Positions 1 to 64,000 of a stretch of 64,000 bases of DNA are shown in pieces. The notes under the pieces were generated by a model. That model was not told the DNA's origin. It searched no databases and saw nothing but the letters and a program-made list of their open reading frames with translations. Both the position numbers and the translations under genes were made by a program. How positions within the stretch are numbered: the first letter of the stretch is position 1; the number at the start of each line of letters is the position of its first letter. The stretch is from Promethearchaeota archaeon Loki_b32. Lineage in GTDB: Archaea > Asgardarchaeota > Lokiarchaeia > Sigyniarchaeales > SOKP01. Where the stretch lies: the NCBI GenBank assembly GCA_005223125.1, contig NJBH01000013.1, positions 1 to 64,000 of the forward strand, in the 5' to 3' direction.

Positions 1-537
1 GTGTCAAAGGACGTAGGGCTTGTTAACCATTCCTGTGGTTCTGTCTTAGAGCGTTACTGGCTGTCATCCTCAGGGGTCGCCATTGTGGTGGAAGATGATA
101 CTCCCCTCATGTACAGCTTTAACACTAGTACAATGTGCTTCAAGGCAGACCCTACAGATTCCATGTATGTGAATTCTGATCTTCCTCCAAAGCTTAGTTA
201 TGCCATATGCACAGGACAAAATATGAAAGATATCCATCTGTATATGATGAATAAATACTTAGCCAAACCAGAAGCCCTGCCAGATGAGAGAATGATCCGT
301 CAGCCCATCTGGTCCACGTGGGCAAAGTTCAAAATGTTCATAGACCAGAACAAAACAATTGAGTTTGCCACAGAGATTGCGAACCATGGTTTCTCAGGAA
401 GCCAAATTGAGATTGATGACAAGTACACAACCACTTATGGGGACTTCATCTTTGACCCTGAGATGGGGCCTCATGCACGTGGTGTAGGATACCTGAATGA
501 GGAGATGGTCTTTTTGAGAAATATAATGACCCTGTAA
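1..537 (+). pseudogene. Fragment of a GH31 glycosidase, MYORG/KIAA1161-like; incomplete at both ends, possibly foreign or chimeric
   Basis: Motifs GSVLERYWLSS, PIWSTWA, QIEIDD..YGDF.FD resemble MYORG-type GH31. Similarity stops after FDPE (~460), where KFP would be expected. Visibly GC-richer than the rest (29 of the first 60 nt). Confidence 0.7.
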
Positions 538-562
538 CTTTTCCCATATGTTTTCCCCTTAG

Positions 563-3500
563 TTTAACCTTGAATTCTTTGGCATTGATGATCAACGATA
601 TCTTTATCTTGCTCAAGAGGCGTGTGAGGATAGTTTATTTGAGACTGACCAAGATAGAAAAGATAGAGCTATAATCAAAATGGTTGATTTTGCTCAAAAT
701 TCTTATACAAACTTAGATTATTTACTTGTATCGAGCGAATTACCTTCATATAATAGTATTGAGCATTATCTTTTTGATCATGGAAAGGAAGATTATCGCA
801 CTGATGCTTATGATAATCATCAAAGCTATACATTAGGGTTTTTAGAACAGGCCATCAATACAGCTTCAAGAGGAGAGTATGATGCAATAAGACCCATGTG
901 TATTAACGGACGACCTGCATACATGTATATTAACAGCAATGATGAGTTATCTCAGCTTATTCAACCTCTATCACCCTTATATCAACCTGTCGTCATAAGC
1001 AGTACCAGATATGAAGATGAAGAGCTTCAAATTCCAGAGAGCACCCTCTCTATTGATATTCAGAGCACGTTATTGGACGAGTCCTACACTCAAGGAATCG
1101 ATGCGAGCAGTCTTATGTATTATGAATTGGAAAGAGGATATCAGGCAAAAATCCCTCTTTTTAGCGACGAGTTTAAATATCCTATTAGCAAGATCACCAT
1201 CGATGTATTAACTCCAGTCTCTAATTATGATTATTCATCCAATACATATTTTATTACATATGATTCAGATATCGAGCTCCTATCCAGTATATATTTTACT
1301 ACATATGTTTCAGGAATCGAACTCTCATCCAGTCAATATTCCCTTGAAGGCGGCAACTTATTCTTTTACAGTCCCATTGATGATATAATTCTTTCAGCTT
1401 TTAATTTTAAGGCATTACAAGATGAATTTATAGAGTTAACTCAAAACTGGGATGAAGGAACCCTCTTTTATAGGGTTAATATTCACTTTTCACAGGTTAT
1501 TGCTGATACTTCCATGACATCGGGAGTTATAGATACTGTATCTAATGAAGATGGGAGAAATGCCTTAGCGCAAACCACCCAATATCTGATCAGCGATTAC
1601 TTTAACGTGTTTACCTTAGCAGAATCATATGCTTTAGGACAAGCAGAAATGGATTATATTGTCCAACTTACAACCCTTTCCACCTTAATATCTTCAGTCG
1701 TTCTATTACCAGTCGTAATTGCTTCAGCAGCAGCGTCAGGATTATCACAGGGTATAAATAAAATGGCTGAAGATGCTCTTACAACTACTATATCATCAGA
1801 GGTTGCTAGAGCTGTTGGAATGACTCTATTGAAATACATTGCTTCAATACCTGTTCAAGTGATGACGGAGGTTTTTGAAGAACTCTATATAGATACACTC
1901 ATAGAGGAAACGTTTGAGAAATGGGGTGATTCTACAGGTTTCTGGTCTTCTCTTTTCTGCTCATTTAGGGAGGTGATTTTCGGCGCTCCAAGTGCCTTCC
2001 TAGGGAGCTTGTCTTCAGATACAAATATAAATACCCAAATGACCGCTAATGAAATTCAATTATTACAAGAAATCGAATTAATGCAAGAACATTCATGGTT
2101 TGCTTACCATGTTATGCAAGAGTCGACTTTAGATCATGCAATATCTGAGGATGTTGTTGTTCAATCTCAATTACAAATTAATAATATAAATCAACTTCAA
2201 GCACAATTAGCTGAGCTTGGACTCATTAGGCAGAGAAGTAGTATAAAGGCAAGTTCCATAATCAGCTCACAAACTATATTCCAAGGTATTTTTTCCCTTC
2301 CAGGGTTTTTTGTAGGAGGTTTTAGTTTAGGCTTTACTGGAATGCTTCTTGACCTATCGGTCGATTATCTATTCGATGTCCAATTAGCACGGCACATGAT
2401 TGACAAAAGAATACAGACATTAACCCAAACTCAGCACCAATTAGACCTTGAAGGAGAGGACCTCGGAAAAGTGCTCGAAGCGGAGGTGGTTCCTAATATC
2501 CCTGAGGTCAAGAATGTACTTGCAATGGCAAAAGGAATTGCCACCATCGATCCAACTCAATACAGTGCTTCTGAATTTGAAGCTCAAGTACAACTGCGAC
2601 TGAATGAACTCGATACATTAGGATCATATATAGAAAGTATGAGAGAGAGGCAGCAAGAAATTGAAGAGTCTCACAATATAATAAGTGCTATACCAAAGAC
2701 AGTAATTCCAGATGCTCCTAATTCAGACACTTTGCAGATAGTAGTAAGTGAAGAAGCCGCAATAGAAGCTGATCCTGTTATTGATGTAGGAGGAATTAAG
2801 CTTTGGATTCAACCACTTCCTGCTAATTATTATGGTTCAGAAAAAGATATGACTTTAAACGAATTATTAACAATAATGGGAATCTTAAATCATCCATATA
2901 AGTGGTTAAGTTTTACAGATCAGTATGGGAATCAGTATATTTTAAGGGATAGAGCTGTTGCAGTCACTGATGAAGGATTTAGAGAAATTAGAGGGGATTT
3001 ATCCTTAAAAGAAGTGTTTAATATCATCGGATATGATACTTCTACTTTGCCTCAACAGTTCCATGGTATTGCGCCATCTTTAGAAATAAAGACTGATTTA
3101 ATAAATATGCCCTCTTGGATGTTCGATTCTGTTCAGCCTTTATCATCACATATTTCTGTTTGGGCTAGCGCCTTGCCTGGGTATGCCTATATTAAAGCAC
3201 ATTTTCAACATCACTTCAAGGGAAGTGGTAATTTTGATATGATCTTTAATACTTATGAAAAGGCTCAACTTTTGGAAACTTTGTATAATTTAATCATAAA
3301 ACCTTTAAGAAGTAAATTTCTTATGGAATTTGATTTTGGGAAAGACGGAGCTTATGATATTGAAAATATCAAAAATGCATTTAAGGGTTATTTTGAGAGG
3401 ATGTGGAAAGGAAAAGATGTTCGGGATAGTCTTGGAGTTCATTGGTGGTCCTTAAACAAGAAAAAAGTGTGGGGAGATTTTATAAATGAGTTATTTGATA

Positions 3501-6500
3501 TGATGTTTGAAAAAGGGTTTGATCCAATATTTGGAGGAGGTTTGAATTATATACAATATGTATTAGAGGAAAGGATTACACTTGCGATTCTTGACGTTAT
3601 TATGAGGGAATCTGTTGAAATTTGTGATTCGGATTTAAAATTAAATACGTTTAGTGTAATTCCACAGAGGTTAAGTAATTTTATATCTGATTATTTTGAT
3701 TCTTCAAAGACTACTAAAAATGATATTGAGGCATTCTTCTTTGGCAGTCATACGGAAGATGGCAAAGTCTACAAAGAATATGGTAAGACTCACTTTTTTA
3801 ACTTGCTTGCAACTACTTTTTTCAGTGATCAAAGAACTGATCGAATGGTAATTCCAACTCTTCCGACTTCTTTCTTTGGCTATAGAAAAGAGGCCATGTA
3901 CTTCTTTTATGAGTTACCATTAGTAATGGCAGGTATGTTTGTAAAGGAAGATTTTAACCTTGAAAATTTTTATGATCACATTGAATATTCTTTTGACGAC
4001 CAATTTTTCACTGATGTTAATGAATTAATCCTAGATGGGATTGACATCTCCAATATATTCCCCTCAAGTTCTAGGTGGCCTGATCTTAATGTATATGAGT
4101 TTCTCTCAACAGTTATTTCACATCATATGAAGTCTACCTATTTACAAAGATTTAGTGCAGAAGCGTATGGTGGACGAATTAGAGCAGATTGTTTGTCCGG
4201 CCTTGTAATTGATTTTTACAAACAGATTATGAGTGATACTAAAATTCTTCCTGAACATGTACTTGAGTTGATATTACCAGCGAGAAACATAAACGAAGCC
4301 TCGATTATACTTAATAAGATTATTCACAAAGGCAGAAACGAATTAAATTATGAGACAAATTTTGAATCATTATACCAAGGGAAAACGTACAAAGTTCCTT
4401 CACAACATGTATACCTCTTTAAGGTTACAAGTTGGCTTAATCAATTAATCCAAGAAACTGATAGATCAATTACCAATATCAGGGAATTACGTGAATTTAT
4501 CGAGGATATATTTGATGATCCAGATTTTTATAATGGACTTCTTGATTTAGTCGAAGAAGTATTAGGTCAAAAATTTAAACAAGAGGAGATTTTTAGTCAA
4601 GGCTTTATAGGAGATGTCTTCTGTGAAAATATTATGAATTTATTCAAAGATAATCTTAACAAATTAGTTGTTCCAGACATCACCTCTAATAAGGGGTTCT
4701 CTTTATCATGGAGTGCTTACGTCGATATATGGTTTGATACCAATAAAGAAGGAAAGCAAGTTATCTTTACGAGCTCAATGCTTGATGCAAGTACTATCTT
4801 TTTGTTTGAAGATGGAGTTAAGAAAGAATTGCCTAAAGATCATATCTTTAAGCAAGCAATGGTAGTGGTTCATAATGATAATGGTGATAACATGATATGT
4901 CCAATTGATCAAATTAGTAATTTACCAGATCATGTACATGAAGGATTACTTTATAGGGACCGGAATGGAGCAGAGTCAATTTATCATAATATCTACGTAT
5001 GTAATGAGAACGGAGACCAATTATTTGGGAAAGTGTACATTGATGATAATGGGTATTTTGCTATCGATAACCTCGATTGGCCATTAATGTATTTAACAGC
5101 TCCCAAGGTTATATCTACTTCACAGAGGTTTTCTAAATTACAAGACTCAGATATTAATATATATTCAACTCATTTCTATACAGCCGTTGGTTATGCAACA
5201 GGGAATAGATATATTACTACATTACAAAAAACACTAGTTAATGTTATCCCCAATCCAGTTTACAAATCCTACCTACCAAATGCTAAGGCAAGGAATAGAG
5301 GTGTTCGGATTGACCACTCCATTCCAATTCTGGGAAGCCGACAAGTAATCGAATTATCAGAGTCATTTAATACACTTCAATTTTTTGCTAATGCGAAGTT
5401 TGGTGAAGAATTCCTCTATAAAACCTATTTAAGTCTTATAGGTTTTAGGGATATTATAAGGACTCCTGATGATCGAGCTCCTAGTAAAAGAAGTTCTCCA
5501 ATTGTTTATATTAATGATAAAATCGGATTTCTTAACATTAAGTACGATCCATACAGCGGAGCCGTAGATTTAAAATCTTATCGTGATAAATCTGACATTG
5601 AAGGCATATTTAATGTATTATTTAACACTAAAGAGCCGGTTATGGATTTCTTATTTCTCAAGGAAGAGGATGGAAGTATCATTCCGCGTCATGGTGATGA
5701 AGTCAAGATTAAAACTTGGTTGCACAACCTTTTCAATAAAATTACAGACCAGCAGCTAAACTTAGGCAGTGAAAGAATTAGTTTATTAATAAAGGAGGTA
5801 AGAGACAATCTTTTATCCAAATATACTCAGAATCCTATTGATATTACTAGTGATAGTAGAAATTTCTTATCCTTAAAAGAGATTGAGGCAGGTAAATTCA
5901 TTTATGAGCAAATCTCACTCCTTTTCGGTCATTTTACTTTAAGGCTTCTTTATATGCGTATGATTGATTTTTATGGTAATTCTAATTCATTCAAGATCGA
6001 TTTTAGGAGCATACCAAGTGTTGATGACATTTTAATCTATTTGAATGATTTCTCAATAATTACTTCTAATCAACAATTTGACGATAGTCCAATTTCATCA
6101 GAAGATTCTGTTTTCGCAAATGACAATCTATTTTCATATCTCTTCCTCGATTCATTTTTAGTATTGCCTGTTTTGAAAGGTTCCGATTTAAAGAATAGGA
6201 TATCGTTTGGAAACTCTCCATTAATTTTTCTTGAATCTGATATAAATTCTTTATTATCTAGGAGGATTACAGGCGAATATCATAGGACTTTTTATCAGAG
6301 GATTTCAAAATATTTCTTCAATAAATATAACACTTTCTTACAATCTCTTAATACAGTCGACAATTTTCAGACATATATAAATCGCTTCATTAACTCTGGT
6401 TGGGAGATGTTTAATGTCATTAAGAATGAATTAAAGAGGAATGTTTATTCCAGAGGCGATTTAGCATTAAAGCAGAAGGTAGACTTATATAACAGATTAT

Positions 6501-7414
6501 TAATTAGTGCCGAAAAAGAAATTTTTGATTATGGTGATCATACCGTATTGTTACAAGGGAACCATTTCCATAATATTCGCTTCCAGACAGAGAATTTGAT
6601 TATTGGTTGGAGTGAATTTACATATGATTTTAGCTTCGGAAGCCAGTATAATGTCCTTCAACGGGAAATTATTTTTTGGCAAGTAAATGACCCTATCACA
6701 GGAGACCCTTTTACATTACCTATTGAGAAGACGTATTTTGATGGAAAAGATATTTTTATATGGAGAGGAATGAAATTTGGTAAAGATACCATCTCTAAAA
6801 AAGATTTTAATAGTAATCAATATAATCAAGGATCAGTAGAAGAGAGGGCTGACATTTTAAGAAATGTTATAGAGGATAACTTTGGAGTAGATGGTAGTGT
6901 TAGAATTTATCCTCTATACAGACCTAATCCCGATCTTGGTTATCACTTTCTTTTACGTACAGATTTTGCTAGTAATTATATTCCAAATTTCAGACAACCT
7001 CTCACTAGTGGATTGAGTGACGCCAGAAGATTTGACATTAATTTGAATGATCCAGATGTTCAATATAAGTTAGAACATATAGCTAGACTCTCTCCATCCT
7101 TTGTTGAGCCAGGTTATTATGCTTTTGCGAAAGATTTCCTATTTATTATGACTTTAAATGACATAGGTGATATACCTATATATCAATATGATAAGATGGT
7201 ATGTGCTTTTGATAGAAATAAATTTTATTCCCCTGAGGAGATACCTTCTTTTGGTGACGGCGTTTCTAATAGATATAAACCAGTAAAAATAACTAATACA
7301 GAGGATGGAGTAGCTATTAGCAGACAATTAATTAAACTATGGACAAAGGAAAGAAATTATATACCTATTAGTACAGAGTATGCGTTTCCTGATGGATATC
7401 ATGTATGGTGGTAA
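563..7414 (+). CDS. Giant hypothetical protein, probably 5'-truncated (first ATG at 680 gives 2244 aa)
   Basis: Frame is open from 563 (FNLEFFGIDDQRYLYLAQEACEDSLFETDQDRKDRAIIK-M) after TAG 560-562. Acidic Tyr-rich N-terminal part, hydrophobic helices around aa 325-395 and 530-560, no recognised domain. Confidence 0.85.
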   Translation, partial: FNLEFFGIDDQRYLYLAQEACEDSLFETDQDRKDRAIIKMVDFAQNSYTNLDYLLVSSELPSYNSIEHYLFDHGKEDYRTDAYDNHQSYTLGFLEQAINTASRGEYDAIRPMCINGRPAYMYINSNDELSQLIQPLSPLYQPVVISSTRYEDEELQIPESTLSIDIQSTLLDESYTQGIDASSLMYYELERGYQAKIPLFSDEFKYPISKITIDVLTPVSNYDYSSNTYFITYDSDIELLSSIYFTTYVSGIELSSSQYSLEGGNLFFYSPIDDIILSAFNFKALQDEFIELTQNWDEGTLFYRVNIHFSQVIADTSMTSGVIDTVSNEDGRNALAQTTQYLISDYFNVFTLAESYALGQAEMDYIVQLTTLSTLISSVVLLPVVIASAAASGLSQGINKMAEDALTTTISSEVARAVGMTLLKYIASIPVQVMTEVFEELYIDTLIEETFEKWGDSTGFWSSLFCSFREVIFGAPSAFLGSLSSDTNINTQMTANEIQLLQEIELMQEHSWFAYHVMQESTLDHAISEDVVVQSQLQINNINQLQAQLAELGLIRQRSSIKASSIISSQTIFQGIFSLPGFFVGGFSLGFTGMLLDLSVDYLFDVQLARHMIDKRIQTLTQTQHQLDLEGEDLGKVLEAEVVPNIPEVKNVLAMAKGIATIDPTQYSASEFEAQVQLRLNELDTLGSYIESMRERQQEIEESHNIISAIPKTVIPDAPNSDTLQIVVSEEAAIEADPVIDVGGIKLWIQPLPANYYGSEKDMTLNELLTIMGILNHPYKWLSFTDQYGNQYILRDRAVAVTDEGFREIRGDLSLKEVFNIIGYDTSTLPQQFHGIAPSLEIKTDLINMPSWMFDSVQPLSSHISVWASALPGYAYIKAHFQHHFKGSGNFDMIFNTYEKAQLLETLYNLIIKPLRSKFLMEFDFGKDGAYDIENIKNAFKGYFERMWKGKDVRDSLGVHWWSLNKKKVWGDFINELFDMMFEKGFDPIFGGGLNYIQYVLEERITLAILDVIMRESVEICDSDLKLNTFSVIPQRLSNFISDYFDSSKTTKNDIEAFFFGSHTEDGKVYKEYGKTHFFNLLATTFFSDQRTDRMVIPTLPTSFFGYRKEAMYFFYELPLVMAGMFVKEDFNLENFYDHIEYSFDDQFFTDVNELILDGIDISNIFPSSSRWPDLNVYEFLSTVISHHMKSTYLQRFSAEAYGGRIRADCLSGLVIDFYKQIMSDTKILPEHVLELILPARNINEASIILNKIIHKGRNELNYETNFESLYQGKTYKVPSQHVYLFKVTSWLNQLIQETDRSITNIRELREFIEDIFDDPDFYNGLLDLVEEVLGQKFKQEEIFSQGFIGDVFCENIMNLFKDNLNKLVVPDITSNKGFSLSWSAYVDIWFDTNKEGKQVIFTSSMLDASTIFLFEDGVKKELPKDHIFKQAMVVVHNDNGDNMICPIDQISNLPDHVHEGLLYRDRNGAESIYHNIYVCNENGDQLFGKVYIDDNGYFAIDNLDWPLMYLTAPKVISTSQRFSKLQDSDINIYSTHFYTAVGYATGNRYITTLQKTLVNVIPNPVYKSYLPNAKARNRGVRIDHSIPILGSRQVIELSESFNTLQFFANAKFGEEFLYKTYLSLIGFRDIIRTPDDRAPSKRSSPIVYINDKIGFLNIKYDPYSGAVDLKSYRDKSDIEGIFNVLFNTKEPVMDFLFLKEEDGSIIPRHGDEVKIKTWLHNLFNKITDQQLNLGSERISLLIKEVRDNLLSKYTQNPIDITSDSRNFLSLKEIEAGKFIYEQISLLFGHFTLRLLYMRMIDFYGNSNSFKIDFRSIPSVDDILIYLNDFSIITSNQQFDDSPISSEDSVFANDNLFSYLFLDSFLVLPVLKGSDLKNRISFGNSPLIFLESDINSLLSRRITGEYHRTFYQRISKYFFNKYNTFLQSLNTVDNFQTYINRFINSGWEMFNVIKNELKRNVYSRGDLALKQKVDLYNRLLISAEKEIFDYGDHTVLLQGNHFHNIRFQTENLIIGWSEFTYDFSFGSQYNVLQREIIFWQVNDPITGDPFTLPIEKTYFDGKDIFIWRGMKFGKDTISKKDFNSNQYNQGSVEERADILRNVIEDNFGVDGSVRIYPLYRPNPDLGYHFLLRTDFASNYIPNFRQPLTSGLSDARRFDINLNDPDVQYKLEHIARLSPSFVEPGYYAFAKDFLFIMTLNDIGDIPIYQYDKMVCAFDRNKFYSPEEIPSFGDGVSNRYKPVKITNTEDGVAISRQLIKLWTKERNYIPISTEYAFPDGYHVWW

Positions 7415-7434
7415 TAAATTATTATTTTTTTTTC

Positions 7435-8838
7435 TTAAATGATAATTCTCAATTTTTTTCTTTTTTTTAATGATTTGGGGATATTCTCAATATTATTTTT
7501 CACTAAGTTAATAAGTTTTAGATTTTCGAGCTTTTCTATATGTTCAGGTAAACTTTCAATATTATTATCCTTTAGATTCAACCTCTCCAAGCTCTTCAAG
7601 TTCTGAATTGATTTAGGTAAGTAACCTATTTTATTTGAACTTAAATTGAGTGTTTTTAAATTATTCAAGCCTCCCAGAGATTCAGGTAGTGTCTTTATTT
7701 GGTTGTTTGAGGCATCCAGACTTTCTAGATACTTGATTTTACCTATAGAATTTGGTAAATCGGTTATTTTATTATATGATATATTAATTTCTTTGAGGTT
7801 TCTACAGTTTTCCATTGATTCCGGTAACAGGATTAATCTGTTATTGTTTAATATCAATCTTTCTAAGGACTTTAGAATTGTAATATCTTCAGGGATCGAC
7901 GCTATTTGGTTTATACTTAGACTTAACAATTTTAGTTTCTGAAGATTTATAATGTCTTTATTAACACTTTTTATTTTATTTACTCCCAGAAGCAACAATT
8001 CTAGCGAGGTTAATCCATAAATTTTTTTTGGAATCTCTTGAAAAGAATTTCTTGATAAATCTAATTCAGTTAGATTTTGCAATTTTACAATACTGCTGGA
8101 GATATTTTTAAGTCTATTATTACTCATGTAAAGTTTTCTTAGTGTTTGTAGACTATATATTGATTCTGGTAACAGTTCCACATGATTATTTCTAATATCG
8201 AGTCCTACTAATTTTCTACCTTCTATTTCTATTCCATATTTTCTACCTTGAGGTTGAGCCAAACAATTTATTTCAAATTCAATTTCAAAATCTCTATTTA
8301 ATTTTTGTTTTAAGAGGTTAAGTTTCTCTAATGTATTAAAATCAAGAAAGAATTTCACGAACTCCTTTTTAACATAATTTTTTAAATATCCATTCTTAAT
8401 TAAGAATTGTCTGACAGATAGATAATTACTTTCATATCTTTTAATTATTTCTTCAGTAAATACTTTTTTTGCATTTATATCTCCTACTTCAGCCAGCTTC
8501 TTCAATAATGGAAAAGCTAAATTTCTATGGAGTAAGCGGGTATCATAATTATTTTCTACCCAGAATTGAAGATTTGAGCAATGTGCCCAGAATATTGTCT
8601 CCGCAGGGATTTCTAGCTGTTTCATTCCCATTTCATCTTCTGATAATCCATATTCTTCAAGTACCTCATCGACGGAGTCTATATTAAGTAAGTTTTCTAC
8701 CTCATCAATGGTTTTTTTTATCAGGATATGCTTACATTGGTTAAAGAGTTGATTCTTTACATATATATTAGTTATTCTATTTTCAAGCTTTAAAGTTATA
8801 AATTCATTAATTTTGAAATTCAACATTAATTTATACAC
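7435..8838 (-). CDS. Leucine-rich repeat protein with Lokiarchaeia-type N-terminal domain
   Basis: About 10 LxxLxLxxNxLxxLP repeats; N-terminal FKINEFITLKLE...FWAHCSNLQ.W.EN.YDTRLLH.NLAFPLLKKL block. Start may be the downstream ATG/TTG. Confidence 0.9.
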   Translation of the reverse strand: MYKLMLNFKINEFITLKLENRITNIYVKNQLFNQCKHILIKKTIDEVENLLNIDSVDEVLEEYGLSEDEMGMKQLEIPAETIFWAHCSNLQFWVENNYDTRLLHRNLAFPLLKKLAEVGDINAKKVFTEEIIKRYESNYLSVRQFLIKNGYLKNYVKKEFVKFFLDFNTLEKLNLLKQKLNRDFEIEFEINCLAQPQGRKYGIEIEGRKLVGLDIRNNHVELLPESIYSLQTLRKLYMSNNRLKNISSSIVKLQNLTELDLSRNSFQEIPKKIYGLTSLELLLLGVNKIKSVNKDIINLQKLKLLSLSINQIASIPEDITILKSLERLILNNNRLILLPESMENCRNLKEINISYNKITDLPNSIGKIKYLESLDASNNQIKTLPESLGGLNNLKTLNLSSNKIGYLPKSIQNLKSLERLNLKDNNIESLPEHIEKLENLKLINLVKNNIENIPKSLKKRKKLRIII

Positions 8839-9042
8839 TCTTTACTTTCCATAGTATCTAAGGGAATTATATGATTTAAATTTTCAGAGAGTTCACCCTT
8901 AGAGATTTATCTAGTCATTTTTAATTATGACTAACAAAAATATTTATTAACTTTAAACTCATTATTAGTTAAGAGATTATATCATAATTTTTAGAATGTT
9001 GAGATTAATGATAAAAATTTAAGAAAAGGTATTGAAAGAAAT

Positions 9043-9432
9043 ATGTTGTTTCAGACTATAGAGTTTTTACAAGTTATAGCAGATATCATAGGAGCTATCC
9101 TAATCTTCTTAAAACCAGTTGTAACTCCAATCGGAGTATGGATGACAAATTGGATCACTACCACTATAGATTTTTTACAACAAAATCTTAGTAGTGACTT
9201 AACCATATTCATTGTTATTTGTGTGATTCTCGTAGTTTCTGGTATTATAATTAATATCATATGGCCAGGAGATATTAAAGGAACTATCTTTTCGAAAGGT
9301 AAAATTGAGGATCTAGAGGATAAGATTGATAAAGAAGAAGAAGATATTGTGGATTCCGTAAGGCGTTGTAAAGATTGTGGCAATCCTATTGGAGATGCGG
9401 ATGTATGCCCCTTATGTGGAGCCCGCAATTAA
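9043..9432 (+). CDS. Small membrane protein with C-terminal zinc ribbon
   Basis: Hydrophobic helix IFIVICVILVVSGIIINIIW; CKDC...CPLC at the C-terminus. Confidence 0.8.
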   Translation: MLFQTIEFLQVIADIIGAILIFLKPVVTPIGVWMTNWITTTIDFLQQNLSSDLTIFIVICVILVVSGIIINIIWPGDIKGTIFSKGKIEDLEDKIDKEEEDIVDSVRRCKDCGNPIGDADVCPLCGARN

Positions 9433-9474
9433 AATTCTAATTTTTTATATTAACAACTATTTCTTAATTTTAAG
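9379..9474 (+). repeat. 96-bp direct repeat, copy 1 (3' end of the zinc-ribbon gene plus T-rich downstream DNA)
   Basis: Matches 10374-10469 with 7 transitions, 5 of them synonymous third positions. Confidence 0.95.
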
Positions 9475-9833
9475 TTTCATCTTTTCCTAAAAATTTTTTT
9501 TTATTAAAGAAATTTAAAATAATGATATTAGAATTAGAAGATCTTTTAAGAAAATTTAAAAAAGCTCTTTAATGAACTTTTCTAAAACTGTAAATATCGC
9601 ATTATATTTAGCGCTTTGATAATAAGGAGTTCCACTTGTTTTTATGTTAAATTTTGTGCCTTAGGAAAACCAAGATTATATATTAAATATTTATTTTAAA
9701 AAAGTCAAAACTTCTATAAGGTGGATTTAATCCCCGTAAATATATTATAATCAGTAGATTTTTTTATTGTATTCAAGAATACCACATAGTATAACTAAAA
9801 TTATTCAAAACAATGATATAGAAGTGTAAAAAA

Positions 9834-10256
9834 ATGGTAAAAATTAATCCGTATTTAATGGTTAAAAGCGGTAAAGAAGCGATTGAATTATATAAAGAGG
9901 TTTTTGGAGCTAAACAACTTGTTCACATGCCCTTTCAAAAAGAAATGGGTGCCAATTTTGGATTTCCGGATGATTTTGATTATGAGAACTCTACAATGCA
10001 TGCCGAACTTGAGATAGGGGGTGCTAAAGTAATGCTCTCTGATAATGCGATGAATAAAAATGGTTCTGGAAATGTTCAGGTATTTGTTGATCTTGACTCT
10101 AAGAAGGATTTAGATGAGATTTATGAAAGGGTCAAGAAAAAGAAATTTCAAATTATAATGGACTTAACAAAGACTTTTTGGGGGGCTTGGTTTTTAATGT
10201 TTGAAGATTCCAACGGAATAGGGTGGCAATTAGCATACGGTGGTACTCCATCATAA
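9834..10256 (+). CDS. VOC/glyoxalase family protein, PhnB-like
   Basis: INPYL...EAIELYKEVFGA, MHAELEIGG..MLSD, TFWG...D.NGI.W motifs. Confidence 0.85.
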   Translation: MVKINPYLMVKSGKEAIELYKEVFGAKQLVHMPFQKEMGANFGFPDDFDYENSTMHAELEIGGAKVMLSDNAMNKNGSGNVQVFVDLDSKKDLDEIYERVKKKKFQIIMDLTKTFWGAWFLMFEDSNGIGWQLAYGGTPS

Positions 10257-10373
10257 TTACTGAAAAAAATTAACTTATTTTTATTTTTTTAATAATCAAA
10301 CTCTGCTATTAACATATATCAAGGGTTTCAGTTGAGTGATTGGAAAGATAATATCTTCTCACGGTATTCTCAC

Positions 10374-10469
10374 GGTAACCCCATTGGGGATGCAGATGTA
10401 TGCCCCTTATGTGGAGCCCGCAATTAAAATTCTAATTTTTTATATTAATAACTATTTTTTAATTTTAAG
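10374..10469 (+). repeat. 96-bp direct repeat, copy 2 (orphan gene 3' end encoding GNPIGDADVCPLCGARN-stop)
   Basis: Direct comparison with 9379-9474. Its left edge overlaps an 11-bp tandem duplication, TTCTCACGGTA x2 (10356-10377). Confidence 0.95.
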
Positions 10470-10673
10470 AAGTAATTCAGCAACATATTTACCTAGATCC
10501 TTAGCAATTAGCCCCCCTAATTCATCAGTTTCATCTTTTTATATTATAATTTTGATTTTGATAAGAATGTTTTATTAAATACATAATATTAGCATAACAT
10601 TAAATTTATATTTTGGATCTATACTAGTTAGTGTAATAAGAATATATTTGATCCATAGATTAGAAGAACGCAC

Positions 10674-11426
10674 ATGGGCTTTAATAACAACAATCTTGAA
10701 AGTTTTAAAAACAAAAAGGATCTTATTGATGAATTATATTACTATAAATCTATCATTCTAAAGAAAATAAAGAATGGAGATTATAATTCTGCATTAGAAA
10801 AAGTAAGATCAGCATTAGTGTTAATTGAAGAACATAAAGATTCTTTTAATATTGAAAAAGAACTTCTTGATTTTTATAATATAAATAAAAAAGTAAGAGA
10901 CGATTTGGTAAATCATAGAATGATTTATGAGCGTCGATTCAACAATCTTTTAAAAGAAAAACTTAGTGAGAATAATCTGGAAAACTTTTCTAAATTATTA
11001 GCTATGTTAAAGAATGAAGTAGACCAAAATCTTGATAAATATAATCTACAACATATCAGTGCAAATATCACCAAATATTTTAAATATATTAAAAAAATGT
11101 ATGAAATTCTAAGCTGTTATAGGGTTCTAAATTACCATAATGCTTCCGATAAAATTTTCGACTTTGTAAGAGACATAAAAACTGAAAATTTTCCAAATTT
11201 AAAGATGTTAATCTCCTTAACTTATCAAAATCTAATAAGAAATAGATTATATCTGTGTTCAAAAGAATGTGATAAATTGACACTTTCTGATCTCTCTCAA
11301 AAAATGGCTATCAATCAAGATCAACTAATTGATTTTATTAATCTAATTCAAAAACAACCAAAAAGCCCTATACAAGACTATATACCAAGAACTCAAGAAG
11401 TAGTGTTTAAAAAGTCACGATATTAA
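10674..11426 (+). CDS. Helical protein with C-terminal PCI-like winged helix
   Basis: Helical body; C-terminal LTLSDLSQKMAINQDQLIDFINLI...YIPRTQEVVF fits a PCI/winged-helix pattern. Confidence 0.55.
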   Translation: MGFNNNNLESFKNKKDLIDELYYYKSIILKKIKNGDYNSALEKVRSALVLIEEHKDSFNIEKELLDFYNINKKVRDDLVNHRMIYERRFNNLLKEKLSENNLENFSKLLAMLKNEVDQNLDKYNLQHISANITKYFKYIKKMYEILSCYRVLNYHNASDKIFDFVRDIKTENFPNLKMLISLTYQNLIRNRLYLCSKECDKLTLSDLSQKMAINQDQLIDFINLIQKQPKSPIQDYIPRTQEVVFKKSRY

Positions 11427-11464
11427 TTAAATCTCTCATCCTTATTCTCCTAATTAATGAAATT

Positions 11465-12388
11465 TCATAAACCTCTATAAAAATCCGGTCTTAGTATATC
11501 AGAATGAGTAATTCCATAATTAAGTACTTCAATAATTTTTTCCTTATCTCTATCCAACACTCCTTTAATGGGAAGATAATTACTTGCGTGATTGCTTCGG
11601 AATATGCAATTAGCACTTTTATTTTGAAACTTAACATTTTTAATGAATTCCTTCAATTCTCGTAAAATTTCTACAGAATTCATCTCCTGAAATTCCCCTT
11701 TTGCCATTCTTTTAAAAATTTCTGTTCCGGAAGGTGTCATTAGAGTAAGAAAGGCAATATACCATATTCTATCGTCATCAGGACAAATTTTATTAACTAA
11801 ATCAGCTGATTCTAAAGCGTGCGTTTTTGAGATTTCTGGATTATTTGCACCACCAAGACCATTTATAAAAGTAGCTGATAATGTGATATTCGCTTTCATT
11901 AATTTATTCGATGCTTTAATATAATCGTCCCTGGTTGCATGCTTATGAATATCTTCAAGTAACTTATCATATCCAGATTCAAAACCAATGTAAGCGATTT
12001 TTAATCCTGCGTTTGATAATTCTTTTAATTGAATATCTGATTTTTTTAAAATATCTTTAGCATGAGCATAAACTCCACACCTCTCTAAATTTGGAAAAAT
12101 CTTCATCGAATATTTAGTCAATTCAAGAAGCTTTTCAGTAGGTGTAACCATAGCATTTCCGTCCAAGAAAAATATTCGTTTTACATTTGAACCATAAATC
12201 CGTTTAGCAGTATCTAAATCTTTTTTAACATTATCTACTTCTCTTACTAAGAATTTCTTTCCAATGTTGGAAACACAAAAATCACATTTATAAGTACAAC
12301 CCTCTGTAACTTGAATTAATAGTGAATACCCTTCACTAGGTGGACGAAAAACAGGTTTACAATAATAGATTTCTTCCTTAGTATGCAT
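11465..12388 (-). CDS. Radical SAM protein (COG1032-like)
   Basis: RPPSE..S..Q.T.GC, with CTYKCDFC (Cx3CxxC variant, lacking one spacer residue vs the paralog); YIGFESG; SNHASNY. Confidence 0.85.
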   Translation of the reverse strand: MHTKEEIYYCKPVFRPPSEGYSLLIQVTEGCTYKCDFCVSNIGKKFLVREVDNVKKDLDTAKRIYGSNVKRIFFLDGNAMVTPTEKLLELTKYSMKIFPNLERCGVYAHAKDILKKSDIQLKELSNAGLKIAYIGFESGYDKLLEDIHKHATRDDYIKASNKLMKANITLSATFINGLGGANNPEISKTHALESADLVNKICPDDDRIWYIAFLTLMTPSGTEIFKRMAKGEFQEMNSVEILRELKEFIKNVKFQNKSANCIFRSNHASNYLPIKGVLDRDKEKIIEVLNYGITHSDILRPDFYRGL

Positions 12389-12439
12389 TATGTTATTAAA
12401 AAAATGATAAAAATTGAGAACTATTTATATTTTAATAAT

Positions 12440-13126
12440 TTATTTATTATCTTTAACATCATCTGCATCAGGGGGCCTTTTTGGACAAGAACTTAAATGG
12501 CGACCAAGTCTAACAAACTCTTTTTGACAATAAGGACAAGCTTGCTTCTCTGCTGTACTTTTTTCTCTTGTTCCCGGTTTTCCACTAACTTTTTTCTTTT
12601 TTTTCTTTCCCCTAGTTGGCATGATATCTTCTATACTTGCATCATCGGGAGCAAACTCACAATTTTGAATGTGTGAAGAAAGATTATCGAATATATCTCC
12701 ACAGAACGGGCATTCTGTTATATCAGCTATTTCTGAATCTTCAAGGTCCGCCTTTCCTGCTTTTCTCTTTTCAAATTTCATTGGTGCTACTTCATCTTCT
12801 TCTTCAAACTCATCAATTGATAAATCAATTTTATCTTCCGATGTTATTTCTGCGATTTCAAATTCCTCCAGTTTTATCGCTCTTTCTTTAATTTTTTTTT
12901 CAGCAATCTTTTTGCTTTCTTCAAATATTTCTGAAAATCGCCGAGTGTTTTTGGCTGGATCATATTTGGTACACACTTGGCATACATAAGCTCGAGTGCC
13001 TAAAGTCAATTCTCTAGCAAGACAATAACATAAAGCTTGAAGACTGTTACTAATATTGCCTTTCGGTTCAAGGTGTTTACATACAATTTTTCTTGAATAT
13101 TTAATTTTTTGTTTACGTCTGGGAAT
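12440..13126 (-). CDS. Cys-rich protein with two C2HC zinc fingers; probable ATT start (228 aa)
   Basis: Frame extends 39 codons beyond the TTG at 13009 (IPRRKQKIKYSRKIVCKHLEP...LCYCLARE). GGTGAT SD at 13137-13132, 5 nt before ATT; in-frame TGA at 13135-13133. Fingers CPFC..HIQNC and CPYC..HLSSC. Confidence 0.8.
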   Translation of the reverse strand: MPRRKQKIKYSRKIVCKHLEPKGNISNSLQALCYCLARELTLGTRAYVCQVCTKYDPAKNTRRFSEIFEESKKIAEKKIKERAIKLEEFEIAEITSEDKIDLSIDEFEEEDEVAPMKFEKRKAGKADLEDSEIADITECPFCGDIFDNLSSHIQNCEFAPDDASIEDIMPTRGKKKKKKVSGKPGTREKSTAEKQACPYCQKEFVRLGRHLSSCPKRPPDADDVKDNK

Positions 13127-13229
13127 AAACGATCACCAAAAGAAGTATGTAAGATAGTTATTCTTAAAATTTAATTTTTTTGAATTTAAGTAAAAGAAAT
13201 TTAATAAATTTACAAATTTAAAAATAGAT

Positions 13230-14804
13230 TTAAAAATTAAAATTTAAATTTTTGATATCTTTTGAAATTTTATTCTTTAATTCAATATTTTCCAGATTTG
13301 GTAATAATTCTTCAACAATATCTTTTAATTCTACAATTTTTTGAATAAGCAAATCAGGTTTATTCCAAAAATCTGTTCTTAATGGATGCATCTTTAAGAG
13401 AGCTTTATTAAAATTCTCAATAGCTGCTCTATAAAATAAGCAAGTATTTTCTAGTTTATTAAGCCTTGATTGATAAATTGAACCAATTTTATTAAAACAC
13501 ATACCTGCCCCTGCAAAATCACCTTCTTTTTCAAAATTTATAGCCGCATCTTGAATTTTATTCAGAGCATCTTCTAAAACTTCATTATCTCCTTTTTTTA
13601 ATAGCAAATAACCTCTAATATAGTAAGCTACTCCTAAATAAAAACGATGATTTTGTTTTTTAGCAAGTTTAAATAAATCGTCAGAAAATTCTCCCGCAAA
13701 AATTAAGTGTTCATTTGAAATGCATTTTTGAGTAACAATTCTTAAAAGCTCTAAAACTCTTTCAAAATCTTTATTTTCTCTATATTTTTCAATTCCTTCC
13801 CTAAATTTTTCAATTCCTGTAAAGGAATCTTTATTTTCGAATGCTTGATTTCCTTCATAAATTAATTGTTCTGTTGTTTCTTTCAATTTGATTTCTTTCT
13901 GCTTTTTCTTTCCATCGATCTCGCCATAAAAGAAATCATCAACTCCAAATGTAATATCTTCAGTCATAGGAATTTCGGTTAAAAAATTTTTAGTTTTTAT
14001 ATCGTTTGGTTCAGAACGGGCCTGAACTTTTTTTTCTTGTGAAAATTCTTCTCTGTACGCAGATTGTAAAGGTTTTCCTTCAGTTACCAGGGCAGATAGC
14101 TCAGATAAAACATTTGCAAAGAAGTATTTATTTAATCCGTCCACAACATAATCTATTTTATGATAATTATTGTCAAATCCAGGATCATTTACATTCATAC
14201 TTACGTCAGTTATTCTATAGATTTCAAAACCAGTATCATATTTTGTCATAGGGTATTCAGAGCCGTCTTCAACTTTTATCATTTCTTCTTTCTTCTTTCC
14301 TAAAAGGGTGTGATCAAATACTAAACCACAAAAATCGTTATTGTTTTGCTGAAATCCTAATTGGTTAATTAAATCTATATATGAAAAAAATAAGTTTAAT
14401 CCAGGATGGCTATGAAACCATCCAACTATATAATACCCTTTTCCCTCTTTATCAAGTTTCTCTTGAATTTCTTCGATAAATCCATAATGTCTTTCGTCCA
14501 ACTGAACATCAGTCGCATGTCCAAATGTTAAAGCTTCTGCACGCTCTACATAAACTAATTCTTCATCAGATTTTCCAATTAATAAACCATATATTTCTTT
14601 CCATTCCGCTGGAGGTATTGATTTATTTGCAAATCTGCTTGTGTATAAGATTATAGTTTTATAGGCATCTGCTCTAATAACTACTGGCTTACTGATTTTT
14701 TCTATTTGCTTTTCCTCTTTAGTATCTTCATTTTCTAAATTAGATTCCATATTTTCGTTTCCTGAATTTTCGTTATTATTGGGGTTTTTAAATTTCTCTG
14801 ACAT
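13230..14804 (-). CDS. MPN/JAMM metallo-isopeptidase domain fused to TPR/SNAP-like helical repeats
   Basis: Intact JAMM motif E(IYGLL)...GWFHSHPGLNLFFSYID; C-terminal helical repeats (AAINFEKEGDFAGAGMCFNKIGSIY). Confidence 0.85.
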   Translation of the reverse strand: MSEKFKNPNNNENSGNENMESNLENEDTKEEKQIEKISKPVVIRADAYKTIILYTSRFANKSIPPAEWKEIYGLLIGKSDEELVYVERAEALTFGHATDVQLDERHYGFIEEIQEKLDKEGKGYYIVGWFHSHPGLNLFFSYIDLINQLGFQQNNNDFCGLVFDHTLLGKKKEEMIKVEDGSEYPMTKYDTGFEIYRITDVSMNVNDPGFDNNYHKIDYVVDGLNKYFFANVLSELSALVTEGKPLQSAYREEFSQEKKVQARSEPNDIKTKNFLTEIPMTEDITFGVDDFFYGEIDGKKKQKEIKLKETTEQLIYEGNQAFENKDSFTGIEKFREGIEKYRENKDFERVLELLRIVTQKCISNEHLIFAGEFSDDLFKLAKKQNHRFYLGVAYYIRGYLLLKKGDNEVLEDALNKIQDAAINFEKEGDFAGAGMCFNKIGSIYQSRLNKLENTCLFYRAAIENFNKALLKMHPLRTDFWNKPDLLIQKIVELKDIVEELLPNLENIELKNKISKDIKNLNFNF

Positions 14805-14992
14805 ATCAACCTTTCCTAATTTAATAATTAATTCTAAAAAAATAATAAATGTATACTTAATTAAAATTATGTATGATTAGTTCATAATAAGTGGTTTTAT
14901 CAAATGTTTAAAGACTTCTAATGAAAGTATAGAAAAAGCTCAAGTTGATTTAAGTAAAAGTCAATCTAATGCTTATTAAAAAAAATATAGGG

Positions 14993-15103
14993 CTAGCTAG
15001 CTTGAATGCTCAAAGTAGAAAAATAAAAAAAAAAAGTAAATTTAATTTAATTTTTTGATATTGATTTTCATGATTTTAGGTTTTTTTTCTTAAAGTGCCT
15101 GAA
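14993..15103. repeat. ~110-bp direct repeat, copy 1 (Loki-CTERM gene tail plus downstream DNA)
   Basis: Blocks CTAGCTAGCTTGAATGCTCAAAGTAGAAA (14993-15021) and ATTTTTTGATATTGATTTTCATGATTTTAG (15050-15079) are identical to 17715-17743 and 17770-17799. Confidence 0.95.
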
Positions 15104-17593
15104 AACCAGAATGCTGGATACCAGACCAAGTATTGCCATGAGTAAGAATCCATTATATCCTGGAATAGCTGCAGATCCATCGCCCTCTTCAATTAAAACA
15201 TCGACACTAATACAATTGGATAATGTATACCCATACTCGTTATATGCTGCAACAATGTAATAATAGGTTCCATCCGACAGTCCGGTAATAGAGTATGGTG
15301 ATATTGCATTTTGAAAGGAAAGTGAAGTTTGGCTGTAATCAAGTTCAGTGATATAACTATTGGATGTAAAAACCGAATAATTATCTGCTCCTTGAGAACT
15401 GGCCCATACTAATTTGAAATCTCCATCAAGATCAGGTGTATCAGCACTGGATAACAACGTAAATTGTTCTGGAACTCCTTCTACAACAGTAACACTAATA
15501 CAATTGGATAATGTATACCCATGCTCGTTATATGCTGCAACAATGTAATAGTAGGTTCCAACCGACAGTCCGGTAATAGAGAATGGTGATATTGCATTCT
15601 GATCAGCAATTAGAGTAAGACTTCCGTTAATAACAGTAATAAAACTATTAGATATAAAAACCGAATAATTATCTGCTCCTTGAGAACTGGTCCATATTAA
15701 ATTGAAATTTCCATCAAGATCAGGAGTATCTGCATCAGAATCCAAATAAAAATCATCTGGCGCCCATTTTAATGAAAATAAATCAAGTATTTCCATTACA
15801 TTATAAGAAAAGTTTTCTAATTCTGCCTTATGAACTTGTTGTACTAAATAAACCCAACCTGATATATGACAGTGGCTTGCTGGATTTAATGGGCGGTTTA
15901 CGTCATAAATTAATGATTGGATCTTCATATAATAGTCTAATTGTGTTAAATAATCAGTTTCAGCTGCGGCCGCATTCATCAATTCAGTTAATCCACCAGA
16001 ACTAGTATCGTTAATCCGTGAAAAGCATGAGCCAGAAGCTAAATTGAATAATGGATCAATCATATTGAATGGATTTAAATAATCTGCGCACCATCCAATA
16101 TATGCAATATCCATTTGCCAAGGACTGTTTTCGCCTACGTCTAAATAAAGACCCCACTCTCTCACGGTTTCTGTCATTTCAATTCCAATCATATCAAAGT
16201 TGTCGTCCAGTAATTGATTTAACACTAGGTTGGTTACACTTCCAAAGTGTCTGTTTATTTCAAGATTTCTTCCAAGGATGTTTTGACCCATCCAATCAAG
16301 ATCAGTATTGACATCAAATCCAGAACAATCAATACCACCACGTGCAACGATATCAGCAGCGTTATCTTTCAAGATCTGTCTTGCTTTTACGATATTGGCT
16401 TCCCATGTGAAACTAGAGTCACTGGCTTGTACTACAGATGCATTATGTCCAGGCATAGCTCGAGGAACTGCGGTAGTTCCTTCAACAGCATAACCAGCTT
16501 GAATTTCTTCATAGATATATGTATAGTTAATTGCTAATGCAAGAGCTCGTCTTAAGTATGCAGGGTTTTTCTGGTATTGATGATCACCTGGAACGATCAT
16601 ATTACCCCCAGTATCTCTTGGGCCAGAGTAAATTTCTAAATAGAAGTAGCAGAGATTTTCACCAACATCTTCTACATGAAAGTCTGGATCGGCTCTGAAC
16701 GTATCGATATATATTTTTGTGACGTCATCAATATAATCAAATTGTCCGGCTAAAGCTGCATTCATTCTACCTGTATCATCTTCTATGATCGTCCAAATCA
16801 TTTCTTTAATTTTGGCTTCTCCTCGCCAGTAATTTTCAAATACTTTAAACCTTACTTCCACATCTCTCCAAAAATGTTGATAATCAAAAGGACCAGTACC
16901 AACTAAATCATCAGTTTCTAAATCTAAATAGGTATATCTAGGGGTAGACTCAGGTGATAAAATATCGGTAGCACCAAAACAGAGTAAATCTAATAACGCA
17001 CCAAAAGGCTTACTTAAAATTATTGTAAATTTGTAAGGATCTATATTATCATCTGCAATAAATGAATCAAAGATAGGCGTGCCATCAGCATGAAAGAATA
17101 ATGAACTTGGAAATGCTGGCCATGATGTTGAATTGTAAGGAAGAGTACCTGTGGCATCAATGAAATATTGTACTCTTTCAAAATTCCATTTAACATCTTC
17201 GGCAGTCATCATTGTTCCATCATGGAATTGTACACCTTGTCTTAACGTAAAAGTGATTTGAGTATCACTATCCCAAACCCATGATTCAGCAAGCACAGGC
17301 TTTATTGCATAATTAGGATGAGTTGACCAATTGTACTCAACTAAACCCTCTACAACTTGGTATTGTACGTTATGTGATGGAACATCCCAAGTATCAACAG
17401 GATCAAGTGCTGCAGGATTACTCGCAAAACCCACTTTAAATGGAACAGTGGAAGAAGGAATTGGATATTGTTCAATCGATTTTATCCCATTTCCGTTATA
17501 TTCATTCTGATAAACTAGAATTATTGAATAAGCTGTTATTGAGGTAGAAAGTATAAGAAAAAGAAGAAAAAAACCATAAGTCTCTTTTTTCAT
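15068..17593 (-). CDS. Family-5 (DppA/OppA-like) ABC substrate-binding protein with two Ig/FN3-like repeats and Loki-CTERM-like tail
   Basis: LDP, EGL, LAESW, FTLRQGVQFHDG..TAEDV.W..ER, GTGPF motifs; N-terminal hydrophobic helix; tail IPGYNGFLLMAILGLVSSILVFRHFKKK. ATG at 17593 preferred over TTG at 17635. Confidence 0.9.
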   Translation of the reverse strand: MKKETYGFFLLFLILSTSITAYSIILVYQNEYNGNGIKSIEQYPIPSSTVPFKVGFASNPAALDPVDTWDVPSHNVQYQVVEGLVEYNWSTHPNYAIKPVLAESWVWDSDTQITFTLRQGVQFHDGTMMTAEDVKWNFERVQYFIDATGTLPYNSTSWPAFPSSLFFHADGTPIFDSFIADDNIDPYKFTIILSKPFGALLDLLCFGATDILSPESTPRYTYLDLETDDLVGTGPFDYQHFWRDVEVRFKVFENYWRGEAKIKEMIWTIIEDDTGRMNAALAGQFDYIDDVTKIYIDTFRADPDFHVEDVGENLCYFYLEIYSGPRDTGGNMIVPGDHQYQKNPAYLRRALALAINYTYIYEEIQAGYAVEGTTAVPRAMPGHNASVVQASDSSFTWEANIVKARQILKDNAADIVARGGIDCSGFDVNTDLDWMGQNILGRNLEINRHFGSVTNLVLNQLLDDNFDMIGIEMTETVREWGLYLDVGENSPWQMDIAYIGWCADYLNPFNMIDPLFNLASGSCFSRINDTSSGGLTELMNAAAAETDYLTQLDYYMKIQSLIYDVNRPLNPASHCHISGWVYLVQQVHKAELENFSYNVMEILDLFSLKWAPDDFYLDSDADTPDLDGNFNLIWTSSQGADNYSVFISNSFITVINGSLTLIADQNAISPFSITGLSVGTYYYIVAAYNEHGYTLSNCISVTVVEGVPEQFTLLSSADTPDLDGDFKLVWASSQGADNYSVFTSNSYITELDYSQTSLSFQNAISPYSITGLSDGTYYYIVAAYNEYGYTLSNCISVDVLIEEGDGSAAIPGYNGFLLMAILGLVSSILVFRHFKKKNLKS
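15204..15734 (-). repeat. Intragenic tandem duplication of a 96-aa FN3-like domain (288-bp period)
   Basis: 15204-15446 closely matches 15492-15734 (ADTPDLDG.F.L.W.SSQGADNYSVF...GTYYYIVAAYNE.GYTLSNCISV). Confidence 0.9.
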
Positions 17594-17714
17594 TTTATTT
17601 TGCCTTTTCTGTTTGTATTTATATAAACTTATCAAAAAAATGATAAGTTGATTAATAGATTATCGTGCTATTATAAAAATTTTTCCTTGAACATTTTTCG
17701 AACAATAAAGTACA

Positions 17715-17822
17715 CTAGCTAGCTTGAATGCTCAAAGTAGAAAGATTTGAAAAATAATACTTTAATTGTATTTTTTGATATTGATTTTCATGATTTTAGA
17801 TTTTTTTCTTCATGTGCCTGAA
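17715..17822. repeat. ~110-bp direct repeat, copy 2; overlaps and supplies the comE C-terminus
   Basis: Identical blocks with copy 1. comE ends FRHMKKKI versus FRHFKKKNLKS in the binding protein, through a 1-nt shorter T run. Confidence 0.95.
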
Positions 17823-18374
17823 GTTCAGCATTGCCTTACAAAATCGAGTTTTAATCTCCTCAGGATGTAAAAGGATGTTACTTACGTGAGCATTACCGGG
17901 TTGAGTTCTAATGAGTACAAAATGGCATCCAGTACCCAAGTTTTTTAGGCCTTGAATTATATCTTTTTCTTTGTCGATAATAGTAATTGATTCAAATCCT
18001 GCTCCTTTTGCGATGACTTCTAATTTTGTTTTACCACTTGTATAAGTTTTTTGATCACCAGTAGATCCATAAGAAGAATTATCTATAACTATGAGAGTTA
18101 AATTATTTGGGCTATTATTAGCTATTGTACTGAGACTTCCGAGATTCATTAATAAGGAACCATCTCCATCGATACAAACAACTCTTTTGTTGGGTTTTGA
18201 AATAGCTAAACCAAACGCGATGGAAGAAACTAACCCCATTGATCCTAACATATAAAAATTCTCCTCTCTATCATCAATATCATAAAGTTCTCTTGAAGGA
18301 GTACCAAGATTACAAACAACAAGTTCATTATTTAAGGATTCAACAATTTGTTTTATTGCGTCGTATCTTTTCAC
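17796..18374 (-). CDS. comE: Sulfopyruvate decarboxylase beta subunit (ThDP-binding)
   Basis: NFYMLGSMG, IDGDGSLLMNLG, DNSSYGSTGDQ. GTG at 18374 overlaps the comD TGA (GTGA) with GGAGG upstream. Confidence 0.8.
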   Translation of the reverse strand: MKRYDAIKQIVESLNNELVVCNLGTPSRELYDIDDREENFYMLGSMGLVSSIAFGLAISKPNKRVVCIDGDGSLLMNLGSLSTIANNSPNNLTLIVIDNSSYGSTGDQKTYTSGKTKLEVIAKGAGFESITIIDKEKDIIQGLKNLGTGCHFVLIRTQPGNAHVSNILLHPEEIKTRFCKAMLNFRHMKKKI

Positions 18375-18871
18375 GGTATTTTCCTCCATAAATTTCTTTT
18401 TAGAAGGATTCCTACTGATTTTTTTGACTTTTTACAAACATCGACAGCAAATTTTACTTCTTTAATATTTTCCATTGAATTAATAATAAATTTTCTAATA
18501 TTTAATAAATCTAATAGATCTGGCGTAAGTTGGCCCATTGGAATTTGAGCCTCAATTTTTTCTCCTTCGGCACCTCTATGACTCATTATAAATATTATAG
18601 GAATTTTGTATAATTGTAATAAGGATTTTATGGCATTTATTGAGTTGCCTAGTCCCGAATTTTGCATCAAAATTGCTGGTGTTCTTCCGCCTAAATAAGC
18701 ACCTGCTGCAATTCCTACTCCTTCTTCTTCCCGCGTTACCGGAATATGCTGAATTTCTTTTTTTTCATCAATAAGTTTTAAAATATCCTTTAACAATATA
18801 CAAGGTAATGATAAAATTAAATCTACTCCGGATTTTTTAATCATTTTATATAATTCAATATCTGCTTTCAT
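18371..18871 (-). CDS. comD: Sulfopyruvate decarboxylase alpha subunit
   Basis: SLPC, TREEEGVGIAAGAYLGG, MQNSGLGNSINA, SHRG...E...QIPMG. Confidence 0.85.
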   Translation of the reverse strand: MKADIELYKMIKKSGVDLILSLPCILLKDILKLIDEKKEIQHIPVTREEEGVGIAAGAYLGGRTPAILMQNSGLGNSINAIKSLLQLYKIPIIFIMSHRGAEGEKIEAQIPMGQLTPDLLDLLNIRKFIINSMENIKEVKFAVDVCKKSKKSVGILLKRNLWRKIP

Positions 18872-18997
18872 AACATTAATTTAATTAGATGTGTTTAATT
18901 TGAAATTTAACGTTACTTAAATGATCACTAATTTACAACTATCTTTAAAACTTAAGAATTAATTTATAATATTGTACTGGAATAATCATTTTAGAAG

Positions 18998-19384
18998 GTG
19001 AATAAAATAATAATTGAACTAATTGCTTCAATATACATAATTTTAATCGGAGTCGCAATGTTGAGCATGTGGCTCTTTTTATTAATAAAGAGAGAAGTAC
19101 CAGAACTTAAAACTAAGCCAACTCAAATATTTTTTCATTTAATTGCTGAATTTTTGACCTCTACTATGCTTATACTTGGAGGAATTGGATACATAACAAA
19201 TCAATCTTGGGGGGTGGCAATATTCTTCATTGCTATTGGAATGACAATCTATTCTACCATAAACGCAGCAGGTTTTTATGGGCAATTAAAAGATTGGCCA
19301 ATATTTATTACATTATTAGTATTTACACTTATTTCTCTTCTGATAATGTCTTTAATAATACTTGTCGAATTCCAAGTCCTATGA
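18998..19384 (+). CDS. Four-TM hypothetical membrane protein
   Basis: Four hydrophobic helices with FHLIAE motif. The GTG lies inside a GGTGA SD-like motif, so the true start may be ATA at 19007 or 19010. Confidence 0.8.
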   Translation: MNKIIIELIASIYIILIGVAMLSMWLFLLIKREVPELKTKPTQIFFHLIAEFLTSTMLILGGIGYITNQSWGVAIFFIAIGMTIYSTINAAGFYGQLKDWPIFITLLVFTLISLLIMSLIILVEFQVL

Positions 19385-19391
19385 TAAAAAC

Positions 19392-20606
19392 CTATATTAT
19401 CCCTTTTTTTCTAAAATCTCGAATATCTTCCTCAGGATAACCAAGATCTCTAAGTATTTCTTTCGAATTTTGACCAAGTTTTGGTGCTAAACTCCTTATT
19501 TCTAGAGGTGTTCTTGAATATTTTATGGGTGAGGCTATATTTTGTATTTTACCGAATCTAGAATGATTCATTTCAACAACCATATTACGTGCTTTAATCT
19601 GAGGGTCTTCACAAGCTTCAGCAAAAGAATTTACGGGCATGACACACGCATCTAGGTTTTTAAAAATAGCCAACCATTCTTTTTGATTTTTTTTTAAGAA
19701 TTCTTCCTGCAATTCTTTAAAGACTTCTTCTCTCTCCTCTCCTGTAACAAATTGTTTTAGTTTTAAATCATCTCGATCAAGACCTTTACATAGTTCTCGC
19801 CAGAATTTTACTTCTACAACTCCAACAGATAATAATTTATCATCTTTAGTTTTGTAAACATTATAAAAAGGAAAGTCACCATGTAGGGGATTCTGTGTAT
19901 CAACGCCATCATTTACATTTTTAGAGAAATGAAATGAGGCTACGTAAGGCATAAAAGAAAACACACAATCCGTCATTGAAATATCAATATATTGCCCTTT
20001 CTTTTCTAAATTATTATCTCTTTCCATAATAGCTCCTAGTATTCCAATGACAGATACTAATCCTCCACCAATATCTGCAGCTTGAATACCAGGAGGTATT
20101 GGTTTTTTTTCTTGAGGTTCATTACCTTCAATCACTCGTTCTTTATTTAAATCTAAAATTCCGCATATTCCTACATAATTGAGATCATGACCTGCAATTT
20201 GTTCATATGGTCCATATTGACCATAACCTGTTAAAGAACAGCATATTATTGAGGGATTTATTGATGTTAAAGTATCATAATCAATTTTTAATTTTTTAGT
20301 AACCTTAGGTCGAAAACTATCAAGAACTACATCAGCTTCTTTTACCAGTTTATAAAAAATCTCCAGTGCTTTCTCTTTTTTTAGGTTAAGTGTAATTGCT
20401 TTTTTATTCCTATTAAGAATTGAATTAAAAGCACTTTCACGATACCTCCCTTTTTGAAAGAATGGAGGTGGATGGCCATAGGGATAGTTAGGATCTTCTA
20501 TTTTAATAACATTTGCTCCGAGATCAGAGAGTATCATGGAGCAAAATGGTCCAGGTAGCATTCTCGTTAGATCTAATATAACTTTCCCTTCTAAAGGTAA
20601 AGACAT
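19392..20606 (-). CDS. CaiB/BaiF family III CoA-transferase
   Basis: LPLEGKVILDLTRMLPGPFC, LNRNKK, SFRP, SLTGYGQYGP, GHDLNY. ATG at 20606 (MSLPLEG) avoids overlap with the upstream gene. Confidence 0.9.
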   Translation of the reverse strand: MSLPLEGKVILDLTRMLPGPFCSMILSDLGANVIKIEDPNYPYGHPPPFFQKGRYRESAFNSILNRNKKAITLNLKKEKALEIFYKLVKEADVVLDSFRPKVTKKLKIDYDTLTSINPSIICCSLTGYGQYGPYEQIAGHDLNYVGICGILDLNKERVIEGNEPQEKKPIPPGIQAADIGGGLVSVIGILGAIMERDNNLEKKGQYIDISMTDCVFSFMPYVASFHFSKNVNDGVDTQNPLHGDFPFYNVYKTKDDKLLSVGVVEVKFWRELCKGLDRDDLKLKQFVTGEEREEVFKELQEEFLKKNQKEWLAIFKNLDACVMPVNSFAEACEDPQIKARNMVVEMNHSRFGKIQNIASPIKYSRTPLEIRSLAPKLGQNSKEILRDLGYPEEDIRDFRKKGII

Positions 20607-20673
20607 AATATTTAAAAAAATAGATAACATAAAAGTATTCATGAAAAGTGCAAAATCGTGAATGAATACCTGA

Positions 20674-22101
20674 TTATTGAATTTTAAACACTTGATTTTT
20701 CCTTCTTTGAAGCCAGTCAATCCTTCCTGATTTACTTAATTTAAATGTCTGATATTTATTATTATTTAAAACAATCATCCAAGACGAATTAGTTAAATAT
20801 TCAATGTAATCTTTCACATGACCTAACTCTTTAAGAATTGATTCCGATTCAAATCTTTTTAAAATAAATTTTATATCTCTTATTTTAACTGATTGTTTAA
20901 TTAAATCATCTATCTCATTTATTTTATCAGGATAGACATCCCATAATGATTTTCCAATAAAATTTTCTTCATTATTTTTTATATCTAGTACTTTTATGTG
21001 ATTAAACATTTCAATTTCTTCAATTTCTGATATCTGGTTAAAGCCAATATATAAATGTTCCAATTTCATTAAATTCTCTAATCCTTTGACTCTTTTTATT
21101 TTATTATTTCTTAGATCTAAAAATTTTAATTCTCGAAGATTTTCTAATCCCTTTACTTCAGCTATATTATTATGACTTAAGTCTAGAAATTCTAATTTTC
21201 GAAGATTTTCTAATCCTTTTATTTCAGATATTTGATTACTGCTTAGATCAAGTCTTTTTAAATTGGTGAGTTTTCTTAATCCTTTAATCTCAGTAATTTG
21301 ATTATTACGGAGATTTAATACTTCTAAGTTTGAGAGGCTTTCTAATTCTTTAATCTGTGAAATGCTATTATCAAATAACATTAATAATTTTAGATTAGAA
21401 AGACCGCTTATTCCTTCTATTATAGATATTTCATTATTATTCAAGTACAAAGACTCTAGCTTATGTAAATCTAATAAACCTTCGACTTTTTTGATCATAT
21501 TACCTTGCAAATGCAAAGATCTCAGGTTATTTAATTTATCTAGACCATTTAATACACTGATTTGATTATAATTGAGAAATAATTTCTTTAAATTGGTTAA
21601 ATTTTCCAAATTTTTAATTTTTCTTATATTGTCGATATTCCTATTATTAAGATTAATGAGTGGATAAAATTCTGAAGGAAAAAAAATATGTCCTTCAAAA
21701 TTAACGTACTTCAAGTTTTTTAAAACAGATTTTAATTTGTTATCTGATGATTTTTCTATAGATTTGATAATATGAAATAAACAAGAATCAGCTTTATCGT
21801 ATTTTATCGCCCATGTAATTGGTTTAATTGCTTTTTCTGAAAAATTAAGAATTAAAATACGTGCTGCCTGTCCTCGAACTTGTTCATTCAGATCAGAGAT
21901 TAATAAATTCTCAAGGAAGTTAAATACTTTTTCATCTTTAGTTTTTATTAATCCCAGAAATTTGATTGCTAATATTCTAGTTTTATCTTCATAATCATGA
22001 ATACCATCAATTAATGAAATTAATAAGGCTGAGGTTTGATTTTTATCTAATTTCTTATTCTGAAATTCTTTATAAATCTTATTTGGGGATAATATTGACA
22101 T
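20674..22101 (-). CDS. HEAT-like plus SDS22/internalin-type LRR protein
   Basis: LENLLISD..VRGQAA HEAT-like motif; repeated LxxLxLxxNxIxxIxGL. Confidence 0.88.
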   Translation of the reverse strand: MSILSPNKIYKEFQNKKLDKNQTSALLISLIDGIHDYEDKTRILAIKFLGLIKTKDEKVFNFLENLLISDLNEQVRGQAARILILNFSEKAIKPITWAIKYDKADSCLFHIIKSIEKSSDNKLKSVLKNLKYVNFEGHIFFPSEFYPLINLNNRNIDNIRKIKNLENLTNLKKLFLNYNQISVLNGLDKLNNLRSLHLQGNMIKKVEGLLDLHKLESLYLNNNEISIIEGISGLSNLKLLMLFDNSISQIKELESLSNLEVLNLRNNQITEIKGLRKLTNLKRLDLSSNQISEIKGLENLRKLEFLDLSHNNIAEVKGLENLRELKFLDLRNNKIKRVKGLENLMKLEHLYIGFNQISEIEEIEMFNHIKVLDIKNNEENFIGKSLWDVYPDKINEIDDLIKQSVKIRDIKFILKRFESESILKELGHVKDYIEYLTNSSWMIVLNNNKYQTFKLSKSGRIDWLQRRKNQVFKIQ

Positions 22102-22224
22102 CAATTAGTTAAATTTATGAGTTTAAATGATGATCCAGTACAAAAATAAACACTATTTTATAAAAATACTGAGATAATTAAAATTTACTCTTTTTTATTA
22201 AAAAAGAAAAAAAAGTTTTAAATC

Positions 22225-22737
22225 CTATATATATATTATTTCAGATTCCATTTTTTCTGTATCCACAATAGCAAATGTAGCTCTCCCGGTGATATAACCA
22301 CAAACTTCACCCGGATTTATCACCAAACTACCATTATCTAACTTTTTATTAGATAAAGAATGTGTGTGTCCAGATAAAATTATATCAAATTTTCCGGAAT
22401 TTGCTAAGGCTTCAATTGTCTGTTCTCTGGGCATGTGAGACGCAAAAATTCTTTTACCCCCTAATTCTAAAATCATCTCATGACCGTTCTGAGGAAACTC
22501 ACATATTTGTCCTAAATTTTGCTTTAAAAATAGTTTTTCTCCATCATTATTTCCAAAAACTCCATAAAAATTCCTTTTTATAGAATCATTTAACTTGTCA
22601 AACCATCTCTTTACAAAGGGTGCTACATAATCTCCACAATGTATAAGTGCATCTACATTTCTTTTATTTATTATTGACACAGCTTTTAATATATTATTCA
22701 TATGATCATGTGAATCACTCAATACTGCAATTCTCAT
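22225..22737 (-). CDS. Metallophosphoesterase, YfcE/MJ0936 family
   Basis: SDSHD, HCGD, GNND, GHTH, INPGE motifs. Confidence 0.9.
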   Translation of the reverse strand: MRIAVLSDSHDHMNNILKAVSIINKRNVDALIHCGDYVAPFVKRWFDKLNDSIKRNFYGVFGNNDGEKLFLKQNLGQICEFPQNGHEMILELGGKRIFASHMPREQTIEALANSGKFDIILSGHTHSLSNKKLDNGSLVINPGEVCGYITGRATFAIVDTEKMESEIIYI

Positions 22738-22846
22738 TCTTTTATATTCTCCTTAGTTTAAAATTGATAGAATTTAGATATAATTAAATTAAATTATTAT
22801 ATATTTTATATTAATAAAGAAACCATATGTAATATGTAAATTAGAT

Positions 22847-23920
22847 ATGATTGAAGATTTCTTTAAAAAAGAAACTATAATTGTTAACAATGAATTGAAG
22901 AAGTATTTTAATCATCTGTACAAAACGGAGAAAGACCTACTTCTTAAAGATTTCATAACTCAATTAGAACAATTCATATTAAATGAGAAAGCAAAAAGAA
23001 TTCATCCTGTTTTGTTAACTGCAGCTTTTTCTGGTATTGTGAATCCTATGTATCTAGAAGATCAATTAGAACAAATCCGTGAAGTTTCAATTTCAGTTGA
23101 GTTATTACATAGTGGTCACTTGATTCATGATGATCTTTTAGATGATGATATGGTGAGAAGAGGTAAGCCTACTTTTCACGTACAATTAAAAAATGAATTA
23201 AACCATGTCTATAAAGATGTAAATTTACCGAATAAAAATGAACTATCTGGAATGTATGGACGAGATATGAGTATTTTAGGAGGAACTCAAGGATATCTTT
23301 TAGGTTTAGATATTTTAAAATCCTCAAAATTCCCAGAAAAATTAAAATTATTAGCCATTAATGAATATACGGAAGCTATGGATTATCTCATGAAAGGACA
23401 ATTAATAGAAGAATACATGACCTATAATAACATAACAATGACATTAGAACAATATTTGAATATTGCAGAATGTCAAAGAGCAAAAATTTTTGAGAAATCT
23501 ACAAAAATTGGAGCAATATTAGCTAAAGGAAATCTTCATTACCAAATTAAACCATTAAGTGAAGCCATGTTAAGTATTGGACAAGCTTATTCTATTCGCG
23601 ATGATATTCTTGATTTAGAAGATGATATTAAAGGCAAACAGAAAAAAATTGTCTATATTCTTGCCGTACAAAATACAGATGAAGCTCAATCTAAGAGGTT
23701 AAATGAGCTATATCATAAAGAAGAAATAACAAAGAACGACATTGAAGAAGTAAAAGATATTTTTAATAAAACTAATGCCTTAATGATAGCTGAGCATCTA
23801 GCTAAAAATTTAGTAGAGCAAGCTAGAAATCATTTAAAGAATATTTATCCTGATCTAAATAAAAAACAGAAGGTATTTTTTAATATATTCTCAGATTTTG
23901 TCCATTTACGAGAATATTAA
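22847..23920 (+). CDS. Polyprenyl diphosphate synthase (GGPP synthase-like)
   Basis: KRIHP, ELLH...LIHDDLLDDD..RRG (FARM), GQ, KS, RDDILD (SARM). Confidence 0.88.
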   Translation: MIEDFFKKETIIVNNELKKYFNHLYKTEKDLLLKDFITQLEQFILNEKAKRIHPVLLTAAFSGIVNPMYLEDQLEQIREVSISVELLHSGHLIHDDLLDDDMVRRGKPTFHVQLKNELNHVYKDVNLPNKNELSGMYGRDMSILGGTQGYLLGLDILKSSKFPEKLKLLAINEYTEAMDYLMKGQLIEEYMTYNNITMTLEQYLNIAECQRAKIFEKSTKIGAILAKGNLHYQIKPLSEAMLSIGQAYSIRDDILDLEDDIKGKQKKIVYILAVQNTDEAQSKRLNELYHKEEITKNDIEEVKDIFNKTNALMIAEHLAKNLVEQARNHLKNIYPDLNKKQKVFFNIFSDFVHLREY

Positions 23921-23938
23921 AAATTTCTTCTATTTAAT

Positions 23939-24535
23939 CTATACTACCACATAGGATATATGTTGTTTCTTCAACATAAGGTTATTCAATTTTTTAAAAA
24001 CTTCTAAAACGTTATAATTCTCTAAAGCAGATGTCCTATGAAAACCAACAAGTTTTCTTTTTTCTAAATATTTAAAAATTAAATCATCGTTAACGATTTC
24101 TGAATCTGATGTTTTATCTATTAAATCGCTTTTGCTCCCTACAAGTAGTATTGGAATGTTTCGATCAACTGCATTCTCAATTACTTTATTATACCAAAAA
24201 TCTAATTGATTGAATGAAGTATAGTTAACGGAATCAAATACTAATAATGCACCATTAGCACCTTCTATAAATTTTGGGATTAAAGGAGCGAATCTTTCTT
24301 GTCCTCCAAAATCAAAAATAGAATTTACGACATAATTTTCTTTTAATGTATTAGGATCGTTTGTTAAATCAATTCTTAGATAAACAGAATGAAAATTGAT
24401 TCCTATTGTTGGAGATGTATCAAAATTAAATGAATTGAAACAATAACGATTGAAAAGAGAAGTTTTACCAACTGAGCTGGATCCGCATATCACTGTTTTA
24501 AAGCTAAACAGTATGTCTTTCTGATTATAACTCAT
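23939..24535 (-). CDS. Rab-like small GTPase
   Basis: GSSSVGKTS, PTIG, DFGGQERF, GSKSD, TSA. Confidence 0.9.
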   Translation of the reverse strand: MSYNQKDILFSFKTVICGSSSVGKTSLFNRYCFNSFNFDTSPTIGINFHSVYLRIDLTNDPNTLKENYVVNSIFDFGGQERFAPLIPKFIEGANGALLVFDSVNYTSFNQLDFWYNKVIENAVDRNIPILLVGSKSDLIDKTSDSEIVNDDLIFKYLEKRKLVGFHRTSALENYNVLEVFKKLNNLMLKKQHISYVVV

Positions 24536-24689
24536 TGATTCATATTCTCTTTAATTTTTTAAAACTTAAATTCTACCCTATTAAAATCTTTTAAGTAAAA
24601 AAATTTGTTCAATAGATTTGATTGAGAAAATTATGAGAACCTTATATATTTTGCTTGAAAAGTTGACATTAATATAAGATAAATTGCCT

Positions 24690-26282
24690 TTAGAACCCAA
24701 CTGCTTGCCCATCTTTGCGCCAATCTGATGCCCCTAAATACCCATCATCTAATTTATATATTAATTGAGCTCCTCCAAATTTATAAAAATGTTCTTTAGA
24801 GACAATATGTCCAAGCTTAGATAGACCTTCATAAATAGTATTCTTAAATCCTGATTCAAGAATAACATCCCTACCATTCATTAATCTCCATCTAGGTGCA
24901 TCGATAGCTGTTTGTGGATTTTGGCCATCTAGGAATATTCTAATCATCATCTGAGCATGGCCTTGTGGTTGCATTGATCCTCCCATGACACCGAATGAGA
25001 TTAAAGGTTCTCCTTGCTTTGTCACAAATGCAGGAATTATTGTATGATAGGGTCTTTTATTCGGACCAACTTGATTTGGGTGTCCTTCTATTAAATTAAA
25101 ACCATTAGCTCGATTTTGAAGAGTGATACCAGTTCCTGGAATAACAATTCCTGATCCAAATCCCATATAATTTGATTGAATATAAGAAACCATTATTCCT
25201 TCGGCATCAGCAGTTGTTAAATATACGGTATCTCCAAACTTAGGCACACCTGCATCAAACTGTTGAGCAATCTTTAAATCAATTAGCTTTGCTCTGTCTT
25301 TTAAATAGTTTGGGTTTAGGAAAAAATTAGGTTTAAACTCTAAAGTTGCTGGATCAGAAACATATCGATAAGCATCTGCAAAGGCTAGCTTCATTGCTTC
25401 GATTTGTAGATGTATGCATTCCACCGAATCTGATTCATAGAATGCTAAATCAAGATTTTTGAAAATACCCAACATAATTAAGGCTGCTAATCCCTGACCG
25501 TTGGGGGGAATTTCATGCAATGAAATTTCATTTAATTCTATTGAAATTGGTTTTTCCCATGTGATCTTATGATTCTGTAGATCTTCAATTGTAATTAGGC
25601 CTCCTGTATTTTTCGCATGTTTTGCAATCTTTTTTGCTAAAATTCCGCTATAGAACGCTTCTCCCTCTGTTTCAGCGATAAGCCTTAGTGTTTTTGCCTG
25701 ATCTGCTGATTTAAAGATTTCTCCTGGTCTTGGAGCCTTCCTATTTATCATAAAGGCATTATGAAAATCTGGAAATTCTTGCCTTTTAAATCTCTTTAAA
25801 AGATGAGGCCAAATTTTTGATGTAATCGGTGAGACTAAAAATCCATGTTCTGCGTAATTAATAGCGGGCTCAAATAGTTCCTTAAATTCTAATCGACCAT
25901 ATTTTGTAGATAATTCAACCCAAGCAGAAACGGCTCCTGGTATTGTTACAGAATCCCAACCAGATTCAGGCATTGATTTATAATTAGAAAAGTGCTCTAT
26001 TGTCCATGCCGCTGGTGATCTACCTGAAGCATTTAAACCAACTATTTTTTTACCATCCCATAAAATCGCAAAAGCATCACTTCCAATCCCATTCATAGTT
26101 GGTTCAACTATTGTCAATGCTATTGCAGAAGCAATAGCAGCATCTACAGCATTTCCTCCCTTCATTATCATTTGAAGTCCCGCTTGAGATGCTAACGGTT
26201 GAGATGTTGAAACTATATTTTTTGCCAAAATAGGCATTCTTTGGGAGGGATAAGTAAATTCCCAGTTAAAATTAACATTCAA
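24690..26282 (-). CDS. ggt: Gamma-glutamyltransferase family protein (YwrD-like)
   Basis: GGNAVDAA, NGIGSD, PPNGQG, GDTVY nucleophile Thr, KRPYHTI, GGSMQPQ, SDWRKDG. Confidence 0.9.
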   Translation of the reverse strand: MNVNFNWEFTYPSQRMPILAKNIVSTSQPLASQAGLQMIMKGGNAVDAAIASAIALTIVEPTMNGIGSDAFAILWDGKKIVGLNASGRSPAAWTIEHFSNYKSMPESGWDSVTIPGAVSAWVELSTKYGRLEFKELFEPAINYAEHGFLVSPITSKIWPHLLKRFKRQEFPDFHNAFMINRKAPRPGEIFKSADQAKTLRLIAETEGEAFYSGILAKKIAKHAKNTGGLITIEDLQNHKITWEKPISIELNEISLHEIPPNGQGLAALIMLGIFKNLDLAFYESDSVECIHLQIEAMKLAFADAYRYVSDPATLEFKPNFFLNPNYLKDRAKLIDLKIAQQFDAGVPKFGDTVYLTTADAEGIMVSYIQSNYMGFGSGIVIPGTGITLQNRANGFNLIEGHPNQVGPNKRPYHTIIPAFVTKQGEPLISFGVMGGSMQPQGHAQMMIRIFLDGQNPQTAIDAPRWRLMNGRDVILESGFKNTIYEGLSKLGHIVSKEHFYKFGGAQLIYKLDDGYLGASDWRKDGQAVGF

Positions 26283-26396
26283 TCAAGCTCACTGTACTTT
26301 AATACTGTTATTTTATAATAATAAAGTCTAAAAATCCCTTTTCCTTTATAATAATTGTAATCAAGATTGTTTAATAGATATTCTTAATGAATCGAT

Positions 26397-27305
26397 ATGG
26401 CTATAAAAATCCCCCCTGATCAAATTGTTATTAGACCTCCAGTAGAAGCTTATTCTGTTTTAATACCTGTGACTGGTGGATGTGCATGGAATAAATGTAG
26501 ATTCTGTGGAACTTATAAAGGTGTATATGGAGTTACTCAGAATTATGCAATACGGTCTTTAGAGGATGTTAAAAAAGATATTGATAAATATGCTGAGAGT
26601 AATTATCATGGTTTTCCGGTATTTTTAGCAGGAGGCAATCCTACTTCTGCACCAACAGATTACTTAGTTGATATTATCGAATATGTTAGAGCTAAATTAA
26701 GAAATGTTCCACGAATAAGTTGTTACGCTAAATCCTTAGATATTCTAAGAAAATCTGATTATGAATTAAAAGCATTAGCAAAAGCAGGATTGGACATTGT
26801 TTATATGGGATTGGAGAGCGGCTCAAATACTATACTAAGAATTATGAAAAAAGGAACTAATGCCGAATCTATGATAAAAGCAGGGAAGAGAATGTTAAAT
26901 GCGGGAATTATGATCTCATTATACATCATCTTGGGATTAGGAAGTTATAAATATTCAGAAGAACATGTAAGGGAGACTGCAAGAGTATTAACCGAAATAA
27001 ATCCAACTATTTTTAGATTTCGAACTTTGAATATTTTACCTGGAACCCCTCTCTGGGATGAATGGAAATCAGGTGACTTTAAATTATTAAGTCCAGTAGA
27101 AAATTTAAAGGAAGAAAGAGAAATCATAGCAAAATTAGGTGAAAATGTTACATCTCAGGTTTTTAACGACCATGTATCTAATTATTGTGCAATAGAATCT
27201 TCAAATATTCAAGAAGATCGTGAAAAGTTTATATTAACATTAGATTTTTATATTAATAATCCTAAAATGCAAAACTTACAAAGAAAGAACTTAACTCGCA
27301 TGTAA
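26397..27305 (+). CDS. Radical SAM protein, paralog of 11465-12388
   Basis: RPPVEA.S, CAWNKCRFC, YMGLESG, DHVSNY. Confidence 0.85.
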   Translation: MAIKIPPDQIVIRPPVEAYSVLIPVTGGCAWNKCRFCGTYKGVYGVTQNYAIRSLEDVKKDIDKYAESNYHGFPVFLAGGNPTSAPTDYLVDIIEYVRAKLRNVPRISCYAKSLDILRKSDYELKALAKAGLDIVYMGLESGSNTILRIMKKGTNAESMIKAGKRMLNAGIMISLYIILGLGSYKYSEEHVRETARVLTEINPTIFRFRTLNILPGTPLWDEWKSGDFKLLSPVENLKEEREIIAKLGENVTSQVFNDHVSNYCAIESSNIQEDREKFILTLDFYINNPKMQNLQRKNLTRM

Positions 27306-27339
27306 AAAATTAATTTTAAGATTATAATATACTATCCGG

Positions 27340-28644
27340 TTAAATATCAAGGACTTCTTTTATAATTGTTAATATTTCTTCTTGATTAAACAAATTTGTA
27401 TCACCAGTTTTTTTAAACATCTCAATTTGTTCGATATAATTTGATTCGAATAGATTTGTTAGATAATTAAGTCTTTCTTTAAAACTGGCATCTGCAGGTT
27501 TAAAAAGAAAGCATACTAAATGTATATATTTGCCATAAGTAGCTTGGACATAAAAACCTTTATAATTAATCTCTTCCATTATTGATCCACCAATTTGAGA
27601 TACAAATGAATCCATTGCAGTTAAAAATCCTGATACTAATGCTTGTTCATTGAAATTTTCACTAGCGTAGTTAATAATAGGAGTTCCACTTGTTCTTTCC
27701 ATAATTATTAAATCTCTGAATATCTCTGAATATTCTGGTTTTCTATCATCCTTAAGTAGTAATTTATTGTGTTCAAGATTATTATAAATATCAAAAAGTC
27801 TATAATCGAATGATTCAAATGAGCTTGATTCGTCAAAATAATAATCTGATAGTTTAATCACTTGAGAAGGAGCTCTCATAGGCTCTCTTGGTAGTGCTCT
27901 TATAAAATTGTTCCTGGCCTCAAAATCATATTTATCATTTTTTTTTCCTTTGGTTAAACCATAAACTATTTTCCGTGATGGATCGACAACATAAATCCAA
28001 CAATTTAAGCTTTTCATATCAGAAATAAGTTTTTTAAATCCTATTTTAAGAGCACCCATTGGAGTGGTTACAAAAATATTCCAACTAGCAACTTTTGAAG
28101 CTTTTCCTATTGATTTCTTAGTTTCCAGATAAGTCTCTGCGTTAATGTTAACTCCATTCATTACAAATACCGCTCCTGTTTTTACTTTGGATTTTTTAAT
28201 TGTTAAATACATGTCCATTTTGGTTGAAATAGAGTTAAATGAAGTATTATAAACTACAATCTCAAGATCAGCACAATGATCCGCAAAAGTGTCAATTAAA
28301 TCTTGCTTAGCGATAAAATCTAAATGATATAAATACTTCTTAAATGTTTTTGAACTAATTATTGCATTTCCACAATATTCCAAGGGATCATCATACTTTT
28401 TCTGCCAATCGGTTGTATTATAAATATTAGTTAAATGCACCAAAATACGCTTTATATATTCAAGTCTAGTAAGAGATTCATTATCACCGATAAAAATTCC
28501 ATACTCCCTCATGAATGCCAATAACTCTTTAATCGTACAATTAATTAATATATAATTAATAGAAAATAGACCAAATTTCTTTTCGCTTTTATTTATAAGG
28601 TATGGAATAATAGTGTCTACAGTAAGTTCTGTTTCAGTTCCCAT
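27340..28644 (-). CDS. Unknown N-terminal domain fused to a C-terminal longin-like domain
   Basis: C-terminal LIIMERTSGTPII...LVSGFLTAMDSF...EEINYKGFYVQ..GKYIHLVCF fits the Asgard longin pattern. Confidence 0.65.
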   Translation of the reverse strand: MGTETELTVDTIIPYLINKSEKKFGLFSINYILINCTIKELLAFMREYGIFIGDNESLTRLEYIKRILVHLTNIYNTTDWQKKYDDPLEYCGNAIISSKTFKKYLYHLDFIAKQDLIDTFADHCADLEIVVYNTSFNSISTKMDMYLTIKKSKVKTGAVFVMNGVNINAETYLETKKSIGKASKVASWNIFVTTPMGALKIGFKKLISDMKSLNCWIYVVDPSRKIVYGLTKGKKNDKYDFEARNNFIRALPREPMRAPSQVIKLSDYYFDESSSFESFDYRLFDIYNNLEHNKLLLKDDRKPEYSEIFRDLIIMERTSGTPIINYASENFNEQALVSGFLTAMDSFVSQIGGSIMEEINYKGFYVQATYGKYIHLVCFLFKPADASFKERLNYLTNLFESNYIEQIEMFKKTGDTNLFNQEEILTIIKEVLDI

Positions 28645-28845
28645 TTTACCACTTAACCCTTTAATTTGAACAAAATAAATTAGATGTTTATATTTACATC
28701 TATGGTAATTAAAAATATTTATAATATATATAAAGTATAAAAAAAAAAAAATGTCGTTTTTAAATCACGTACTAAGAAAATTCTTTGAACTTTGTAATCA
28801 TTAAAAAACAAAAAGAAATAATCAAAACTAGAATTAAATTGGTAT

Positions 28846-29910
28846 CTAATATAACTCAATTAGTTTATCTATTTTTTTAACATATTCACTATACTCTGAT
28901 ATAACACCCAAAATATAGTCACAAATTTTATAAATCTGAGCAAAAGCTTCTAAATTTTCTAATTCAGACTTATTGTTCTCTAACTCTAACTTCATAATTT
29001 CTAACTCTTTCCCCCATTTTGTTATTCTATTGATAATATGCCTTGATAATCTGATTAGTATTAATGAATCAGCACCGTAGGTTATTTTACCCTTAGGAGA
29101 AGTCTCTTCTTTATAGATAAGCTTATTCTCTAAAAGTTGATTTACTTCCTCAGAAATTTTCCCAGATGATAATCCAGTAATTTCGTTTAATGTTTCTTGA
29201 GTGAGATATTTCCTTGTCATAAAATATCCTAAAATCTTAATAAACATAGGGTCACGGGTAGAAAACATTGGCGAAGCTAAAAGTTGATTTATTATATCAC
29301 TCTCAATTAAATAAACTTCTTCATCAAATCGTATTTCCTTCATATCATTATGGACATATTTAGATCGCTCGGAAGATTTTGTTGAGTATTGTTTTTGAAT
29401 TTCCTCAGATAAAATCCCGTCAGAAGAAAATATTTTTTTATAGATTTCAAAACTTTCAATCAATTCATCAATTCTTTGTGAAAGATGTTTAGCACCTTTC
29501 TTAGATTGTCCAATTAATTTCTTTAAGGTTTCAATTTTATTTTTTAGATAAATTTCTATAGAACCTAAACTACTTACTGCGATCTCAATCGCTCTAGTAG
29601 TAAGAACCTCAAGCTTACCAGAAAAAGAATACGTAAAGGTATGAGTACGGTCAATGCGTTGTTTTTGAAAGTGTTCTGTCCCTGTCATGACCGATAGATA
29701 AGTTGATACTGTACCCATTGAAAATCCTGTCAATTCTTTTATCTCTTTCTGAGTTAACTTCCCATGAATAAGTAAATAACAGGCGATTGCTGACATTTTG
29801 GGATTAGCTCTCTTACTTTGTCCGATATCTAAAAGAATTTCTACAAGTTTGTTTTCATATATGCGTAATTTTTCATCGAAAAGATGACTTTGTTCCTCTT
29901 CTTCTGACAT
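28846..29910 (-). CDS. GbsR/MarR-family regulator with duplicated wHTH domains
   Basis: Two units, LTQKEIKELTGFSMGTVS and LTQETLNEITGLSSGKIS; divergent from an ABC-2 operon. Confidence 0.8.
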   Translation of the reverse strand: MSEEEEQSHLFDEKLRIYENKLVEILLDIGQSKRANPKMSAIACYLLIHGKLTQKEIKELTGFSMGTVSTYLSVMTGTEHFQKQRIDRTHTFTYSFSGKLEVLTTRAIEIAVSSLGSIEIYLKNKIETLKKLIGQSKKGAKHLSQRIDELIESFEIYKKIFSSDGILSEEIQKQYSTKSSERSKYVHNDMKEIRFDEEVYLIESDIINQLLASPMFSTRDPMFIKILGYFMTRKYLTQETLNEITGLSSGKISEEVNQLLENKLIYKEETSPKGKITYGADSLILIRLSRHIINRITKWGKELEIMKLELENNKSELENLEAFAQIYKICDYILGVISEYSEYVKKIDKLIELY

Positions 29911-29998
29911 AACTCGTTTTATATTATGTATTTTGTCTAATTTATTTAATTTTAAGTTCTCCTTGATAAATATTATATAAAAACTTGAATTTAAATCT

Positions 29999-30346
29999 TT
30001 TCATGAAATTTGAAATTTAAAAATCTTTTCTTGTTGTAAGGTCTTAGAACTTTTTATGAAAATATTACGGAAAACCTGTTCTTGGACTTATAGACGATAT
30101 AAGCTCTTTATGGCGCTTTAGATTGAAGTATAACAATGACATCTCCGTATTCGCGCGTAATAATTTACTATCGATTTGCTTTTGTCGAAAATTTTTATAC
30201 TTTTTTATAAATTTCAAAGAATATGAAACATAACCTTAGAGCTAAATATCTAAAATTATTATGATTTTATATGATAACATTTAAATACTCAGGTTTATTA
30301 TTAATATTTGGATTTCTCAATTTTCAAGTTTTATGAAAACTGAGAA
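29999..30346. promoter_or_regulatory. Three TTTCA-N7-TGAAA inverted-repeat sites (candidate operators)
   Basis: 29999-30015, 30212-30228 and 30322-30338; the last sits inside a 33-bp palindrome at 30314-30346. Confidence 0.7.
30067..30098 (+). repeat. 32-bp intergenic repeat, copy 1
   Basis: ACGGAAAACCTGTTCTTGGACTTATAGACGAT; 25/32 identical to 32789-32820. Confidence 0.6.
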
Positions 30347-30427
30347 GGTGTGTTTAATTTAGGTATGAATAAAAGTTAAATTTCAAAAAGATTTAATTAA
30401 AATTAAAGAAAACAGAGTTTATAACAA

Positions 30428-31342
30428 ATGTCTAAAGAAATTATTATTCAAATCCAAAACTTAACAAAATATTATGGTAAATCACGTGGTATTGAAAAAC
30501 TAAATCTTGAAATATACAAAGGTGAAATATTTGGATTACTAGGTCCTAATGGAGCGGGAAAAACAACAACTTGTAGAGTTCTTCTTGATTTGATCCGAAA
30601 AACTTCAGGTGAAGCACAGATTTTTAATCTTGATGTACACCATCATTCAATTGAAATTCGTCAGCGTACTGCTTACCTTCCTGGTGATTTAGGTTTATTT
30701 CAAGAAAAAACTGCTAGAAGAAACCTACAATATCTTCTTGGCCTTTATGAAAATCATATTCCGATCAGGCGAATTGAGGAGTTGGCAGGGATATTCGGGT
30801 TAGACCTTGACAGAAAAGTTAAAGAACTCAGTAAGGGGAATAAGCAAAAAGTAGGAATAGTGCTTGCATTAGCCCCAAAAGTAGATCTTCTCATTTTAGA
30901 TGAACCTACAGCTGGATTAGATCCTCTAATCACAGCTGAATTCTATAAGATCCTTCATGAACAGCAAGAGGAGACAGGTTCAACTGTACTTCTTAGCTCT
31001 CACTTGCTTGGTGAAGTTGAAAAAGTAGCTCATCGTGTTGGTATCATAAGAGAAGGATCATTAGTTGAGGTAGCGACAGTACAGCAACTAAAAAGCATGG
31101 CAATGAAGGAGATTAAGGTTGAATTTGCCACTAAAGTTGCACTACAGAAATTCTCTGATCAACTACCTTCTAAAATTGTAGAAAGTGTTATTTTAAATGA
31201 AACACGTGCTTCATTTATGATTGCTCGGGAAGAATTAACTAAAATATTAAACCTACTTTCAAAATCTGAGATCTTAGACATAGAAGTTACAAGTCCAGCG
31301 CTTGAGGATATATTTTTGAAATATTATGAGGTGGTATCGTAA
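30428..31342 (+). CDS. ABC-2 type exporter ATP-binding protein
   Basis: GPNGAGKTT, LSKGNKQK, LILDEPT, SSH. Confidence 0.93.
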   Translation: MSKEIIIQIQNLTKYYGKSRGIEKLNLEIYKGEIFGLLGPNGAGKTTTCRVLLDLIRKTSGEAQIFNLDVHHHSIEIRQRTAYLPGDLGLFQEKTARRNLQYLLGLYENHIPIRRIEELAGIFGLDLDRKVKELSKGNKQKVGIVLALAPKVDLLILDEPTAGLDPLITAEFYKILHEQQEETGSTVLLSSHLLGEVEKVAHRVGIIREGSLVEVATVQQLKSMAMKEIKVEFATKVALQKFSDQLPSKIVESVILNETRASFMIAREELTKILNLLSKSEILDIEVTSPALEDIFLKYYEVVS

Positions 31343-32164
31343 ATGAAACGATTTTTCAGTTCAATTAAGGAGTTAATTTTAGAAAAGAAATTCATGATTC
31401 TAATATTAGGTGGCGGAATTGGCTTATTAAGCTTTTTTATAGTAGCTCTGATATCGGATTTAGATTTACAGTCAATGCAGGATATTTTTAGCGCATTTCC
31501 TGAGGAATTTTTGGAATTTTTTGGAGACTTGGCGGTATTAGCTAACCCTTATGGATTTTGGACTATGGAAATGTTGAGCTTTATTTGGCTATATGCAGGG
31601 ATTCTTTTTATCTTTACGGCTAGTTCTCTCCTCTCTCATGAAGTAGAAAATAAAACAATTGATCTTTCCCTCTCTAAACCAATTTCTCGGTACAATTTCC
31701 TTGGAAGTAAAATCACATTCCTTTATGTATTTATAATGACAACAATTGGTATTTTCTTTCTAATTACTCTAGGAAGTATGGCAGCTTCATCAACATTTAG
31801 AACAGAAGGTATTTTCTTAGAGAGATTTTTAGCAGCTTATTTTTCTGTTGTTCTCTTCCTCGGAGCGTTAGCAATGGTAGCTAAATTCATGTCGACAATA
31901 TTCTTAAGTACGAAAAAGTCAATTGCATTGGGAGTGATGATTTTATTTATAATGTTTTTTCTCGGTGAGTTTTATGTGTATATGGATGAGGCAATACAGG
32001 ATATTAAATACATTTCAATTTTCTATTATTTCAATCCTGTCGATTATATGGTAAATGCAGACACCGCTATATTTACTCGAGATATTGTAATATTAGGAAC
32101 AATCAACGTTGCTCTCATCGTTGGCAGTTTATTTATTTTTAATAGGAAGGATATCCCAAATTAA
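31343..32164 (+). CDS. ABC-2 type permease
   Basis: Multiple TM helices; E.ENKTIDL.LSKPISR..FL.SK; ends FNRKDI. Confidence 0.9.
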   Translation: MKRFFSSIKELILEKKFMILILGGGIGLLSFFIVALISDLDLQSMQDIFSAFPEEFLEFFGDLAVLANPYGFWTMEMLSFIWLYAGILFIFTASSLLSHEVENKTIDLSLSKPISRYNFLGSKITFLYVFIMTTIGIFFLITLGSMAASSTFRTEGIFLERFLAAYFSVVLFLGALAMVAKFMSTIFLSTKKSIALGVMILFIMFFLGEFYVYMDEAIQDIKYISIFYYFNPVDYMVNADTAIFTRDIVILGTINVALIVGSLFIFNRKDIPN

Positions 32165-32256
32165 TTTTTAAAACTTTTTTTTTATTATTCAGATAAGTTT
32201 AAATCTCTTTCTTAAGCTTGTTTATAATCTAAAATCTCAAAATTTTATTTCTCTAG

Positions 32257-32748
32257 TTATCTAAGCCAATTACTCGCTGGGAAATAACCTTAGGAAAATA
32301 CTTATATCATATCTTTAGTGCTACTATCGTTCTTGTAAGTGTATTCTTTGCTATAATACTTGGAATTTTTATAATGCCAAACGTGAATCCCACTGATGTT
32401 AATTTCGCTGAATTATGGACAGCTTTTTTTATAGTTTTATTATTTAATTATGCAATTATCAGTACTGCATTTTTCTTTTCGACTTTTAACAACCCTAAGA
32501 TGGCACTTGTTTTTAGTTTTGGGCTCGTAGTGTTTTTTTATGCTATAGGTCAATTTTGGAATTCTTTTGATGAAAATATGCAAAGTATAAAATACATTAG
32601 CATTTTCTACTATTCTGATATGTCGAATCTACTTGTAAACGGTAATTGGGGAATGGTTCCGTTAAAAATTATCTTTCTCTCAATTTATTCTATAGGATTT
32701 ACAGTTTTTTCTGTAATTTTATTTAATAAAAGGGACATTCCTGTCTAA
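32257..32748 (+). pseudogene. 5'-truncated second ABC-2 permease
   Basis: Frame starts directly after TAG (32254-32256) with the internal motif LSKPITRWEITLGKYL; the N-terminal ~110 aa of the paralog are absent; ends FNKRDIP. Confidence 0.85.
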
Positions 32749-32788
32749 ATCCTTAAATTTTTCTTTTTTTTCTTGTTTATAAATTTTC

Positions 32789-32820
32789 ACGGAAAACTTG
32801 CTTTAAAGCTTATAGACGAT
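32789..32820 (+). repeat. 32-bp intergenic repeat, copy 2
   Basis: ACGGAAAACTTGCTTTAAAGCTTATAGACGAT. Confidence 0.6.
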
Positions 32821-32925
32821 CGGTTGCTTTCAATAAGTATAAAAATATTAGGGATTTATTGGATCCGTTTTTTTCCTTTTTTCCTTAAAAAAAATTTAAA
32901 TCCCTAATTTATTTTAATTATATTG

Positions 32926-33192
32926 ATGAAGAAAGAAAAGAAAGAGATTTTCATCCCAGATAAAGATACATATAAACCATATAGCTTGGGCTGTGCGAAG
33001 TATAGGAAATGTCCTGTATGCAGGGGACATCGGGAATATCCAGACTGCTTTTGGTCTGAGGGTTTATGTGATTATTGTGCGGATTATATCTTTACAGAAT
33101 CCGAACTTTTTAAGAGATATCTAAGAGCTATTAAAAAGGGTTATATCCAACCTGTTTTGGATGGTCACGCTTATTTCTTTTCCAAGAATTAG
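32926..33192 (+). CDS. Small Cys-rich hypothetical protein
   Basis: CPVC and CDYC pairs. Confidence 0.6.
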   Translation: MKKEKKEIFIPDKDTYKPYSLGCAKYRKCPVCRGHREYPDCFWSEGLCDYCADYIFTESELFKRYLRAIKKGYIQPVLDGHAYFFSKN

Positions 33193-33352
33193 TATTCTAG
33201 ATAATATAATGATCTTTTTTTTAGAGTTCTAATTAAGAATTTAATTGCAAAAATTTATAAATTTATAATAATACAAATATCTTTAATATTATAATTTATA
33301 AGATTCTTTTTCAATTCTAAATTATATACTATCTTTAACGAGGTTAACTGAA

Positions 33353-34828
33353 ATGACCGATAAATATCGTAAAAAAGTACATTCGCAAGAAATTATTGCT
33401 ACATTTGATGACGTGTTAGTGCTCCCAGGTTTCACAAATTTTAGTCCCAGTGAAGTAGATATTTCTTCAAATTTAGGAAAATACCATTTAAATCTTCCTA
33501 TAATGTCATCTGCTATGGATACAGTCACAGAAGAATTAATGGCAATCAATATGGCTCTACGTGGTGGTTTAGGTGTTATGCATCGCAATTGCTCTTATGA
33601 GAGACAGTTAGAAATGGTTAGAATTGTGAAACGCGCCCGATCTTTTGTAATTGATGATGAACACGTTGCAACTATTGGCCCTAATGCTGGAGTTGCAAAG
33701 GCAAAATTCATGATGGAAAACTATAATATTAGCGGCATTGTAGTAGTAAATGAAGTTAAGAAAGTTTGTGGTATTTTTACAAAACGAGATATACCTTTTC
33801 TTGAGCAAGACATACAAAATGGAACAGTAAAAGATTGTATGACCAAAGATGTTATCTCTATCAAACCTGGAGCGTCAAGAGAAGAAGCACTGAAAATTTT
33901 ATATGAGTCACGCAAGGAAAAGTTACCGATTATCGATAAAGGAGGTTTTCTAAAGGGACTAATTACAAAGAAAGATTTAGCACCAGAATTTCCGTTAGCT
34001 ACGAAAGATGAAGAAGGACACTTATTATGTGCTTTAGCATTATCCCCAAAATATCCTGAATCCTCACAGGCTCTTAATATGTTAAAAGAAATTGAAAAAT
34101 ATGTTGATATTTTCTTTATTGATGTAGCAGATTTTTATAAGAAAGATGATATTGACGGTACTGCAAAATTAATGAGATTTTTAGAATCTGATTTTGTATT
34201 AGGAAATATTGGGACGTATCAAGCTGCAGAATACATAATTTCGAAATGTGATTTTGTAGAAGAACGGTTTATAGGACTAAAGGTGGGAATGGGTTCTGGA
34301 TCAATTTGTACAACATCAATCCAAACTGGAGTAGGTGCTCCAACTTTATTTGCTACTGCACAAGTTGCTGATGCTATACAAGATTATAATCCAAAGTTAG
34401 CTTTAATTGCAGATGGGGGTTTTACTAAGCCGGGTGATTTACCGAAAGCATTTGCTGTTGGTGCTGATTTAATAATGTCTGGTCATTTCTTTGCGGGTAC
34501 CGAAGAATCTCCTGGATTTATTGATACTATTGCAGGGAGAAAAGTAAAAGTTTACCGTGGTATGGGAAGTAAAGAAGCAAGAACATTTGGTTATATCTCA
34601 GATCGTTATATAGAAGGTTCCAAAATGTTAACAGAGGGCGTTTCTAATTATGTGCCTTATGTGGGAGATGTAGATGGGGTTTTAGCTACTCTAAAGGAAG
34701 GATTATCAAATGGGATGATTTACGCGGGTGCAAAATCTATTAAAGACATGAGGGAGTCTTCATTAGGAATAGTCTCCATCGTAGGCCAACGGGAAACACA
34801 ACCACATGACCTTATAGGAAAGTTTTAA
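33353..34828 (+). CDS. guaB: IMP dehydrogenase with CBS pair
   Basis: TFDDVLVLPG, SAMDTVTE, GMGSGSICTT, IADGG, YRGMGS. Confidence 0.93.
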   Translation: MTDKYRKKVHSQEIIATFDDVLVLPGFTNFSPSEVDISSNLGKYHLNLPIMSSAMDTVTEELMAINMALRGGLGVMHRNCSYERQLEMVRIVKRARSFVIDDEHVATIGPNAGVAKAKFMMENYNISGIVVVNEVKKVCGIFTKRDIPFLEQDIQNGTVKDCMTKDVISIKPGASREEALKILYESRKEKLPIIDKGGFLKGLITKKDLAPEFPLATKDEEGHLLCALALSPKYPESSQALNMLKEIEKYVDIFFIDVADFYKKDDIDGTAKLMRFLESDFVLGNIGTYQAAEYIISKCDFVEERFIGLKVGMGSGSICTTSIQTGVGAPTLFATAQVADAIQDYNPKLALIADGGFTKPGDLPKAFAVGADLIMSGHFFAGTEESPGFIDTIAGRKVKVYRGMGSKEARTFGYISDRYIEGSKMLTEGVSNYVPYVGDVDGVLATLKEGLSNGMIYAGAKSIKDMRESSLGIVSIVGQRETQPHDLIGKF

Positions 34829-34864
34829 TATTTCCAAAAAGAAAAAAAAAGATTTTTATTTTAT

Positions 34865-35296
34865 TTATGAGCTAACCATTAGTTGTTTCTTATCAAAATC
34901 TTCCGGATCTCCACCTTCTTCAAGGAAATCTACATAATTTTTAAGACCTTTTATGACTAAATCAGCAACTTTTTCATAGCCTTTCCTAAGTTTTTTATTT
35001 TCAAATTCAGTCCATATTGTTACTTCAGTAAGATCTCCTTTTGGTTCTACGATATAACCTATTGAATTCATATCGCTGTTTTCCATACGCCAAGTAACAT
35101 GTTCATTTTCAACACTTTCAGTGTCTACAATTAAAATGTCTCCTACATCAGATTTTAAAAGAAATTTTTTGCCTTCTTCTTTTTCGATAACATTAGTCAA
35201 GACGGGATTCCATCTTGGTGCATTTTGCCCATCCATGACTATATCATATAGTTTTTTAGTGGTTGAATTAATTTCTATTTTTTTTTCGACTCTCAT
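34865..35296 (-). CDS. SRPBCC/START-like protein
   Basis: IEIN...LYDIV.D....PRWNP pattern with C-terminal helix LKNYV. Confidence 0.75.
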   Translation of the reverse strand: MRVEKKIEINSTTKKLYDIVMDGQNAPRWNPVLTNVIEKEEGKKFLLKSDVGDILIVDTESVENEHVTWRMENSDMNSIGYIVEPKGDLTEVTIWTEFENKKLRKGYEKVADLVIKGLKNYVDFLEEGGDPEDFDKKQLMVSS

Positions 35297-35511
35297 ATCA
35301 AAATTACCTCATTTGATTTCGGATAAAAATAATGTCAGAATTACTTTTATACATTTGTGTCGGTATTTAAAAACGGAAGGATGTTTTAAATTTTACAACC
35401 TTACTTTATTTCACTTATTAAGGTTCTATTAATTAAATTTTAACTATAGTAAACTTTTCTTTGTTACTAACATTTTTATTAAATAAAGAAAATAGCTCAA
35501 AATGATTTTTT

Positions 35512-37113
35512 ATGAAAACTATAAAAAGAGCAATTGTTAGTGTGTTTGATAAGAGTGGAGTTATTCATTTTATTAAAGCATTAGTCAACGAATTTGGAGT
35601 TGAAATTTTATCAACAGGAGGGACTGGTAAATTATTAGAAGAAAATGGGATTAATTATGTTAAAATTTCTGATTATACAGAAACTCCTGAGATGTTTGAT
35701 GGCAGAGTAAAAACATTACATCCTAAAATTGAAGGAGGAATACTTTTTCGTAGAGATATCAATAAAGATGTTCTAGACTCACAGAAATATAATATCCCTC
35801 CAATAGATATGGTTGTTTGTAATTTGTATCAATTCAAAGAGGCTATAGCAAAACCAGATACCTCGTTGGAAGAAGCTCTGGAGTTGATCGATATCGGTGG
35901 ACCTACTATGATACGAGCAGCAGCCAAGAATTTTCCAGATGTTACTGTTGTACCAAGTCCAAAGTATTACACCCAAATTCTTGATGAATTAAGGGATTCA
36001 GGAGGAATTACTGATAGAACACGAGCCATATTAGCTCAAGATGTTTTTACTATTATGGCAGATTACAACGCAGCAATTGCTAATTATTTACAAAGAAATT
36101 TTAGCCCAGATCTAACAATGGGACAATATTTCATTAAAGTTTTTGAAAAGGTTCAAGATTGTCGCTATGGTGAAAACTGGGATCAAGCAGCATCTTATTA
36201 TAGGGATTTATCTTCGATATATGGATTACATAATCTTGTAAAATTAGGAGGAAAAGAAATCTCATTTAATAATTACTTAGATATTGATTCTTGTATGCAA
36301 ATTCTTTTAGATTTTGGAAAGGACCATTATACAACGGCAATTTTAAAACATACAAGTCCTAATGGTGTAGCAATTGATAAAAAGGATCAATTAACATCAG
36401 TGAAAAAAGCATTCAGCACAGATCCTTTGTCTGCATTTGGAGGAATCTGGGGAGTTAATAAAAAATTAACAAAAGATGTAGCGGATTTTATTGTTAATAA
36501 GGAAAAAATATTTGTTGAAGTTTTAATGGCACCTTCCTTTGAAAACGAGGCTCTAGAAATAATAAAACAAAAAAAAAATATGATAATCATTGAATATGGA
36601 GATTTCCTTAATAAGAGAAATGATATATACAAGAATCTTGAAATTAGAAGTGTACTGGGAGGAATTCTTGTTCAAGAGTATGATAGTAAACCTCTTATTA
36701 AAGAATGGAATGTAGCAAGTAAGAAAGAAGTAACTGATATCGAAAAAGAGGCGTTAATCTTTGCATATAAAGTTTCTAAATGGGCTAAATCGAATTCAGC
36801 ATGTTTTGCTCAAACTTATGATGATGGAATCTATACAATTGGGATAGGGGCCGGACAACAAAGTAGAGTACATGTAGTTAAATTAGCTATTCAAAAAGCG
36901 ATTGAGTTTGGTCATGAAGCGGAATTAAAAAATTCTGTTATGGGAACAGATTCCTACTTTCCATTTCCGGATGGTTTAGAAGTTGCTATTAAAGCTGGAG
37001 CGAAAGCTGTTATTAATCCGGGTGGTTCAATAAGGGATGAAGCTATAATTAAGCGTGCAAATGAATTAGACTGTGCTCTAGTATTTTGTGGTAAAAGAGT
37101 ATTCCGTCATTAA
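35512..37113 (+). CDS. purH: Bifunctional AICAR transformylase/IMP cyclohydrolase
   Basis: SVFDK, STGGT, GRVKTLHP, IDIGGP, RYGEN, SAFGG, PGGSIRD, RVFRH. Confidence 0.95.
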   Translation: MKTIKRAIVSVFDKSGVIHFIKALVNEFGVEILSTGGTGKLLEENGINYVKISDYTETPEMFDGRVKTLHPKIEGGILFRRDINKDVLDSQKYNIPPIDMVVCNLYQFKEAIAKPDTSLEEALELIDIGGPTMIRAAAKNFPDVTVVPSPKYYTQILDELRDSGGITDRTRAILAQDVFTIMADYNAAIANYLQRNFSPDLTMGQYFIKVFEKVQDCRYGENWDQAASYYRDLSSIYGLHNLVKLGGKEISFNNYLDIDSCMQILLDFGKDHYTTAILKHTSPNGVAIDKKDQLTSVKKAFSTDPLSAFGGIWGVNKKLTKDVADFIVNKEKIFVEVLMAPSFENEALEIIKQKKNMIIIEYGDFLNKRNDIYKNLEIRSVLGGILVQEYDSKPLIKEWNVASKKEVTDIEKEALIFAYKVSKWAKSNSACFAQTYDDGIYTIGIGAGQQSRVHVVKLAIQKAIEFGHEAELKNSVMGTDSYFPFPDGLEVAIKAGAKAVINPGGSIRDEAIIKRANELDCALVFCGKRVFRH

Positions 37114-37317
37114 AAAATCTTTAACTTTATTATAATTTGGTTTTATACCTTTATGAATTAATCTTTTTGAAAAAATCAGTTTATGGTAAGAAAGGTTTAT
37201 AAATTTCAAATGATAATTTTATAATACTCAAAAAAATCAATTTAACTTTTTAAATTAATAATTTTAATGAGGAGAGTATATCTAATCAAATCTTAATAAG
37301 GTGGAGCTCTTTTAAAA

Positions 37318-37611
37318 ATGGACTTCTTTCTTAGCAACTTAAAAGAAACACTTGAAGCGATAAATAAGTTAATAGATAATAATGTAACTATTGTAAACGC
37401 TAAAAGAATTAGAAGATGTAATCATATTAAATCTTCAAATCGCTCAAAGATCAATTTCATTTGGAGATCTCTAAGATACCTTGAAGATGAAGGAATATTA
37501 ACATTAAACGGGATAACTAACCCTAGGACTTATAAGATAATAACAAATGAAAAAATTGATGTTGATAAAGTACTTTCTCAAATTGAGAAAAACAAGAAAA
37601 ATAAGTCTTAG
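37318..37611 (+). CDS. Small basic winged-helix-like protein
   Basis: FIWRSLRYLEDEGIL...PRTYKI. Confidence 0.65.
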   Translation: MDFFLSNLKETLEAINKLIDNNVTIVNAKRIRRCNHIKSSNRSKINFIWRSLRYLEDEGILTLNGITNPRTYKIITNEKIDVDKVLSQIEKNKKNKS

Positions 37612-40340
37612 ATTAAATCTAACTCTATTAATAACTCATTTAATTTGTTTTTTGTTTCCTTATCTTTCGGATTGTTAATCAACCGTTTTTGATAAAAAAT
37701 TATATTGGGATATTTCAGCTCTAATTTATTAAATAGCTTTATCCATCTGTTAAAGTTATTGAGTAATTCGTTTACTTCAGGGTCTTCTTCTAAAGACATA
37801 ATTTCTTCTTTCTCTTCTTTTGAAAGGCTAGTTTTATATTTTTTTACACTAATGCCTTGATCATTTAACAACTTCTTATTAGTTCTTCTGATAAATCCTT
37901 CCAAACCGCTTCTCCAATGAACATACTTCTCATTAATTTTATCTATAGTCTCTTGAATAATTTTTATCTCTTGCGGATAAATTGTTTCTTGTTGCTTAGA
38001 TAATATCTTCTTTATTTTTTGAAATTCTGTTTCAAACTTCTGAGTGTAATTGTTAACCATTTTCTCAAATTCAAATAACACAGTATTATAATCTTTAGCA
38101 AATATTACATCATCACTAGAAAAAGTTAATGTTTCTTCTTCAAATGAACCTTTTAATCTCCTTTTTTGTATTAAATCCTCAAAAATTTCTCTTAATAAAC
38201 CAATCTCAGTTTGATTTAATTCCTTGCCATAAAATAAATCATAGAAAGAAAATAGAAAACTACTTTCCAACATCTGGTTCCTAATTCCGCTTTCTGTATA
38301 AAAGAGAACTTCTCCTGCATTTTGATGAAAAATACCCTTTACTTTACCGTCAGCTATTAAATCATGAATTAGATCTTCTATTAAACTTGAAGTGATATCA
38401 TATGTTCCTAAAGAGATATAATCATTAGATTTAGATTTGTCAATTAGCATAAATTTAATATCATTCTTTGCATCTTCTATTTTTTGCGGGCTAAAAATTA
38501 GTAAATCTGCTTTTTTAAAATAAATAAGGCCTAATTCATCAATAAATTTCAAAAAAATGTCTAGTTCCATCCCAGTTTTTTCAAGATATTCACTAATCTT
38601 TAGTTGATCTTTTTGTTTTATTTCTTCTGCAATTAACTGTAAATTTTCATCGATTTTTGATAAAATATGATTTCTATCAATATTAAGTTGCTTGGAGATC
38701 TCATTAATTTGTTTTAATCTTTCGGTTTCATCTGTAATTGAACTTATTTTATCAATTTTATCTTTTAAATACTTTGAGTAATAGAATATATTTTTTTGAT
38801 TATTCCAAATTCCGCTCCTATAGTCTACAAATTGGTCAAATACATCTAAGAGTAGAAGTTGTCCTATATTTAATTTATCTGAAATTCTAGATATGTCAAA
38901 ATAACCGACAATTTTAGAGTTTTGGACTTTATTTGTAATTTTTTGTACTCCTAAGTTTGTTAACCACTGTGTACCTTTACGAAACTTAGATAAGTATTCT
39001 CTTGGCATATTTTTCACTAATCTTATAAAATCTTCATCCAATAGAATCTGACGATAAGATTTAAGATCTATAACACTTCCTTTTGCAGCTTCAGAATTAA
39101 GTTGATCTTGAATTTTTTTTAATGAGATGTATGTTTCTTGATCTTTTCGCTTTAAAAAAGTTATTTTCATAGATTTAGAGATACCCTTCATAATTCTATC
39201 AATAAAATTTTGAGGAAGGAAGTTATAACTGGTTAACTCGATAGAACCATTTACTTGTAAATCCTCTATTAATTTTGATTTTATATAGACATAGGGGTAA
39301 AAAAATCCAATATCCGAATAATACCCCTCAATTATTTTTAGATTATTTAGCGTTTTTATAAATAGCTTTAATTCTGAATCATCATCAATAACTTGAGAAA
39401 ATGTATTATAAATTTTCTTATCTGAGATTTTCTTATCTTGTTTAAAAAATGTTTTTAGTTTATCTTTTTCTAATTCATAGATATATATTACATTTTCTTT
39501 GGTTTTTATATAGAAATAAATCTTCTTTTCCTTAAGATTTGATTTAGCAAAGTTCTTTAAGTGCTCTTTGAGATCCACATCTAACTTCTTCCTTATTAGT
39601 GAAAAATTGTGTTTTTTCATCAAAAAAAGGTTTTCTATTAGGGTTATAACATCTTTACTTTCCAAGTTCTCCAATCCAATTTCATTAAGCAATGGAAAAA
39701 ACTTCTTTAAAAGTTCTATTAATCTAATGAAAATTTTAGAGGATTTTTTATCTTCAAATGAGGAAATTAATGATTTTGAAATATCTCTAAAATAAAATAA
39801 ATGATCAAAATCTAAATCAACACAGGAATCAAGGAAATTTAGCAGGGAAATGATATTATCTGTTTTATTTTCTGTTAGAAGACTTTCCAAAATGATTTCT
39901 AAATCAGGATTTAATAAATTTGGATTAATTTTAATTAATTCTTGTAAAAAGTAATGTACATTATTCCTAACATCTTCAGATTTATCTTTAAGAAACTTTA
40001 CAAACTCATGAGAATAGCTTTCAACGTATTTTGAATTTGCAAGCATCGCAAATCCAATGATAATTATTGAATTAATTTTTAACTTTACATCTTCAGATTG
40101 AAGAAAATTCTCAATTTTTTGTATTAATCCTTCAGAAATAAGTTCGATTCTATTTTCTGCCAAAATTGATAAAATATAGGTAATTGGAACATTATATTTT
40201 TTTTCATCCAATAAAAATTTAAATTCATTAATGAGTTTTGAAATTTTATCAATTTTATTTTTACTTAAAAGCTTGTTTAGTTTATCTACTTTTTCAAGAA
40301 TTAAGCTATCTTTAAAATCCTCAAGATTAAGCATATTCAA
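37608..40340 (-). CDS. Large HEAT/ARM plus tandem winged-helix (PCI/UFL1-like) protein
   Basis: N-terminal HEAT motifs (LKDKSEDVRNN); repeated wHTH-like units (DISRISDKLNI, LIHDLIADGKVKG, DLIQKRRLKGSFEEETLTF); C-terminal coiled coil. Confidence 0.65.
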   Translation of the reverse strand: MNMLNLEDFKDSLILEKVDKLNKLLSKNKIDKISKLINEFKFLLDEKKYNVPITYILSILAENRIELISEGLIQKIENFLQSEDVKLKINSIIIIGFAMLANSKYVESYSHEFVKFLKDKSEDVRNNVHYFLQELIKINPNLLNPDLEIILESLLTENKTDNIISLLNFLDSCVDLDFDHLFYFRDISKSLISSFEDKKSSKIFIRLIELLKKFFPLLNEIGLENLESKDVITLIENLFLMKKHNFSLIRKKLDVDLKEHLKNFAKSNLKEKKIYFYIKTKENVIYIYELEKDKLKTFFKQDKKISDKKIYNTFSQVIDDDSELKLFIKTLNNLKIIEGYYSDIGFFYPYVYIKSKLIEDLQVNGSIELTSYNFLPQNFIDRIMKGISKSMKITFLKRKDQETYISLKKIQDQLNSEAAKGSVIDLKSYRQILLDEDFIRLVKNMPREYLSKFRKGTQWLTNLGVQKITNKVQNSKIVGYFDISRISDKLNIGQLLLLDVFDQFVDYRSGIWNNQKNIFYYSKYLKDKIDKISSITDETERLKQINEISKQLNIDRNHILSKIDENLQLIAEEIKQKDQLKISEYLEKTGMELDIFLKFIDELGLIYFKKADLLIFSPQKIEDAKNDIKFMLIDKSKSNDYISLGTYDITSSLIEDLIHDLIADGKVKGIFHQNAGEVLFYTESGIRNQMLESSFLFSFYDLFYGKELNQTEIGLLREIFEDLIQKRRLKGSFEEETLTFSSDDVIFAKDYNTVLFEFEKMVNNYTQKFETEFQKIKKILSKQQETIYPQEIKIIQETIDKINEKYVHWRSGLEGFIRRTNKKLLNDQGISVKKYKTSLSKEEKEEIMSLEEDPEVNELLNNFNRWIKLFNKLELKYPNIIFYQKRLINNPKDKETKNKLNELLIELDLI

Positions 40341-40353
40341 TGTAAAATAGGTT

Positions 40354-41079
40354 TTAATCCAATAAGAATTTTTTGATTTCTTCGATTTCTAAAATATTTT
40401 TAATATTTTTAAGCATTATAGTTGGATTAGACTTTTCCAAACCTTCCCTTGTACCATGTCCTGAAAGTAAAGCAATACTCTTGATTTTTGCATTCTTAGC
40501 ACATTCAATATCTGCGGGAAGATCACCGATATAGTATACTTTATCTTTAATTATTGAATAATTGAAATTTTTCTTAAATTGTTTTAATGCAGTTATAATT
40601 GGATATGGATGAGGTTTTCTATATAGAGTATCATCACGTGAAACAAAGACAGAGAAATACTTATCTAAATTTAATTTCTGTTTAAAAGAATCTAATCTTC
40701 TTTTACTAGTGTTAGATACAATCCCTAAGAGAATATTATTTTTTTTAAATTTGATCAAAACTTCTTCTAGATTAGGTTTTAAAGTTTCGTACTTTTCATA
40801 TTTTGGATACATACGCCTAAATTTTATGAAAAATAGATTTCTCCTCCAAATACTTGGAATATGTGGTTTATAAACTTTATTTATTCGATTTAAAGCTACC
40901 AATCGATTTTTTGAATCTGATTCCTCAAAAAGTCTCGCACAATCGATAAGTCTCATATTTTCTGTATTTTGCCAATTATAAAATTTCTTTTTTAAGAAAA
41001 ATGACGCTGTATATTCAAGAGCCTTTTGAGTAATAATAACACCATCAAAATCAAATAAAACTATTGGTGGGTAAGACAT
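40354..41079 (-). CDS. HAD-family hydrolase
   Basis: FDFDG, VSN, KPHP, IGDLPAD. Confidence 0.9.
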   Translation of the reverse strand: MSYPPIVLFDFDGVIITQKALEYTASFFLKKKFYNWQNTENMRLIDCARLFEESDSKNRLVALNRINKVYKPHIPSIWRRNLFFIKFRRMYPKYEKYETLKPNLEEVLIKFKKNNILLGIVSNTSKRRLDSFKQKLNLDKYFSVFVSRDDTLYRKPHPYPIITALKQFKKNFNYSIIKDKVYYIGDLPADIECAKNAKIKSIALLSGHGTREGLEKSNPTIMLKNIKNILEIEEIKKFLLD

Positions 41080-41182
41080 AAGTGTATTTTAAAGTGCTAA
41101 TTAACACTTAAATTTATCTAAATTTGTTTTACTTTTAAAAGAATTAAAATTTAAAAAAAAAGTAAAGATTATACTTAAAATT

Positions 41183-41866
41183 CTACGAATCTATTTCATC
41201 TGGTTCTACTGACACGTGAGAAAGTAACCAATCAAGTTGCTTTTCCCTTTTGTTGATATTAAGAACTGTGGGTAAGATCATGACCTCATCGGCTTTACCA
41301 GGCATAATTGTAAATTTACCGGCCCTTAACATGAAGAACTCAAAAACATCAGGAATTTCTTTTTTGAATCGTAAGCTTTTTACTGGGAATCGTTCAGCCG
41401 AGCTAAATATACCCTTTTTATGAATAATTTCGTTCCTTTCAATTTTGTAGTATTCGAATCTCGTGCTAATAATGACAATTCCGAGGATAAAAAGTAATAT
41501 TACCGTCATAACCATATAGAATTGCCATGTTAAAGTTAAATCTGTTTCCAATCCAGTAAGAGATAACGAGAAACGTGGTAAAACCATGAAAACAAGAATA
41601 AAAACGAGAACAACAATAGCTAAAATTAGTACAAAAAACATAGTTAAGGAGAAATCAAAAGCAGTTACGAATATATTTACAAAAAACACTATAAACCACA
41701 CATAACCTAACACAGTATATAGATCAGAATCAGGAACAAGATTAGTAAACGCTTGAATCAACCATAAAACAAAACTCGTGATGAGCAAGGGCCAAAAGAA
41801 AATCACTTTTGGATAAGATCTTATGAAGATCTCAGTAGGGTGTTTCGCAGGTTTTTTATCAGACAT
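41183..41866 (-). CDS. Membrane protein with C-terminal PH-like domain (paralog 1)
   Basis: Four TM helices, then YKIERNEIIHKKGIFS..ERFP...EIPD.FE...RAG. Confidence 0.75.
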   Translation of the reverse strand: MSDKKPAKHPTEIFIRSYPKVIFFWPLLITSFVLWLIQAFTNLVPDSDLYTVLGYVWFIVFFVNIFVTAFDFSLTMFFVLILAIVVLVFILVFMVLPRFSLSLTGLETDLTLTWQFYMVMTVILLFILGIVIISTRFEYYKIERNEIIHKKGIFSSAERFPVKSLRFKKEIPDVFEFFMLRAGKFTIMPGKADEVMILPTVLNINKREKQLDWLLSHVSVEPDEIDS

Positions 41867-42081
41867 ATTATATTTTCACTAAATTTTTTTTTTTTTAATT
41901 ATTTAATGAGGATTATAAAAATAATAGATAGGTGTGTTATTTAAATATTAGTATCTTTTAGAGTTTATTTAAAAGTCAATTGAACTGATTTTAATCTTTA
42001 TTCAATCTCCATTATATTCTAAAAAATTGTTTGAAAAATCATGATGCTTTCCATTAATACTCGCTGTTTTTTATGCTATTA

Positions 42082-42759
42082 TTAGCTTTCCATTATAACA
42101 TGCAAACTACTTAAGAGAAAATCGATACGTTCTACTTTTTTATTCACGTTAAGAACAGTATTTAAATGTACCACGGTCCCTTTAGCTAATATTAGAGTTA
42201 AAGATCCTGCCCTGAACATTAAATACTCAAATAAATCGGGAATCTCTTTTTTAATACGTAAACCTCTTACTGGAAATCGCTCAATCTGTGTAGAAAACAT
42301 TCCTTTTTTATGAATAACTTCGTTTCTCTCGATGCGATAATAATCAAATCTTGAAGTAAGAACAACCAAACCTAAGATTAAACCTAAAATTATTGTCATT
42401 ATCAAATAGAATTCAGCAGGTAATCCAAGGTTTATATTTTTACCAATAATTTCTGCCTCTTCTAAAGTGGGAAATAATCCAAGAAATATTAGAAGTAAAA
42501 CGACAATAAGAGTTCCTAAAATAATAATTAGGAATTTAGTAGAAGGGAAATCTAAGGCTGATACAAAAAAATTTGAGAAAAATATAATCAACCAAATTAC
42601 TCCTAACCATGGATTTAGTTCTGGTAAAAATACCTGAATTATCCAAAAAATTATCGAGATTGCGAATAAAGGTGTAAAAAATATCCCTTTTGGAAAAGAT
42701 CTTAATACAATATCATCCTTTTCTAAGTAAGTGTTCTTACTTTCTTCTTGTTCTCCCAT
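42082..42759 (-). CDS. Membrane protein with C-terminal PH-like domain (paralog 2)
   Basis: Same motifs as 41183-41866; ATG at 42759 (MGEQEES) preferred. Confidence 0.75.
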   Translation of the reverse strand: MGEQEESKNTYLEKDDIVLRSFPKGIFFTPLFAISIIFWIIQVFLPELNPWLGVIWLIIFFSNFFVSALDFPSTKFLIIILGTLIVVLLLIFLGLFPTLEEAEIIGKNINLGLPAEFYLIMTIILGLILGLVVLTSRFDYYRIERNEVIHKKGMFSTQIERFPVRGLRIKKEIPDLFEYLMFRAGSLTLILAKGTVVHLNTVLNVNKKVERIDFLLSSLHVIMES

Positions 42760-42901
42760 AATAATCAGAAGTTTAAATTTATATTCAATATTTAATAGAT
42801 TTCTCAAAGTTTTATATAATTCTCAAACTAAAAAGGATTACTATTAAAACATAATAAAGTAAGGAAGAAATTTTTCTTCTAATACTAATTTTTTAGAACT
42901 A

Positions 42902-43651
42902 TTAGTAAAAGGAAGTCATAGATTGAATCATTTTATAAGAAAAAGCTATTTGCGGATTACCATTATCGCTAATCCCCATATGGCCCGGAAGAAGATATTT
43001 TACATCTAAATTGTTCACATATTTAATAGAATTAATTAGGTCGCTTAATGAACCTCCAGGAAAATCATATCTTCCAAAACTGCCTCCAGTAAAAACTAAA
43101 TCTCCTGGGATTAATATTTTTTTGTTAGAATCGTAATAACAGATTGAGCCTAAGGAATGGCCTGGTGTATAATGGATTTGAAACGTAAATTCAGAAAATA
43201 CTTTAATCTCTTCAGAATTAGCGAGGTCAATCACACTTAAAGGGAAAATCTCAATTCCAAACATTTCAAGATTTATTCCTAGAATATCTGGGCAAATTTG
43301 AGATTTATTACCCGCTTTTAAGATGCTAGCCGTTTCACCATATGCATAAATTTCTGGAGGACCATCGTTTAATGTTTTTATTAATGGATATAAACCCAAA
43401 ACATGATCAACATGCTCATGAGTTAAAAATACTTTAGTGATATTGCGGTATTCAAGATTATATTTCTCCATGCCTTTGAATAAACCTTTAAGAGAAATAC
43501 CATTACCGGTATCAAATAGAGCAAGTTCTTCAGTTTTAGGATCTTTAATTACATATTGATTACAGTCTAACATTTGGTTTTCTGAAAAGTAATAAAGATT
43601 TTTTACAGCTTCTTTGCCCTTTTTCTCAGAATCCCCACTAGAAAAAAACAT
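42902..43651 (-). CDS. MBL-fold metallo-hydrolase
   Basis: THEHVDH, TPGHS, GD, PGH. Confidence 0.9.
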   Translation of the reverse strand: MFFSSGDSEKKGKEAVKNLYYFSENQMLDCNQYVIKDPKTEELALFDTGNGISLKGLFKGMEKYNLEYRNITKVFLTHEHVDHVLGLYPLIKTLNDGPPEIYAYGETASILKAGNKSQICPDILGINLEMFGIEIFPLSVIDLANSEEIKVFSEFTFQIHYTPGHSLGSICYYDSNKKILIPGDLVFTGGSFGRYDFPGGSLSDLINSIKYVNNLDVKYLLPGHMGISDNGNPQIAFSYKMIQSMTSFY

Positions 43652-43760
43652 GATGAATATTACAATTAAATTTATTTAAAAGATAAAATAAGCTTAACTT
43701 TAATGTTTTTCTTTTACAAACTATAAAACTAATAATAAACAAAAAATAAATTATAGTAAT

Positions 43761-44141
43761 ATGGAAAATCAACCCAATATTGAAGAATTAAAATCTAAAA
43801 TAAATTATGGAATAAAATTTTGGTTAGAATTTGAGGGTAAGAGTATATTGGGCTCTGGTTGGGCAGAATTATTAAAAAGCATTGAAAAAAACAAAGAAGG
43901 ATCATTAACTCAAGCAGCTAAAGAGTGTAATTATTCTTATAAATACGCATGGAATATTTTAAAAAGAATCGAGAAAAGAACGGGTAATCCTGTGGTAATT
44001 ACTGGCAAAGGAGGTCGCGGTGGGGGTGGTTGGGTAAGATTGAATAATTGGGGGAAATTCCTCTTAGATATCTATAGAGAATATCTAAACGAAATTAGAA
44101 AAATCGAAGAAAAACTTAAAGAAACCATAAAGATCGACTAA
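43761..44141 (+). CDS. ModE-type winged-helix regulator (N-terminal domain only)
   Basis: GSLTQAAKE..YSYKYAW..L, GGRGGGG wing. Confidence 0.85.
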   Translation: MENQPNIEELKSKINYGIKFWLEFEGKSILGSGWAELLKSIEKNKEGSLTQAAKECNYSYKYAWNILKRIEKRTGNPVVITGKGGRGGGGWVRLNNWGKFLLDIYREYLNEIRKIEEKLKETIKID

Positions 44142-44232
44142 TAAATATATTTTAATTTCAATATTGATTATTTTCAGTAAGGAAATTAGAAATTATGTTT
44201 TTTCGAAATTATTTTTAGATTAAGGTAATATC

Positions 44233-44661
44233 ATGGAAGACTGCTTAAAAGAATTGAGTGATATAAAAGTATCAAGCATGATGATTAAAGACCCCCTCTA
44301 TACATTTCCAAATGAAAAAATTAGTGCCACTGAACTTCTTATGATAAGGAAAAATATAGGTGGACTTCCTGTTGTGAAAGATCGTAAGAATAGATTATTA
44401 ATTGGTATTATAACTCAAAGAGATATACGTCTTGCTAGATTTGCTATGAGTCTTGATTCACCCAATACAACTGTTAAGGATTTAATGACTTTAGAACCCT
44501 TTGTTGTACGAAAAGATGACACTTTGAAGTATGTATTAGAGGTAATGTTTGGGAAAAAAATAGAACGACTACCTGTAGTGAATGAAAATAATGAACTTAT
44601 TGGTCTAGTTATGCAAAATGAGATTCTACAAAAACTTCTTGAATATATGAAGAAAGATTGA
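44233..44661 (+). CDS. CBS-pair protein
   Basis: IGGLPVV..LIGIITQRD and IERLPVV..LIGLV. Confidence 0.9.
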   Translation: MEDCLKELSDIKVSSMMIKDPLYTFPNEKISATELLMIRKNIGGLPVVKDRKNRLLIGIITQRDIRLARFAMSLDSPNTTVKDLMTLEPFVVRKDDTLKYVLEVMFGKKIERLPVVNENNELIGLVMQNEILQKLLEYMKKD

Positions 44662-44764
44662 AAATTTAATTAAAAGTAATAAATTTATAAAGTTTACAAA
44701 AAAATATTAATTTTAGATTATTAATAAGAAAAACAATATTAAAAAACTAAATTATTGATAGAAA

Positions 44765-46288
44765 ATGGCACTGCCTTTACCTGGAACACCAATTATAATT
44801 GATATTGGCTCAGCATATGTGAAGATTGGATTTGCCGGAGAACCAGGACCTAGATTTGTGTTTCCTTGTATAACAGGAACAGAAAAATATAAATCTGTGA
44901 TGGTTGACATAAGCGCTAGAAGTATTTACGTTGGAAACGACGTATCTCGCATGCGTGGAGTTCTTAAAATTAAACATCCTCTAAATCGTGGAGAAATCAT
45001 TGATTGGGACAGTTATTATGAGATCTTAAACTATATATTTTATTCATTACTTAGAATTGAAAATCTTTCACTTTATCCAGTATTCTATTGCGAACCTCCT
45101 TTTATGCATAGAGATACTAAAGAATTTATTGCCAGAGTTTTTTTTGAAACTCATCACGTCCGAAGTCTAGTAATGATGTCAACACCTTTACTTTCCCTAT
45201 TTAGTGTTGGATTGACATCAGGATTGGTAATTGAAAGCGGAGATGGCTTGTCATGGATTGTACCAATAATTAACGGTCAAATAGTTCACCATGCAGTCCA
45301 GAAAATTCCAATTGCAGGAATAGATGTTAATCAGAATTTAAAAGGTCTTTTAATGAGAGAAGGAGCAAGTATTTCTTCTAGTGCTGCGGATGAGATTATC
45401 CAAGATATTAAAGAAAAGAATTGTTATTTTGTATTGGATCCAAATAAACCACCAAGTACAGGAGAAATATTTAGTTTTCCAATGCCAGATGGATCAACCA
45501 TTAGTGTTCCAACTTACATTCTCTATCAAGCTCCAGAAGTATTATTTAATCCTGGCATGTTAGGTTATGGAAACGTTATGAATCTACCTCAAGCAGTACT
45601 TACTTGTTTGAGAGCCATTGATAATCACTATTGGCATGATCTTTTATCACATATTGTATTTTCGGGAGGGAATCTTTCATATAGTGGCTTTAAAGAACGT
45701 TTCGAATTTGAATTAGACCAGATTCTTCCTCAATTAGGTTCAATCCCTAAACCAGTCGCCCCTCTTTCTGCAGTTAAAAGTGAATTAATCAAGCTTCAAT
45801 CTGTTGAAATATCAAAGAAAAAAGAGGATACTTGCCCTCATTGTGGGACTAATGTTAATCTTGGTGATGGGAAAAAATTATGTCCCTCATGTGGGGGTGT
45901 ACTTGTTTTACCGGAGATAAAAATTGGAGCACTAGGCCAAAGCAGTCAAAGTAAACAAATTAAGGTAAAATGTCCACATTGTAAAAAGAAGGTCGCCGAT
46001 ACAGATTCACTTTTTTGTCCGTATTGTGGAAAACCCATAGAATCTTTAGAAGCAGCTGCTCTACCCAAAGCAGTAATAGAAAAATCACCCGCTCAAGAAT
46101 TTTCTGAATTCATGGAATCTGCTAGTAATGTTCTCAAATTTTTTATTCCTGACAATCTTCAATTTACTATTTTTAATGGAGCTGCCATTTTAGGGAGTTT
46201 GCCTAGCTTTCAGCAATTATTTATAACATCTGAACAATTTCAAACAAACAAGGATCTATTATACAGAGACATTAGTGAGATTCTTTAA
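44765..46288 (+). CDS. Actin-family protein with inserted double zinc ribbon
   Basis: IDIGSAYVKIGFAGE..PRFVFP, ESGDG, IKEKNCY, MPDG, APEVLFNP, FSGG, GAAILGSL.SFQQ; four CxxC pairs between 45833 and 46027. Confidence 0.93.
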   Translation: MALPLPGTPIIIDIGSAYVKIGFAGEPGPRFVFPCITGTEKYKSVMVDISARSIYVGNDVSRMRGVLKIKHPLNRGEIIDWDSYYEILNYIFYSLLRIENLSLYPVFYCEPPFMHRDTKEFIARVFFETHHVRSLVMMSTPLLSLFSVGLTSGLVIESGDGLSWIVPIINGQIVHHAVQKIPIAGIDVNQNLKGLLMREGASISSSAADEIIQDIKEKNCYFVLDPNKPPSTGEIFSFPMPDGSTISVPTYILYQAPEVLFNPGMLGYGNVMNLPQAVLTCLRAIDNHYWHDLLSHIVFSGGNLSYSGFKERFEFELDQILPQLGSIPKPVAPLSAVKSELIKLQSVEISKKKEDTCPHCGTNVNLGDGKKLCPSCGGVLVLPEIKIGALGQSSQSKQIKVKCPHCKKKVADTDSLFCPYCGKPIESLEAAALPKAVIEKSPAQEFSEFMESASNVLKFFIPDNLQFTIFNGAAILGSLPSFQQLFITSEQFQTNKDLLYRDISEIL

Positions 46289-46443
46289 ATAATAAAAAAA
46301 AACTTTTCCTTTTAATTGAATTTCATACTAGATTATAAAAAATTGAAAAATTACTTCATGTACTTTAGCCATATAGTTAATTTTTAATTTCAAGATAGAT
46401 TTAAGAAATTAAATTTTAAATTATCAGAATTAGGTATTTTTAT

Positions 46444-47541
46444 TTGAAGTACAGATATCGGAATTTAATTGTTGTAGTATTTTTGTTGTTAATAACAATA
46501 AATGCAATTCCGAGTGCGTTAGGAAAAAATAGACGGGCTTATTTAACTAGTTTTATATTAAATAATGAAATTATAGGGAACGGTTTTTCCAATGCTATTT
46601 ATAGCGACGATACCGTTTCTTTTGAAGCAACAGCTTATGCATTAGAAATTTTAGATGATTATGGAATTAATCCGCATGAAATTGAAGCTCTTCAAAATAA
46701 TCTAGAAAATAATGTAGACGAGATGTTTAATAATGATGAAGTAGTTCTATACGATTTATTTTTTTTAATGAAATCATTAAACATTTTACAGCATGAAGAT
46801 ATAGATTTAGAAAATAGAATTTATAAATATTTAAATGATACTGAACAGATAGGAGGTGGGTTCTCTTTCAAAAACTCCACGAGTTCAGCAAATTTAGCTT
46901 CTACATATTATGTTATTCAACTTTATTTATTGATTGATGAGCCAATTAATAATCTTACAGCTCATAAAAATTGGATTCTTTCATGCAATAATTCTGATGG
47001 GGGGTACGGAGGAAGTCAAGGTCTTTCCTCAACTTTAACCGATACTTTTTTTGTTGTTTCGCTTTTAGATGAATTATGGGGAATTGACGCTCTAGTTGAT
47101 ATGAACAAGACATTACATTATCTTAAATCATTTTATGTTGATGATTCAGCAGATCTTAATAGTTTTGGAGGATATTTACCTGATGAAATTGCACAATATG
47201 CATTATTAAGTAGTACTTTTTTTTGTGTTAAATCAATTTCACTAATTGATCCAGATCTTAGCGAATTAAATAGTGCTTCCACAATGGTTTGGGTATTAGC
47301 GCGCCAATATTTCGAAGATGGAGGATTTGCAGAGAACTCTGAAGGATATGAACAAAAAACATCTTCTGTCATCTCATCATATTATGGATTCGAAACTTTA
47401 AGAGTATTTAATGCCCTATCAAGTTTAGCAGGAGAAATTTGGATGGTGGAATTTAATTTTTGGATATTAGGGATAGTCTTAATGTCTATAGGAATTATTA
47501 TTGCTTTAATAGTATTTTTATGGCGAAAAAGAAGAATATAA
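46444..47541 (+). CDS. Secreted, C-terminally anchored prenyltransferase/squalene-cyclase-repeat (alpha/alpha barrel) protein
   Basis: Signal-like N-terminus; repeated DGG(F/Y) motifs followed by ST(Y/F); C-terminal TM helix plus WRKRRI. Confidence 0.75.
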   Translation: MKYRYRNLIVVVFLLLITINAIPSALGKNRRAYLTSFILNNEIIGNGFSNAIYSDDTVSFEATAYALEILDDYGINPHEIEALQNNLENNVDEMFNNDEVVLYDLFFLMKSLNILQHEDIDLENRIYKYLNDTEQIGGGFSFKNSTSSANLASTYYVIQLYLLIDEPINNLTAHKNWILSCNNSDGGYGGSQGLSSTLTDTFFVVSLLDELWGIDALVDMNKTLHYLKSFYVDDSADLNSFGGYLPDEIAQYALLSSTFFCVKSISLIDPDLSELNSASTMVWVLARQYFEDGGFAENSEGYEQKTSSVISSYYGFETLRVFNALSSLAGEIWMVEFNFWILGIVLMSIGIIIALIVFLWRKRRI

Positions 47542-47641
47542 AGATTTTCCTTTCTTAAATATGATTATAGTGAATTTCGTATTTCATATTAACAGTATTA
47601 CTAATATCTGTTTACATATCAAATAATTCATAAAAATTATC

Positions 47642-48505
47642 ATGAAAAGTAAAATATTAGATGGAAAAAGATTAGCAGATAAGTTAAATTCGGAGCTAAA
47701 GGAAAAAGTTAAGCAATATGTAGAAAAAACATGTATTAAACCAAAATTGGCAACAGTTCTCGTAGGAAAGGATCCTGCGTCAAAAATCTATGTTAATATT
47801 AAGAATAAAACGTGTCAAGAAGTAGGTATCGATTCAGTAATCATAGAATTAGATGAAAATATTTCAAAAGAAGGATTAAAGAATGAGATCAACAAACTTA
47901 ATAATGACTCTACTATCCATGGTATTTTACTCCAATTACCTCTACCTAAAAATTTAAGAGAGTATACTCCCGAGTTTTTAGAAGAAATTGTACCATTGAA
48001 AGATGCGGATGGTTTAAATCCATACAATCGTGGAAAACTTTTTGATTACAATGAAGAATTGGCTGCTTGTACTCCTAAAGGGATAATAAAATTGCTCGAA
48101 CATTATGATATTGAGCTTAAGGGGAAAGATGTAGTCATAATAAATCGTTCGAATTTAGTAGGGAAACCCTTGATCTTTATGTTGTTAAAAAGAAATGCAA
48201 CTGTTACTATTTGCCACACTTCTACAAGAGATATTGATGAATATATCCGGAAAGCAGATATCCTAATAGTTGCTGTTAGACAACCTAAATTCATAACTAA
48301 TGAGAAAATTAAGGAAAATGTAATTATTATTGATGTGAGTACAAATCGAGTTGAAGGAAAGTTATGTGGCGATGTAGATTTGGAAGACGTTTTGGAAAAA
48401 TGTCAAAAAATAACTCCCGTTCCTGGGGGAATAGGACCAATGACAGTTGCTATGCTCTGTGAGAATACATTTACGGCTTATAAGAAACAGTTAAATCTCT
48501 CTTAA
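47642..48505 (+). CDS. folD: Methylene-THF dehydrogenase/cyclohydrolase
   Basis: HGILLQLPLP, KDADG, CTPKG, RSNLVGKP, TPVPGGIGPMT. Confidence 0.95.
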   Translation: MKSKILDGKRLADKLNSELKEKVKQYVEKTCIKPKLATVLVGKDPASKIYVNIKNKTCQEVGIDSVIIELDENISKEGLKNEINKLNNDSTIHGILLQLPLPKNLREYTPEFLEEIVPLKDADGLNPYNRGKLFDYNEELAACTPKGIIKLLEHYDIELKGKDVVIINRSNLVGKPLIFMLLKRNATVTICHTSTRDIDEYIRKADILIVAVRQPKFITNEKIKENVIIIDVSTNRVEGKLCGDVDLEDVLEKCQKITPVPGGIGPMTVAMLCENTFTAYKKQLNLS

Positions 48506-48725
48506 TTTCTTTTTAGATTTTATCTTTTCATTAAAATACGATTAATAGAATAATGGTTATTAATCTAGAAAAAACATAATAATAATCTTTATTGTATTAA
48601 AAAACAATTAAAAATATATTGATAAAGGTTTAAAAAAAAATAGAAATAAAAACATTAATTACTACTATAAAACAAATACGAAGTAAATAAATATTTTAGA
48701 ATCAGTAAAAATATCCTTTTGAAAA

Positions 48726-49181
48726 ATGGCAATTTTAGAAGTTGGAATTAATCTTGGCATGAGAAACCTAGTTGAGATAAAATATTATATATCTTCGGAT
48801 AATGTTTTAGATCCAAACTTACGTGCTGGATTTCTAACTGCACTTGAAAGCTTTACAAGCGAAGTTTTTGGTGATGATATAAACGTTATCAGTCTTGCGA
48901 GTTTTAAATTAGTTTGTTATTGTGAGATGATAACATTACCAGATGATGATGTGAATAATAAACAACCATTACTTTCATATGCTATTATAGAAAAATCTAC
49001 AGACGCCTCAGTAGTGAAAGAACAATTGAATGAAATAATCTCTTATTTTCTCAATCGATACCCCTTGAATGATATTTTTTCAAAAAAACCTAAATATTTT
49101 AAACAGTTTGAAAATCGAATAGATGAATTATTAGGAGATTTAAAATTAAAAACTGAGGATAGATTTCGTTCTTTATTTTAA
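48726..49181 (+). CDS. Longin-like domain protein
   Basis: DPNLRAGFLTALESFTSEVFGDDI..ISL, LSYAI, FKQF..RIDEL. Confidence 0.7.
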   Translation: MAILEVGINLGMRNLVEIKYYISSDNVLDPNLRAGFLTALESFTSEVFGDDINVISLASFKLVCYCEMITLPDDDVNNKQPLLSYAIIEKSTDASVVKEQLNEIISYFLNRYPLNDIFSKKPKYFKQFENRIDELLGDLKLKTEDRFRSLF

Positions 49182-49203
49182 ATTAATAAAATAGTGTTTT
49201 GAT

Positions 49204-50397
49204 TTGAGTTCCAATTTACCCCCTCAAGCTAAAGCTAAATATCAAGAGTATCTAGATGCTGGAGCTTTAGAAGAAAGGATAAAAAAATTAGAAGAATTTC
49301 TATCCCTAGTACCTAAACATAAAGCAACAGAAAAAACTGTCGCTCTCAATAAATCACGCTTAGCGAAGATGAAGCGTGAATTAGAACATCGTAGGCAAAA
49401 ACAAAAAAGTATACAAAAAATAGTCAGCCCTTTTTCAATAAAGAAGGAAGGAATTCAAGTAATATTAATTAGTTGTTTCCAAACCCCCGGAGTTGGAAAA
49501 ACAGCACTTTTGAATTATCTTACTGGAGCAGCGGAAGATAAAATTGGAAAATTTACAGCTTTACCAGAAATAGGAATTTACCAATATCAAAAAATCCGTT
49601 TTCAAATAGTCGAGATGCCCTCTCTTATGGAAGGAGCGGCTGATGGAGTTGGAAATGGAAAAGAAATACTTTCACAACTTAGAGCTGCAGATTTATTATG
49701 CATTTGTATAGATTTATCTGGAAATATTGAAAAACAGATGAATTTATTACTCACTGAATTATCTAAAGCAGATATTCGAATAAACATTCAACCACCATCT
49801 CTTACAATTGAAAAAACTGGTGCAAATAAAATTCAAGTGTTATATATGACTAAAAAGGCAAAAGAGATTGAGAAACTAGGAGATTTATCAGAACAAATAA
49901 AAGATATTGTAAATGAAAATGGAATTCATAATGGGATTGTAAAAATTTATGGTAAGATAACTCTTGATGATGTTATAGATGTTCTAACTCCCTCTGTTGT
50001 GTATAAAAAAGTAATGATATTAGGAACTAAAGGAGATCTTTCTCATACTCAAGAGATTTTTGATAAATTAGAGAAGAAATATTCAGATAAATTTCCAATA
50101 ATTTTAGGTACAAGTTTCCAGAAAGAGACTTTTCCTAATGATTTTGGCGAGATTATCCTAAAATTCTTACAAAAAATTAGGATATATACCATGAGTGGCG
50201 GAATTGTTGCTGAACAGCCATTATTAATGGACAAGAATCCCTCTATCAAAGATGTGGCATTAAAAGTTCATAGGAGTTTTTATAATTCTTTCGAACATGC
50301 AATAATTATACGAGAAGGAGAACGTCAAAAACGCAAAAAAGTTGGCCTAAATTACATTTTGAAAGATAATGATATAGTAGAAATACACATTACCTAA
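49204..50397 (+). CDS. DRG/OBG-family GTPase-like protein with TGS domain, degenerate motifs
   Basis: NLPP, VPKHKATE, GVGKT, EMPS in place of DxxG, TKGD, VH..F, LKDNDIVEI. Confidence 0.85.
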   Translation: MSSNLPPQAKAKYQEYLDAGALEERIKKLEEFLSLVPKHKATEKTVALNKSRLAKMKRELEHRRQKQKSIQKIVSPFSIKKEGIQVILISCFQTPGVGKTALLNYLTGAAEDKIGKFTALPEIGIYQYQKIRFQIVEMPSLMEGAADGVGNGKEILSQLRAADLLCICIDLSGNIEKQMNLLLTELSKADIRINIQPPSLTIEKTGANKIQVLYMTKKAKEIEKLGDLSEQIKDIVNENGIHNGIVKIYGKITLDDVIDVLTPSVVYKKVMILGTKGDLSHTQEIFDKLEKKYSDKFPIILGTSFQKETFPNDFGEIILKFLQKIRIYTMSGGIVAEQPLLMDKNPSIKDVALKVHRSFYNSFEHAIIIREGERQKRKKVGLNYILKDNDIVEIHIT

Positions 50398-53060
50398 TAC
50401 TTGATGTTTTCTATTAAAGCTGGTATCTTTTTAATCTCTCTTACATAATTCTCTTCTAGTTTGGAAATTCCTTCTGCAATATTTTTAATACTTTCCAAAC
50501 TATAGATTAGATTCTCTAAATAATCTATCAGATCTCCCTTAAACACTAATATCTTATATTCTTCAATCAAATAATTAGCAATTTCTTCAATAGTCATATT
50601 TTCTTTTACACGTAAATTAACAATTAACTTTTCCAGGTTTAATCGCCCACAATCGCAGTAAGGATTGTCTTTACAGTTACAATTAAATATATCACCGGTT
50701 AATTTCATAATAAAGTCTATAAAATCACGCGAGAATGTCTTTCTTTTCTTAACATAGTCAGCATTCATTAAAGATAACACACTGGCACTGAATAAATTGT
50801 TTGAAAAGTATTTCATATTGACATTCTTTGATAAATCAGCAACTAAATTTTTTGATAAATAAACATTTCTGAGAAATTCTAAGTTTAAAGCTATATCTAT
50901 AGGGGATTCTAATTTATTTTGCATTTTTTTAATTATCTCAAAACTTTCATCAACGCTTAAAAAAGAATTAGCAATTGCTCTTCCTAAACGAGTTGCTTTT
51001 ATTGTTAAATTTTCCTTTATCCGTATTAAATTAAAAGATATTAATTTCTTCAAAACTTCTTCCAGATCAAAATGATCATTAATTAAATGGTTATAAAATT
51101 CAAAGATAATTTCTTTCCCAATCCACTGAGTAAACATAGAAATAAAAGCAAGAATTTCTGTTTGAGATTTGTCTTGATCAGGAATGAGCTCATAATCTTT
51201 AAATTTTCCATTCAATAATTTTATTGCAATATTTTCTTCAGTAATTTTCATTTTAGGAGAATATACCTTTCCCGGCTCTACAAGGATATATGCTAAACCC
51301 TTTTCATGTTTCCCCAACCTACCAGCACGTCCTAACATCTGTTCAAATTCTGCAACTGATAACCAGTTTATACCCATTGCTAAAGATTCGAAAATTACTT
51401 GGCGAGCTGGAAGATCTACTCCCGCTGCTAAAGCTGCAGTCGCTACAACGCCTGTTATTTTTTGAGATTTAAATTTTTCTTCAACAGTTTTTCTTTCTTC
51501 ATTTGTTAAACCTGAATGATATGCTGCCACATTGATCCCTTTCTTTTGTAAGTATGATGATATTGATTCACACTTTTTTCGAGTATTTGTAAATGCTATC
51601 GTTTGCCCCTTAAATCCATATTTTGACTTCGTAGAAAAAGCAGCTCTTATTAATTTTGAAATATACTTTTGTTTTTGAGCTTCACTTAAGCATAATAATA
51701 AATGGCGCTCAACAGGAACTGGGCGATTATTATACTTAATTAATTGACAATCTAATTTTTTTGCTAATAATTCTGGTTCTCCTAGAGTTGCACTTAAATA
51801 TAGGAATTGAGAATCAAATTGAGTTTTTAATCTAGCTATTAACCCATCTAATATGAAACCACGTTCGGGATCAATCAATGTTTGAATTTCATCAATAATT
51901 ATTGTACCAACATCCCCTAAGAGCACTTTATTCCCACTTCTTAAAATATAATCAATTGCTTCATAAGTTGCTATAATGACGTGAGCATTAGCTAAGTCTT
52001 TGATATTATCTTTTTGTTGCTTTCCAAATAATGATTCTCCAACTCTCTTGATGACTTTCAATTTAATTTTTTTATATTTTTCTTTAAATTCTTCTGTCCT
52101 TATATTTGCTAATGCCACAATTGGCACTAAATATAGCATTTTAGCATTCCTTTCCTCCAAAACTTTTGATATACCTGCCAACTCCCCAACTAATGTTTTA
52201 CCCCCGCTTGTTGGAGCCATTATTAATTGATTACATCGTTCCGTTAATAAACCTTTTTCTATTGAGATTGTTTGGATTGGCAATAGAATAAATAAATTGA
52301 GCTCTTTCAATATATCAATAAACTCTGGTGGAATCCCTACATTTTCTATTTTTTGATTAAGATATTTCTTACTTATTGAAGGTGTTTTTTCGATATCATA
52401 AAGTGTGATCTCTCTATTGGCTACGGGATTAAAATCTGGCTTAAATACCTCTAATACTTTCTTAATATCTTTAAATTTGAGGATTAAATGCATTAAAAAA
52501 TTTTTTAATTTAGGACTGATTCTCTCTTGAGAAATTAAGCCCGTAAGCTTAATTCTATTTATAACAATATCAAAAGCACATTCAGAACAAATAGTTTGAT
52601 TTTTTAATGATTTAATTTGAAGATTCTCATTTATTAATGTAAACTTTTTTTTATCTAAACATGAATCGCATATAGTTAAATTTATTATTTTATCTGGATC
52701 ATATTGAAAACTACTTAACATTTCTCTAACTGGTAATATATCCTCAGATGAAGTTTGACTTGAAAAAGCAATAAATTTGTTTTCATTTGAAAGAATAAAT
52801 TTCCTAAGTAAATGTGGATTAATTGGTTGTATACTTCCGTCTTTCTCTATTTTATTGAAATTGAGAGGTCTCATTTTATTTTTAAAATCTAATCCTAATA
52901 TTACGGTTCCCCTAAAGAATGGTTCATTTACATATGTAAAAGTGAATCTTTTTTTCTTAAATGATTTAAGGTAAAAGAAATTAACATTGAAAAGCAATTC
53001 TTTTTTATGTACACGATTTCTATCCAAAACAATGAAATAAGATCTTGAGGGAACACTCAA
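50394..53060 (-). CDS. Archaeal SF2 DEAD/DEAH helicase (COG1202/DUF5814-like)
   Basis: PTSGGKTLVGE, DEIQ, SAT, YHSGL, ALAAGVDLPA, QMLGRAGR, CNCKDNPYCDCG. Confidence 0.9.
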   Translation of the reverse strand: MSVPSRSYFIVLDRNRVHKKELLFNVNFFYLKSFKKKRFTFTYVNEPFFRGTVILGLDFKNKMRPLNFNKIEKDGSIQPINPHLLRKFILSNENKFIAFSSQTSSEDILPVREMLSSFQYDPDKIINLTICDSCLDKKKFTLINENLQIKSLKNQTICSECAFDIVINRIKLTGLISQERISPKLKNFLMHLILKFKDIKKVLEVFKPDFNPVANREITLYDIEKTPSISKKYLNQKIENVGIPPEFIDILKELNLFILLPIQTISIEKGLLTERCNQLIMAPTSGGKTLVGELAGISKVLEERNAKMLYLVPIVALANIRTEEFKEKYKKIKLKVIKRVGESLFGKQQKDNIKDLANAHVIIATYEAIDYILRSGNKVLLGDVGTIIIDEIQTLIDPERGFILDGLIARLKTQFDSQFLYLSATLGEPELLAKKLDCQLIKYNNRPVPVERHLLLCLSEAQKQKYISKLIRAAFSTKSKYGFKGQTIAFTNTRKKCESISSYLQKKGINVAAYHSGLTNEERKTVEEKFKSQKITGVVATAALAAGVDLPARQVIFESLAMGINWLSVAEFEQMLGRAGRLGKHEKGLAYILVEPGKVYSPKMKITEENIAIKLLNGKFKDYELIPDQDKSQTEILAFISMFTQWIGKEIIFEFYNHLINDHFDLEEVLKKLISFNLIRIKENLTIKATRLGRAIANSFLSVDESFEIIKKMQNKLESPIDIALNLEFLRNVYLSKNLVADLSKNVNMKYFSNNLFSASVLSLMNADYVKKRKTFSRDFIDFIMKLTGDIFNCNCKDNPYCDCGRLNLEKLIVNLRVKENMTIEEIANYLIEEYKILVFKGDLIDYLENLIYSLESIKNIAEGISKLEENYVREIKKIPALIENIKY

Positions 53061-53189
53061 TTTGAAACCTTTTATGGATAATAATAAATTAGAATGAAAA
53101 CTAACAATTCAATTTTTCTATAATCTAAAAAAACCTGAAATTATTTGAGTGTAAATACAGAATTAAGATAATAAAAAAGAAATTAAAAA

Positions 53190-53351
53190 TTAAAACCCAA
53201 AAACTTGTTTAATTTTATCATAAACTTCTTTAATTTGTCTAAGTTTAGCCTCATCGCCTTGATTTATAAAATGGGAGATCCAATCGGCTAAACCATTATT
53301 TTTAATCCATTCAAGGAAATATTCAACTGATTGACGTTCCTCAGCAGACAT
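53190..53351 (-). CDS. 53-aa small protein absent from the ORF track
   Basis: MSAEERQSVEYFLEWIKNNGLADWISHFINQGDEAKLRQIKEVYDKIKQVFGF; coding-like island in AT-rich intergenic DNA. Confidence 0.65.
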   Translation of the reverse strand: MSAEERQSVEYFLEWIKNNGLADWISHFINQGDEAKLRQIKEVYDKIKQVFGF

Positions 53352-53502
53352 TTTTCTTTCTACTTTTATCTTTTGTATGTTATTGTTTTTTATTTTCTTC
53401 TATATAAAAATTATAAATCATTCTATTTTATATTTTTATAATTCTAAAACAATTAAATAAAGTTAGTGAAATTTATAATTAAATTTTATAAGTGAAAATA
53501 AA

Positions 53503-54459
53503 ATGTCGACGAGGATAAAAACACCCAATCTTGATGAGATATGGTTAAGATGGAAGCAAAAATCTGCAAGAACTGATAAAAAAAAGATGGAAAAACAATT
53601 TGGAACGAAAGGAGCAGTTTTCTCTTTAGATGCGATAAGTGCTGCAGAATATGTTAAAGATACAATGAAAGAAGCAGCTATCTATTTCGCTGTTAAAAGA
53701 TCTCTTGGTCCTGCACCTACAGGGAAAGAGGAAAATTTAGTTACAGTACCCAGGGTAGGTAGAGAACAATATTATTCTTTTAAAGGAGCAGGAAAAATTG
53801 ATAAAGAAAACTGGAAGGGTGATGAAAAAGTACCTCACTTTGAGTCAATTAAAGCTGTTCCTTGTAAAAATTGTAGAGGGAAAGGATATATTGAAGATAA
53901 ATGTAAAACATGTAAAGGAACTGGTAAAATTGAGGAAACCTTTACAGTGTTAGTAGGAGAAGAGCAAAATAAAGAAAAGAAACCCTTTTCCTATTCCTGT
54001 GCAGTTTGTTATGGGACTGGAAATAGATCAGAACCATGTAAAGAGTGCGGAGGTCATAAAAATATGTATAAATATGACATTCTTCCTGTACCCTTTAAAA
54101 CTGTAGTAACAGGAATCCCAATTTTACACAGTAGTGCTCAAACAAAATATGAAAAGGAAATCGGAGATGACCTTCATAAAATGATTGAAGATGTCGAAGG
54201 AATAAAGTTCAGCGAGTTTAAAGAATTAGAATCGAAAGCAGAAGCTTCATTAGGATATATGAACAAAAATATTAGTAAAACGATTGGAGCCGCGAGAAAC
54301 GATTACAAAAAACATGAAAAAGATAAAGAAGCTCAAATTACCTCGCAAATTTACTTGTTTCCGATGATCCAAATGATGGCGACTACTAAACGAGGAATGA
54401 AGTTTGAAATCTACAGTCTCGGCTCGGGCAATAAGTTCATGGTATTTTCTAATTTCTAA
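53503..54459 (+). CDS. DnaJ-type CxxCxGxG zinc-finger protein without J domain (SSUH2-like)
   Basis: VPH...CKNCRGKG, CKTCKGTG, CAVCYGTG, CKECGG; no HPD motif. Confidence 0.75.
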   Translation: MSTRIKTPNLDEIWLRWKQKSARTDKKKMEKQFGTKGAVFSLDAISAAEYVKDTMKEAAIYFAVKRSLGPAPTGKEENLVTVPRVGREQYYSFKGAGKIDKENWKGDEKVPHFESIKAVPCKNCRGKGYIEDKCKTCKGTGKIEETFTVLVGEEQNKEKKPFSYSCAVCYGTGNRSEPCKECGGHKNMYKYDILPVPFKTVVTGIPILHSSAQTKYEKEIGDDLHKMIEDVEGIKFSEFKELESKAEASLGYMNKNISKTIGAARNDYKKHEKDKEAQITSQIYLFPMIQMMATTKRGMKFEIYSLGSGNKFMVFSNF

Positions 54460-54630
54460 TTTATATTTTTCTTTAACAAAGGGTAATAGACTAATTTTGC
54501 TTTAAAATACCTTTCTATTTCTATAAAAACTTTGTTCAGAATGACTTTTAATGCAATTTGATTAAAATAATTCTCTCTTACTCTATCCTTCAATCTAAAT
54601 ATTCAAATATTAGAAGAGATAATTATATGT

Positions 54631-54666
54631 AAGTTTCAACTTATATATAAGTTCAAACTTATATAT
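54631..54666. promoter_or_regulatory. Palindromic/direct-repeat site upstream of the ECF S-component gene
   Basis: AAGTTTCAACTTATATATAAGTTCAAACTTATATAT; perfect core AACTTATATATAAGTT. Confidence 0.5.
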
Positions 54667-54676
54667 TTTAAGTGGA

Positions 54677-55315
54677 ATGAAAATGATGAAAGATAATAAA
54701 ATAGTGAAAGAAAAAAGGTCTTTTGGAGGAAAAAGTCTATTTGGTTATTTCATACCTGATAATGCATTAGTAATTTCGGTAATAGGTATTTTTATAGCTT
54801 TAAATTTTATAGTAACCTATTGGATTCAAATTCCTGTTCCTGCTACTGGAGGATACATTAATATTGGAGATCTTACAGTAATGTTTACGGCTCTTTTATT
54901 TGGACCCATTATAGGAGGTATTGCAGGTGGCGTGGGGCCCATGCTAGCAGATATATTTTCTCCTTGGGTAATTTATGCTCCTGCTACTCTAGTTATTAAA
55001 GGTATCGAGGGATTTTTAATTGGATTTATTGCTAATCCAAAAGATTGTGAAGGGAGAGTTTCTTATCGTGATATAATTGCTGTTTTATTTGGTGGAATTT
55101 TAATACCTTTTGGGTATTTCATCTATGAAGCTTTCATAATCAAGCTTGGAACTGCCGTAGCCTTGGTTGAGATGCCAGGTAACTTTTTTCAATTTGGGTT
55201 TGCTGCGATAGGTTCAATTTTACTTATAATTCTTTCAAGAGAAAACATAATTGAAGCTTTACCACAGGTTTTTAATAAAGTATTTATTCCAATTGAAACC
55301 GAAAATGTTGAATAA
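54677..55315 (+). CDS. ECF transporter S component
   Basis: IPVPATGGYINIGD, LFGP, LADI, APATLVIKGIEG. Confidence 0.88.
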   Translation: MKMMKDNKIVKEKRSFGGKSLFGYFIPDNALVISVIGIFIALNFIVTYWIQIPVPATGGYINIGDLTVMFTALLFGPIIGGIAGGVGPMLADIFSPWVIYAPATLVIKGIEGFLIGFIANPKDCEGRVSYRDIIAVLFGGILIPFGYFIYEAFIIKLGTAVALVEMPGNFFQFGFAAIGSILLIILSRENIIEALPQVFNKVFIPIETENVE

Positions 55316-55322
55316 ACTTATC

Positions 55323-56759
55323 TCAAATTAATGTAATTAATACATCTAGAGCATCTAAAACCTTTTTACCACTTTCAGTTATAAAATACAACACATTTTT
55401 TCCTTCTTTTTTTCGAGAAATCAATCCTTTCGATTCTAATTCTTTTAAGTGCTGATATATTGCTGCTAAACTTATAGTTCCCATAATTTCTTGAATTTTA
55501 GTGCCACTAATTCCCTTAATACTTGATATCGAAATTAGAGATAAAATTTTCAATTTTGTGATTATAATCGAACCTTTACCAGTTGTTTTAGTTTGAGATG
55601 AAATTGCTTCTAATACATATGGTGCTTTCAATCCACTTCCCGTTATTAAACATACAATCTTTTCATTAATATCAAAAGAATTTTTTTCATTTAACGATTG
55701 AATTGCTGCTATTGTTAAAGCAGAGGCTGGTTCAGCAAAGATTCCTTCGTGTCTTATAAGCTTATCAATTGAATTTAAAATTTTATCTTCTGGAATTGCT
55801 ATAACAGTACCTTCACTCTCTCTAATACATTTTATTGCCAAATCTTTATATAAAGGATTTTTTACTAATATCCCCAAGGCGAGTGACTTTTGGATACCTT
55901 GGTTCTTTCTTTCAATTTTATCTTTTCTTAGGAATTCATCTACAATCGGAGATAATGCTTGAGATTGTACCCCCACTAATTTTGGAACATTTTTTATGAC
56001 CTTAGCATTTTGAAGTTCATAAAAACCTTTCCATAAACTTACTAATAATTCTCCACTACCCATAGGAATTAAAATCCAACTTGGATCTTCAACTTGATTT
56101 ATAATTTCATAAGCAATGGTTTTTTGGGCTTCAAGAGTAAGTGGATTTAAGTCAGGAGTCCCTTGATAAAAATCATCAATATTTTTTCGTTTTAAAACAT
56201 CTTTAATAGCATCATCGACAGTTTCTCCAATTACTTCTAATTTAGAATTGTAAGCAATCATTTGAGCTTTTTTCCCAACATCAATTATTCTTGGAATAAT
56301 ATTCAAACAATTCATTCCTTCAACAGAACTATAAGCCGCTAAAGAAGCACCTTGATTACCATTTGAAGCACAAATAATTTTTTGAAAATCCCAACTTCTC
56401 GCATGGGACGTTAATAATGCAGCGGCACGATCCTTGAAAGAATTTGTAGGATTTTGAGTTTCATCTTTAAAAAAAAGGTATTTTAATCCTAATTTTTCTC
56501 CAAATTTATTTGAAATTCTACACGGGCTTCCACCTTCTCCTAATGAAACAATAAAATCATCCTTTATTTTAGGCAGCGCGAATTTGTAATCCCAAAACTT
56601 TTTACTATCTTTAATTTTAGAGAATTCCCGGCTAAGATTTTCTATATTAAGTTCGAACCATAATAACCCATTACATTCAGGACATTTATGTTGAATAGAG
56701 GTAAATTCATACTTTTTCTTACAATTAGTACAAGACAGAATCAGTGGTTTTTTAATAAT
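55323..56759 (-). CDS. thrC: Threonine synthase with N-terminal zinc finger and C-terminal ArsR-like wHTH; non-canonical start (ATT 56759 or 56756)
   Basis: Frame extends 148 codons upstream of ATG 56315 through CTNC..CPEC, SLGEGGSP, KDETQNPTNSFKDR and ASNGNQGASLAAY. GAGGT at 56770-56766. Confidence 0.88.
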   Translation of the reverse strand: MIKKPLILSCTNCKKKYEFTSIQHKCPECNGLLWFELNIENLSREFSKIKDSKKFWDYKFALPKIKDDFIVSLGEGGSPCRISNKFGEKLGLKYLFFKDETQNPTNSFKDRAAALLTSHARSWDFQKIICASNGNQGASLAAYSSVEGMNCLNIIPRIIDVGKKAQMIAYNSKLEVIGETVDDAIKDVLKRKNIDDFYQGTPDLNPLTLEAQKTIAYEIINQVEDPSWILIPMGSGELLVSLWKGFYELQNAKVIKNVPKLVGVQSQALSPIVDEFLRKDKIERKNQGIQKSLALGILVKNPLYKDLAIKCIRESEGTVIAIPEDKILNSIDKLIRHEGIFAEPASALTIAAIQSLNEKNSFDINEKIVCLITGSGLKAPYVLEAISSQTKTTGKGSIIITKLKILSLISISSIKGISGTKIQEIMGTISLAAIYQHLKELESKGLISRKKEGKNVLYFITESGKKVLDALDVLITLI

Positions 56760-56883
56760 GAAATAACCTCTAAGATAGATATTAATTTTAATTTATTCAT
56801 TAATTGGTTTTTCTTATTATTAAGTCCTTTTAACAAACTCTTTTCTTGTGAGAGAGAACTTTATTTTATTTAATTTTAATAAT

Positions 56884-56901
56884 TTTACGATGCATCGTAA
56901 A
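56884..56901. promoter_or_regulatory. Perfect 18-bp palindrome, candidate DtxR-family operator
   Basis: TTTACGATGCATCGTAAA, about 60 nt upstream of the ZIP-DtxR pair. Confidence 0.75.
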
Positions 56902-56960
56902 TTTTATATTCATGATAACACTAAGTAAAACAATTTAAAATTTTAATAAAGTGATTAAAA

Positions 56961-57716
56961 ATTCTTCTGTGGATAATATTTTTTAGTATTTTAGGAAGTG
57001 TAGGAGCAATTACTGCAGCTGGAAGTTTTATGTTTTTAAATGAGAAATCTCAAAAGAGCCTTATACCCCTTTTAATTGCATTTGCTACAGGCGTTCTCCT
57101 CACGGCAGCATTTTTAGGATTAATTCCAGAAGCAGTTGAAAAAGCTGGCGAACCTCATATTATTATGCCTTATATATTAGGAGGTATCCTTTTCTTCTTT
57201 ATAATGGAAAAGGTTGTTATTTGGAGAAATTGCCGCGATAAAACCTGTGAGGTTCATTCAAATGCATCTGGACCAATTATCCTTCTGGGGGATTCTTTAC
57301 ATAATTTAACAGATGGTATAGTTATAGCTGCGGCCTTTTTATCTGGATTAAATCTTGGAATTGTAGCAGGATTTACTATTATATTTCATGAACTAGCACA
57401 TGAAACTGGAGATTTTGGAGTCCTTTTACATTCAGGATATTCAAAAAAGAAAGCTTTTATTTATAATATGGTCTCTAGTTCAACCACAATACCGGCTTCG
57501 ATTATTTCTTATTTCCTTTTAGATTCGATGGAATTTGCCGTACCATTTTTACTGGCAATTTCCGCTTCAAGCTTTATATACATTGCTCTCTCAGATTTAA
57601 CCCCAGATCTCCATCAACACACAGAAATTAAATATATTCTGAAGCAGATAGCTTTTATTATAATTGGAATTGTCTTGATGGCGCTAATATTATCACTAGG
57701 AGGCCATCAACATTAA
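56961..57716 (+). CDS. ZIP family metal transporter; probable ATT start (251 aa)
   Basis: FATGVLL, GDSLHNLTDG, FHELAHETGDF, FIYIALSDL. The first TM helix (ILLWIIFFSILGSVGAITAAG) lies upstream of ATG 57030; in-frame TGA at 56952-56954; AGTGAT 5 nt before ATT. Confidence 0.88.
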   Translation: MLLWIIFFSILGSVGAITAAGSFMFLNEKSQKSLIPLLIAFATGVLLTAAFLGLIPEAVEKAGEPHIIMPYILGGILFFFIMEKVVIWRNCRDKTCEVHSNASGPIILLGDSLHNLTDGIVIAAAFLSGLNLGIVAGFTIIFHELAHETGDFGVLLHSGYSKKKAFIYNMVSSSTTIPASIISYFLLDSMEFAVPFLLAISASSFIYIALSDLTPDLHQHTEIKYILKQIAFIIIGIVLMALILSLGGHQH

Positions 57717-57767
57717 ATACTATTTTTTTATAACAACCTATAGATTTAAAATTAATATAGATTAAAA

Positions 57768-58181
57768 ATGTTAGATTTAGATTATAAAACTATAAAAGTC
57801 TTATATCGTCAAAATGATTTGAAAGTTGGGACAATAGCAAAAAAACTTGAGTTGCCCCATTCTACAGTTGGAAGTTGCATAAAAAGATTAGAAAATAAAG
57901 GATATGTGATTTATCATCGTTATAAACCAGTTTTATTATCCATTAAAGGAAGGGAACTCGCAATTGAGTTAACTCGTCATGCACGACTTCTAGAAATGTT
58001 ATTAATCAATGAGTTCAATCTTAATCCGGTTGATGCTCATTCAGAATGTGAAAAATTCAATTTGCTCTTTTCATGTGAATTAATAAATAAGATATGTCAA
58101 AAATATGACCATCCAAAAAGTTGCCCTTGTGGTGAGAAAATTTTAAGTTCATCAGGTTGTTTATGTGAAAAAGAAATTTAA
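57768..58181 (+). CDS. DtxR/MntR-family metal-dependent repressor
   Basis: IAKKL...STV...IKRLENKGYV.Y.RYK.V.L, RHARLLE, HPKSCPCG. Confidence 0.85.
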   Translation: MLDLDYKTIKVLYRQNDLKVGTIAKKLELPHSTVGSCIKRLENKGYVIYHRYKPVLLSIKGRELAIELTRHARLLEMLLINEFNLNPVDAHSECEKFNLLFSCELINKICQKYDHPKSCPCGEKILSSSGCLCEKEI

Positions 58182-58185
58182 GATC

Positions 58186-58662
58186 TTATTTAATAAGCTT
58201 ATTCGAAGCATAAGCAGCAAGTATTTCTCCATAAAAATAATGATGACTGCTCATATTTGATTTACTAGAATGAATAATTTTACATTCATAGCTTAATATA
58301 GAATCCTTTATAGTAGGAACTGACATTTTTTTTCCTGGAATGGATCCTAAACCTGCTTTTTTAAATTTATCTGTATTCCTTCCTGAGTAAGAACCTGCAA
58401 TATCTATTGCCGAATATATTTTATCTGATGGTATATTAACAGAAAATTCATTCACATCCTCTGTAAGTAATTTATACGTATATCGAGTGTAGGCTACAGT
58501 AGCCCTGATGACGGGTTTACCATCAAATTCCTCAATGCTTTTCCAGTCTAAAGCCATAACATTGGGTTTTCCATTTTTATCCATCGATACCAATAATCCT
58601 GTATTTCTCTTGAAGTGTTCGATATAATCGTATGGTCCAATTTCTTTTCTATTTTCAGCCAT
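58186..58662 (-). CDS. Flavin reductase-like protein (DIM6/NTAB family)
   Basis: GKPNVMA, EFSVNIP, GSYSGRNTDKF, ECK, H.F.GEI. Confidence 0.85.
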   Translation of the reverse strand: MAENRKEIGPYDYIEHFKRNTGLLVSMDKNGKPNVMALDWKSIEEFDGKPVIRATVAYTRYTYKLLTEDVNEFSVNIPSDKIYSAIDIAGSYSGRNTDKFKKAGLGSIPGKKMSVPTIKDSILSYECKIIHSSKSNMSSHHYFYGEILAAYASNKLIK

Positions 58663-58716
58663 ATTTATCAAATCTTCATTTCAATTATTAATTTGAAATT
58701 CTTGTAACTTAAAAAA

Positions 58717-59552
58717 TCAAGGTAAACCTGCACCAGGTACTTCAACTTTAACATATTCTATACTTCCATTTGTTCTTTCTTTGGTTGCTGTACAAATGAA
58801 AAGTATATCTCTATCGGGGCCACCCAACATACATGCAAAAACATCTCTAGTAATTTTAACTTTATGAGTAATTTTACCACCTTCAAGGATACGTACAACT
58901 CTACCTCTTCCTGGAGCAGCAGCCCAAATTGCTCCTTCAGCATCTAAACATATGCCATCAGGTGCTATAGATTTTAGATTAGCCCAAATTCTTCGATCTG
59001 CAAGAGAGCCATTATCCATAATGTTGAAAGCTGTAAGTCTAGTGGCAAATATTTCGGCAACAATAAGAGTCTTATCATCTGGAGTAATAACAGTTCCATT
59101 CGGGAAAGCCATATTATCAGCAACAATCCTGGCATCTCCTTGTGGGTTACGAGAATTATTTCAGCAGGAGCAAAAGGTTTAGTATTGAAATAATCAAAAC
59201 CAAAATTACATATGTAGGCTCTACCTTCTTTATCTACTACCATATCATTCAAGTGGAAGGACGCGAGTCTACTTAAATCGGCTACTTCAGTAAGACCATC
59301 AGGATCAAGACGAAGTAATCGGTGATTTTCCATTGAAGTAACTAATAACCTTCCATCAGGAAGCCATCCCAACCCGGAAGGTCGATTAGGTATTTCTATT
59401 ATTACATCTGAATTACCATTGAGATCAACGGTCATTACCTTATGGGCCTCCATATCAGAAAACCAAAGCTTATCATCATGCCAACGTGGACTCTCTGCAA
59501 AATCTAAACCTTCCAGAAGCATTTTTGTTTCTAAAAATACCATTATTCTCAC
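58717..59552 (-). pseudogene. SMP-30/gluconolactonase family gene split by a 1-nt deletion
   Basis: FAESPRWHD, PSGLGW, NDMVVD in one frame; FPNG, PDGICLDAEG in the next. Adding one base to the G run at 59144-59146 restores VTPQGDARIVADNMAFPNG. Confidence 0.85.
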
Positions 59553-59561
59553 AATTTTTGA

Positions 59562-59801
59562 TTATGGTTCAAATTTTTTGTCATGTATGACTTTATCTAT
59601 TGCCTTTAATGTAGCATCTTCCCAATTATCATCAGGATCGATACTTTCACAGCAATCAGGGCACCAATCTTCAGGATAACCACTATCGAAATCATCACCT
59701 TCCATATCACCATTTAAAGTGCTCCCACAATAAAGGCAGGTACCATTCTCGTAATTTTCGACGATCTCTAAAATTAACTCAATTTTTTTTTTTAAATTCA
59801 T
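59562..59801 (-). CDS. Small acidic zinc-binding hypothetical protein
   Basis: CLYC...CPDC. Confidence 0.65.
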   Translation of the reverse strand: MNLKKKIELILEIVENYENGTCLYCGSTLNGDMEGDDFDSGYPEDWCPDCCESIDPDDNWEDATLKAIDKVIHDKKFEP

Positions 59802-59870
59802 TTTTAGATATGAAGTTTAATTTAAAATATAATAAAATAAGACAAAAAATAATATAAGTATTGCATAAAA

Positions 59871-60203
59871 TTATACAATACACAAACTTACTTCTTTTAA
59901 CCTTTTTTCGGCATCACTTACAATATTATAAATAATATCTTGAACACTATTAATAGAGCTAATTAATCCGATACTTTGACCTAAAAGAACAACTCCATCA
60001 TCAATATTACCTTCATAAGTCATTTCATAATGCTTTTGATCCTCTATTACCATCTTAGGAGTAATTTGAGCCTCTAATGCTATTTTTTCTTCTTTACTTT
60101 TTACAACGCCATGATCTAATGAATACTTATTTTTCCAAAGTCGTATTGGGCCCAAGACTCCAGTAACCCATAATGTGTCGTTTGCCTCTGCAGAAGATTT
60201 CAA
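59871..60203 (-). pseudogene. C-terminal remnant of a nitronate monooxygenase/FabK-like flavoprotein
   Basis: G.IDDG...GQSIGLI..I.SV.DII..IV.DAE.RL C-terminal signature; upstream is AT-rich with a TA run instead of the barrel-coding region. Confidence 0.75.
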
Positions 60204-60346
60204 ATTTTCATTTCTAAATATATATATATAAGAATTCCTATTTTGTTTTTATAAATTAAAAAATTACATATCATACACTTCTATTTTAAAAGCCAGAACA
60301 ATTACTATTGAAGTTTTTTAATAATTTTTTCTAGGCGATTAAATAA

Positions 60347-61522
60347 TTGGACACCACTGTTAATATAAAAATATCTGTTCTTGGAGATGGAGAAGTTGGT
60401 AAAACTTCTATTATAAATGCATTCTTAGGAGAAGAAATACCAGATAGATATATGCCTACTATTGGTACTATAACACATAGGAAAGATTATAGAATAAAAG
60501 ATTTAGAAAAAGTTATAAGCATAACGCTATGGGATGCAGGAGGACAAAAGTCATTTAATCCTTTTAATCCAACGGTATACAGCGATGTAGATGGAGCTCT
60601 TTTAGTCTTCGATTTAACAAAGCCAAAGGAAACATTAATAAATTTAAAAAAAGAATTTTTAGAGAATACAAATCGTTATTCTGAAGAAGTTTTGATACTT
60701 TATATTGGAAATAAATTAGATCAACTTTCGAACGATAAACAAGTTAAAGCTTCATTAAAAGATAATATGACGAAAAGAGATAATTTATTTCTAATTTCCG
60801 CCAAAACCGGTGAAGGTGTTAAAGAATGCTTTGAATTATTGATTTATACATTTCTAAGAAAAGCAGAAATAATAGACCCTGACAAAGTTCCTACTAACAC
60901 TGCTGAAAGATTTCTGAATTTAATTGGTATGGATGAAAAGAAATTAAAAGCTCATTTAGTAAATTTAACTAATTTAGAAACTGCTTTTCAAAAAATTAAA
61001 CCAAAAACTAAAGTTAAAAAGGAAATTGCAGTTGAAAAAGAAAATAAGGATTTAAAATACTTTGAATTTCTTAAAGAGCAATTGCAAAAGAATGAAATTC
61101 AAAAAAATGATGTGTTTGATCAATTCTTAATAAACATATCTGAACTTGACAGAACAATTAAACATTTAAAAAAATCGCAATCTAAATCAGTTAAAGAATT
61201 AGTCGATAACTTAAAAGAATTTTTAATTACAGCAAAAATAGATTTTGAAAAGAATGTTGATTTAATAAGAAAGTTAAATTTAGAAGAATTTGAATTAGTA
61301 AAAATAATATTCAAAACAAAAGAAGAAGCATCAAATCCAGAAAGGAAAGAAATAAAAATTAAAAATAAAGAGGATAAGAAGAACATCAAACCTCAAGAAA
61401 AATTATACACTTTATATGAGAAAGAAAACCCAGGTAAAAAAGCTCTGTGGAGAAGTAAAGAAACTAAAGATTATAAAACCTGGAAAGAAAAATATGGACA
61501 AATTATGAATATCTCAAAATAA
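60347..61522 (+). CDS. Rab-like small GTPase with long C-terminal coiled-coil extension
   Basis: GDGEVGKTS, PTIG, WDAGGQ, GNKLD, SAKTG, then ~220 aa of charged helical sequence. Confidence 0.9.
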   Translation: MDTTVNIKISVLGDGEVGKTSIINAFLGEEIPDRYMPTIGTITHRKDYRIKDLEKVISITLWDAGGQKSFNPFNPTVYSDVDGALLVFDLTKPKETLINLKKEFLENTNRYSEEVLILYIGNKLDQLSNDKQVKASLKDNMTKRDNLFLISAKTGEGVKECFELLIYTFLRKAEIIDPDKVPTNTAERFLNLIGMDEKKLKAHLVNLTNLETAFQKIKPKTKVKKEIAVEKENKDLKYFEFLKEQLQKNEIQKNDVFDQFLINISELDRTIKHLKKSQSKSVKELVDNLKEFLITAKIDFEKNVDLIRKLNLEEFELVKIIFKTKEEASNPERKEIKIKNKEDKKNIKPQEKLYTLYEKENPGKKALWRSKETKDYKTWKEKYGQIMNISK

Positions 61523-61539
61523 ATTAAAGGTGATAAAAA

Positions 61540-62412
61540 ATATCTGAAGAAGTATCTGGAAAAGATTTTCAGAAATTAAAGGAGCAAGTAAATAAACTTA
61601 GTCAAAAATTAGATGATCAGTTAAAAAAATCCGAACAAAAAACGAATGAGCAGATAAAATCACTTGAACTAGCTCGAAATGAACAAGTTAATAATCTCGA
61701 AGAAACTTTAACTGATAGATTTAATAAATTAGAACAAAAAACAAAAGATCAGTTCACACAATTAGATAAGAAAATAATAGGGCAAGGAAATACAATTAAT
61801 AAGAAAATTGAAGATTTAGCAAACATGTTTGAAGGAGAATTAAAGGAGAAATTTACAAATTTAAATAATAAATTAGAGGAGAACTTCAAAACACTTAACC
61901 AAGAAATAGAAAATAATTTTAAAGTAATAACTCAAAAATTAAATGAAAATGTTAATGCTCTAGAAGAAAAAATAGGATCTCTATTAGGTAGAATAAAATC
62001 TGTAGAAGAAGATTTTTCAACTAAGTTGAAGATCCTCAATGAAGATTTCGAGATCAAAGAAGAAGTACTTAGAGATATATTTAAAAAATTCGAAACTGAT
62101 AATACAGAATTCAAGAATAATCTTAAACCTGTGTTGGAGACCCTTAAAAGTCAACAAGATTTAGTTAAAATAACTCTTGACGTGCAAAAAAAACAAATAC
62201 ACGAAAGTGCCAAAGAATGGATCAATGATGAAATAAAATTAGCTTGTAAAAACAAAGAAAGAGAAATTCTTATGAATTTATGGATTGATGAACTGAAAGA
62301 AATAATTGACAATTTAGATAAATTAAAAGAAATGCACCCAAAAGAATTAAAGCTTCATATTAATGAAATTTCAAGCGTTATCGGATTATTTAAACAGAAG
62401 TTTATAAAATAA
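61540..62412 (+). CDS. Coiled-coil/apolipoprotein-like repeat protein; probable ATA start (290 aa)
   Basis: Frame is open 95 codons upstream of ATG 61825 (ISEEVSGKDFQKLKEQVNKLSQKLDD...). GGTGAT at 61529-61534, 5 nt before ATA; in-frame TAA at 61534-61536. Confidence 0.8.
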   Translation: MSEEVSGKDFQKLKEQVNKLSQKLDDQLKKSEQKTNEQIKSLELARNEQVNNLEETLTDRFNKLEQKTKDQFTQLDKKIIGQGNTINKKIEDLANMFEGELKEKFTNLNNKLEENFKTLNQEIENNFKVITQKLNENVNALEEKIGSLLGRIKSVEEDFSTKLKILNEDFEIKEEVLRDIFKKFETDNTEFKNNLKPVLETLKSQQDLVKITLDVQKKQIHESAKEWINDEIKLACKNKEREILMNLWIDELKEIIDNLDKLKEMHPKELKLHINEISSVIGLFKQKFIK

Positions 62413-62542
62413 TACTCTTTTCAAATTTTATAGAAGGGAACTTTTAAATTCTAAAATAATTTAGAAACTGTTTTTTAAATAGTTATAACTATTTCTAAAT
62501 AATTATTGCAAAAGTAATTTAAAAATGCTCAAATGATAAAAA

Positions 62543-63502
62543 ATGAGCCCTGATATTATTTCTCTAGGGGAACTATTAGTCGAAATTATGCGTCCCGAAA
62601 AGGATATCTACCACGGGGTGCTTGGAGCTACTTATCGAGGTCCATTCCCTAGTGGAGCACCAGCAATATATATCGATTCTGCCGCTCGAATGGGTAAAAA
62701 ATTTCATTTAACTGCGGGATTTATTGGAGTAGTTGGTAATGATGAATTTGGAAAATGCATAATTGAGAAATTAAAAAATGATAACATAGATATAACTCAT
62801 ATTAGAATCACACAAGAGTTAACTACTGGAATAGCATTCAATCAATATAATTCCGATGGTTCACGTAAATTTATTTTTGCTAAAGGAGCTGCAGGAGAAA
62901 CCTCTCCGCATGATATTAAACCAGAATATTTCAAAGATATTAAAAATCTCCATATCATGGGAAGTGCTCTTTCTATTAGTAAGAAATCTCGAGATGCATG
63001 TTATAACGCAATTCAAATAGCAAAAGATATGAATCCAGATGTGTTAATATCATTTGATCCAAATTTTAGACCCGAAATGTTAGATATTGAAACCATTTTA
63101 GAGATTAGTTTGCCAGTTTTAGCAACAACCTCAATTTTATTTCCTAGTGGAGAAGAAGCGGAAATGCTTGCAAGAATAAAAGGACCAAAAAGAGCTTGTC
63201 AAAAATTGCTTGAAATGGGACCACAGATTATTGTATTAAAACAAGGAAAAGAGGGGTGTACCCTCTTTACCCCTGATAAACATGAAGGAAAAAGGGTAAA
63301 AGGTTTTAAAGTGAATGAAATAGATCCTACTGGAGCAGGAGACTCTTTTGGAGGTGCTTTTATCATAGGATTATTAGCAGGTTGGGATTTGGAAAAAATT
63401 GCCACTTTTGCAAATGCTGTAGGAGCCCTCAAGGTTGAGTTTTTTGGTCCTATGCCTAATACTTCATTTGAAGAGGTTATTGAATTAATAGAAAAGATTT
63501 AA
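62543..63502 (+). CDS. PfkB family sugar kinase
   Basis: SGAPA, GVVGNDEFG, FDPNFR, DPTGAGDSFGG. Confidence 0.92.
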   Translation: MSPDIISLGELLVEIMRPEKDIYHGVLGATYRGPFPSGAPAIYIDSAARMGKKFHLTAGFIGVVGNDEFGKCIIEKLKNDNIDITHIRITQELTTGIAFNQYNSDGSRKFIFAKGAAGETSPHDIKPEYFKDIKNLHIMGSALSISKKSRDACYNAIQIAKDMNPDVLISFDPNFRPEMLDIETILEISLPVLATTSILFPSGEEAEMLARIKGPKRACQKLLEMGPQIIVLKQGKEGCTLFTPDKHEGKRVKGFKVNEIDPTGAGDSFGGAFIIGLLAGWDLEKIATFANAVGALKVEFFGPMPNTSFEEVIELIEKI

Positions 63503-63941
63503 TGATAAATATGTCAATTAGCTCTGGTAAATTAATTCAGAGAAGAACTCTGGAATTTTGTAAGACATTAGAAAATTGGGTACTAAAAACGCAATAAAGT
63601 TTTACTGTTATCTTTCAATCCGGTCAAAAGACACAATAACCCCATTTTTAGAGATTAAATGAATTAAAAAAATATAATTTACCATTTAAACCATTTTCAT
63701 TTATAAAGTTATTCATTTATTTTGTCCTAATACCTAAATATTAAAGAGAAAAAATCAATATTTAAATATCTGGACTTTCTCTATTTCTTAAGAATCAAAT
63801 TTGATGAGCAAAATAATGTTCTATTTGTATCGACATCTATTTGAACAAAAAAGATTTTGCAATTGCAAAAATTAATTAAATTTTCATATTCTAATTCTAT
63901 ATTATAAATTTTCATAATCCAATAATCATAAACCTAGAAAA

Positions 63942-64000
63942 ATGACTGAAGAGCTTAACGGAGAAGAAAAAGAAGGTAAATCGGATAAAGAAACTGTTAG
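63942..64000 (+). CDS. Start of a gene running off the window edge
   Basis: MTEELNGEEKEGKSDKETV..., open to the end. Confidence 0.5.
   Translation, partial: MTEELNGEEKEGKSDKETV

Follow-up and report, generated by a model that had tools for sequence, protein, structure and literature searches.

The locus occupies positions 10674-14804 of a window of 64,000 nt, the whole stretch of DNA analysed, from Promethearchaeota archaeon Loki_b32 (NJBH01000013.1), an Asgard archaeon of the Loki type. It carries the following genes:

13230-14804, minus strand: JAMM-TPR gene, 524 aa, encoding an MPN+ domain of the Rpn11/CSN5 type followed by a disordered linker and, at the C-terminus, a TPR domain (Pfam JAB, PDB sequence matches, AF2, Foldseek)
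12440-13126, minus strand: zinc-finger gene, about 228 aa, charged; the ORF with a canonical start covers only 12440-13009 (189 aa)
11465-12388, minus strand: radical SAM gene, 307 aa (Pfam Radical_SAM, 60 bits)
10674-11426, plus strand: PCI-fold gene, 250 aa (AF2, Foldseek, VIA)

JAMM-TPR matches the Pfam JAB family (PF01398) with 44 bits, above the cut-off of 22.5 bits. A motif search found the JAMM motif E70...H131-S-H133-x7-S141-x2-D144 to be complete, and its columns are invariant in 36 orthologues. The domains and active-site residues are placed as follows:

14082-14684, minus strand: MPN domain, residues 41-241 (strands and helices of the AF2 model; VIA)
14595-14597, minus strand: catalytic Glu70, upstream of the zinc site (motif search)
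14373-14414, minus strand: JAMM zinc site HSHPGLNLFFSYID with H131, H133, S141 and D144 (motif search)
13251-13922, minus strand: TPR domain, residues 295-518, ten helices (AF2 pLDDT mostly >85; VIA)

By sequence, its PDB matches are CsRpn11 (1.3e-12), CSN5 (3e-9) and Rpn11 (6e-9), with a weak match to AMSH (E 0.5), and Foldseek retrieved CSN5/Rpn11 structures (E 1e-9). When aligned by VIA, the MPN domain gave Z 18.4 with Rpn11 (rmsd 3.2 A, 160 residues) and Z 18.3 with CsRpn11. Residues 242-294 form a disordered stretch between the MPN and TPR domains in the AF2 model, and the closest folds to the TPR domain (VIA) are those of Pins/LGN TPR proteins (Z 18.9 and 17.7), followed by lower scores for kinesin light chain, NASP and Sec17. 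By motif, family match and modelled fold, JAMM-TPR is an intact Rpn11/CSN5-type MPN+ enzyme with predicted cleavage activity, and its confidently modelled C-terminal domain is an ordinary TPR. An earlier reading of the DNA, made from the sequence only, had described an intact JAMM protease fused to helical repeats, and the complete motif, the JAB score and the TPR helices of the model agree with it.

The genome encodes a canonical Ub-E1-E2-JAB operon on a different contig, and the JAB protein of this operon is more Rpn11-like than JAMM-TPR (CsRpn11, 4.5e-17). All seven JAB/MPN proteins of the genome keep the JAMM motif, and no MPN- partner was found among them. Besides JAMM-TPR and the operon JAB there are five MPN+ paralogues, and the C-terminal tails of four are long and mostly charged, so that JAMM-TPR belongs to a group of isopeptidases that differ in their tails. 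The ubiquitin-like modifier of the organism is present in three gene copies ending in -STAG. Full-length JAMM-TPR occurs in each of the 40 genomes sampled from the family and in some genomes of two sister families, and in none of the 158 genomes of other Asgard families.

The zinc-finger gene follows on the same strand. Its frame is open upstream to 13132, and the 41 codons added in this way match the conserved N-terminus of homologues of 226-233 aa. Because this open extension is conserved, the true start appears to lie some 100 nt past the JAMM stop, in agreement with what the sequence-only reading had proposed for a two-finger gene; the start is probably the ATT at 13126, 5 nt past a GGTGAT motif. 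The two genes may be co-transcribed, and separate transcription is also possible since the intergenic 100 nt are AT-rich, with a T5 run just past the JAMM stop and TATA-like stretches. The protein contains two fingers:

12659-12712, minus strand: C2HC finger 1, CPFC-x9-H-x3-C, CPFCGDIFDNLSSHIQNC, absent in second-family relatives
12485-12538, minus strand: C2HC finger 2, CPYC-x9-H-x3-C, CPYCQKEFVRLGRHLSSC, retained across the order

Every Cys and His ligand of both fingers is invariant in 16 homologues, and the finger motif occurs in 3 of the 6475 ORFs of the genome, doubled only in this gene. The N-terminus is basic with a conserved Cys cluster (C16, C33, C35, C49 and C52), and the protein, rich in Lys/Arg and Asp/Glu, also has an acidic tract, a Lys run and an NLS-like KRK patch. 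In precomputed annotation, MTNAP1_ZnF (PF28519) is assigned to >100 finger-protein homologues, including most of those among the matches listed, and to 87-91% of the two nearest Atlas clusters. Both fingers may belong to this type, as their spacing is identical to that of the MTNAP1 finger.

The sequence-only reading had taken the fingers for UBZ-like ubiquitin readers. UBZ families were matched without significance, by UBZ_FAAP20 in Pfam (E 0.99) and by SLX4 in the PDB (E 1.8), and the best PDB match to the fingers is the bunyavirus Gn-tail CCHC finger (E 0.01). In UBZ4 the spacer is x11 or more, and the Asp of the H-L-D-x-C helix is important in the UBZ fingers of Rad18 and WRNIP1. The fingers of the locus end in HIQNC and HLSSC (homologue consensus HIQNC and HLNSC), so that the caveat already attached to that reading, Q or S in place of the Asp, was justified. 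With no significantly matching model or structure, an x9 spacer and Gln, Asn or Ser for the Asp, a UBZ4/UBZ2 identity was rejected, and the occurrence of relatives without JAMM-TPR also argues against ubiquitin readers.

The 250-aa protein encoded on the plus strand is modelled by AF2 with a mean pLDDT of 89; its helices lead into a winged helix of strand-helix-helix-hairpin order (residues 199-245). Its parts are:

residues 14-93, plus strand: N-terminal three-helix bundle (AF2 model)
10917-11423, plus strand: PCI-like helical and winged-helix part, residues 82-250 (AF2, VIA)
11268-11408, plus strand: winged helix (AF2 model)

All Foldseek matches listed are subunits of PCI complexes or PCI-domain partners (TREX-2), with E values of only 0.015-0.15. 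Residues 82-250 align by VIA to residues 213-404 of yeast Rpn6 (5mpb_Q; Z 11.6, rmsd 3.7 A, 163 residues) and to CSN2 (Z ~10), both Z values being borderline for helical proteins. At the sequence level, no Pfam PCI match (PF01399) was reported for this protein at E up to 1, and the profile of its family found no PCI protein in the PDB; sub-threshold PCI matches occur in 9 of 35 family members (best E 0.0075), and one homologue is titled PCI domain protein in UniRef. A helix past the winged helix, corresponding to the C-terminal bundle helix, is absent, as the model stops five residues after the last winged-helix strand. As modelled, the 250-aa protein has a PCI-type fold, which upholds the earlier description of a convergent gene with a PCI-like C-terminus beyond one radical SAM gene. 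The two convergent genes are separated by 38 nt.

Many homologues of the 250-aa protein are named ParD antitoxin by NCBI. The ParD_antitoxin profile is matched by 30 of the 35 family members at residues 23-58 (best E 4.4e-5); the protein of the locus matches profile positions 12-47 only, with 20.7 bits against a cut-off of 21. A ParD/RHH antitoxin, whose RHH domain has about 80 residues, was rejected: the match covers only two helices, the model has a helix where the RHH strand is due, the protein has 250 aa and there is no adjoining toxin gene.

We tentatively interpret the locus as encoding a targeted isopeptidase paralogue for a ubiquitin-like modifier together with a probable zinc-finger adaptor, a plausible rather than a probable reading. 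At its core would be a paralogue of the Rpn11-like isopeptidase of archaea, specific to this lineage and equipped with its own targeting domain. The MPN+ domain would most likely cut the -STAG ubiquitin-like modifier off selected proteins, while the TPR domain, on a flexible tether of about 50 residues, may pick the partner or substrate. JAMM enzymes can also cut other ubiquitin-fold carriers or peptides, which counts against a modifier-specific reading. The finger protein, charged, largely of low complexity and with three predicted zinc sites, is most likely an adaptor or a preferred substrate of JAMM-TPR. Wherever both were found in a genome of the family, the finger gene lies about 100 nt past JAMM-TPR on the same strand, and the two genes are still close together in the sister families despite inversions. 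No description of such a module was found in the papers searched.

A somewhat unlikely alternative is that the genes are unrelated neighbours in a syntenic block, with JAMM-TPR acting by itself or together with partners encoded elsewhere, the finger protein binding nucleic acid or chromatin, and the 250-aa protein being a winged-helix regulator, possibly in part RHH-like. Genes for a CoA-transferase, a metallophosphoesterase, a polyprenyl synthase, a Ras-like GTPase and an FMN reductase hold their positions across genera and families as well. Synteny throughout the order extends to the whole of a slowly rearranging block, unrelated genes included, so that gene order carries little weight as evidence and the adjacency argument is weakened; the synteny check proposed with the sequence-only reading confirmed the JAMM-TPR/finger adjacency within the family and lost much of its force through the equally syntenic metabolic genes. 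The charged composition and KRK patch of the finger protein and the ParD_antitoxin matches would also fit this alternative, and DNA binding is common among winged helices. Genomes that lack JAMM-TPR (G205, G216 and G089) carry relatives of the finger protein next to their radical SAM gene, which indicates that this protein has a function of its own. However, the tight JAMM-TPR/finger spacing is kept across about 40 genomes despite only ~50% protein identity, the ParD match spans no more than two helices, the model has a helix in place of the RHH strand, and the 250-aa protein matches 160 residues of PCI domains, well beyond the winged helix.

The sequence-only reading itself seems improbable: a minimal eraser/reader/scaffold complex, with the PCI-fold protein holding the MPN+ enzyme in the manner of the lid or CSN and with ubiquitin bound by the C2HC fingers. 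The intact MPN+ enzyme, the PCI-type fold and the JAMM-TPR/finger adjacency stand, whereas the UBZ reader and the scaffold are not supported. In its favour are the fold of residues 82-250, the weak PCI matches and the UniRef title among homologues, and a finger ligand pattern like that of C2HC ubiquitin-binding fingers. In addition, the PCI-fold gene is found only in genomes with JAMM-TPR, no more than about 3 kb from it wherever the contig allows. Nevertheless, only 26 of the 41 family genomes yielded this gene, and a profile search missed it in five genomes of 98-100% completeness in which the JAMM-TPR, finger and radical SAM genes are all retained. The PCI-fold gene was not found in genera g2, g5, g6 and g7, which keep the same three genes, and it is absent from the otherwise intact locus in g2 and in one g4 genome. 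The PCI-fold gene is a facultative neighbour of JAMM-TPR, and such a distribution argues against a scaffold. The TPR/MPN conservation ratio is the same in lineages with the gene (0.64) and without it (0.63-0.65). Being convergent, the gene is not co-transcribed with JAMM-TPR. The missing terminal helix, the lack of an MPN- partner and the fingers without UBZ match, x11 spacing or Asp also speak against the complex, and no paralogue of the PCI-fold protein was found in the genome. A PCI-MPN complex of the lid/CSN/eIF3 type was rejected on the absence of PCI paralogues and of an MPN- partner and on an MPN/PCI co-occurrence that is not strict.

VIA aligned the TPR solenoid of JAMM-TPR with the solenoid at the N-terminus of a PCI subunit from a plant lid (8amz_Q residues 80-278, Z 14.7). 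One improbable proposal is that an Rpn6/CSN2-like subunit has been split and that the 250-aa protein represents its PCI end, with the helical and winged-helix part stacked on the end of this solenoid. If true, the two proteins would together make up an MPN+ enzyme with a tethered PCI-type subunit in an archaeon. Such an MPN-PCI pair would be a first among prokaryotes, and it would either have branched off the lineage ancestral to the lid and CSN or have been reinvented independently.

The radical SAM gene (CTYKCDFC cluster at 12275-12298, minus strand, from the sequence) starts 51 nt downstream of the finger gene in the same orientation. It has orthologues in 111 of 201 Asgard genomes, which outside the order have no finger or JAB neighbours. 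In the second family it adjoins a polyprenyl synthase gene in co-orientation, which suggests a role in lipid metabolism, and it probably belongs to isoprenoid metabolism, outside the ubiquitin reading. It is very unlikely that the finger protein instead works for the radical SAM enzyme, donating electrons like rubredoxin or Kti11 or being its substrate, with JAMM-TPR joining later. In favour of this, the two genes adjoin in each of the order's three families, whether or not JAMM-TPR is present, they share an orientation and lie ~50 nt apart in the family of the host, and the finger protein stretch AYVCQVCTKYDP weakly matches a rubredoxin knuckle (E 0.043). However, the relative orientation of the two genes varies by family (divergent, convergent or co-oriented), and the widespread orthologues without a nearby finger gene and the polyprenyl synthase association point elsewhere.

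Comparison of the locus with relatives shows a lineage-specific add-on rather than a miniature proteasome lid. Among known systems, CsRpn11 from Candidatus Caldiarchaeum subterraneum (PDB 6fjv, 6fju, 6fnn) is a single-domain protein encoded beside a Ub-E1-E2-E3 operon (PMC6043591). It is an archaeal Rpn11-type MPN+ protein with the same JAMM motif, and is both the best sequence match to JAMM-TPR and a top fold match. In contrast, JAMM-TPR adds 280 residues (linker and TPR) and sits away from the ubiquitin operon. Eukaryotic Rpn11 and CSN5, of the lid and the COP9 signalosome, are of the same MPN+ type, and a gene for a PCI-fold protein that superposes on Rpn6 and CSN2 lies near JAMM-TPR. However, the JAMM-TPR genome has no MPN- partner and one facultative PCI-fold protein versus six; this protein lacks the C-terminal bundle helix and has sub-threshold Pfam PCI matches, and the protease itself carries the TPR as a fusion.

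The N-terminal CCHC finger of MTNAP1 (C17orf80), Cys-x2-Cys-x9-His-x3-Cys, has a spacing identical to that of the locus fingers (PMC10445727). MTNAP1 belongs to the mitochondrial nucleoid of vertebrates and has a single finger and a C-terminus resembling ATP synthase f, whereas the locus protein has two fingers and an N-terminal Cys cluster. The UBZ4/UBZ2 fingers of Rad18, WRNIP1, FAAP20 and SLX4 share the C2HC ligands, the CPxC first knuckle and the H-x3-C end, but the locus fingers have a shorter spacer (x9) and Gln, Asn or Ser for the Asp of HLDxC. In AMSH/STAMBP and BRCC36, a JAMM isopeptidase is likewise joined to or partnered with a substrate-choosing module. AMSH combines an N-terminal MIT domain with STAM and BRCC36 requires an MPN- partner, whereas the targeting part of JAMM-TPR would be its C-terminal TPR domain.

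At the locus studied in Loki_b32, a JAMM-TPR protease, a zinc-finger gene and a convergent PCI-like gene had been recognized by a sequence-only reading, and every part of that observation was confirmed. The genes are the following:

10674-11426 (+), PCI-fold protein of 250 aa, convergent with the radical SAM gene
11465-12388 (-), radical SAM protein
12440-13009 (-), zinc-finger protein, ORF of 189 aa from the canonical start
13230-14804 (-), JAMM-TPR protease of 524 aa, Pfam JAB 44 bits against a cut-off of 22.5

The JAMM-TPR protein has a complete catalytic site by motif search (Glu70 and H131-S-H133-x7-S141-x2-D144), whose residues are invariant in an alignment of 36 orthologues. Its closest solved structures by sequence are the Caldiarchaeum Rpn11 homologue CsRpn11 (E 1.3e-12), CSN5 (3e-9), Rpn11 (6e-9) and BRCC36 (1e-6), whereas AMSH is a much weaker match. 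An AF2 model computed from the orthologue alignment places an MPN domain at residues 41-241 and ten helices at 295-518 (pLDDT mostly >85), separated by a disordered segment (242-294). In structural superposition, the MPN part matches Rpn11, CsRpn11 and CSN5 (Z 17.8-18.4) and the helical part fits best on TPR domains of the Pins/LGN type (Z 18.9 and 17.7), indicating that the protein is a catalytic JAMM (MPN+) enzyme fused to an ordinary TPR domain. An α-SNAP identity of the C-terminal domain was rejected, since the Pfam SNAP match is weak (E 0.0095) and the Pins/LGN TPRs outscore Sec17 (Z 16.4) by fold. A PADLOC search for hallmarks of anti-phage defence returned solely generic JAB and viperin-core matches (E >1e-4), and a defence system was likewise dropped.

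All 40 other family genomes that were sampled have the full-length JAMM-TPR protein, as do some of those in two sister families (G165, G207 and G201), and it was found in none of 158 genomes from other Asgard families. The two complete single-contig genomes of the sister family are without a full-length copy. The finger gene was found in 39 of 41 family genomes and, wherever both were detected there, the two genes are direct neighbours with the same orientation and a gap of about 100 nt. This tight, co-oriented spacing is the best-supported link of the locus. The adjacency held across genomes, but its value as evidence is weakened because the flanking genes are syntenic too. The neighbours encoding a CoA-transferase, a metallophosphoesterase, a polyprenyl synthase, a Ras-like GTPase, an FMN reductase and a small membrane zinc-ribbon protein hold their relative places between genera and partly between families, which makes the region a slowly rearranging block where adjacency alone is weak evidence of joint function. 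Such a block is consistent with genes that are merely unrelated neighbours, an explanation we regard as rather unlikely in view of the protease-finger spacing. Our preferred reading, advanced tentatively and with a little less than even confidence, is that the protease is a lineage-specific, TPR-targeted paralogue of archaeal Rpn11-like isopeptidases, that it would work alongside the zinc-finger protein as its adaptor or substrate, and that the PCI-fold protein is optional and the radical SAM protein a bystander. Elsewhere in the window are two leucine-rich-repeat proteins (7435-8838 and 20674-22104, both on the minus strand) and a Ras/Roc-type small GTPase (23939-24535, minus strand), which in another Asgard family adjoins the orthologue of the radical SAM gene. 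Both protein types are typical eukaryote-like signalling genes of Asgard archaea.

The canonical ubiquitin-E1-E2-JAB operon of this genome lies on a different contig (C44, 95770-101137), and its JAB protein is closer to CsRpn11 (4.5e-17) and Rpn11 (9e-13) than the JAMM-TPR protein is. Every one of the seven JAB proteins of the genome has an intact JAMM motif, and no non-catalytic (MPN-) partner was found among them; such partners pair with Rpn11, CSN5 or BRCC36. Four of the seven (316-488 aa; contigs C21, 194582-203080, and C1, 11959-13080), two of which are in tandem, have long charged C-terminal tails that appear coiled-coil-like from sequence. The tailed paralogues and the JAMM-TPR protein suggest, as far as their sequences go, that this lineage has a family of isopeptidases that differ in their targeting. 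The three copies of ubiquitin-like proteins (C44 operon region, with one at 98056-98391, and C70 2563-2901) end in -STAG with no extension. All three have acidic N-terminal extensions and are without Gly-Gly or a C-terminal propeptide.

The frame of the zinc-finger gene is open beyond its canonical start, back to 13132, and 41 extra codons (PRRKQKIKYSRKIVCKHLEP...CYC...) are near-identical to the N-terminal ends of 226-233-aa homologues. The GTG start used by relatives is found in the window at 13136-13134, one base out of frame, and an ATT at 13126 stands 5 nt past a GGTGAT motif. With this ATT as the start, the gene does begin about 100 nt past the JAMM stop, as had been proposed. A near-cognate start codon, a frameshift or an assembly error at a homopolymer could explain the odd start region (13100-13140). 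In two other genera, ATA is the codon preceding the conserved Pro of the finger protein, and other samples yielded a 97%-identical protein that is likewise annotated as 189 aa.

The finger protein consists of a basic N-terminus, a Cys cluster, an acidic tract, a Lys run and two C-P-x-C-x9-H-x3-C fingers, with C16, C33, C35, C49 and C52 invariant throughout the order. The finger pattern is rare, occurring in 3 of 6475 ORFs of the genome with two copies in this gene alone, and no paralogue was found in the genome. More distant relatives in the sister families have only the second finger, together with the N-terminal Cys module. Relatives are also present in genomes without JAMM-TPR, so the finger protein is more than a protease accessory. 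The fingers had been proposed to be a UBZ-like reader of ubiquitin. UBZ4 fingers have a longer spacer than the x9 seen here and a conserved Asp that is missing from these fingers, and comparison with UBZ families and structures gave no significant match (UBZ_FAAP20 E 0.99, SLX4 E 1.8); UBZ membership, and with it a UBZ-like reader, is not supported. Most homologues among the matches listed carry the recent Pfam family PF28519, named MTNAP1_ZnF in the Atlas. Human MTNAP1/C17orf80 has the same Cys-x2-Cys-x9-His-x3-Cys arrangement, and its finger has no role assigned (PMC10445727).

The AF2 model of the 250-aa protein is confident (mean pLDDT 89) and comprises a three-helix bundle (14-93), more helices and a winged helix (199-245). 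The matches listed by Foldseek against the PDB are all subunits of PCI complexes or PCI-domain proteins (CSN4, PSMD12, eIF3 subunits, PCID2 and Rpn12), albeit with E-values of merely 0.015-0.15. A second alignment of these matches superposed residues 82-250 on yeast Rpn6 (Z 11.6, rmsd 3.7 Å, 163 residues), and the same region aligned to other Rpn6 structures and CSN2 (Z about 10). When 48,000 chains were searched without bias, this region again matched PCI proteins (CSN3, PCID2, a plant lid subunit and the isolated CSN4 PCI domain), while the N-terminal bundle gave just generic matches to three-helix proteins, MIT and TPR among them. The PCI-like character suspected earlier is thus borne out by fold. 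By sequence, Pfam PCI did not reach its threshold with the window's protein and matched 9 of 35 family members weakly. The family is tiny: a profile search for deeper relatives across 1.84 billion representatives recovered 39 clusters (mostly fragments) and no eukaryotic PCI protein, and a profile search of the PDB retrieved nothing relevant. No paralogue was found in the genome. NCBI records call many homologues "type II toxin-antitoxin system ParD family antitoxin". We rejected this identity, which reflects similarity over two helices alone and falls slightly short of the Pfam threshold. The annotation, widespread in the databases, is probably incorrect and would be corrected for these homologues.

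The PCI-fold gene is a facultative member of the locus. It was found in 26 of 41 family genomes, spread over four genera, and a profile search did not detect it in five 98-100% complete genomes of three other genera. The loci of genus g2 and one locus of genus g4 are contiguous yet without it, whereas its apparent absence from three further g4 genomes, shared there by the radical SAM gene, is accounted for by contig ends. The TPR domain showed no looser constraint where the gene is missing (TPR/MPN identity ratio between genera 0.64 with and 0.63-0.65 without it); it is more diverged in one g4 genome lacking the gene, a single case. The sequence-only reading had assembled eraser, reader and scaffold into a minimal ubiquitin module. 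The sole PCI-fold protein is optional and without a bundle helix, there is no MPN- subunit and co-occurrence is not strict. Hence the locus is not a miniature lid, and a complex of this kind is improbable.

No solved structural relative of the radical SAM protein was found, and no specific identity: NCBIfam matches span the generic core alone, and the Atlas gives only uncharacterised radical SAM clusters. A partnership of this enzyme with the adjacent finger protein is very improbable, as its orthologues occur in 111 of 201 Asgard genomes and, outside the order, have no finger or JAB neighbour. In a sister family the radical SAM gene is co-oriented with a polyprenyl synthase gene. A second radical SAM gene in the window (26397-27305, plus strand) is 36% identical to it, and a similar paralogue occurs in most family genomes.

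PCI-MPN complexes (lid, CSN and eIF3) are hallmarks of eukaryotes. In the literature searched, we found no description of a JAMM-TPR fusion or of an Asgard or archaeal MPN-PCI pair. PCI complexes were stated to be unknown from archaea (PMC6043591), and PCI-like winged helices in other Asgard proteins are reported only in ESCRT-linked kinases and Vps28-like proteins (PMC10936438). The present analysis shows that one Lokiarchaeial lineage diversified Rpn11-like isopeptidases by adding targeting domains, here TPR, and that in part of the same lineage a protein of PCI-type fold evolved as well, beside one of these enzymes. Should the two proteins bind each other, they would offer a simple, expressible system for studying how an MPN enzyme was first linked to PCI scaffolds; if they do not, the locus would still document how Asgard archaea may aim deubiquitinase-like enzymes at specific targets.

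Follow-up and report, generated by a model that had tools for sequence, protein, structure and literature searches.

Mitochondria start translation at AUA and AUU. In E. coli, two non-canonical starts have been confirmed, the AUU codons of infC (which encodes IF3) and pcnB, and AUA, AUC, AUU and CUG yield 1-2% of AUG (10.1101/063800; PMC4705826). Reviews of archaeal initiation give AUG, GUG and UUG only as start codons (PMC7531240, PMC6237735). The aIF1 of S. solfataricus discriminates against AUU (PMC4705826), and the SD's strength and spacing control how stable the initiation complex is (PMC6237735). In eukaryotes, eIF1 is autoregulated via poor start context, and near-cognate CUG, ACG and AUU starts are known (PMC4705826). 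Our search found no paper on ATH starts in Asgard archaea, although its coverage of subscription journals was thin.

We examined the first 64,000 nt (the window) of contig NJBH01000013.1 (GCA_005223125.1) from Promethearchaeota archaeon Loki_b32, an uncultured member of the Lokiarchaeia. The original prediction was that four genes in this window start at SD-led isoleucine codons (13126, 56759, 56961 and 61540), with coding sequence upstream of any ATG, GTG or TTG. All four contexts read exactly as claimed (Table 1), and the parts that a canonical start would skip, each closed by a stop, are conserved in orthologs. Judging from the sequence comparisons below, at least 3% of genes in Loki_b32 and its family almost certainly begin at ATT, ATA, ATC, ACG or CTG with a well-placed SD upstream.

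Table 1. Genes, start contexts and SD sequences discussed in the text, with predicted start codons.
Feature	Coordinates	Strand	Details
228-aa conserved protein with Zn-finger (PF28519 in homologs)	12440..13126	minus	ATT start 13126
Context GGTGAT-5nt-ATT	13126	minus	In-frame stop 2 codons upstream; first ATG/GTG/TTG 39 codons downstream
SD GGTGATC	13131..13137	minus	7-nt match to 16S 3' end; contained TGA is in-frame stop
DUF8058 membrane protein	19007..19384	plus	Candidate ATA start 19007, spacing 5
SD AGGTGA before 19007	18996..19001	plus	Includes in-frame GTG 18998, used by gene callers
Threonine-synthase-like PLP enzyme (thrC), N-terminal zinc ribbon and C-terminal wHTH	55323..56756	minus	PALP, PRK05638 matches
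Context GAGGT-6nt-ATT	56759	minus	In-frame stop 11 codons upstream; first ATG/GTG/TTG 148 codons downstream
SD GAGGT of thrC	56766..56770	minus	
ZIP zinc transporter (PF02535)	56961..57716	plus	ATT start 56961
Context AGTGAT-5nt-ATT	56961	plus	In-frame stop 2 codons upstream; first ATG/GTG/TTG 23 codons downstream
SD GTGAT of ZIP gene	56951..56955	plus	Contained TGA is in-frame stop
Small-GTPase/Roc-type protein (TIGR00231)	60347..61522	plus	TTG start; AGGCGAT SD variant upstream
290-aa coiled-coil protein	61540..62412	plus	ATA start 61540
Context GGTGAT-5nt-ATA	61540	plus	In-frame stop 1 codon upstream; first ATG/GTG/TTG 95 codons downstream
SD AGGTGAT of 61540 gene	61528..61534	plus	In-frame TAA 61534-61536
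16S 3' tail			GATCACCTCCT; basis for SD matching

Alignment of 17-30 orthologs per gene revealed that ATG, ATT, ATC, ATA, ACG and TTG interchange in one column. The 13126 column (30 orthologs) holds ATG 13, ACG 7, ATC 5, ATT 3, TTG 1 and ATA 1; the 56961 column (30 orthologs) ATT 17, ATG 10, and ACG, ATC and TTG once each; and the 61540 column (23 orthologs) ATA 10, ATG 9, ATT 2, ATC 1 and TTG 1. On the four gene trees, the start column takes a minimum of 8, 5, 7 and 2 codon changes. The start state is specific to the gene rather than to the genome: one clade (G003, G007, G011 and G017) has ATG at 13126 and ATA at 61540. In a strain whose 13126 gene is 98% identical, the start is ATG and the SD is weaker (duplex energy -7.4 versus -12.3 kcal/mol for the ATT version).

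For thrC, the predicted position was off by one codon. Orthologous ATGs line up with 56756, the second ATT, whose SD spacing is also the usual one, and this column reads ATT 13, ATG 3 and ATC 1, with ATG never found in the 56759 column; the alignment thus indicates that translation probably begins at 56756. The SD (GAGGT or AAGGT) is retained in the near-cognate orthologs and missing in all three ATG orthologs. The stretch of thrC ahead of its first canonical codon contains the zinc ribbon as well as the PLP-lysine segment, and the product matches the PRK05638 model from residue 7 on. A weaker fifth case had been proposed at 19007 or 19010 in the DUF8058 gene. The former is favoured, with a canonical start in the 19007 column in 20 homologs and in the 19010 column in 2, and ATA 19007 is the probable start, although GTG 18998 within the SD could serve instead. 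Three of the six TTG starts also listed in the prediction were assessed and fared unevenly: at 60347 the codon is conserved, 23 of 28 orthologs having TTG (4 of those shifted by one codon), and 53060 is common to two relatives, but 40340, which lacks an SD, is unneeded with an ATG 2 codons later.

Could the isoleucine codons be assembly errors, or the genes decaying pseudogenes? Our error check used assembled contigs only. Contigs of run X1 cover 56759, 56961 and 61540, and their few differences all lie elsewhere; independent assemblies 98-100% identical to this one (L356, L361-L364, L367-L368) keep identical start codons. On these grounds we rejected sequencing error. The one observation in favour of decay is that thrC is absent from two near-identical strains and is therefore dispensable in those strains. 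Against this, the reading frames are unbroken and conserved across dozens of species, and core genes such as aIF1 are affected; the orthologs have already refuted this explanation, whose chance we put at practically nil.

Genome-wide, the codons following GGTGA gave a sharp in-frame ATH peak at 5-7 nt. Among SD-led genes lacking ATG, GTG or TTG, an in-frame ATH lies at this distance in 95 of 217, compared to 33 of 502 out of frame (p=2e-30). The in-frame ATH share is 46% at 5 nt, 55% at 6 nt and 29% at 7 nt, against 9-18% at other in-frame spacings and 5-10% out of frame. A separate genome-wide test of the ATH peak after an SD gave p=4e-25, and unrelated control motifs had no excess. AAG and AGG were rejected as starts, showing no excess (3 observed versus 7 expected). 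The residue after near-cognate starts is also start-like: position 2 is S, P, T, A or G in 48%, close to the 46% seen for ATG starts, whereas internal Ile codons are followed by one of these in 27% (p=6e-5). The SDs of near-cognate starts stand at start-codon spacing and are complementary to the 3' end of the 16S of the same genome, and 73% of them have the GGTG core compared to 36% at ATG starts (p=6e-9).

These patterns bear on an alternative in which the Ile codons are internal and translation begins at a GTG or TTG within the SD-like motif, or on leaderless transcripts. The GTG of GGTGA or a preceding TTG is indeed in frame in many orthologs, as at 18998, and is used by gene callers. In the four main cases, however, the frame is closed by a stop 1-11 codons upstream, and the interval contains no canonical codon; ATG orthologs begin in the Ile column and not at the GTG of the SD; and the frame of that GTG varies freely among orthologs. 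We consider this alternative extremely unlikely.

The original prediction had also taken four in about 55 genes as a sign of relaxed start-codon selection in the lineage. The relaxation itself is supported by the ortholog swaps, the frame- and spacing-specific peak and the start-like second residues; as a rate, the figure overstates. By a genome-wide estimate, about 116 of 3545 ORFs have a near-cognate start (3.3%), a lower bound with which the window's 4 in about 56 genes is compatible (P=0.11), and by our estimate the share of genes with near-cognate starts is about 3-5%, not 7%. The set of start codons is wider than ATT and ATA, including ATC, ACG and CTG, with the preference order ATT > ATA > ATC > ACG, CTG, and at optimal spacing ATH is about as frequent genome-wide as TTG (estimated 78 versus 67). 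The excess is present in 3 genomes of Loki_b32's family and not seen in 5 sampled Asgard genomes of other families (samples of 200-400 kb each), so that among the genomes sampled ATH starts are a habit of this family alone. Genomes sampled from the neighbouring family f2 have no clear excess. An SD of at least 5 nt near the 5' end is present in just 621 of 3333 ORFs, and the scarcity of SD sites reported for Lokiarchaeia is not overturned.

An altered code or machinery, in which ATA is read as Met, a second initiator tRNA carries another anticodon, or RNA is edited to AUG, has a precedent in the AUA and AUU starts of mitochondria, and the tRNA set recovered here is incomplete. Internal ATA nonetheless aligns to Ile in 72% and to Met in 1.9%, like ATT and ATC, and is no commoner opposite internal ATG than other codons (ATA 41, TTA 43, ATT 34), so we rejected recoding of ATA as Met. 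The sole initiator tRNA gene (C48:102824) is normal, with a CAT anticodon, A1-U72 and three G-C pairs (GGG/CCC); no second copy was found among the 21 tRNAs recovered, and tRNA-Ile(GAT) is an ordinary elongator. Editing would need different changes for ATT, ATC, ATA, ACG and CTG, yet all are one mismatch from AUG. Such an alteration is very unlikely.

Together these comparisons suggest, with a probability of roughly 0.8, that start-codon stringency is lowered and offset by SD strength, single-mismatch codons being read by normal Met-tRNAi(CAU). SD pairing would keep a near-cognate codon sitting in the P site for long enough to beat aIF1 proofreading, so that a strong, well-spaced SD could make up for the weakness of the codon, with SD strength and start codon drifting against each other from gene to gene. 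Consistent with such a trade-off, in three of the four genes the orthologs with near-cognate starts have the stronger SD energy, ZIP showing no difference (p=0.28), and about 6 independent well-supported phylogenetic pairs, too few for significance, include none in the wrong direction.

Alternatively, AUH-started genes could be a selected regulatory class whose translation is raised jointly by a drop in aIF1 or in stringency, as with infC and pcnB. The aIF1 start never switches to ATG, and many near-cognate states are retained across a genus; because so many are common to the genus, a pairwise comparison of G000 and G006 found ATG-to-ATH swaps in only 2 of 93. The near-cognate list, named by eye from motifs, includes uL15, uL16-like, L7Ae-like, IleRS-like, topoisomerase VI-B-like, TFB and small GTPase genes. 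Yet these functions are mixed, and in most near-cognate genes the start repeatedly changes to ATG, even from one strain to another that is 98% identical, and the SD weakens as it does so, which fits constant output better than a switch. A regulatory class is thus unlikely, and SD-compensated low stringency remains our preferred reading.

What might set this stringency? An inspection of aIF1 and aIF2 for fidelity substitutions had been suggested, and in aIF1 and tRNAi we found none: no substitution in aIF1, tRNAi or uS9 separates Loki_b32's family from families without the excess, and the aIF1 changes of the family also occur in families lacking it. The basic loop (loop 1) of aIF1 is ordinary, its residues conserved in kind; aIF1A and aIF2-beta are present with ATG starts, the uS9 tail ends in R, the 16S P-site motifs are canonical as judged by eye, and the 16S 3' end is ordinary. 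Motif searches gave no match for aIF2-gamma, aIF5B or eS26, and the comparison covers the other factors. The start codon of aIF1 itself, however, is ATT in 75 and ATC in 3 of 78 relatives' loci, and ATG in none. No canonical codon precedes the zinc knuckle, and the start stands at a long spacing of 9 behind a split SD. A GTG-started mini-ORF of 5 codons that ends over the ATT of aIF1 was dropped as a candidate, being lost in ATC relatives.

This invariant weak start is what autoregulation of aIF1 would predict. By analogy with bacterial infC, there is about an even chance that the AUU start is a negative-feedback set point, which would keep stringency low enough for better-placed AUH starts. 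Since aIF1 starts in other Asgard families include ATA or CTG, a weak start may not be enough by itself to bring about the genome-wide habit. The same distribution (ATT, ATC, ATA, CTG) would make start-codon autoregulation of a/eIF1 archaeal and pre-eukaryotic. Only tentatively do we propose the full scheme, in which aIF1 feedback on its own AUU sets stringency, AUH, ACG and CUG starts are routine and SD-tuned, and the archaeal trait predates the eukaryotic eIF1 loop.

Because the starts lie outside ATG, GTG and TTG, front ends are missing from public annotations, as had been anticipated. In records from a 97,598-bp contig, the 13126 protein has 189 aa (begun at TTG 13009) instead of 228, ZIP 228 instead of 251, and the 61540 protein 195 instead of 290, the last in 11 of 11 cluster members. 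Truncation is not the only outcome, as in many gene calls the start is instead moved out to a GTG or TTG within the SD. Deposited proteins of this family are short of 20-150 N-terminal residues or carry spurious ones, which touches proteomics databases, structure prediction and inventories of translation factors, ribosomal proteins and small GTPases. A prokaryote family with at least 100 near-cognate starts per genome, among close archaeal relatives of eukaryotes, offers a natural experiment on fidelity and a direct test of aIF1 self-regulation as in IF3 and eIF1.

Loki_b32 shares with E. coli infC and pcnB SD-led AUU initiation and a proofreading factor whose own gene starts at AUU, but it has about 116 genes with near-cognate starts, freely interchangeable with ATG; aIF1 and IF3 are not homologs, and feedback in Loki_b32 is a proposal only. 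Its machinery is that of standard archaeal initiation (aIF1 with zinc knuckle and basic loop, aIF1A, aIF2, tRNAi CAU and a conserved anti-SD), whereas its use of ATH rivals that of TTG at optimal spacing. Like mitochondria, it has routine AUH starts in an AT-rich genome, although its ATA remains Ile internally, its mRNAs are SD-led and the cell is free-living. With eukaryotes it shares an orthologous factor with a weak start in its own gene and the same tolerated codons, AAG and AGG being unenriched in both; but Loki_b32 positions near-cognate starts by SD, without scanning or Kozak context, and places them at main ORFs of housekeeping genes rather than mainly at uORFs and extensions.

Near-cognate initiation, at codons one mismatch from ATG other than GTG and TTG, is regarded here as real in f1, on evidence drawn from sequence. 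The host is a Lokiarchaeia (Asgard) archaeon belonging to this large family; its genome (4.13 Mb, 30% G+C; window on contig C2) has a 16S rRNA with the 3' end GATCACCTCCT, and the Shine-Dalgarno (SD) consensus is therefore AGGAGGTGATC. The original prediction placed SD-guided starts at ATT (13126, thrC, ZIP) and ATA (61540), and all four contexts read as described. Each has an in-frame stop 1-11 codons upstream and its first canonical codon (ATG, GTG or TTG) 23-148 codons downstream; begun there, thrC would be without its zinc ribbon and its PLP-lysine segment, and ZIP without its initial hydrophobic stretch. The start codons are identical in independent assemblies at 98-100% identity, and contigs from sequencing run X1, which may share a study with the window, show no differences at three covered sites.

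Alignment of orthologs bore out the expectation that ATG, ATT and ATA interchange within one column, and added ATC, ACG and TTG. Whether a start is ATG or near-cognate is a property of the gene, not of the genome: a single clade combines ATG at 13126 with ATA at 61540, and uS12 has ATG in the window's genome but only ATA in G006, a genome of the same genus. For thrC, ATT initiation held but its position probably moves one codon 3', from 56759 to a second ATT, because ATG orthologs align there. The weaker case at 19007/19010 favors 19007 (20 homolog starts in its column versus 2) but is undecided because its SD contains an in-frame GTG. Among the TTG starts proposed, 60347 is well conserved and 53060 is common to two relatives, and at 40340 an ATG follows after two codons.

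Start sites and other features (window coordinates unless a contig, C, or a relative's sequence, L, is named)
Feature	Location	Strand	Start codons in aligned orthologs	Minimum codon changes on gene tree	Public/corrected protein (aa)	Remarks
13126 gene	13126	minus	ATG 13, ACG 7, ATC 5, ATT 3, TTG 1, ATA 1	at least 8	189/228	
thrC	56756 (probable)	minus	ATT 13, ATG 3, ATC 1	at least 2		
ZIP	56961	plus	ATT 17, ATG 10, ACG 1, ATC 1, TTG 1	at least 7	228/251	
61540 gene	61540	plus	ATA 10, ATG 9, ATT 2, ATC 1, TTG 1	at least 5	195/290	
19007 gene	19007/19010	plus			128/	record begun at GTG within SD
aIF1, sole copy	C48:127600 (L175:1480-1791)	minus	ATT 75, ATC 3, ATG 0			
Initiator tRNA, single gene	C48:102824-102965					two introns (anticodon loop, T arm); missed by ARAGORN and Rfam scan
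IleRS-like	C49 near 49343	plus				SD-led ATT/ATC start; name from motifs judged by eye
uL15	C11 near 81322					as IleRS-like
uL16-like	C36					as IleRS-like
L7Ae-like	C25					as IleRS-like
TFB	C44:3987					as IleRS-like
ORF	680-7414					2244 aa; no Pfam match
JAB/MPN protein	13230-14804					524 aa; immediately upstream of 13126 gene, order conserved among close relatives
910-aa protein	37608-40340					faint, sub-cut-off HEAT-like (Cnd1) and intein-splicing matches
Actin-family protein	44765-46288					PF00022, E 3e-63; C-terminal zinc ribbons fused
Variable slot	54519-56879					strains L361, L362 (flanks 91-98% identical): different ECF gene on opposite strand replaces thrC and ECF S-component gene
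Gap in contig of run X7	56095-56774					missing
ZIP region in L363	L363:107-1500 (window 56945-58341)					78% identical, ATG start; 61540 start region identical
SD variant AGGCGAT before TTG	60330-60349					kept in most of 28 small-GTPase-gene orthologs

The ZIP difference in L363 is likely an allele replacement through recombination.

The proposed genome-wide count of codons behind SD sites gave an in-frame peak of ATT, ATA or ATC (ATH) at spacing 5-7, with distances taken from the A in GGTGA. An SD of at least 5 nt lay near the 5' end of 621 ORFs: 244 had ATG, 75 TTG and 23 GTG within a spacing of 4-9, while 145 lacked a nearby canonical codon. In these 145, the in-frame codons with a spacing of 5-7 were ATH in 69 of 133 cases, versus 12% downstream (p=4e-25). 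Behind GGTG/GTGA anchors, in-frame ATH stood at 11%, 46%, 55%, 29% and 10% for spacings 4, 5, 6, 7 and 8, and at 5-10% out of frame (95/217 versus 33/502, p=2e-30); unrelated anchors gave no excess. ACG and CTG were modestly enriched (6 versus 1.6, p=0.014), AAG and AGG were not. The following residue was S, P, T, A or G at 48% of near-cognate starts, 46% of ATG starts and 27% of internal Ile codons (p=6e-5). Pooled anchors yielded 146 matches (ATT 79, ATA 44, ATC 14, ACG 5, CTG 4) against a chance expectation of 44, about 116 being real, or 3.3% of 3545 ORFs. An SD-blind homology test found 16 of 491 genes, a few doubtful, without a canonical codon until at least 20 residues inside conserved sequence. 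Both rates are lower bounds, so we estimate that 3-5% of genes and, at optimal spacing, ~23% of starts are near-cognate.

The excess extends to G006 and to G095, from another f1 genus (13/31 pooled), and is absent from samples of f2 (G032, G038), f4, f15, f18 and f20 (6/110 pooled; p=3e-6 for the contrast between the two pools), although samples of 200-400 kb per genome allow low rates in these families. Since G032 and G038 are as A+T-rich as the window's genome, base composition alone is insufficient as a cause. In G093 (f20; L262), a strong SD in the aIF2-gamma gene precedes a CTG by five bases, the first ATG lying ten codons downstream.

SD pairing was stronger in near-cognate than in ATG orthologs of three genes (-9.6/-5.5, -8.8/-4.0 and -6.4/-2.7 kcal/mol), with no clear difference for ZIP (p=0.28). 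As related orthologs are non-independent, only about six well-supported independent pairs remain, none in the opposite direction, too few for significance. Two further results agree in direction with SD compensation: a GGTG core occurs in the SD of 73% of near-cognate versus 36% of ATG starts genome-wide (p=6e-9), and a strain 98% identical across the 13126 gene has ATG in that column with an SD of -7.4 kcal/mol, versus -12.3 in the window.

The aIF1 gene itself starts at ATT, with an in-frame stop two codons upstream and its first canonical codon 52 codons beyond the first Cys. Other tested genes swap to ATG; across 78 related loci aIF1 does not, and its spacing is 9 in nearly all, with a split SD. 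The sole option for aIF1 is ATA in f11, f17 and G030, and CTG in f6 and G108 (f9); the rest of the phylum has ATG, GTG or TTG.

Reading ATA as Met was rejected, internal ATA acting as Ile. The initiator tRNA has A1-U72, a CAT anticodon and three anticodon-stem G-C pairs; aIF1 retains its zinc knuckle and by alignment carries K-W-R in loop 1 at the P. abyssi R31-Y32-K34 positions (PMC6237735). The aIF1A and aIF2-beta genes both start at ATG. We saw no f1-specific change here.

Automated annotation was expected to be truncated, and three window genes are indeed shortened, as are all 11 members of the 61540 protein cluster (195 aa). Most 13126 homolog records are instead prolonged, to a GTG or TTG inside or ahead of the SD; only 32 of 120 begin at the true start column, and 12 of 120 lack the N-terminal motif.

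Reviews list only AUG, GUG and UUG as archaeal start codons (PMC7531240), and for E. coli two AUU starts are confirmed, AUH/CUG output there being 1-2% of AUG (10.1101/063800). Our literature search found no paper on near-cognate starts in Asgard archaea. The f1 habit belongs with known near-cognate initiation, as a variant whose scale, family limits, SD trade-off and invariant aIF1 start are notable.

Most likely, ordinary Met-tRNAi pairs with a one-mismatch codon kept at the right distance by a strong SD. In a published model aIF1 competes against full accommodation of the tRNA, and how stable the initiation complex is depends on the strength and spacing of the SD (PMC6237735); AUU is rejected by the aIF1 of S. 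solfataricus (PMC4705826). The aIF1 check would have to be looser in f1, so that weak codons are tolerated behind a good SD and codon and SD drift in opposite directions. For aIF1, an unchanging AUU start fits feedback of the kind known for infC and eIF1 and could set this low stringency, although weak aIF1 starts also occur in other families.

What the first reader, a model, noticed from the sequence alone, without database searches (positions are those of the whole stretch)
44765..46288. Actin with a ~130-aa double zinc-ribbon insertion and substituted hydrolysis residues
Seen: the protein is collinear with eukaryotic actin, including a full D-loop. Between ELDQILP and LKFFIPD (about actin 320-327) there is an insertion with CPHC, CPSC, CPHC and CPYC. 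By manual alignment Q137 is T (MSTPLLSLF), H161 is W (GDGLSWIVPI), D154 is E and H73 is R. Established: Q137 and H161 support ATP hydrolysis in actin, and several eukaryotic Arps carry insertions in this region. Inference: a slow- or non-hydrolysing Arp-like adaptor, nucleator or cap whose zinc ribbons recruit partners, distinct from filament-forming Lokiactin.
Basis: partly seen in the sequence, partly recalled or inferred. Interest (0 to 1): 0.8.

Follow-up and report, generated by a model that had tools for sequence, protein, structure and literature searches.

The report
Zinc-ribbon actin relative of Lokiarchaea
This gene encodes a real, order-wide actin relative of Loki-type Asgard archaea that carries one or two small zinc-binding modules in a surface loop, has lost actin's main ATP-splitting residue and keeps only one of its two filament-joining faces, so it most likely plugs or anchors the growing end of the archaeal actin filament instead of forming filaments itself.

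Summary
Observation confirmed: the 507-aa ORF is an actin fold with a 129-residue insert at actin 322-327, holding two C4 zinc ribbons (all 8 Cys invariant in 121 homologues). An independent 98%-identical contig spans it.

It is one of four actins in this Asgard genome. Orthologues occur in 145 of 153 genomes of the order and none were found outside it. The Ca. Lokiarchaeum ossiferum orthologue is the published, transcribed, uncharacterised ARP UYP44711.1.

Corrections: ribbon number is one or two; Trp161 is not clade-wide; loss of Gln137 is (31/31). Most nucleotide-pocket residues are kept.

Added here: the clade keeps the pointed-end contact residues (R39, M44, R62, I64, D244), loses the barbed-end ones (Y169, D288, R290) and always has a short amphipathic C-terminal tail. 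A second Arp paralogue shows the mirror pattern (permutation p 0.004-0.012).

Best reading (0.45, inferred): a non-hydrolysing barbed-end cap or anchor for Lokiactin. No binding was tested. I found no paper describing the insert. This scan has reported the same family from other genomes.

The parts
44765..46288 (+). Actin-related protein with zinc-ribbon insert (ZnR-Arp), 507 aa
44801..44824 (+). Phosphate loop 1 (D13, G15, K20 = actin D11, G13, K18; invariant in 31/31)
44882..44926 (+). Full-length D-loop (residues 40-54); K41 and M46 = actin R39 and M44, kept
44987..44989 (+). R75, replaces sensor-loop H73 (R in 31/31)
45182..45184 (+). T140, replaces catalytic Q137 (S19, T10, A2 in the clade; never Q)
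45233..45256 (+). Phosphate loop 2 with E157 (D154), G159, D160, G161 and W164 (H161; variable across the clade)
45278..45280 (+). Q172, replaces W-loop Y169 (polar or charged in the clade; aromatic in 0/31)
45632..45634 (+). W290, replaces barbed-face R290 (Arg in 2/31)
45746..46132 (+). Insert, residues 328-456, in the subdomain-3 loop at actin 322-327; 97-210 aa long across the clade
45833..45892 (+). Zinc ribbon 1 (C357, C360, C373, C376); present in all 31 orthologues, with conserved flanking hydrophobic motifs
45971..46027 (+). Zinc ribbon 2 (C403, C406, C418, C421); absent in 7 of 31 orthologues
46271..46285 (+). Amphipathic C-terminal tail beyond actin F375 (4-9 extra residues in 31/31; 1/26 Lokiactins have any)
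46444..47541 (+). Conserved downstream gene: N-terminal hydrophobic signal, prenyltransferase-like alpha/alpha toroid, C-terminal TM helix, about 6-residue basic tail; possible partner, link unproven

Best explanation
[quoted passage not shown] SHOWN (sequence or model): actin fold; nucleotide-pocket residues kept; Q137 lost clade-wide; pointed-face contact residues kept and barbed-face ones lost; a ribbon insert and a C-terminal tail, both on the barbed side. INFERRED: it binds nucleotide structurally; it docks with its D-loop and subdomain 4 onto the barbed end of a Lokiactin filament; it cannot accept a further subunit or self-polymerise, so it stops growth and stays bound. The tethered ribbon(s) then point away from the filament end and bind a partner, which would anchor or localise the capped end, perhaps at the membrane.
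For: Long-pitch contacts taken from Chou and Pollard (bioRxiv 10.1101/309534). In four of the five named pairs the clade keeps the pointed partner and loses or loosens the barbed one: R39 as K 31/31 vs D286 19/31; R62 31/31 vs D288 variable; D244 31/31 vs R290 2/31; I64 as V 31/31 vs Y169 aromatic 0/31. Mean retention is 0.77 pointed vs 0.59 barbed, background 0.56. Lokiactin is 0.99 on both faces. The C20-type paralogue is the mirror image, 0.52 vs 0.87. Permutation p of this interaction is 0.004 with the paper's list and 0.012 with a longer list from memory. D11, G13, K18, G156, G158, D184, E214, G301 and G302 are invariant and K213 is 30/31, while Q137 is S/T/A in 31/31; Q137A abolishes hydrolysis in Arp2/3 and ParM (PMC3587832). 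All 31 have a C-terminal extension; in Arp3 such a tail wedges into the barbed groove (PMC4947185). Order-wide retention beside Lokiactin; the orthologue's transcript was measured and Lokiactin was severalfold higher (PMC9834061), as expected of an accessory factor.
Against: No interaction was shown. The pointed/barbed contrast within this clade alone is modest (p 0.025-0.08), and neither sites nor sequences are independent. Pointed-face E205 is lost, and P38 and T202 are kept in only about a third. The M44 pocket (Y143 as F, T148, I165) is largely kept. Arp2 has an insert after helix 11 and Val at 169, yet still accepts a daughter filament (PMC9894260), so neither feature proves a block. Q137 mutants can still polymerise. 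The insert's linkers are unconfident in the model, so steric clash was not demonstrated.
Confidence: 0.45

Rival explanations
1. Subunit of a closed, fixed-size Arp complex: its intact pointed face binds the intact barbed face of the C20-type paralogue, directly as a long-pitch heterodimer or across a few Lokiactin subunits as a dynactin-like minifilament. The ribbons are docking sites for other subunits.
For: The two paralogues have complementary faces. Both lack Q137 (C20-type has D/G/E). Both are found through families f1 and f3 of the order. Arp inserts anchor partner subunits (PMC9894260; PMC4947185).
Against: No C20-type orthologue was found in the f4 genomes searched, which do have ZnR-Arp (63-88% complete). 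The genes are not linked. The kept residues match Lokiactin as well as they match C20.
Confidence: 0.22
2. A regulated nucleator or co-polymerising subunit: the C-terminal tail is an Arp3-like switch that leaves the barbed groove on activation, and the insert swings aside like Arp2's, so Lokiactin can grow from it or it can sit inside filaments.
For: The hydrophobic M44 pocket is largely kept. The model's last residue aligns to residue 416 of Arp3 in 1k8k. Arp2 tolerates an insert at this site and Val169. The linkers look flexible.
Against: Y169, D288 and R290 are lost together and are variable, not replaced by a new conserved set in the W-loop. Arp2 and Arp3 keep Q137. Lateral-contact positions are no better kept than background (0.30 vs 0.38 identity). 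The tail's hydrophobic residues are not in exact register with Arp3's.
Confidence: 0.15
3. A monomeric nucleotide-binding scaffold outside the filament system, like nuclear Arp4 or Arp8. It works with the neighbouring membrane protein or with nucleic acid or ubiquitin-like partners through the ribbons.
For: Inserts explain non-polymerisation of Arp8 (abstract of PMC3510490). The membrane-protein gene is adjacent in 18 of 20 orthologue loci and has nearly the same range. Similar ribbons occur in Asgard ESCRT-linked proteins (PMC10936438) and mediate binding to FtsZ in haloarchaeal CdpC.
Against: It does not explain why specifically the filament-contact residues R39, M44, R62, I64 and D244 are near-invariant. 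The neighbour exposes only about 6 basic residues on the inferred cytoplasmic side. Background synteny is high: an HTH gene is upstream in 13 of 20 loci. The neighbour is unlinked in G279 and was not found in G276. The insert's net charge runs from -29 to +7, which argues against conserved nucleic-acid binding.
Confidence: 0.15

Closest known systems
Ca. Lokiarchaeum ossiferum ARP UYP44711.1 (Rodrigues-Oliveira et al., PMC9834061)
   Same: Orthologue: both published RT-qPCR primers match inside the gene in a 6,035,313-bp single-contig genome; same clade at 100/100; same neighbours; insert at the same site; Q137 lost.
   Different: 38% identical; one ribbon instead of two; keeps His161. The paper gives only a tree position and transcript level, and has no occurrence of 'zinc'.
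Lokiactin / eukaryotic actin (Pfam PF00022; HC1 actin 9wc4)
   Same: Fold (Z 47, rmsd 1.8 A), nucleotide pocket, D-loop and pointed face; 38% identity to the genome's own Lokiactin.
   Different: Lacks H73, Q137, H161, R183, Y169, D288, R290; has a 129-aa insert and a C-terminal tail; separate clade.
Eukaryotic Arp2 and Arp3
   Same: Arp2 has a partner-binding insert after helix 11; Arp3 has a C-terminal tail in the barbed groove.
   Different: They keep Q137 and offer a working barbed face; this protein keeps the opposite face. Arp2's insert is 11 residues, with no ribbon. No evidence of orthology.
Dynactin Arp11 and capping protein (own knowledge)
   Same: A terminal, non-polymerising subunit that ends an actin-like filament.
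   Different: Arp11 caps the pointed end and has a reduced subdomain 2, the reverse polarity. Barbed-end capping protein is not an actin fold. I know no eukaryotic Arp that caps a barbed end.
Nuclear Arp4 / Arp8
   Same: Inserts in the actin fold, nucleotide bound with little hydrolysis, non-polymerising scaffolds (and own knowledge).
   Different: Lower structural score (Z 33-39 vs 45-47 for actin); inserts lie elsewhere and have no C4 ribbon; chromatin-remodeller partners were not looked for here.
Zn_ribbon_3 / DZR modules (PF13248, PF12773); haloarchaeal CdpC
   Same: C-x2-C-x10..12-C-x2-C ribbons on flexible linkers; in CdpC they link FtsZ1 to the membrane (bioRxiv 10.64898/2026.07.16.738847).
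   Different: Here they are inserted inside an actin loop; no homology to CdpC was tested; no solved relative by sequence.

Membership tests
Actin family (PF00022) | Profile match above cut-off and four-subdomain actin fold | tested here: met
   214 bits vs cut-off 27; Z 47, rmsd 1.8 A over 360 residues
Actin family (PF00022) | Nucleotide-pocket residues D11, G13, K18, G156, G158, E214, G301, G302 | tested here: met
   Invariant in 31/31; S14, D157, R183 and K336 vary; binding itself untested
Lokiactin | Catalytic and sensor residues Q137, H161, H73 | tested here: not met
   T140, W164, R75; Lokiactins keep them in 26-27 of 27 rows
Lokiactin | Groups with the conserved, pan-Asgard ~380-aa clade | tested here: not met
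   Separate 100/100 clade on a 0.63 stem; the genome's Lokiactin is another gene; found in one order only
Lokiactin | Forms double-stranded filaments | not testable with these tools
   Barbed-face contacts are lost, which predicts no
Asgard ARP group of UYP44711.1 | Orthology with the L. ossiferum gene | tested here: met
   Primers, tree, synteny
Eukaryotic Arp2/Arp3 | Q137 and H161 retained | tested here: not met
Eukaryotic Arp2/Arp3 | Barbed face able to template a daughter filament | tested here: inconclusive
   Y169, D288, R290 lost, but the M44 pocket is largely kept and Arp2 itself has V169
Eukaryotic Arp2/Arp3 | Phylogenetic grouping with Arp2 or Arp3; ARPC partner subunits | not tested
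   No Arp2 or Arp3 sequence was at hand; the tree held actin-like and Arp1-like eukaryotic rows only and its backbone is unresolved
Dynactin Arp11-type pointed-end cap | Reduced subdomain 2 with intact barbed face | tested here: not met
   Full D-loop, degraded barbed face
Nuclear Arps (Arp4/Arp8) | HSA-helix partner in a chromatin remodeller | not tested
   Not searched
C4 zinc ribbon (PF13248/PF12773) | Two CxxC pairs 10-12 residues apart, conserved | tested here: met
   44.6 bits vs cut-off 27; invariant Cys; spacing
C4 zinc ribbon (PF13248/PF12773) | Binds zinc | not testable with these tools
   Metal identity needs ICP-MS or a structure

The most novel reading that the evidence does not exclude
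Promethearchaeales-type Asgard archaea evolved, independently of eukaryotes, a pair of polarity-specialised Arps: this ribbon-bearing one caps and tethers the barbed end of Lokiactin filaments, and the C20-type one templates or caps the pointed end. Together they would control filament length and anchoring in the protrusions, and this would be the first Arp known to me that works as a barbed-end cap.
Probability: 0.25. Interest if true: 0.85.

Novelty: new variant of a known kind. Interest (0 to 1): 0.62.

Why it matters
Lokiactin filaments fill the protrusions of cultured Asgard archaea and are linked to their crawling (PMC9834061, PMC13716822), but I found no functional study of the three accessory Arps in these genomes. 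This analysis gives one of them a specific, testable role, in a group with a cultured member (L. ossiferum). If it holds, archaea reached end-specific control of actin filaments by duplicating actin and degrading one face of each copy. That logic parallels Arp2/3 and dynactin, and bears on how a regulated cytoskeleton arose. Because the clade is confined to one Asgard order, it is more likely a parallel invention than an ancestor of a eukaryotic Arp, which limits its reach.

Tried and rejected

RNA: metatranscriptome contigs cover only 44738-45013, 45389-45441 and bits of neighbours; too thin to show level or co-transcription with the membrane-protein gene. The sigma-70 promoter scan was at chance level and does not suit archaea.

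First AlphaFold run with near-identical homologues left subdomain 2 unresolved; replaced by the diverse alignment. No coordinates are returned, so docking onto F-actin for clashes could not be done.

Relatives of the insert alone: nothing usable in the ESM Atlas or among solved structures; this shows neither absence nor novelty.

Tree: the clade's sister group is unresolved; a weak grouping with the C20-type Arp in the fast trees vanished in the careful one.

Literature: nine full-text searches and 14 papers gave no description of the insert. Subscription reviews on Asgard actins and the Muller 2005 Arp survey were not held.

Rejected: assembly chimera or pseudogene; recent foreign insert; Trp161 and two ribbons as defining traits; nucleic-acid binding through a basic insert. 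A WH2-like reading of the helix before ribbon 1 was considered but has low pLDDT and is not conserved.

Full report
OBSERVATION. The ORF at 44765-46288 (+) encodes 507 aa. Pfam finds Actin over 9-323 (E 2.8e-63) and two zinc-ribbon stretches (Zn_ribbon_3 E 8.5e-12). Against solved structures the match is split in two, 6-327 and 458-495, with Asgard HC1 actin (9wc4) best. The insert is residues 328-456, in the subdomain-3 loop at actin 322-327. All eight cysteines are invariant in 121 close homologues of 62-100% identity. A model built on a diverse alignment has a confident core, two moderately confident ribbons and unconfident linkers, and superposes on F-actin at Z 47, rmsd 1.8 A. An independent 6070-bp contig, about 98% identical, spans the gene with no listed indel inside it.

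IDENTITY AND RANGE. The genome holds four actins: a Lokiactin on C38, a 373-aa Arp on C20, this gene, and a 398-aa Arp on C56. This matches the four described for Ca. L. ossiferum (PMC9834061). Across 400 genomes of the phylum, orthologue-level hits occur in 127/134, 1/1, 13/14 (three as contig-end pieces) and 4/4 genomes of the four families of the order, 145/153 in all. Two well-assembled genomes (100% and 92% complete) gave no orthologue. Outside the order the best hits stay at Lokiactin level, and none of the actins fetched from 18 such genomes has the insert; a very divergent orthologue elsewhere is not excluded. The orthologue in a 6,035,313-bp single-contig genome contains both RT-qPCR primers published for UYP44711.1. 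So the family has a cultured member, appears in a published tree as an Asgard ARP, and was measured as a transcript below Lokiactin's level. I recall the 4,324,194-bp genome (L007) as P. syntrophicum MK-D1, but did not test that. With the insert excluded, the orthologues form one clade (100/100); its sister is unresolved.

WHAT IS FIXED AND WHAT IS NOT. Ribbon 1 is in all 31 diverse orthologues; ribbon 2 is absent in 7, including the deepest-branching family and L. ossiferum. The insert is 97-210 aa with net charge from -29 to +7. One ribbon first, then duplication and one later loss, is a simple reading, but the tree is unrooted. A long-branch duplicate in G195 has lost the whole insert (L023). 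Q137 is S, T or A in 31/31 and H73 is R in 31/31. Position 161 is variable (W11, T6, H4, F4, S3). D11, G13, K18, G156, G158, D184, E214, G301 and G302 are invariant; S14, D157, R183 and K336 vary. Q137A abolishes hydrolysis in Arp2/3 and ParM without stopping assembly (PMC3587832). I infer that nucleotide is bound but not, or slowly, hydrolysed.

FACE ASYMMETRY (main addition here). In F-actin, subdomains 2 and 4 of one subunit contact the barbed face of the next through R39-D286, R62-D288, D244-R290, Y169 with P38/I64, and M44 in a pocket (bioRxiv 10.1101/309534). The clade keeps R39 (as K), M44, R62, I64 (as V) and D244 almost without exception. It loses Y169 (aromatic in 0/31), D288 and R290, and loosens E167 and D286. 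Retention is 0.77 pointed and 0.59 barbed against a background of 0.56. Lokiactin is 0.99 on both faces, so the lists are not biased in themselves. The C20-type Arp (28 orthologues) is the mirror: M44, K61 and R62 lost; Y143, Y169, D286, D288 and R290 kept (0.52 vs 0.87). The interaction has permutation p 0.004 with the paper's list and 0.012 with a longer list from memory. Within this clade alone the contrast is weaker (p 0.025-0.08), and sites and sequences are not independent. All 31 orthologues also extend 4-9 residues past actin F375, with an amphipathic pattern in 30. Arp3 uses a C-terminal tail to fill its barbed groove (PMC4947185) and the model's end aligns to Arp3 residue 416; the register is imperfect, so this is a hint only.

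NEIGHBOURS. The downstream gene encodes a signal-bearing, single-pass membrane protein with a prenyltransferase-like toroid. It is adjacent in 18 of 20 orthologue loci and has nearly the same range. Its inferred cytoplasmic tail is only about six basic residues. An HTH gene is upstream in 13 of 20 loci, so background synteny is high, and the link is broken in two genomes. I treat it as a candidate partner, not evidence.

MECHANISM. A subunit with a working pointed face and a degraded, decorated barbed face can add to a filament's barbed end but should not be extended. The best reading is therefore a stable barbed-end cap or anchor for Lokiactin, whose tethered ribbons bind a partner (0.45). 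Archaeal ribbons do link a cytoskeletal polymer to the membrane in CdpC. Rivals are a closed complex with the complementary C20-type Arp (0.22), a switchable nucleator or co-polymer (0.15; Arp2 has an insert at this site and Val169 yet templates growth) and a filament-independent scaffold (0.15).

NOVELTY. It belongs to the known Asgard ARPs and fails the Lokiactin test. In the literature I could search, neither the ribbon insert, nor the tail, nor the polarity is described; some reviews were not held. Earlier notes of this scan report the same family from other genomes, with the same neighbour and orthologue; I had those results before looking. Verdict: real, conserved, a new variant of a known kind, interest 0.62.

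Noticed in passing
L002:1489-2610 (G000 C20:15215-16336 +): The 373-aa Arp paralogue keeps the barbed face and has lost M44, K61, R62, Q137 and H161 (R in 28/28). A proline-rich gene with a WH2-like C-terminal helix lies about 1 kb upstream (C20:13552-14253); similar pieces are seen in L098 and L109, but not within the 1.5-kb flanks of the f3 loci.
   Followed up: partly
L088:1495-3585 + and L091:1468-3732 + (G398): Two apparently circularly permuted actins: they begin near actin residue 70-80, the phosphate-loop-1/D-loop segment follows the normal C-terminus, and they end in a further domain with hydrophobic helices (696 and 754 aa).
   Followed up: no
L023:4973-6130 - (G195): A second copy of the ZnR-Arp clade that lacks the whole insert, has a long branch (0.97) and lies in a different neighbourhood; a natural delta-insert control.
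   Followed up: partly
L052:199-2631 -, L054:67-2628 -, L056:442-2154 -: The sister orders of the class have divergent Arps with C-terminal extensions of 200-480 aa; two are low-complexity and end in a similar charged helix.
   Followed up: no
L072:1249-2619 + (G062): An actin homologue from another class with an N-terminal extension holding one CxxC; it does not group with this clade.
   Followed up: partly
L004:517-2673 (G000 C56): The fourth actin (398 aa, 25% identical to Lokiactin) directly follows a Lys-rich protein with a predicted long helical C-terminal part.
   Followed up: no
window 37608-40340 -: 910-aa protein with a weak HEAT-like N-terminal hit (Cnd1, E 4.5e-4) and no confident family.
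   Followed up: no
window 41183-41866 - and 42082-42807 -: Two tandem, similar membrane proteins; the first has no Pfam family, and a relative is syntenic in L020-L022.
   Followed up: no
window 48726-49181 + and 53503-54459 +: A 151-aa protein without Pfam hit, longin-like by eye, directly before a GTPase gene; and a 318-aa protein with a DnaJ-type cysteine-rich domain (E 1e-5) whose relatives lie near the Arp in three f3 loci.
   Followed up: no
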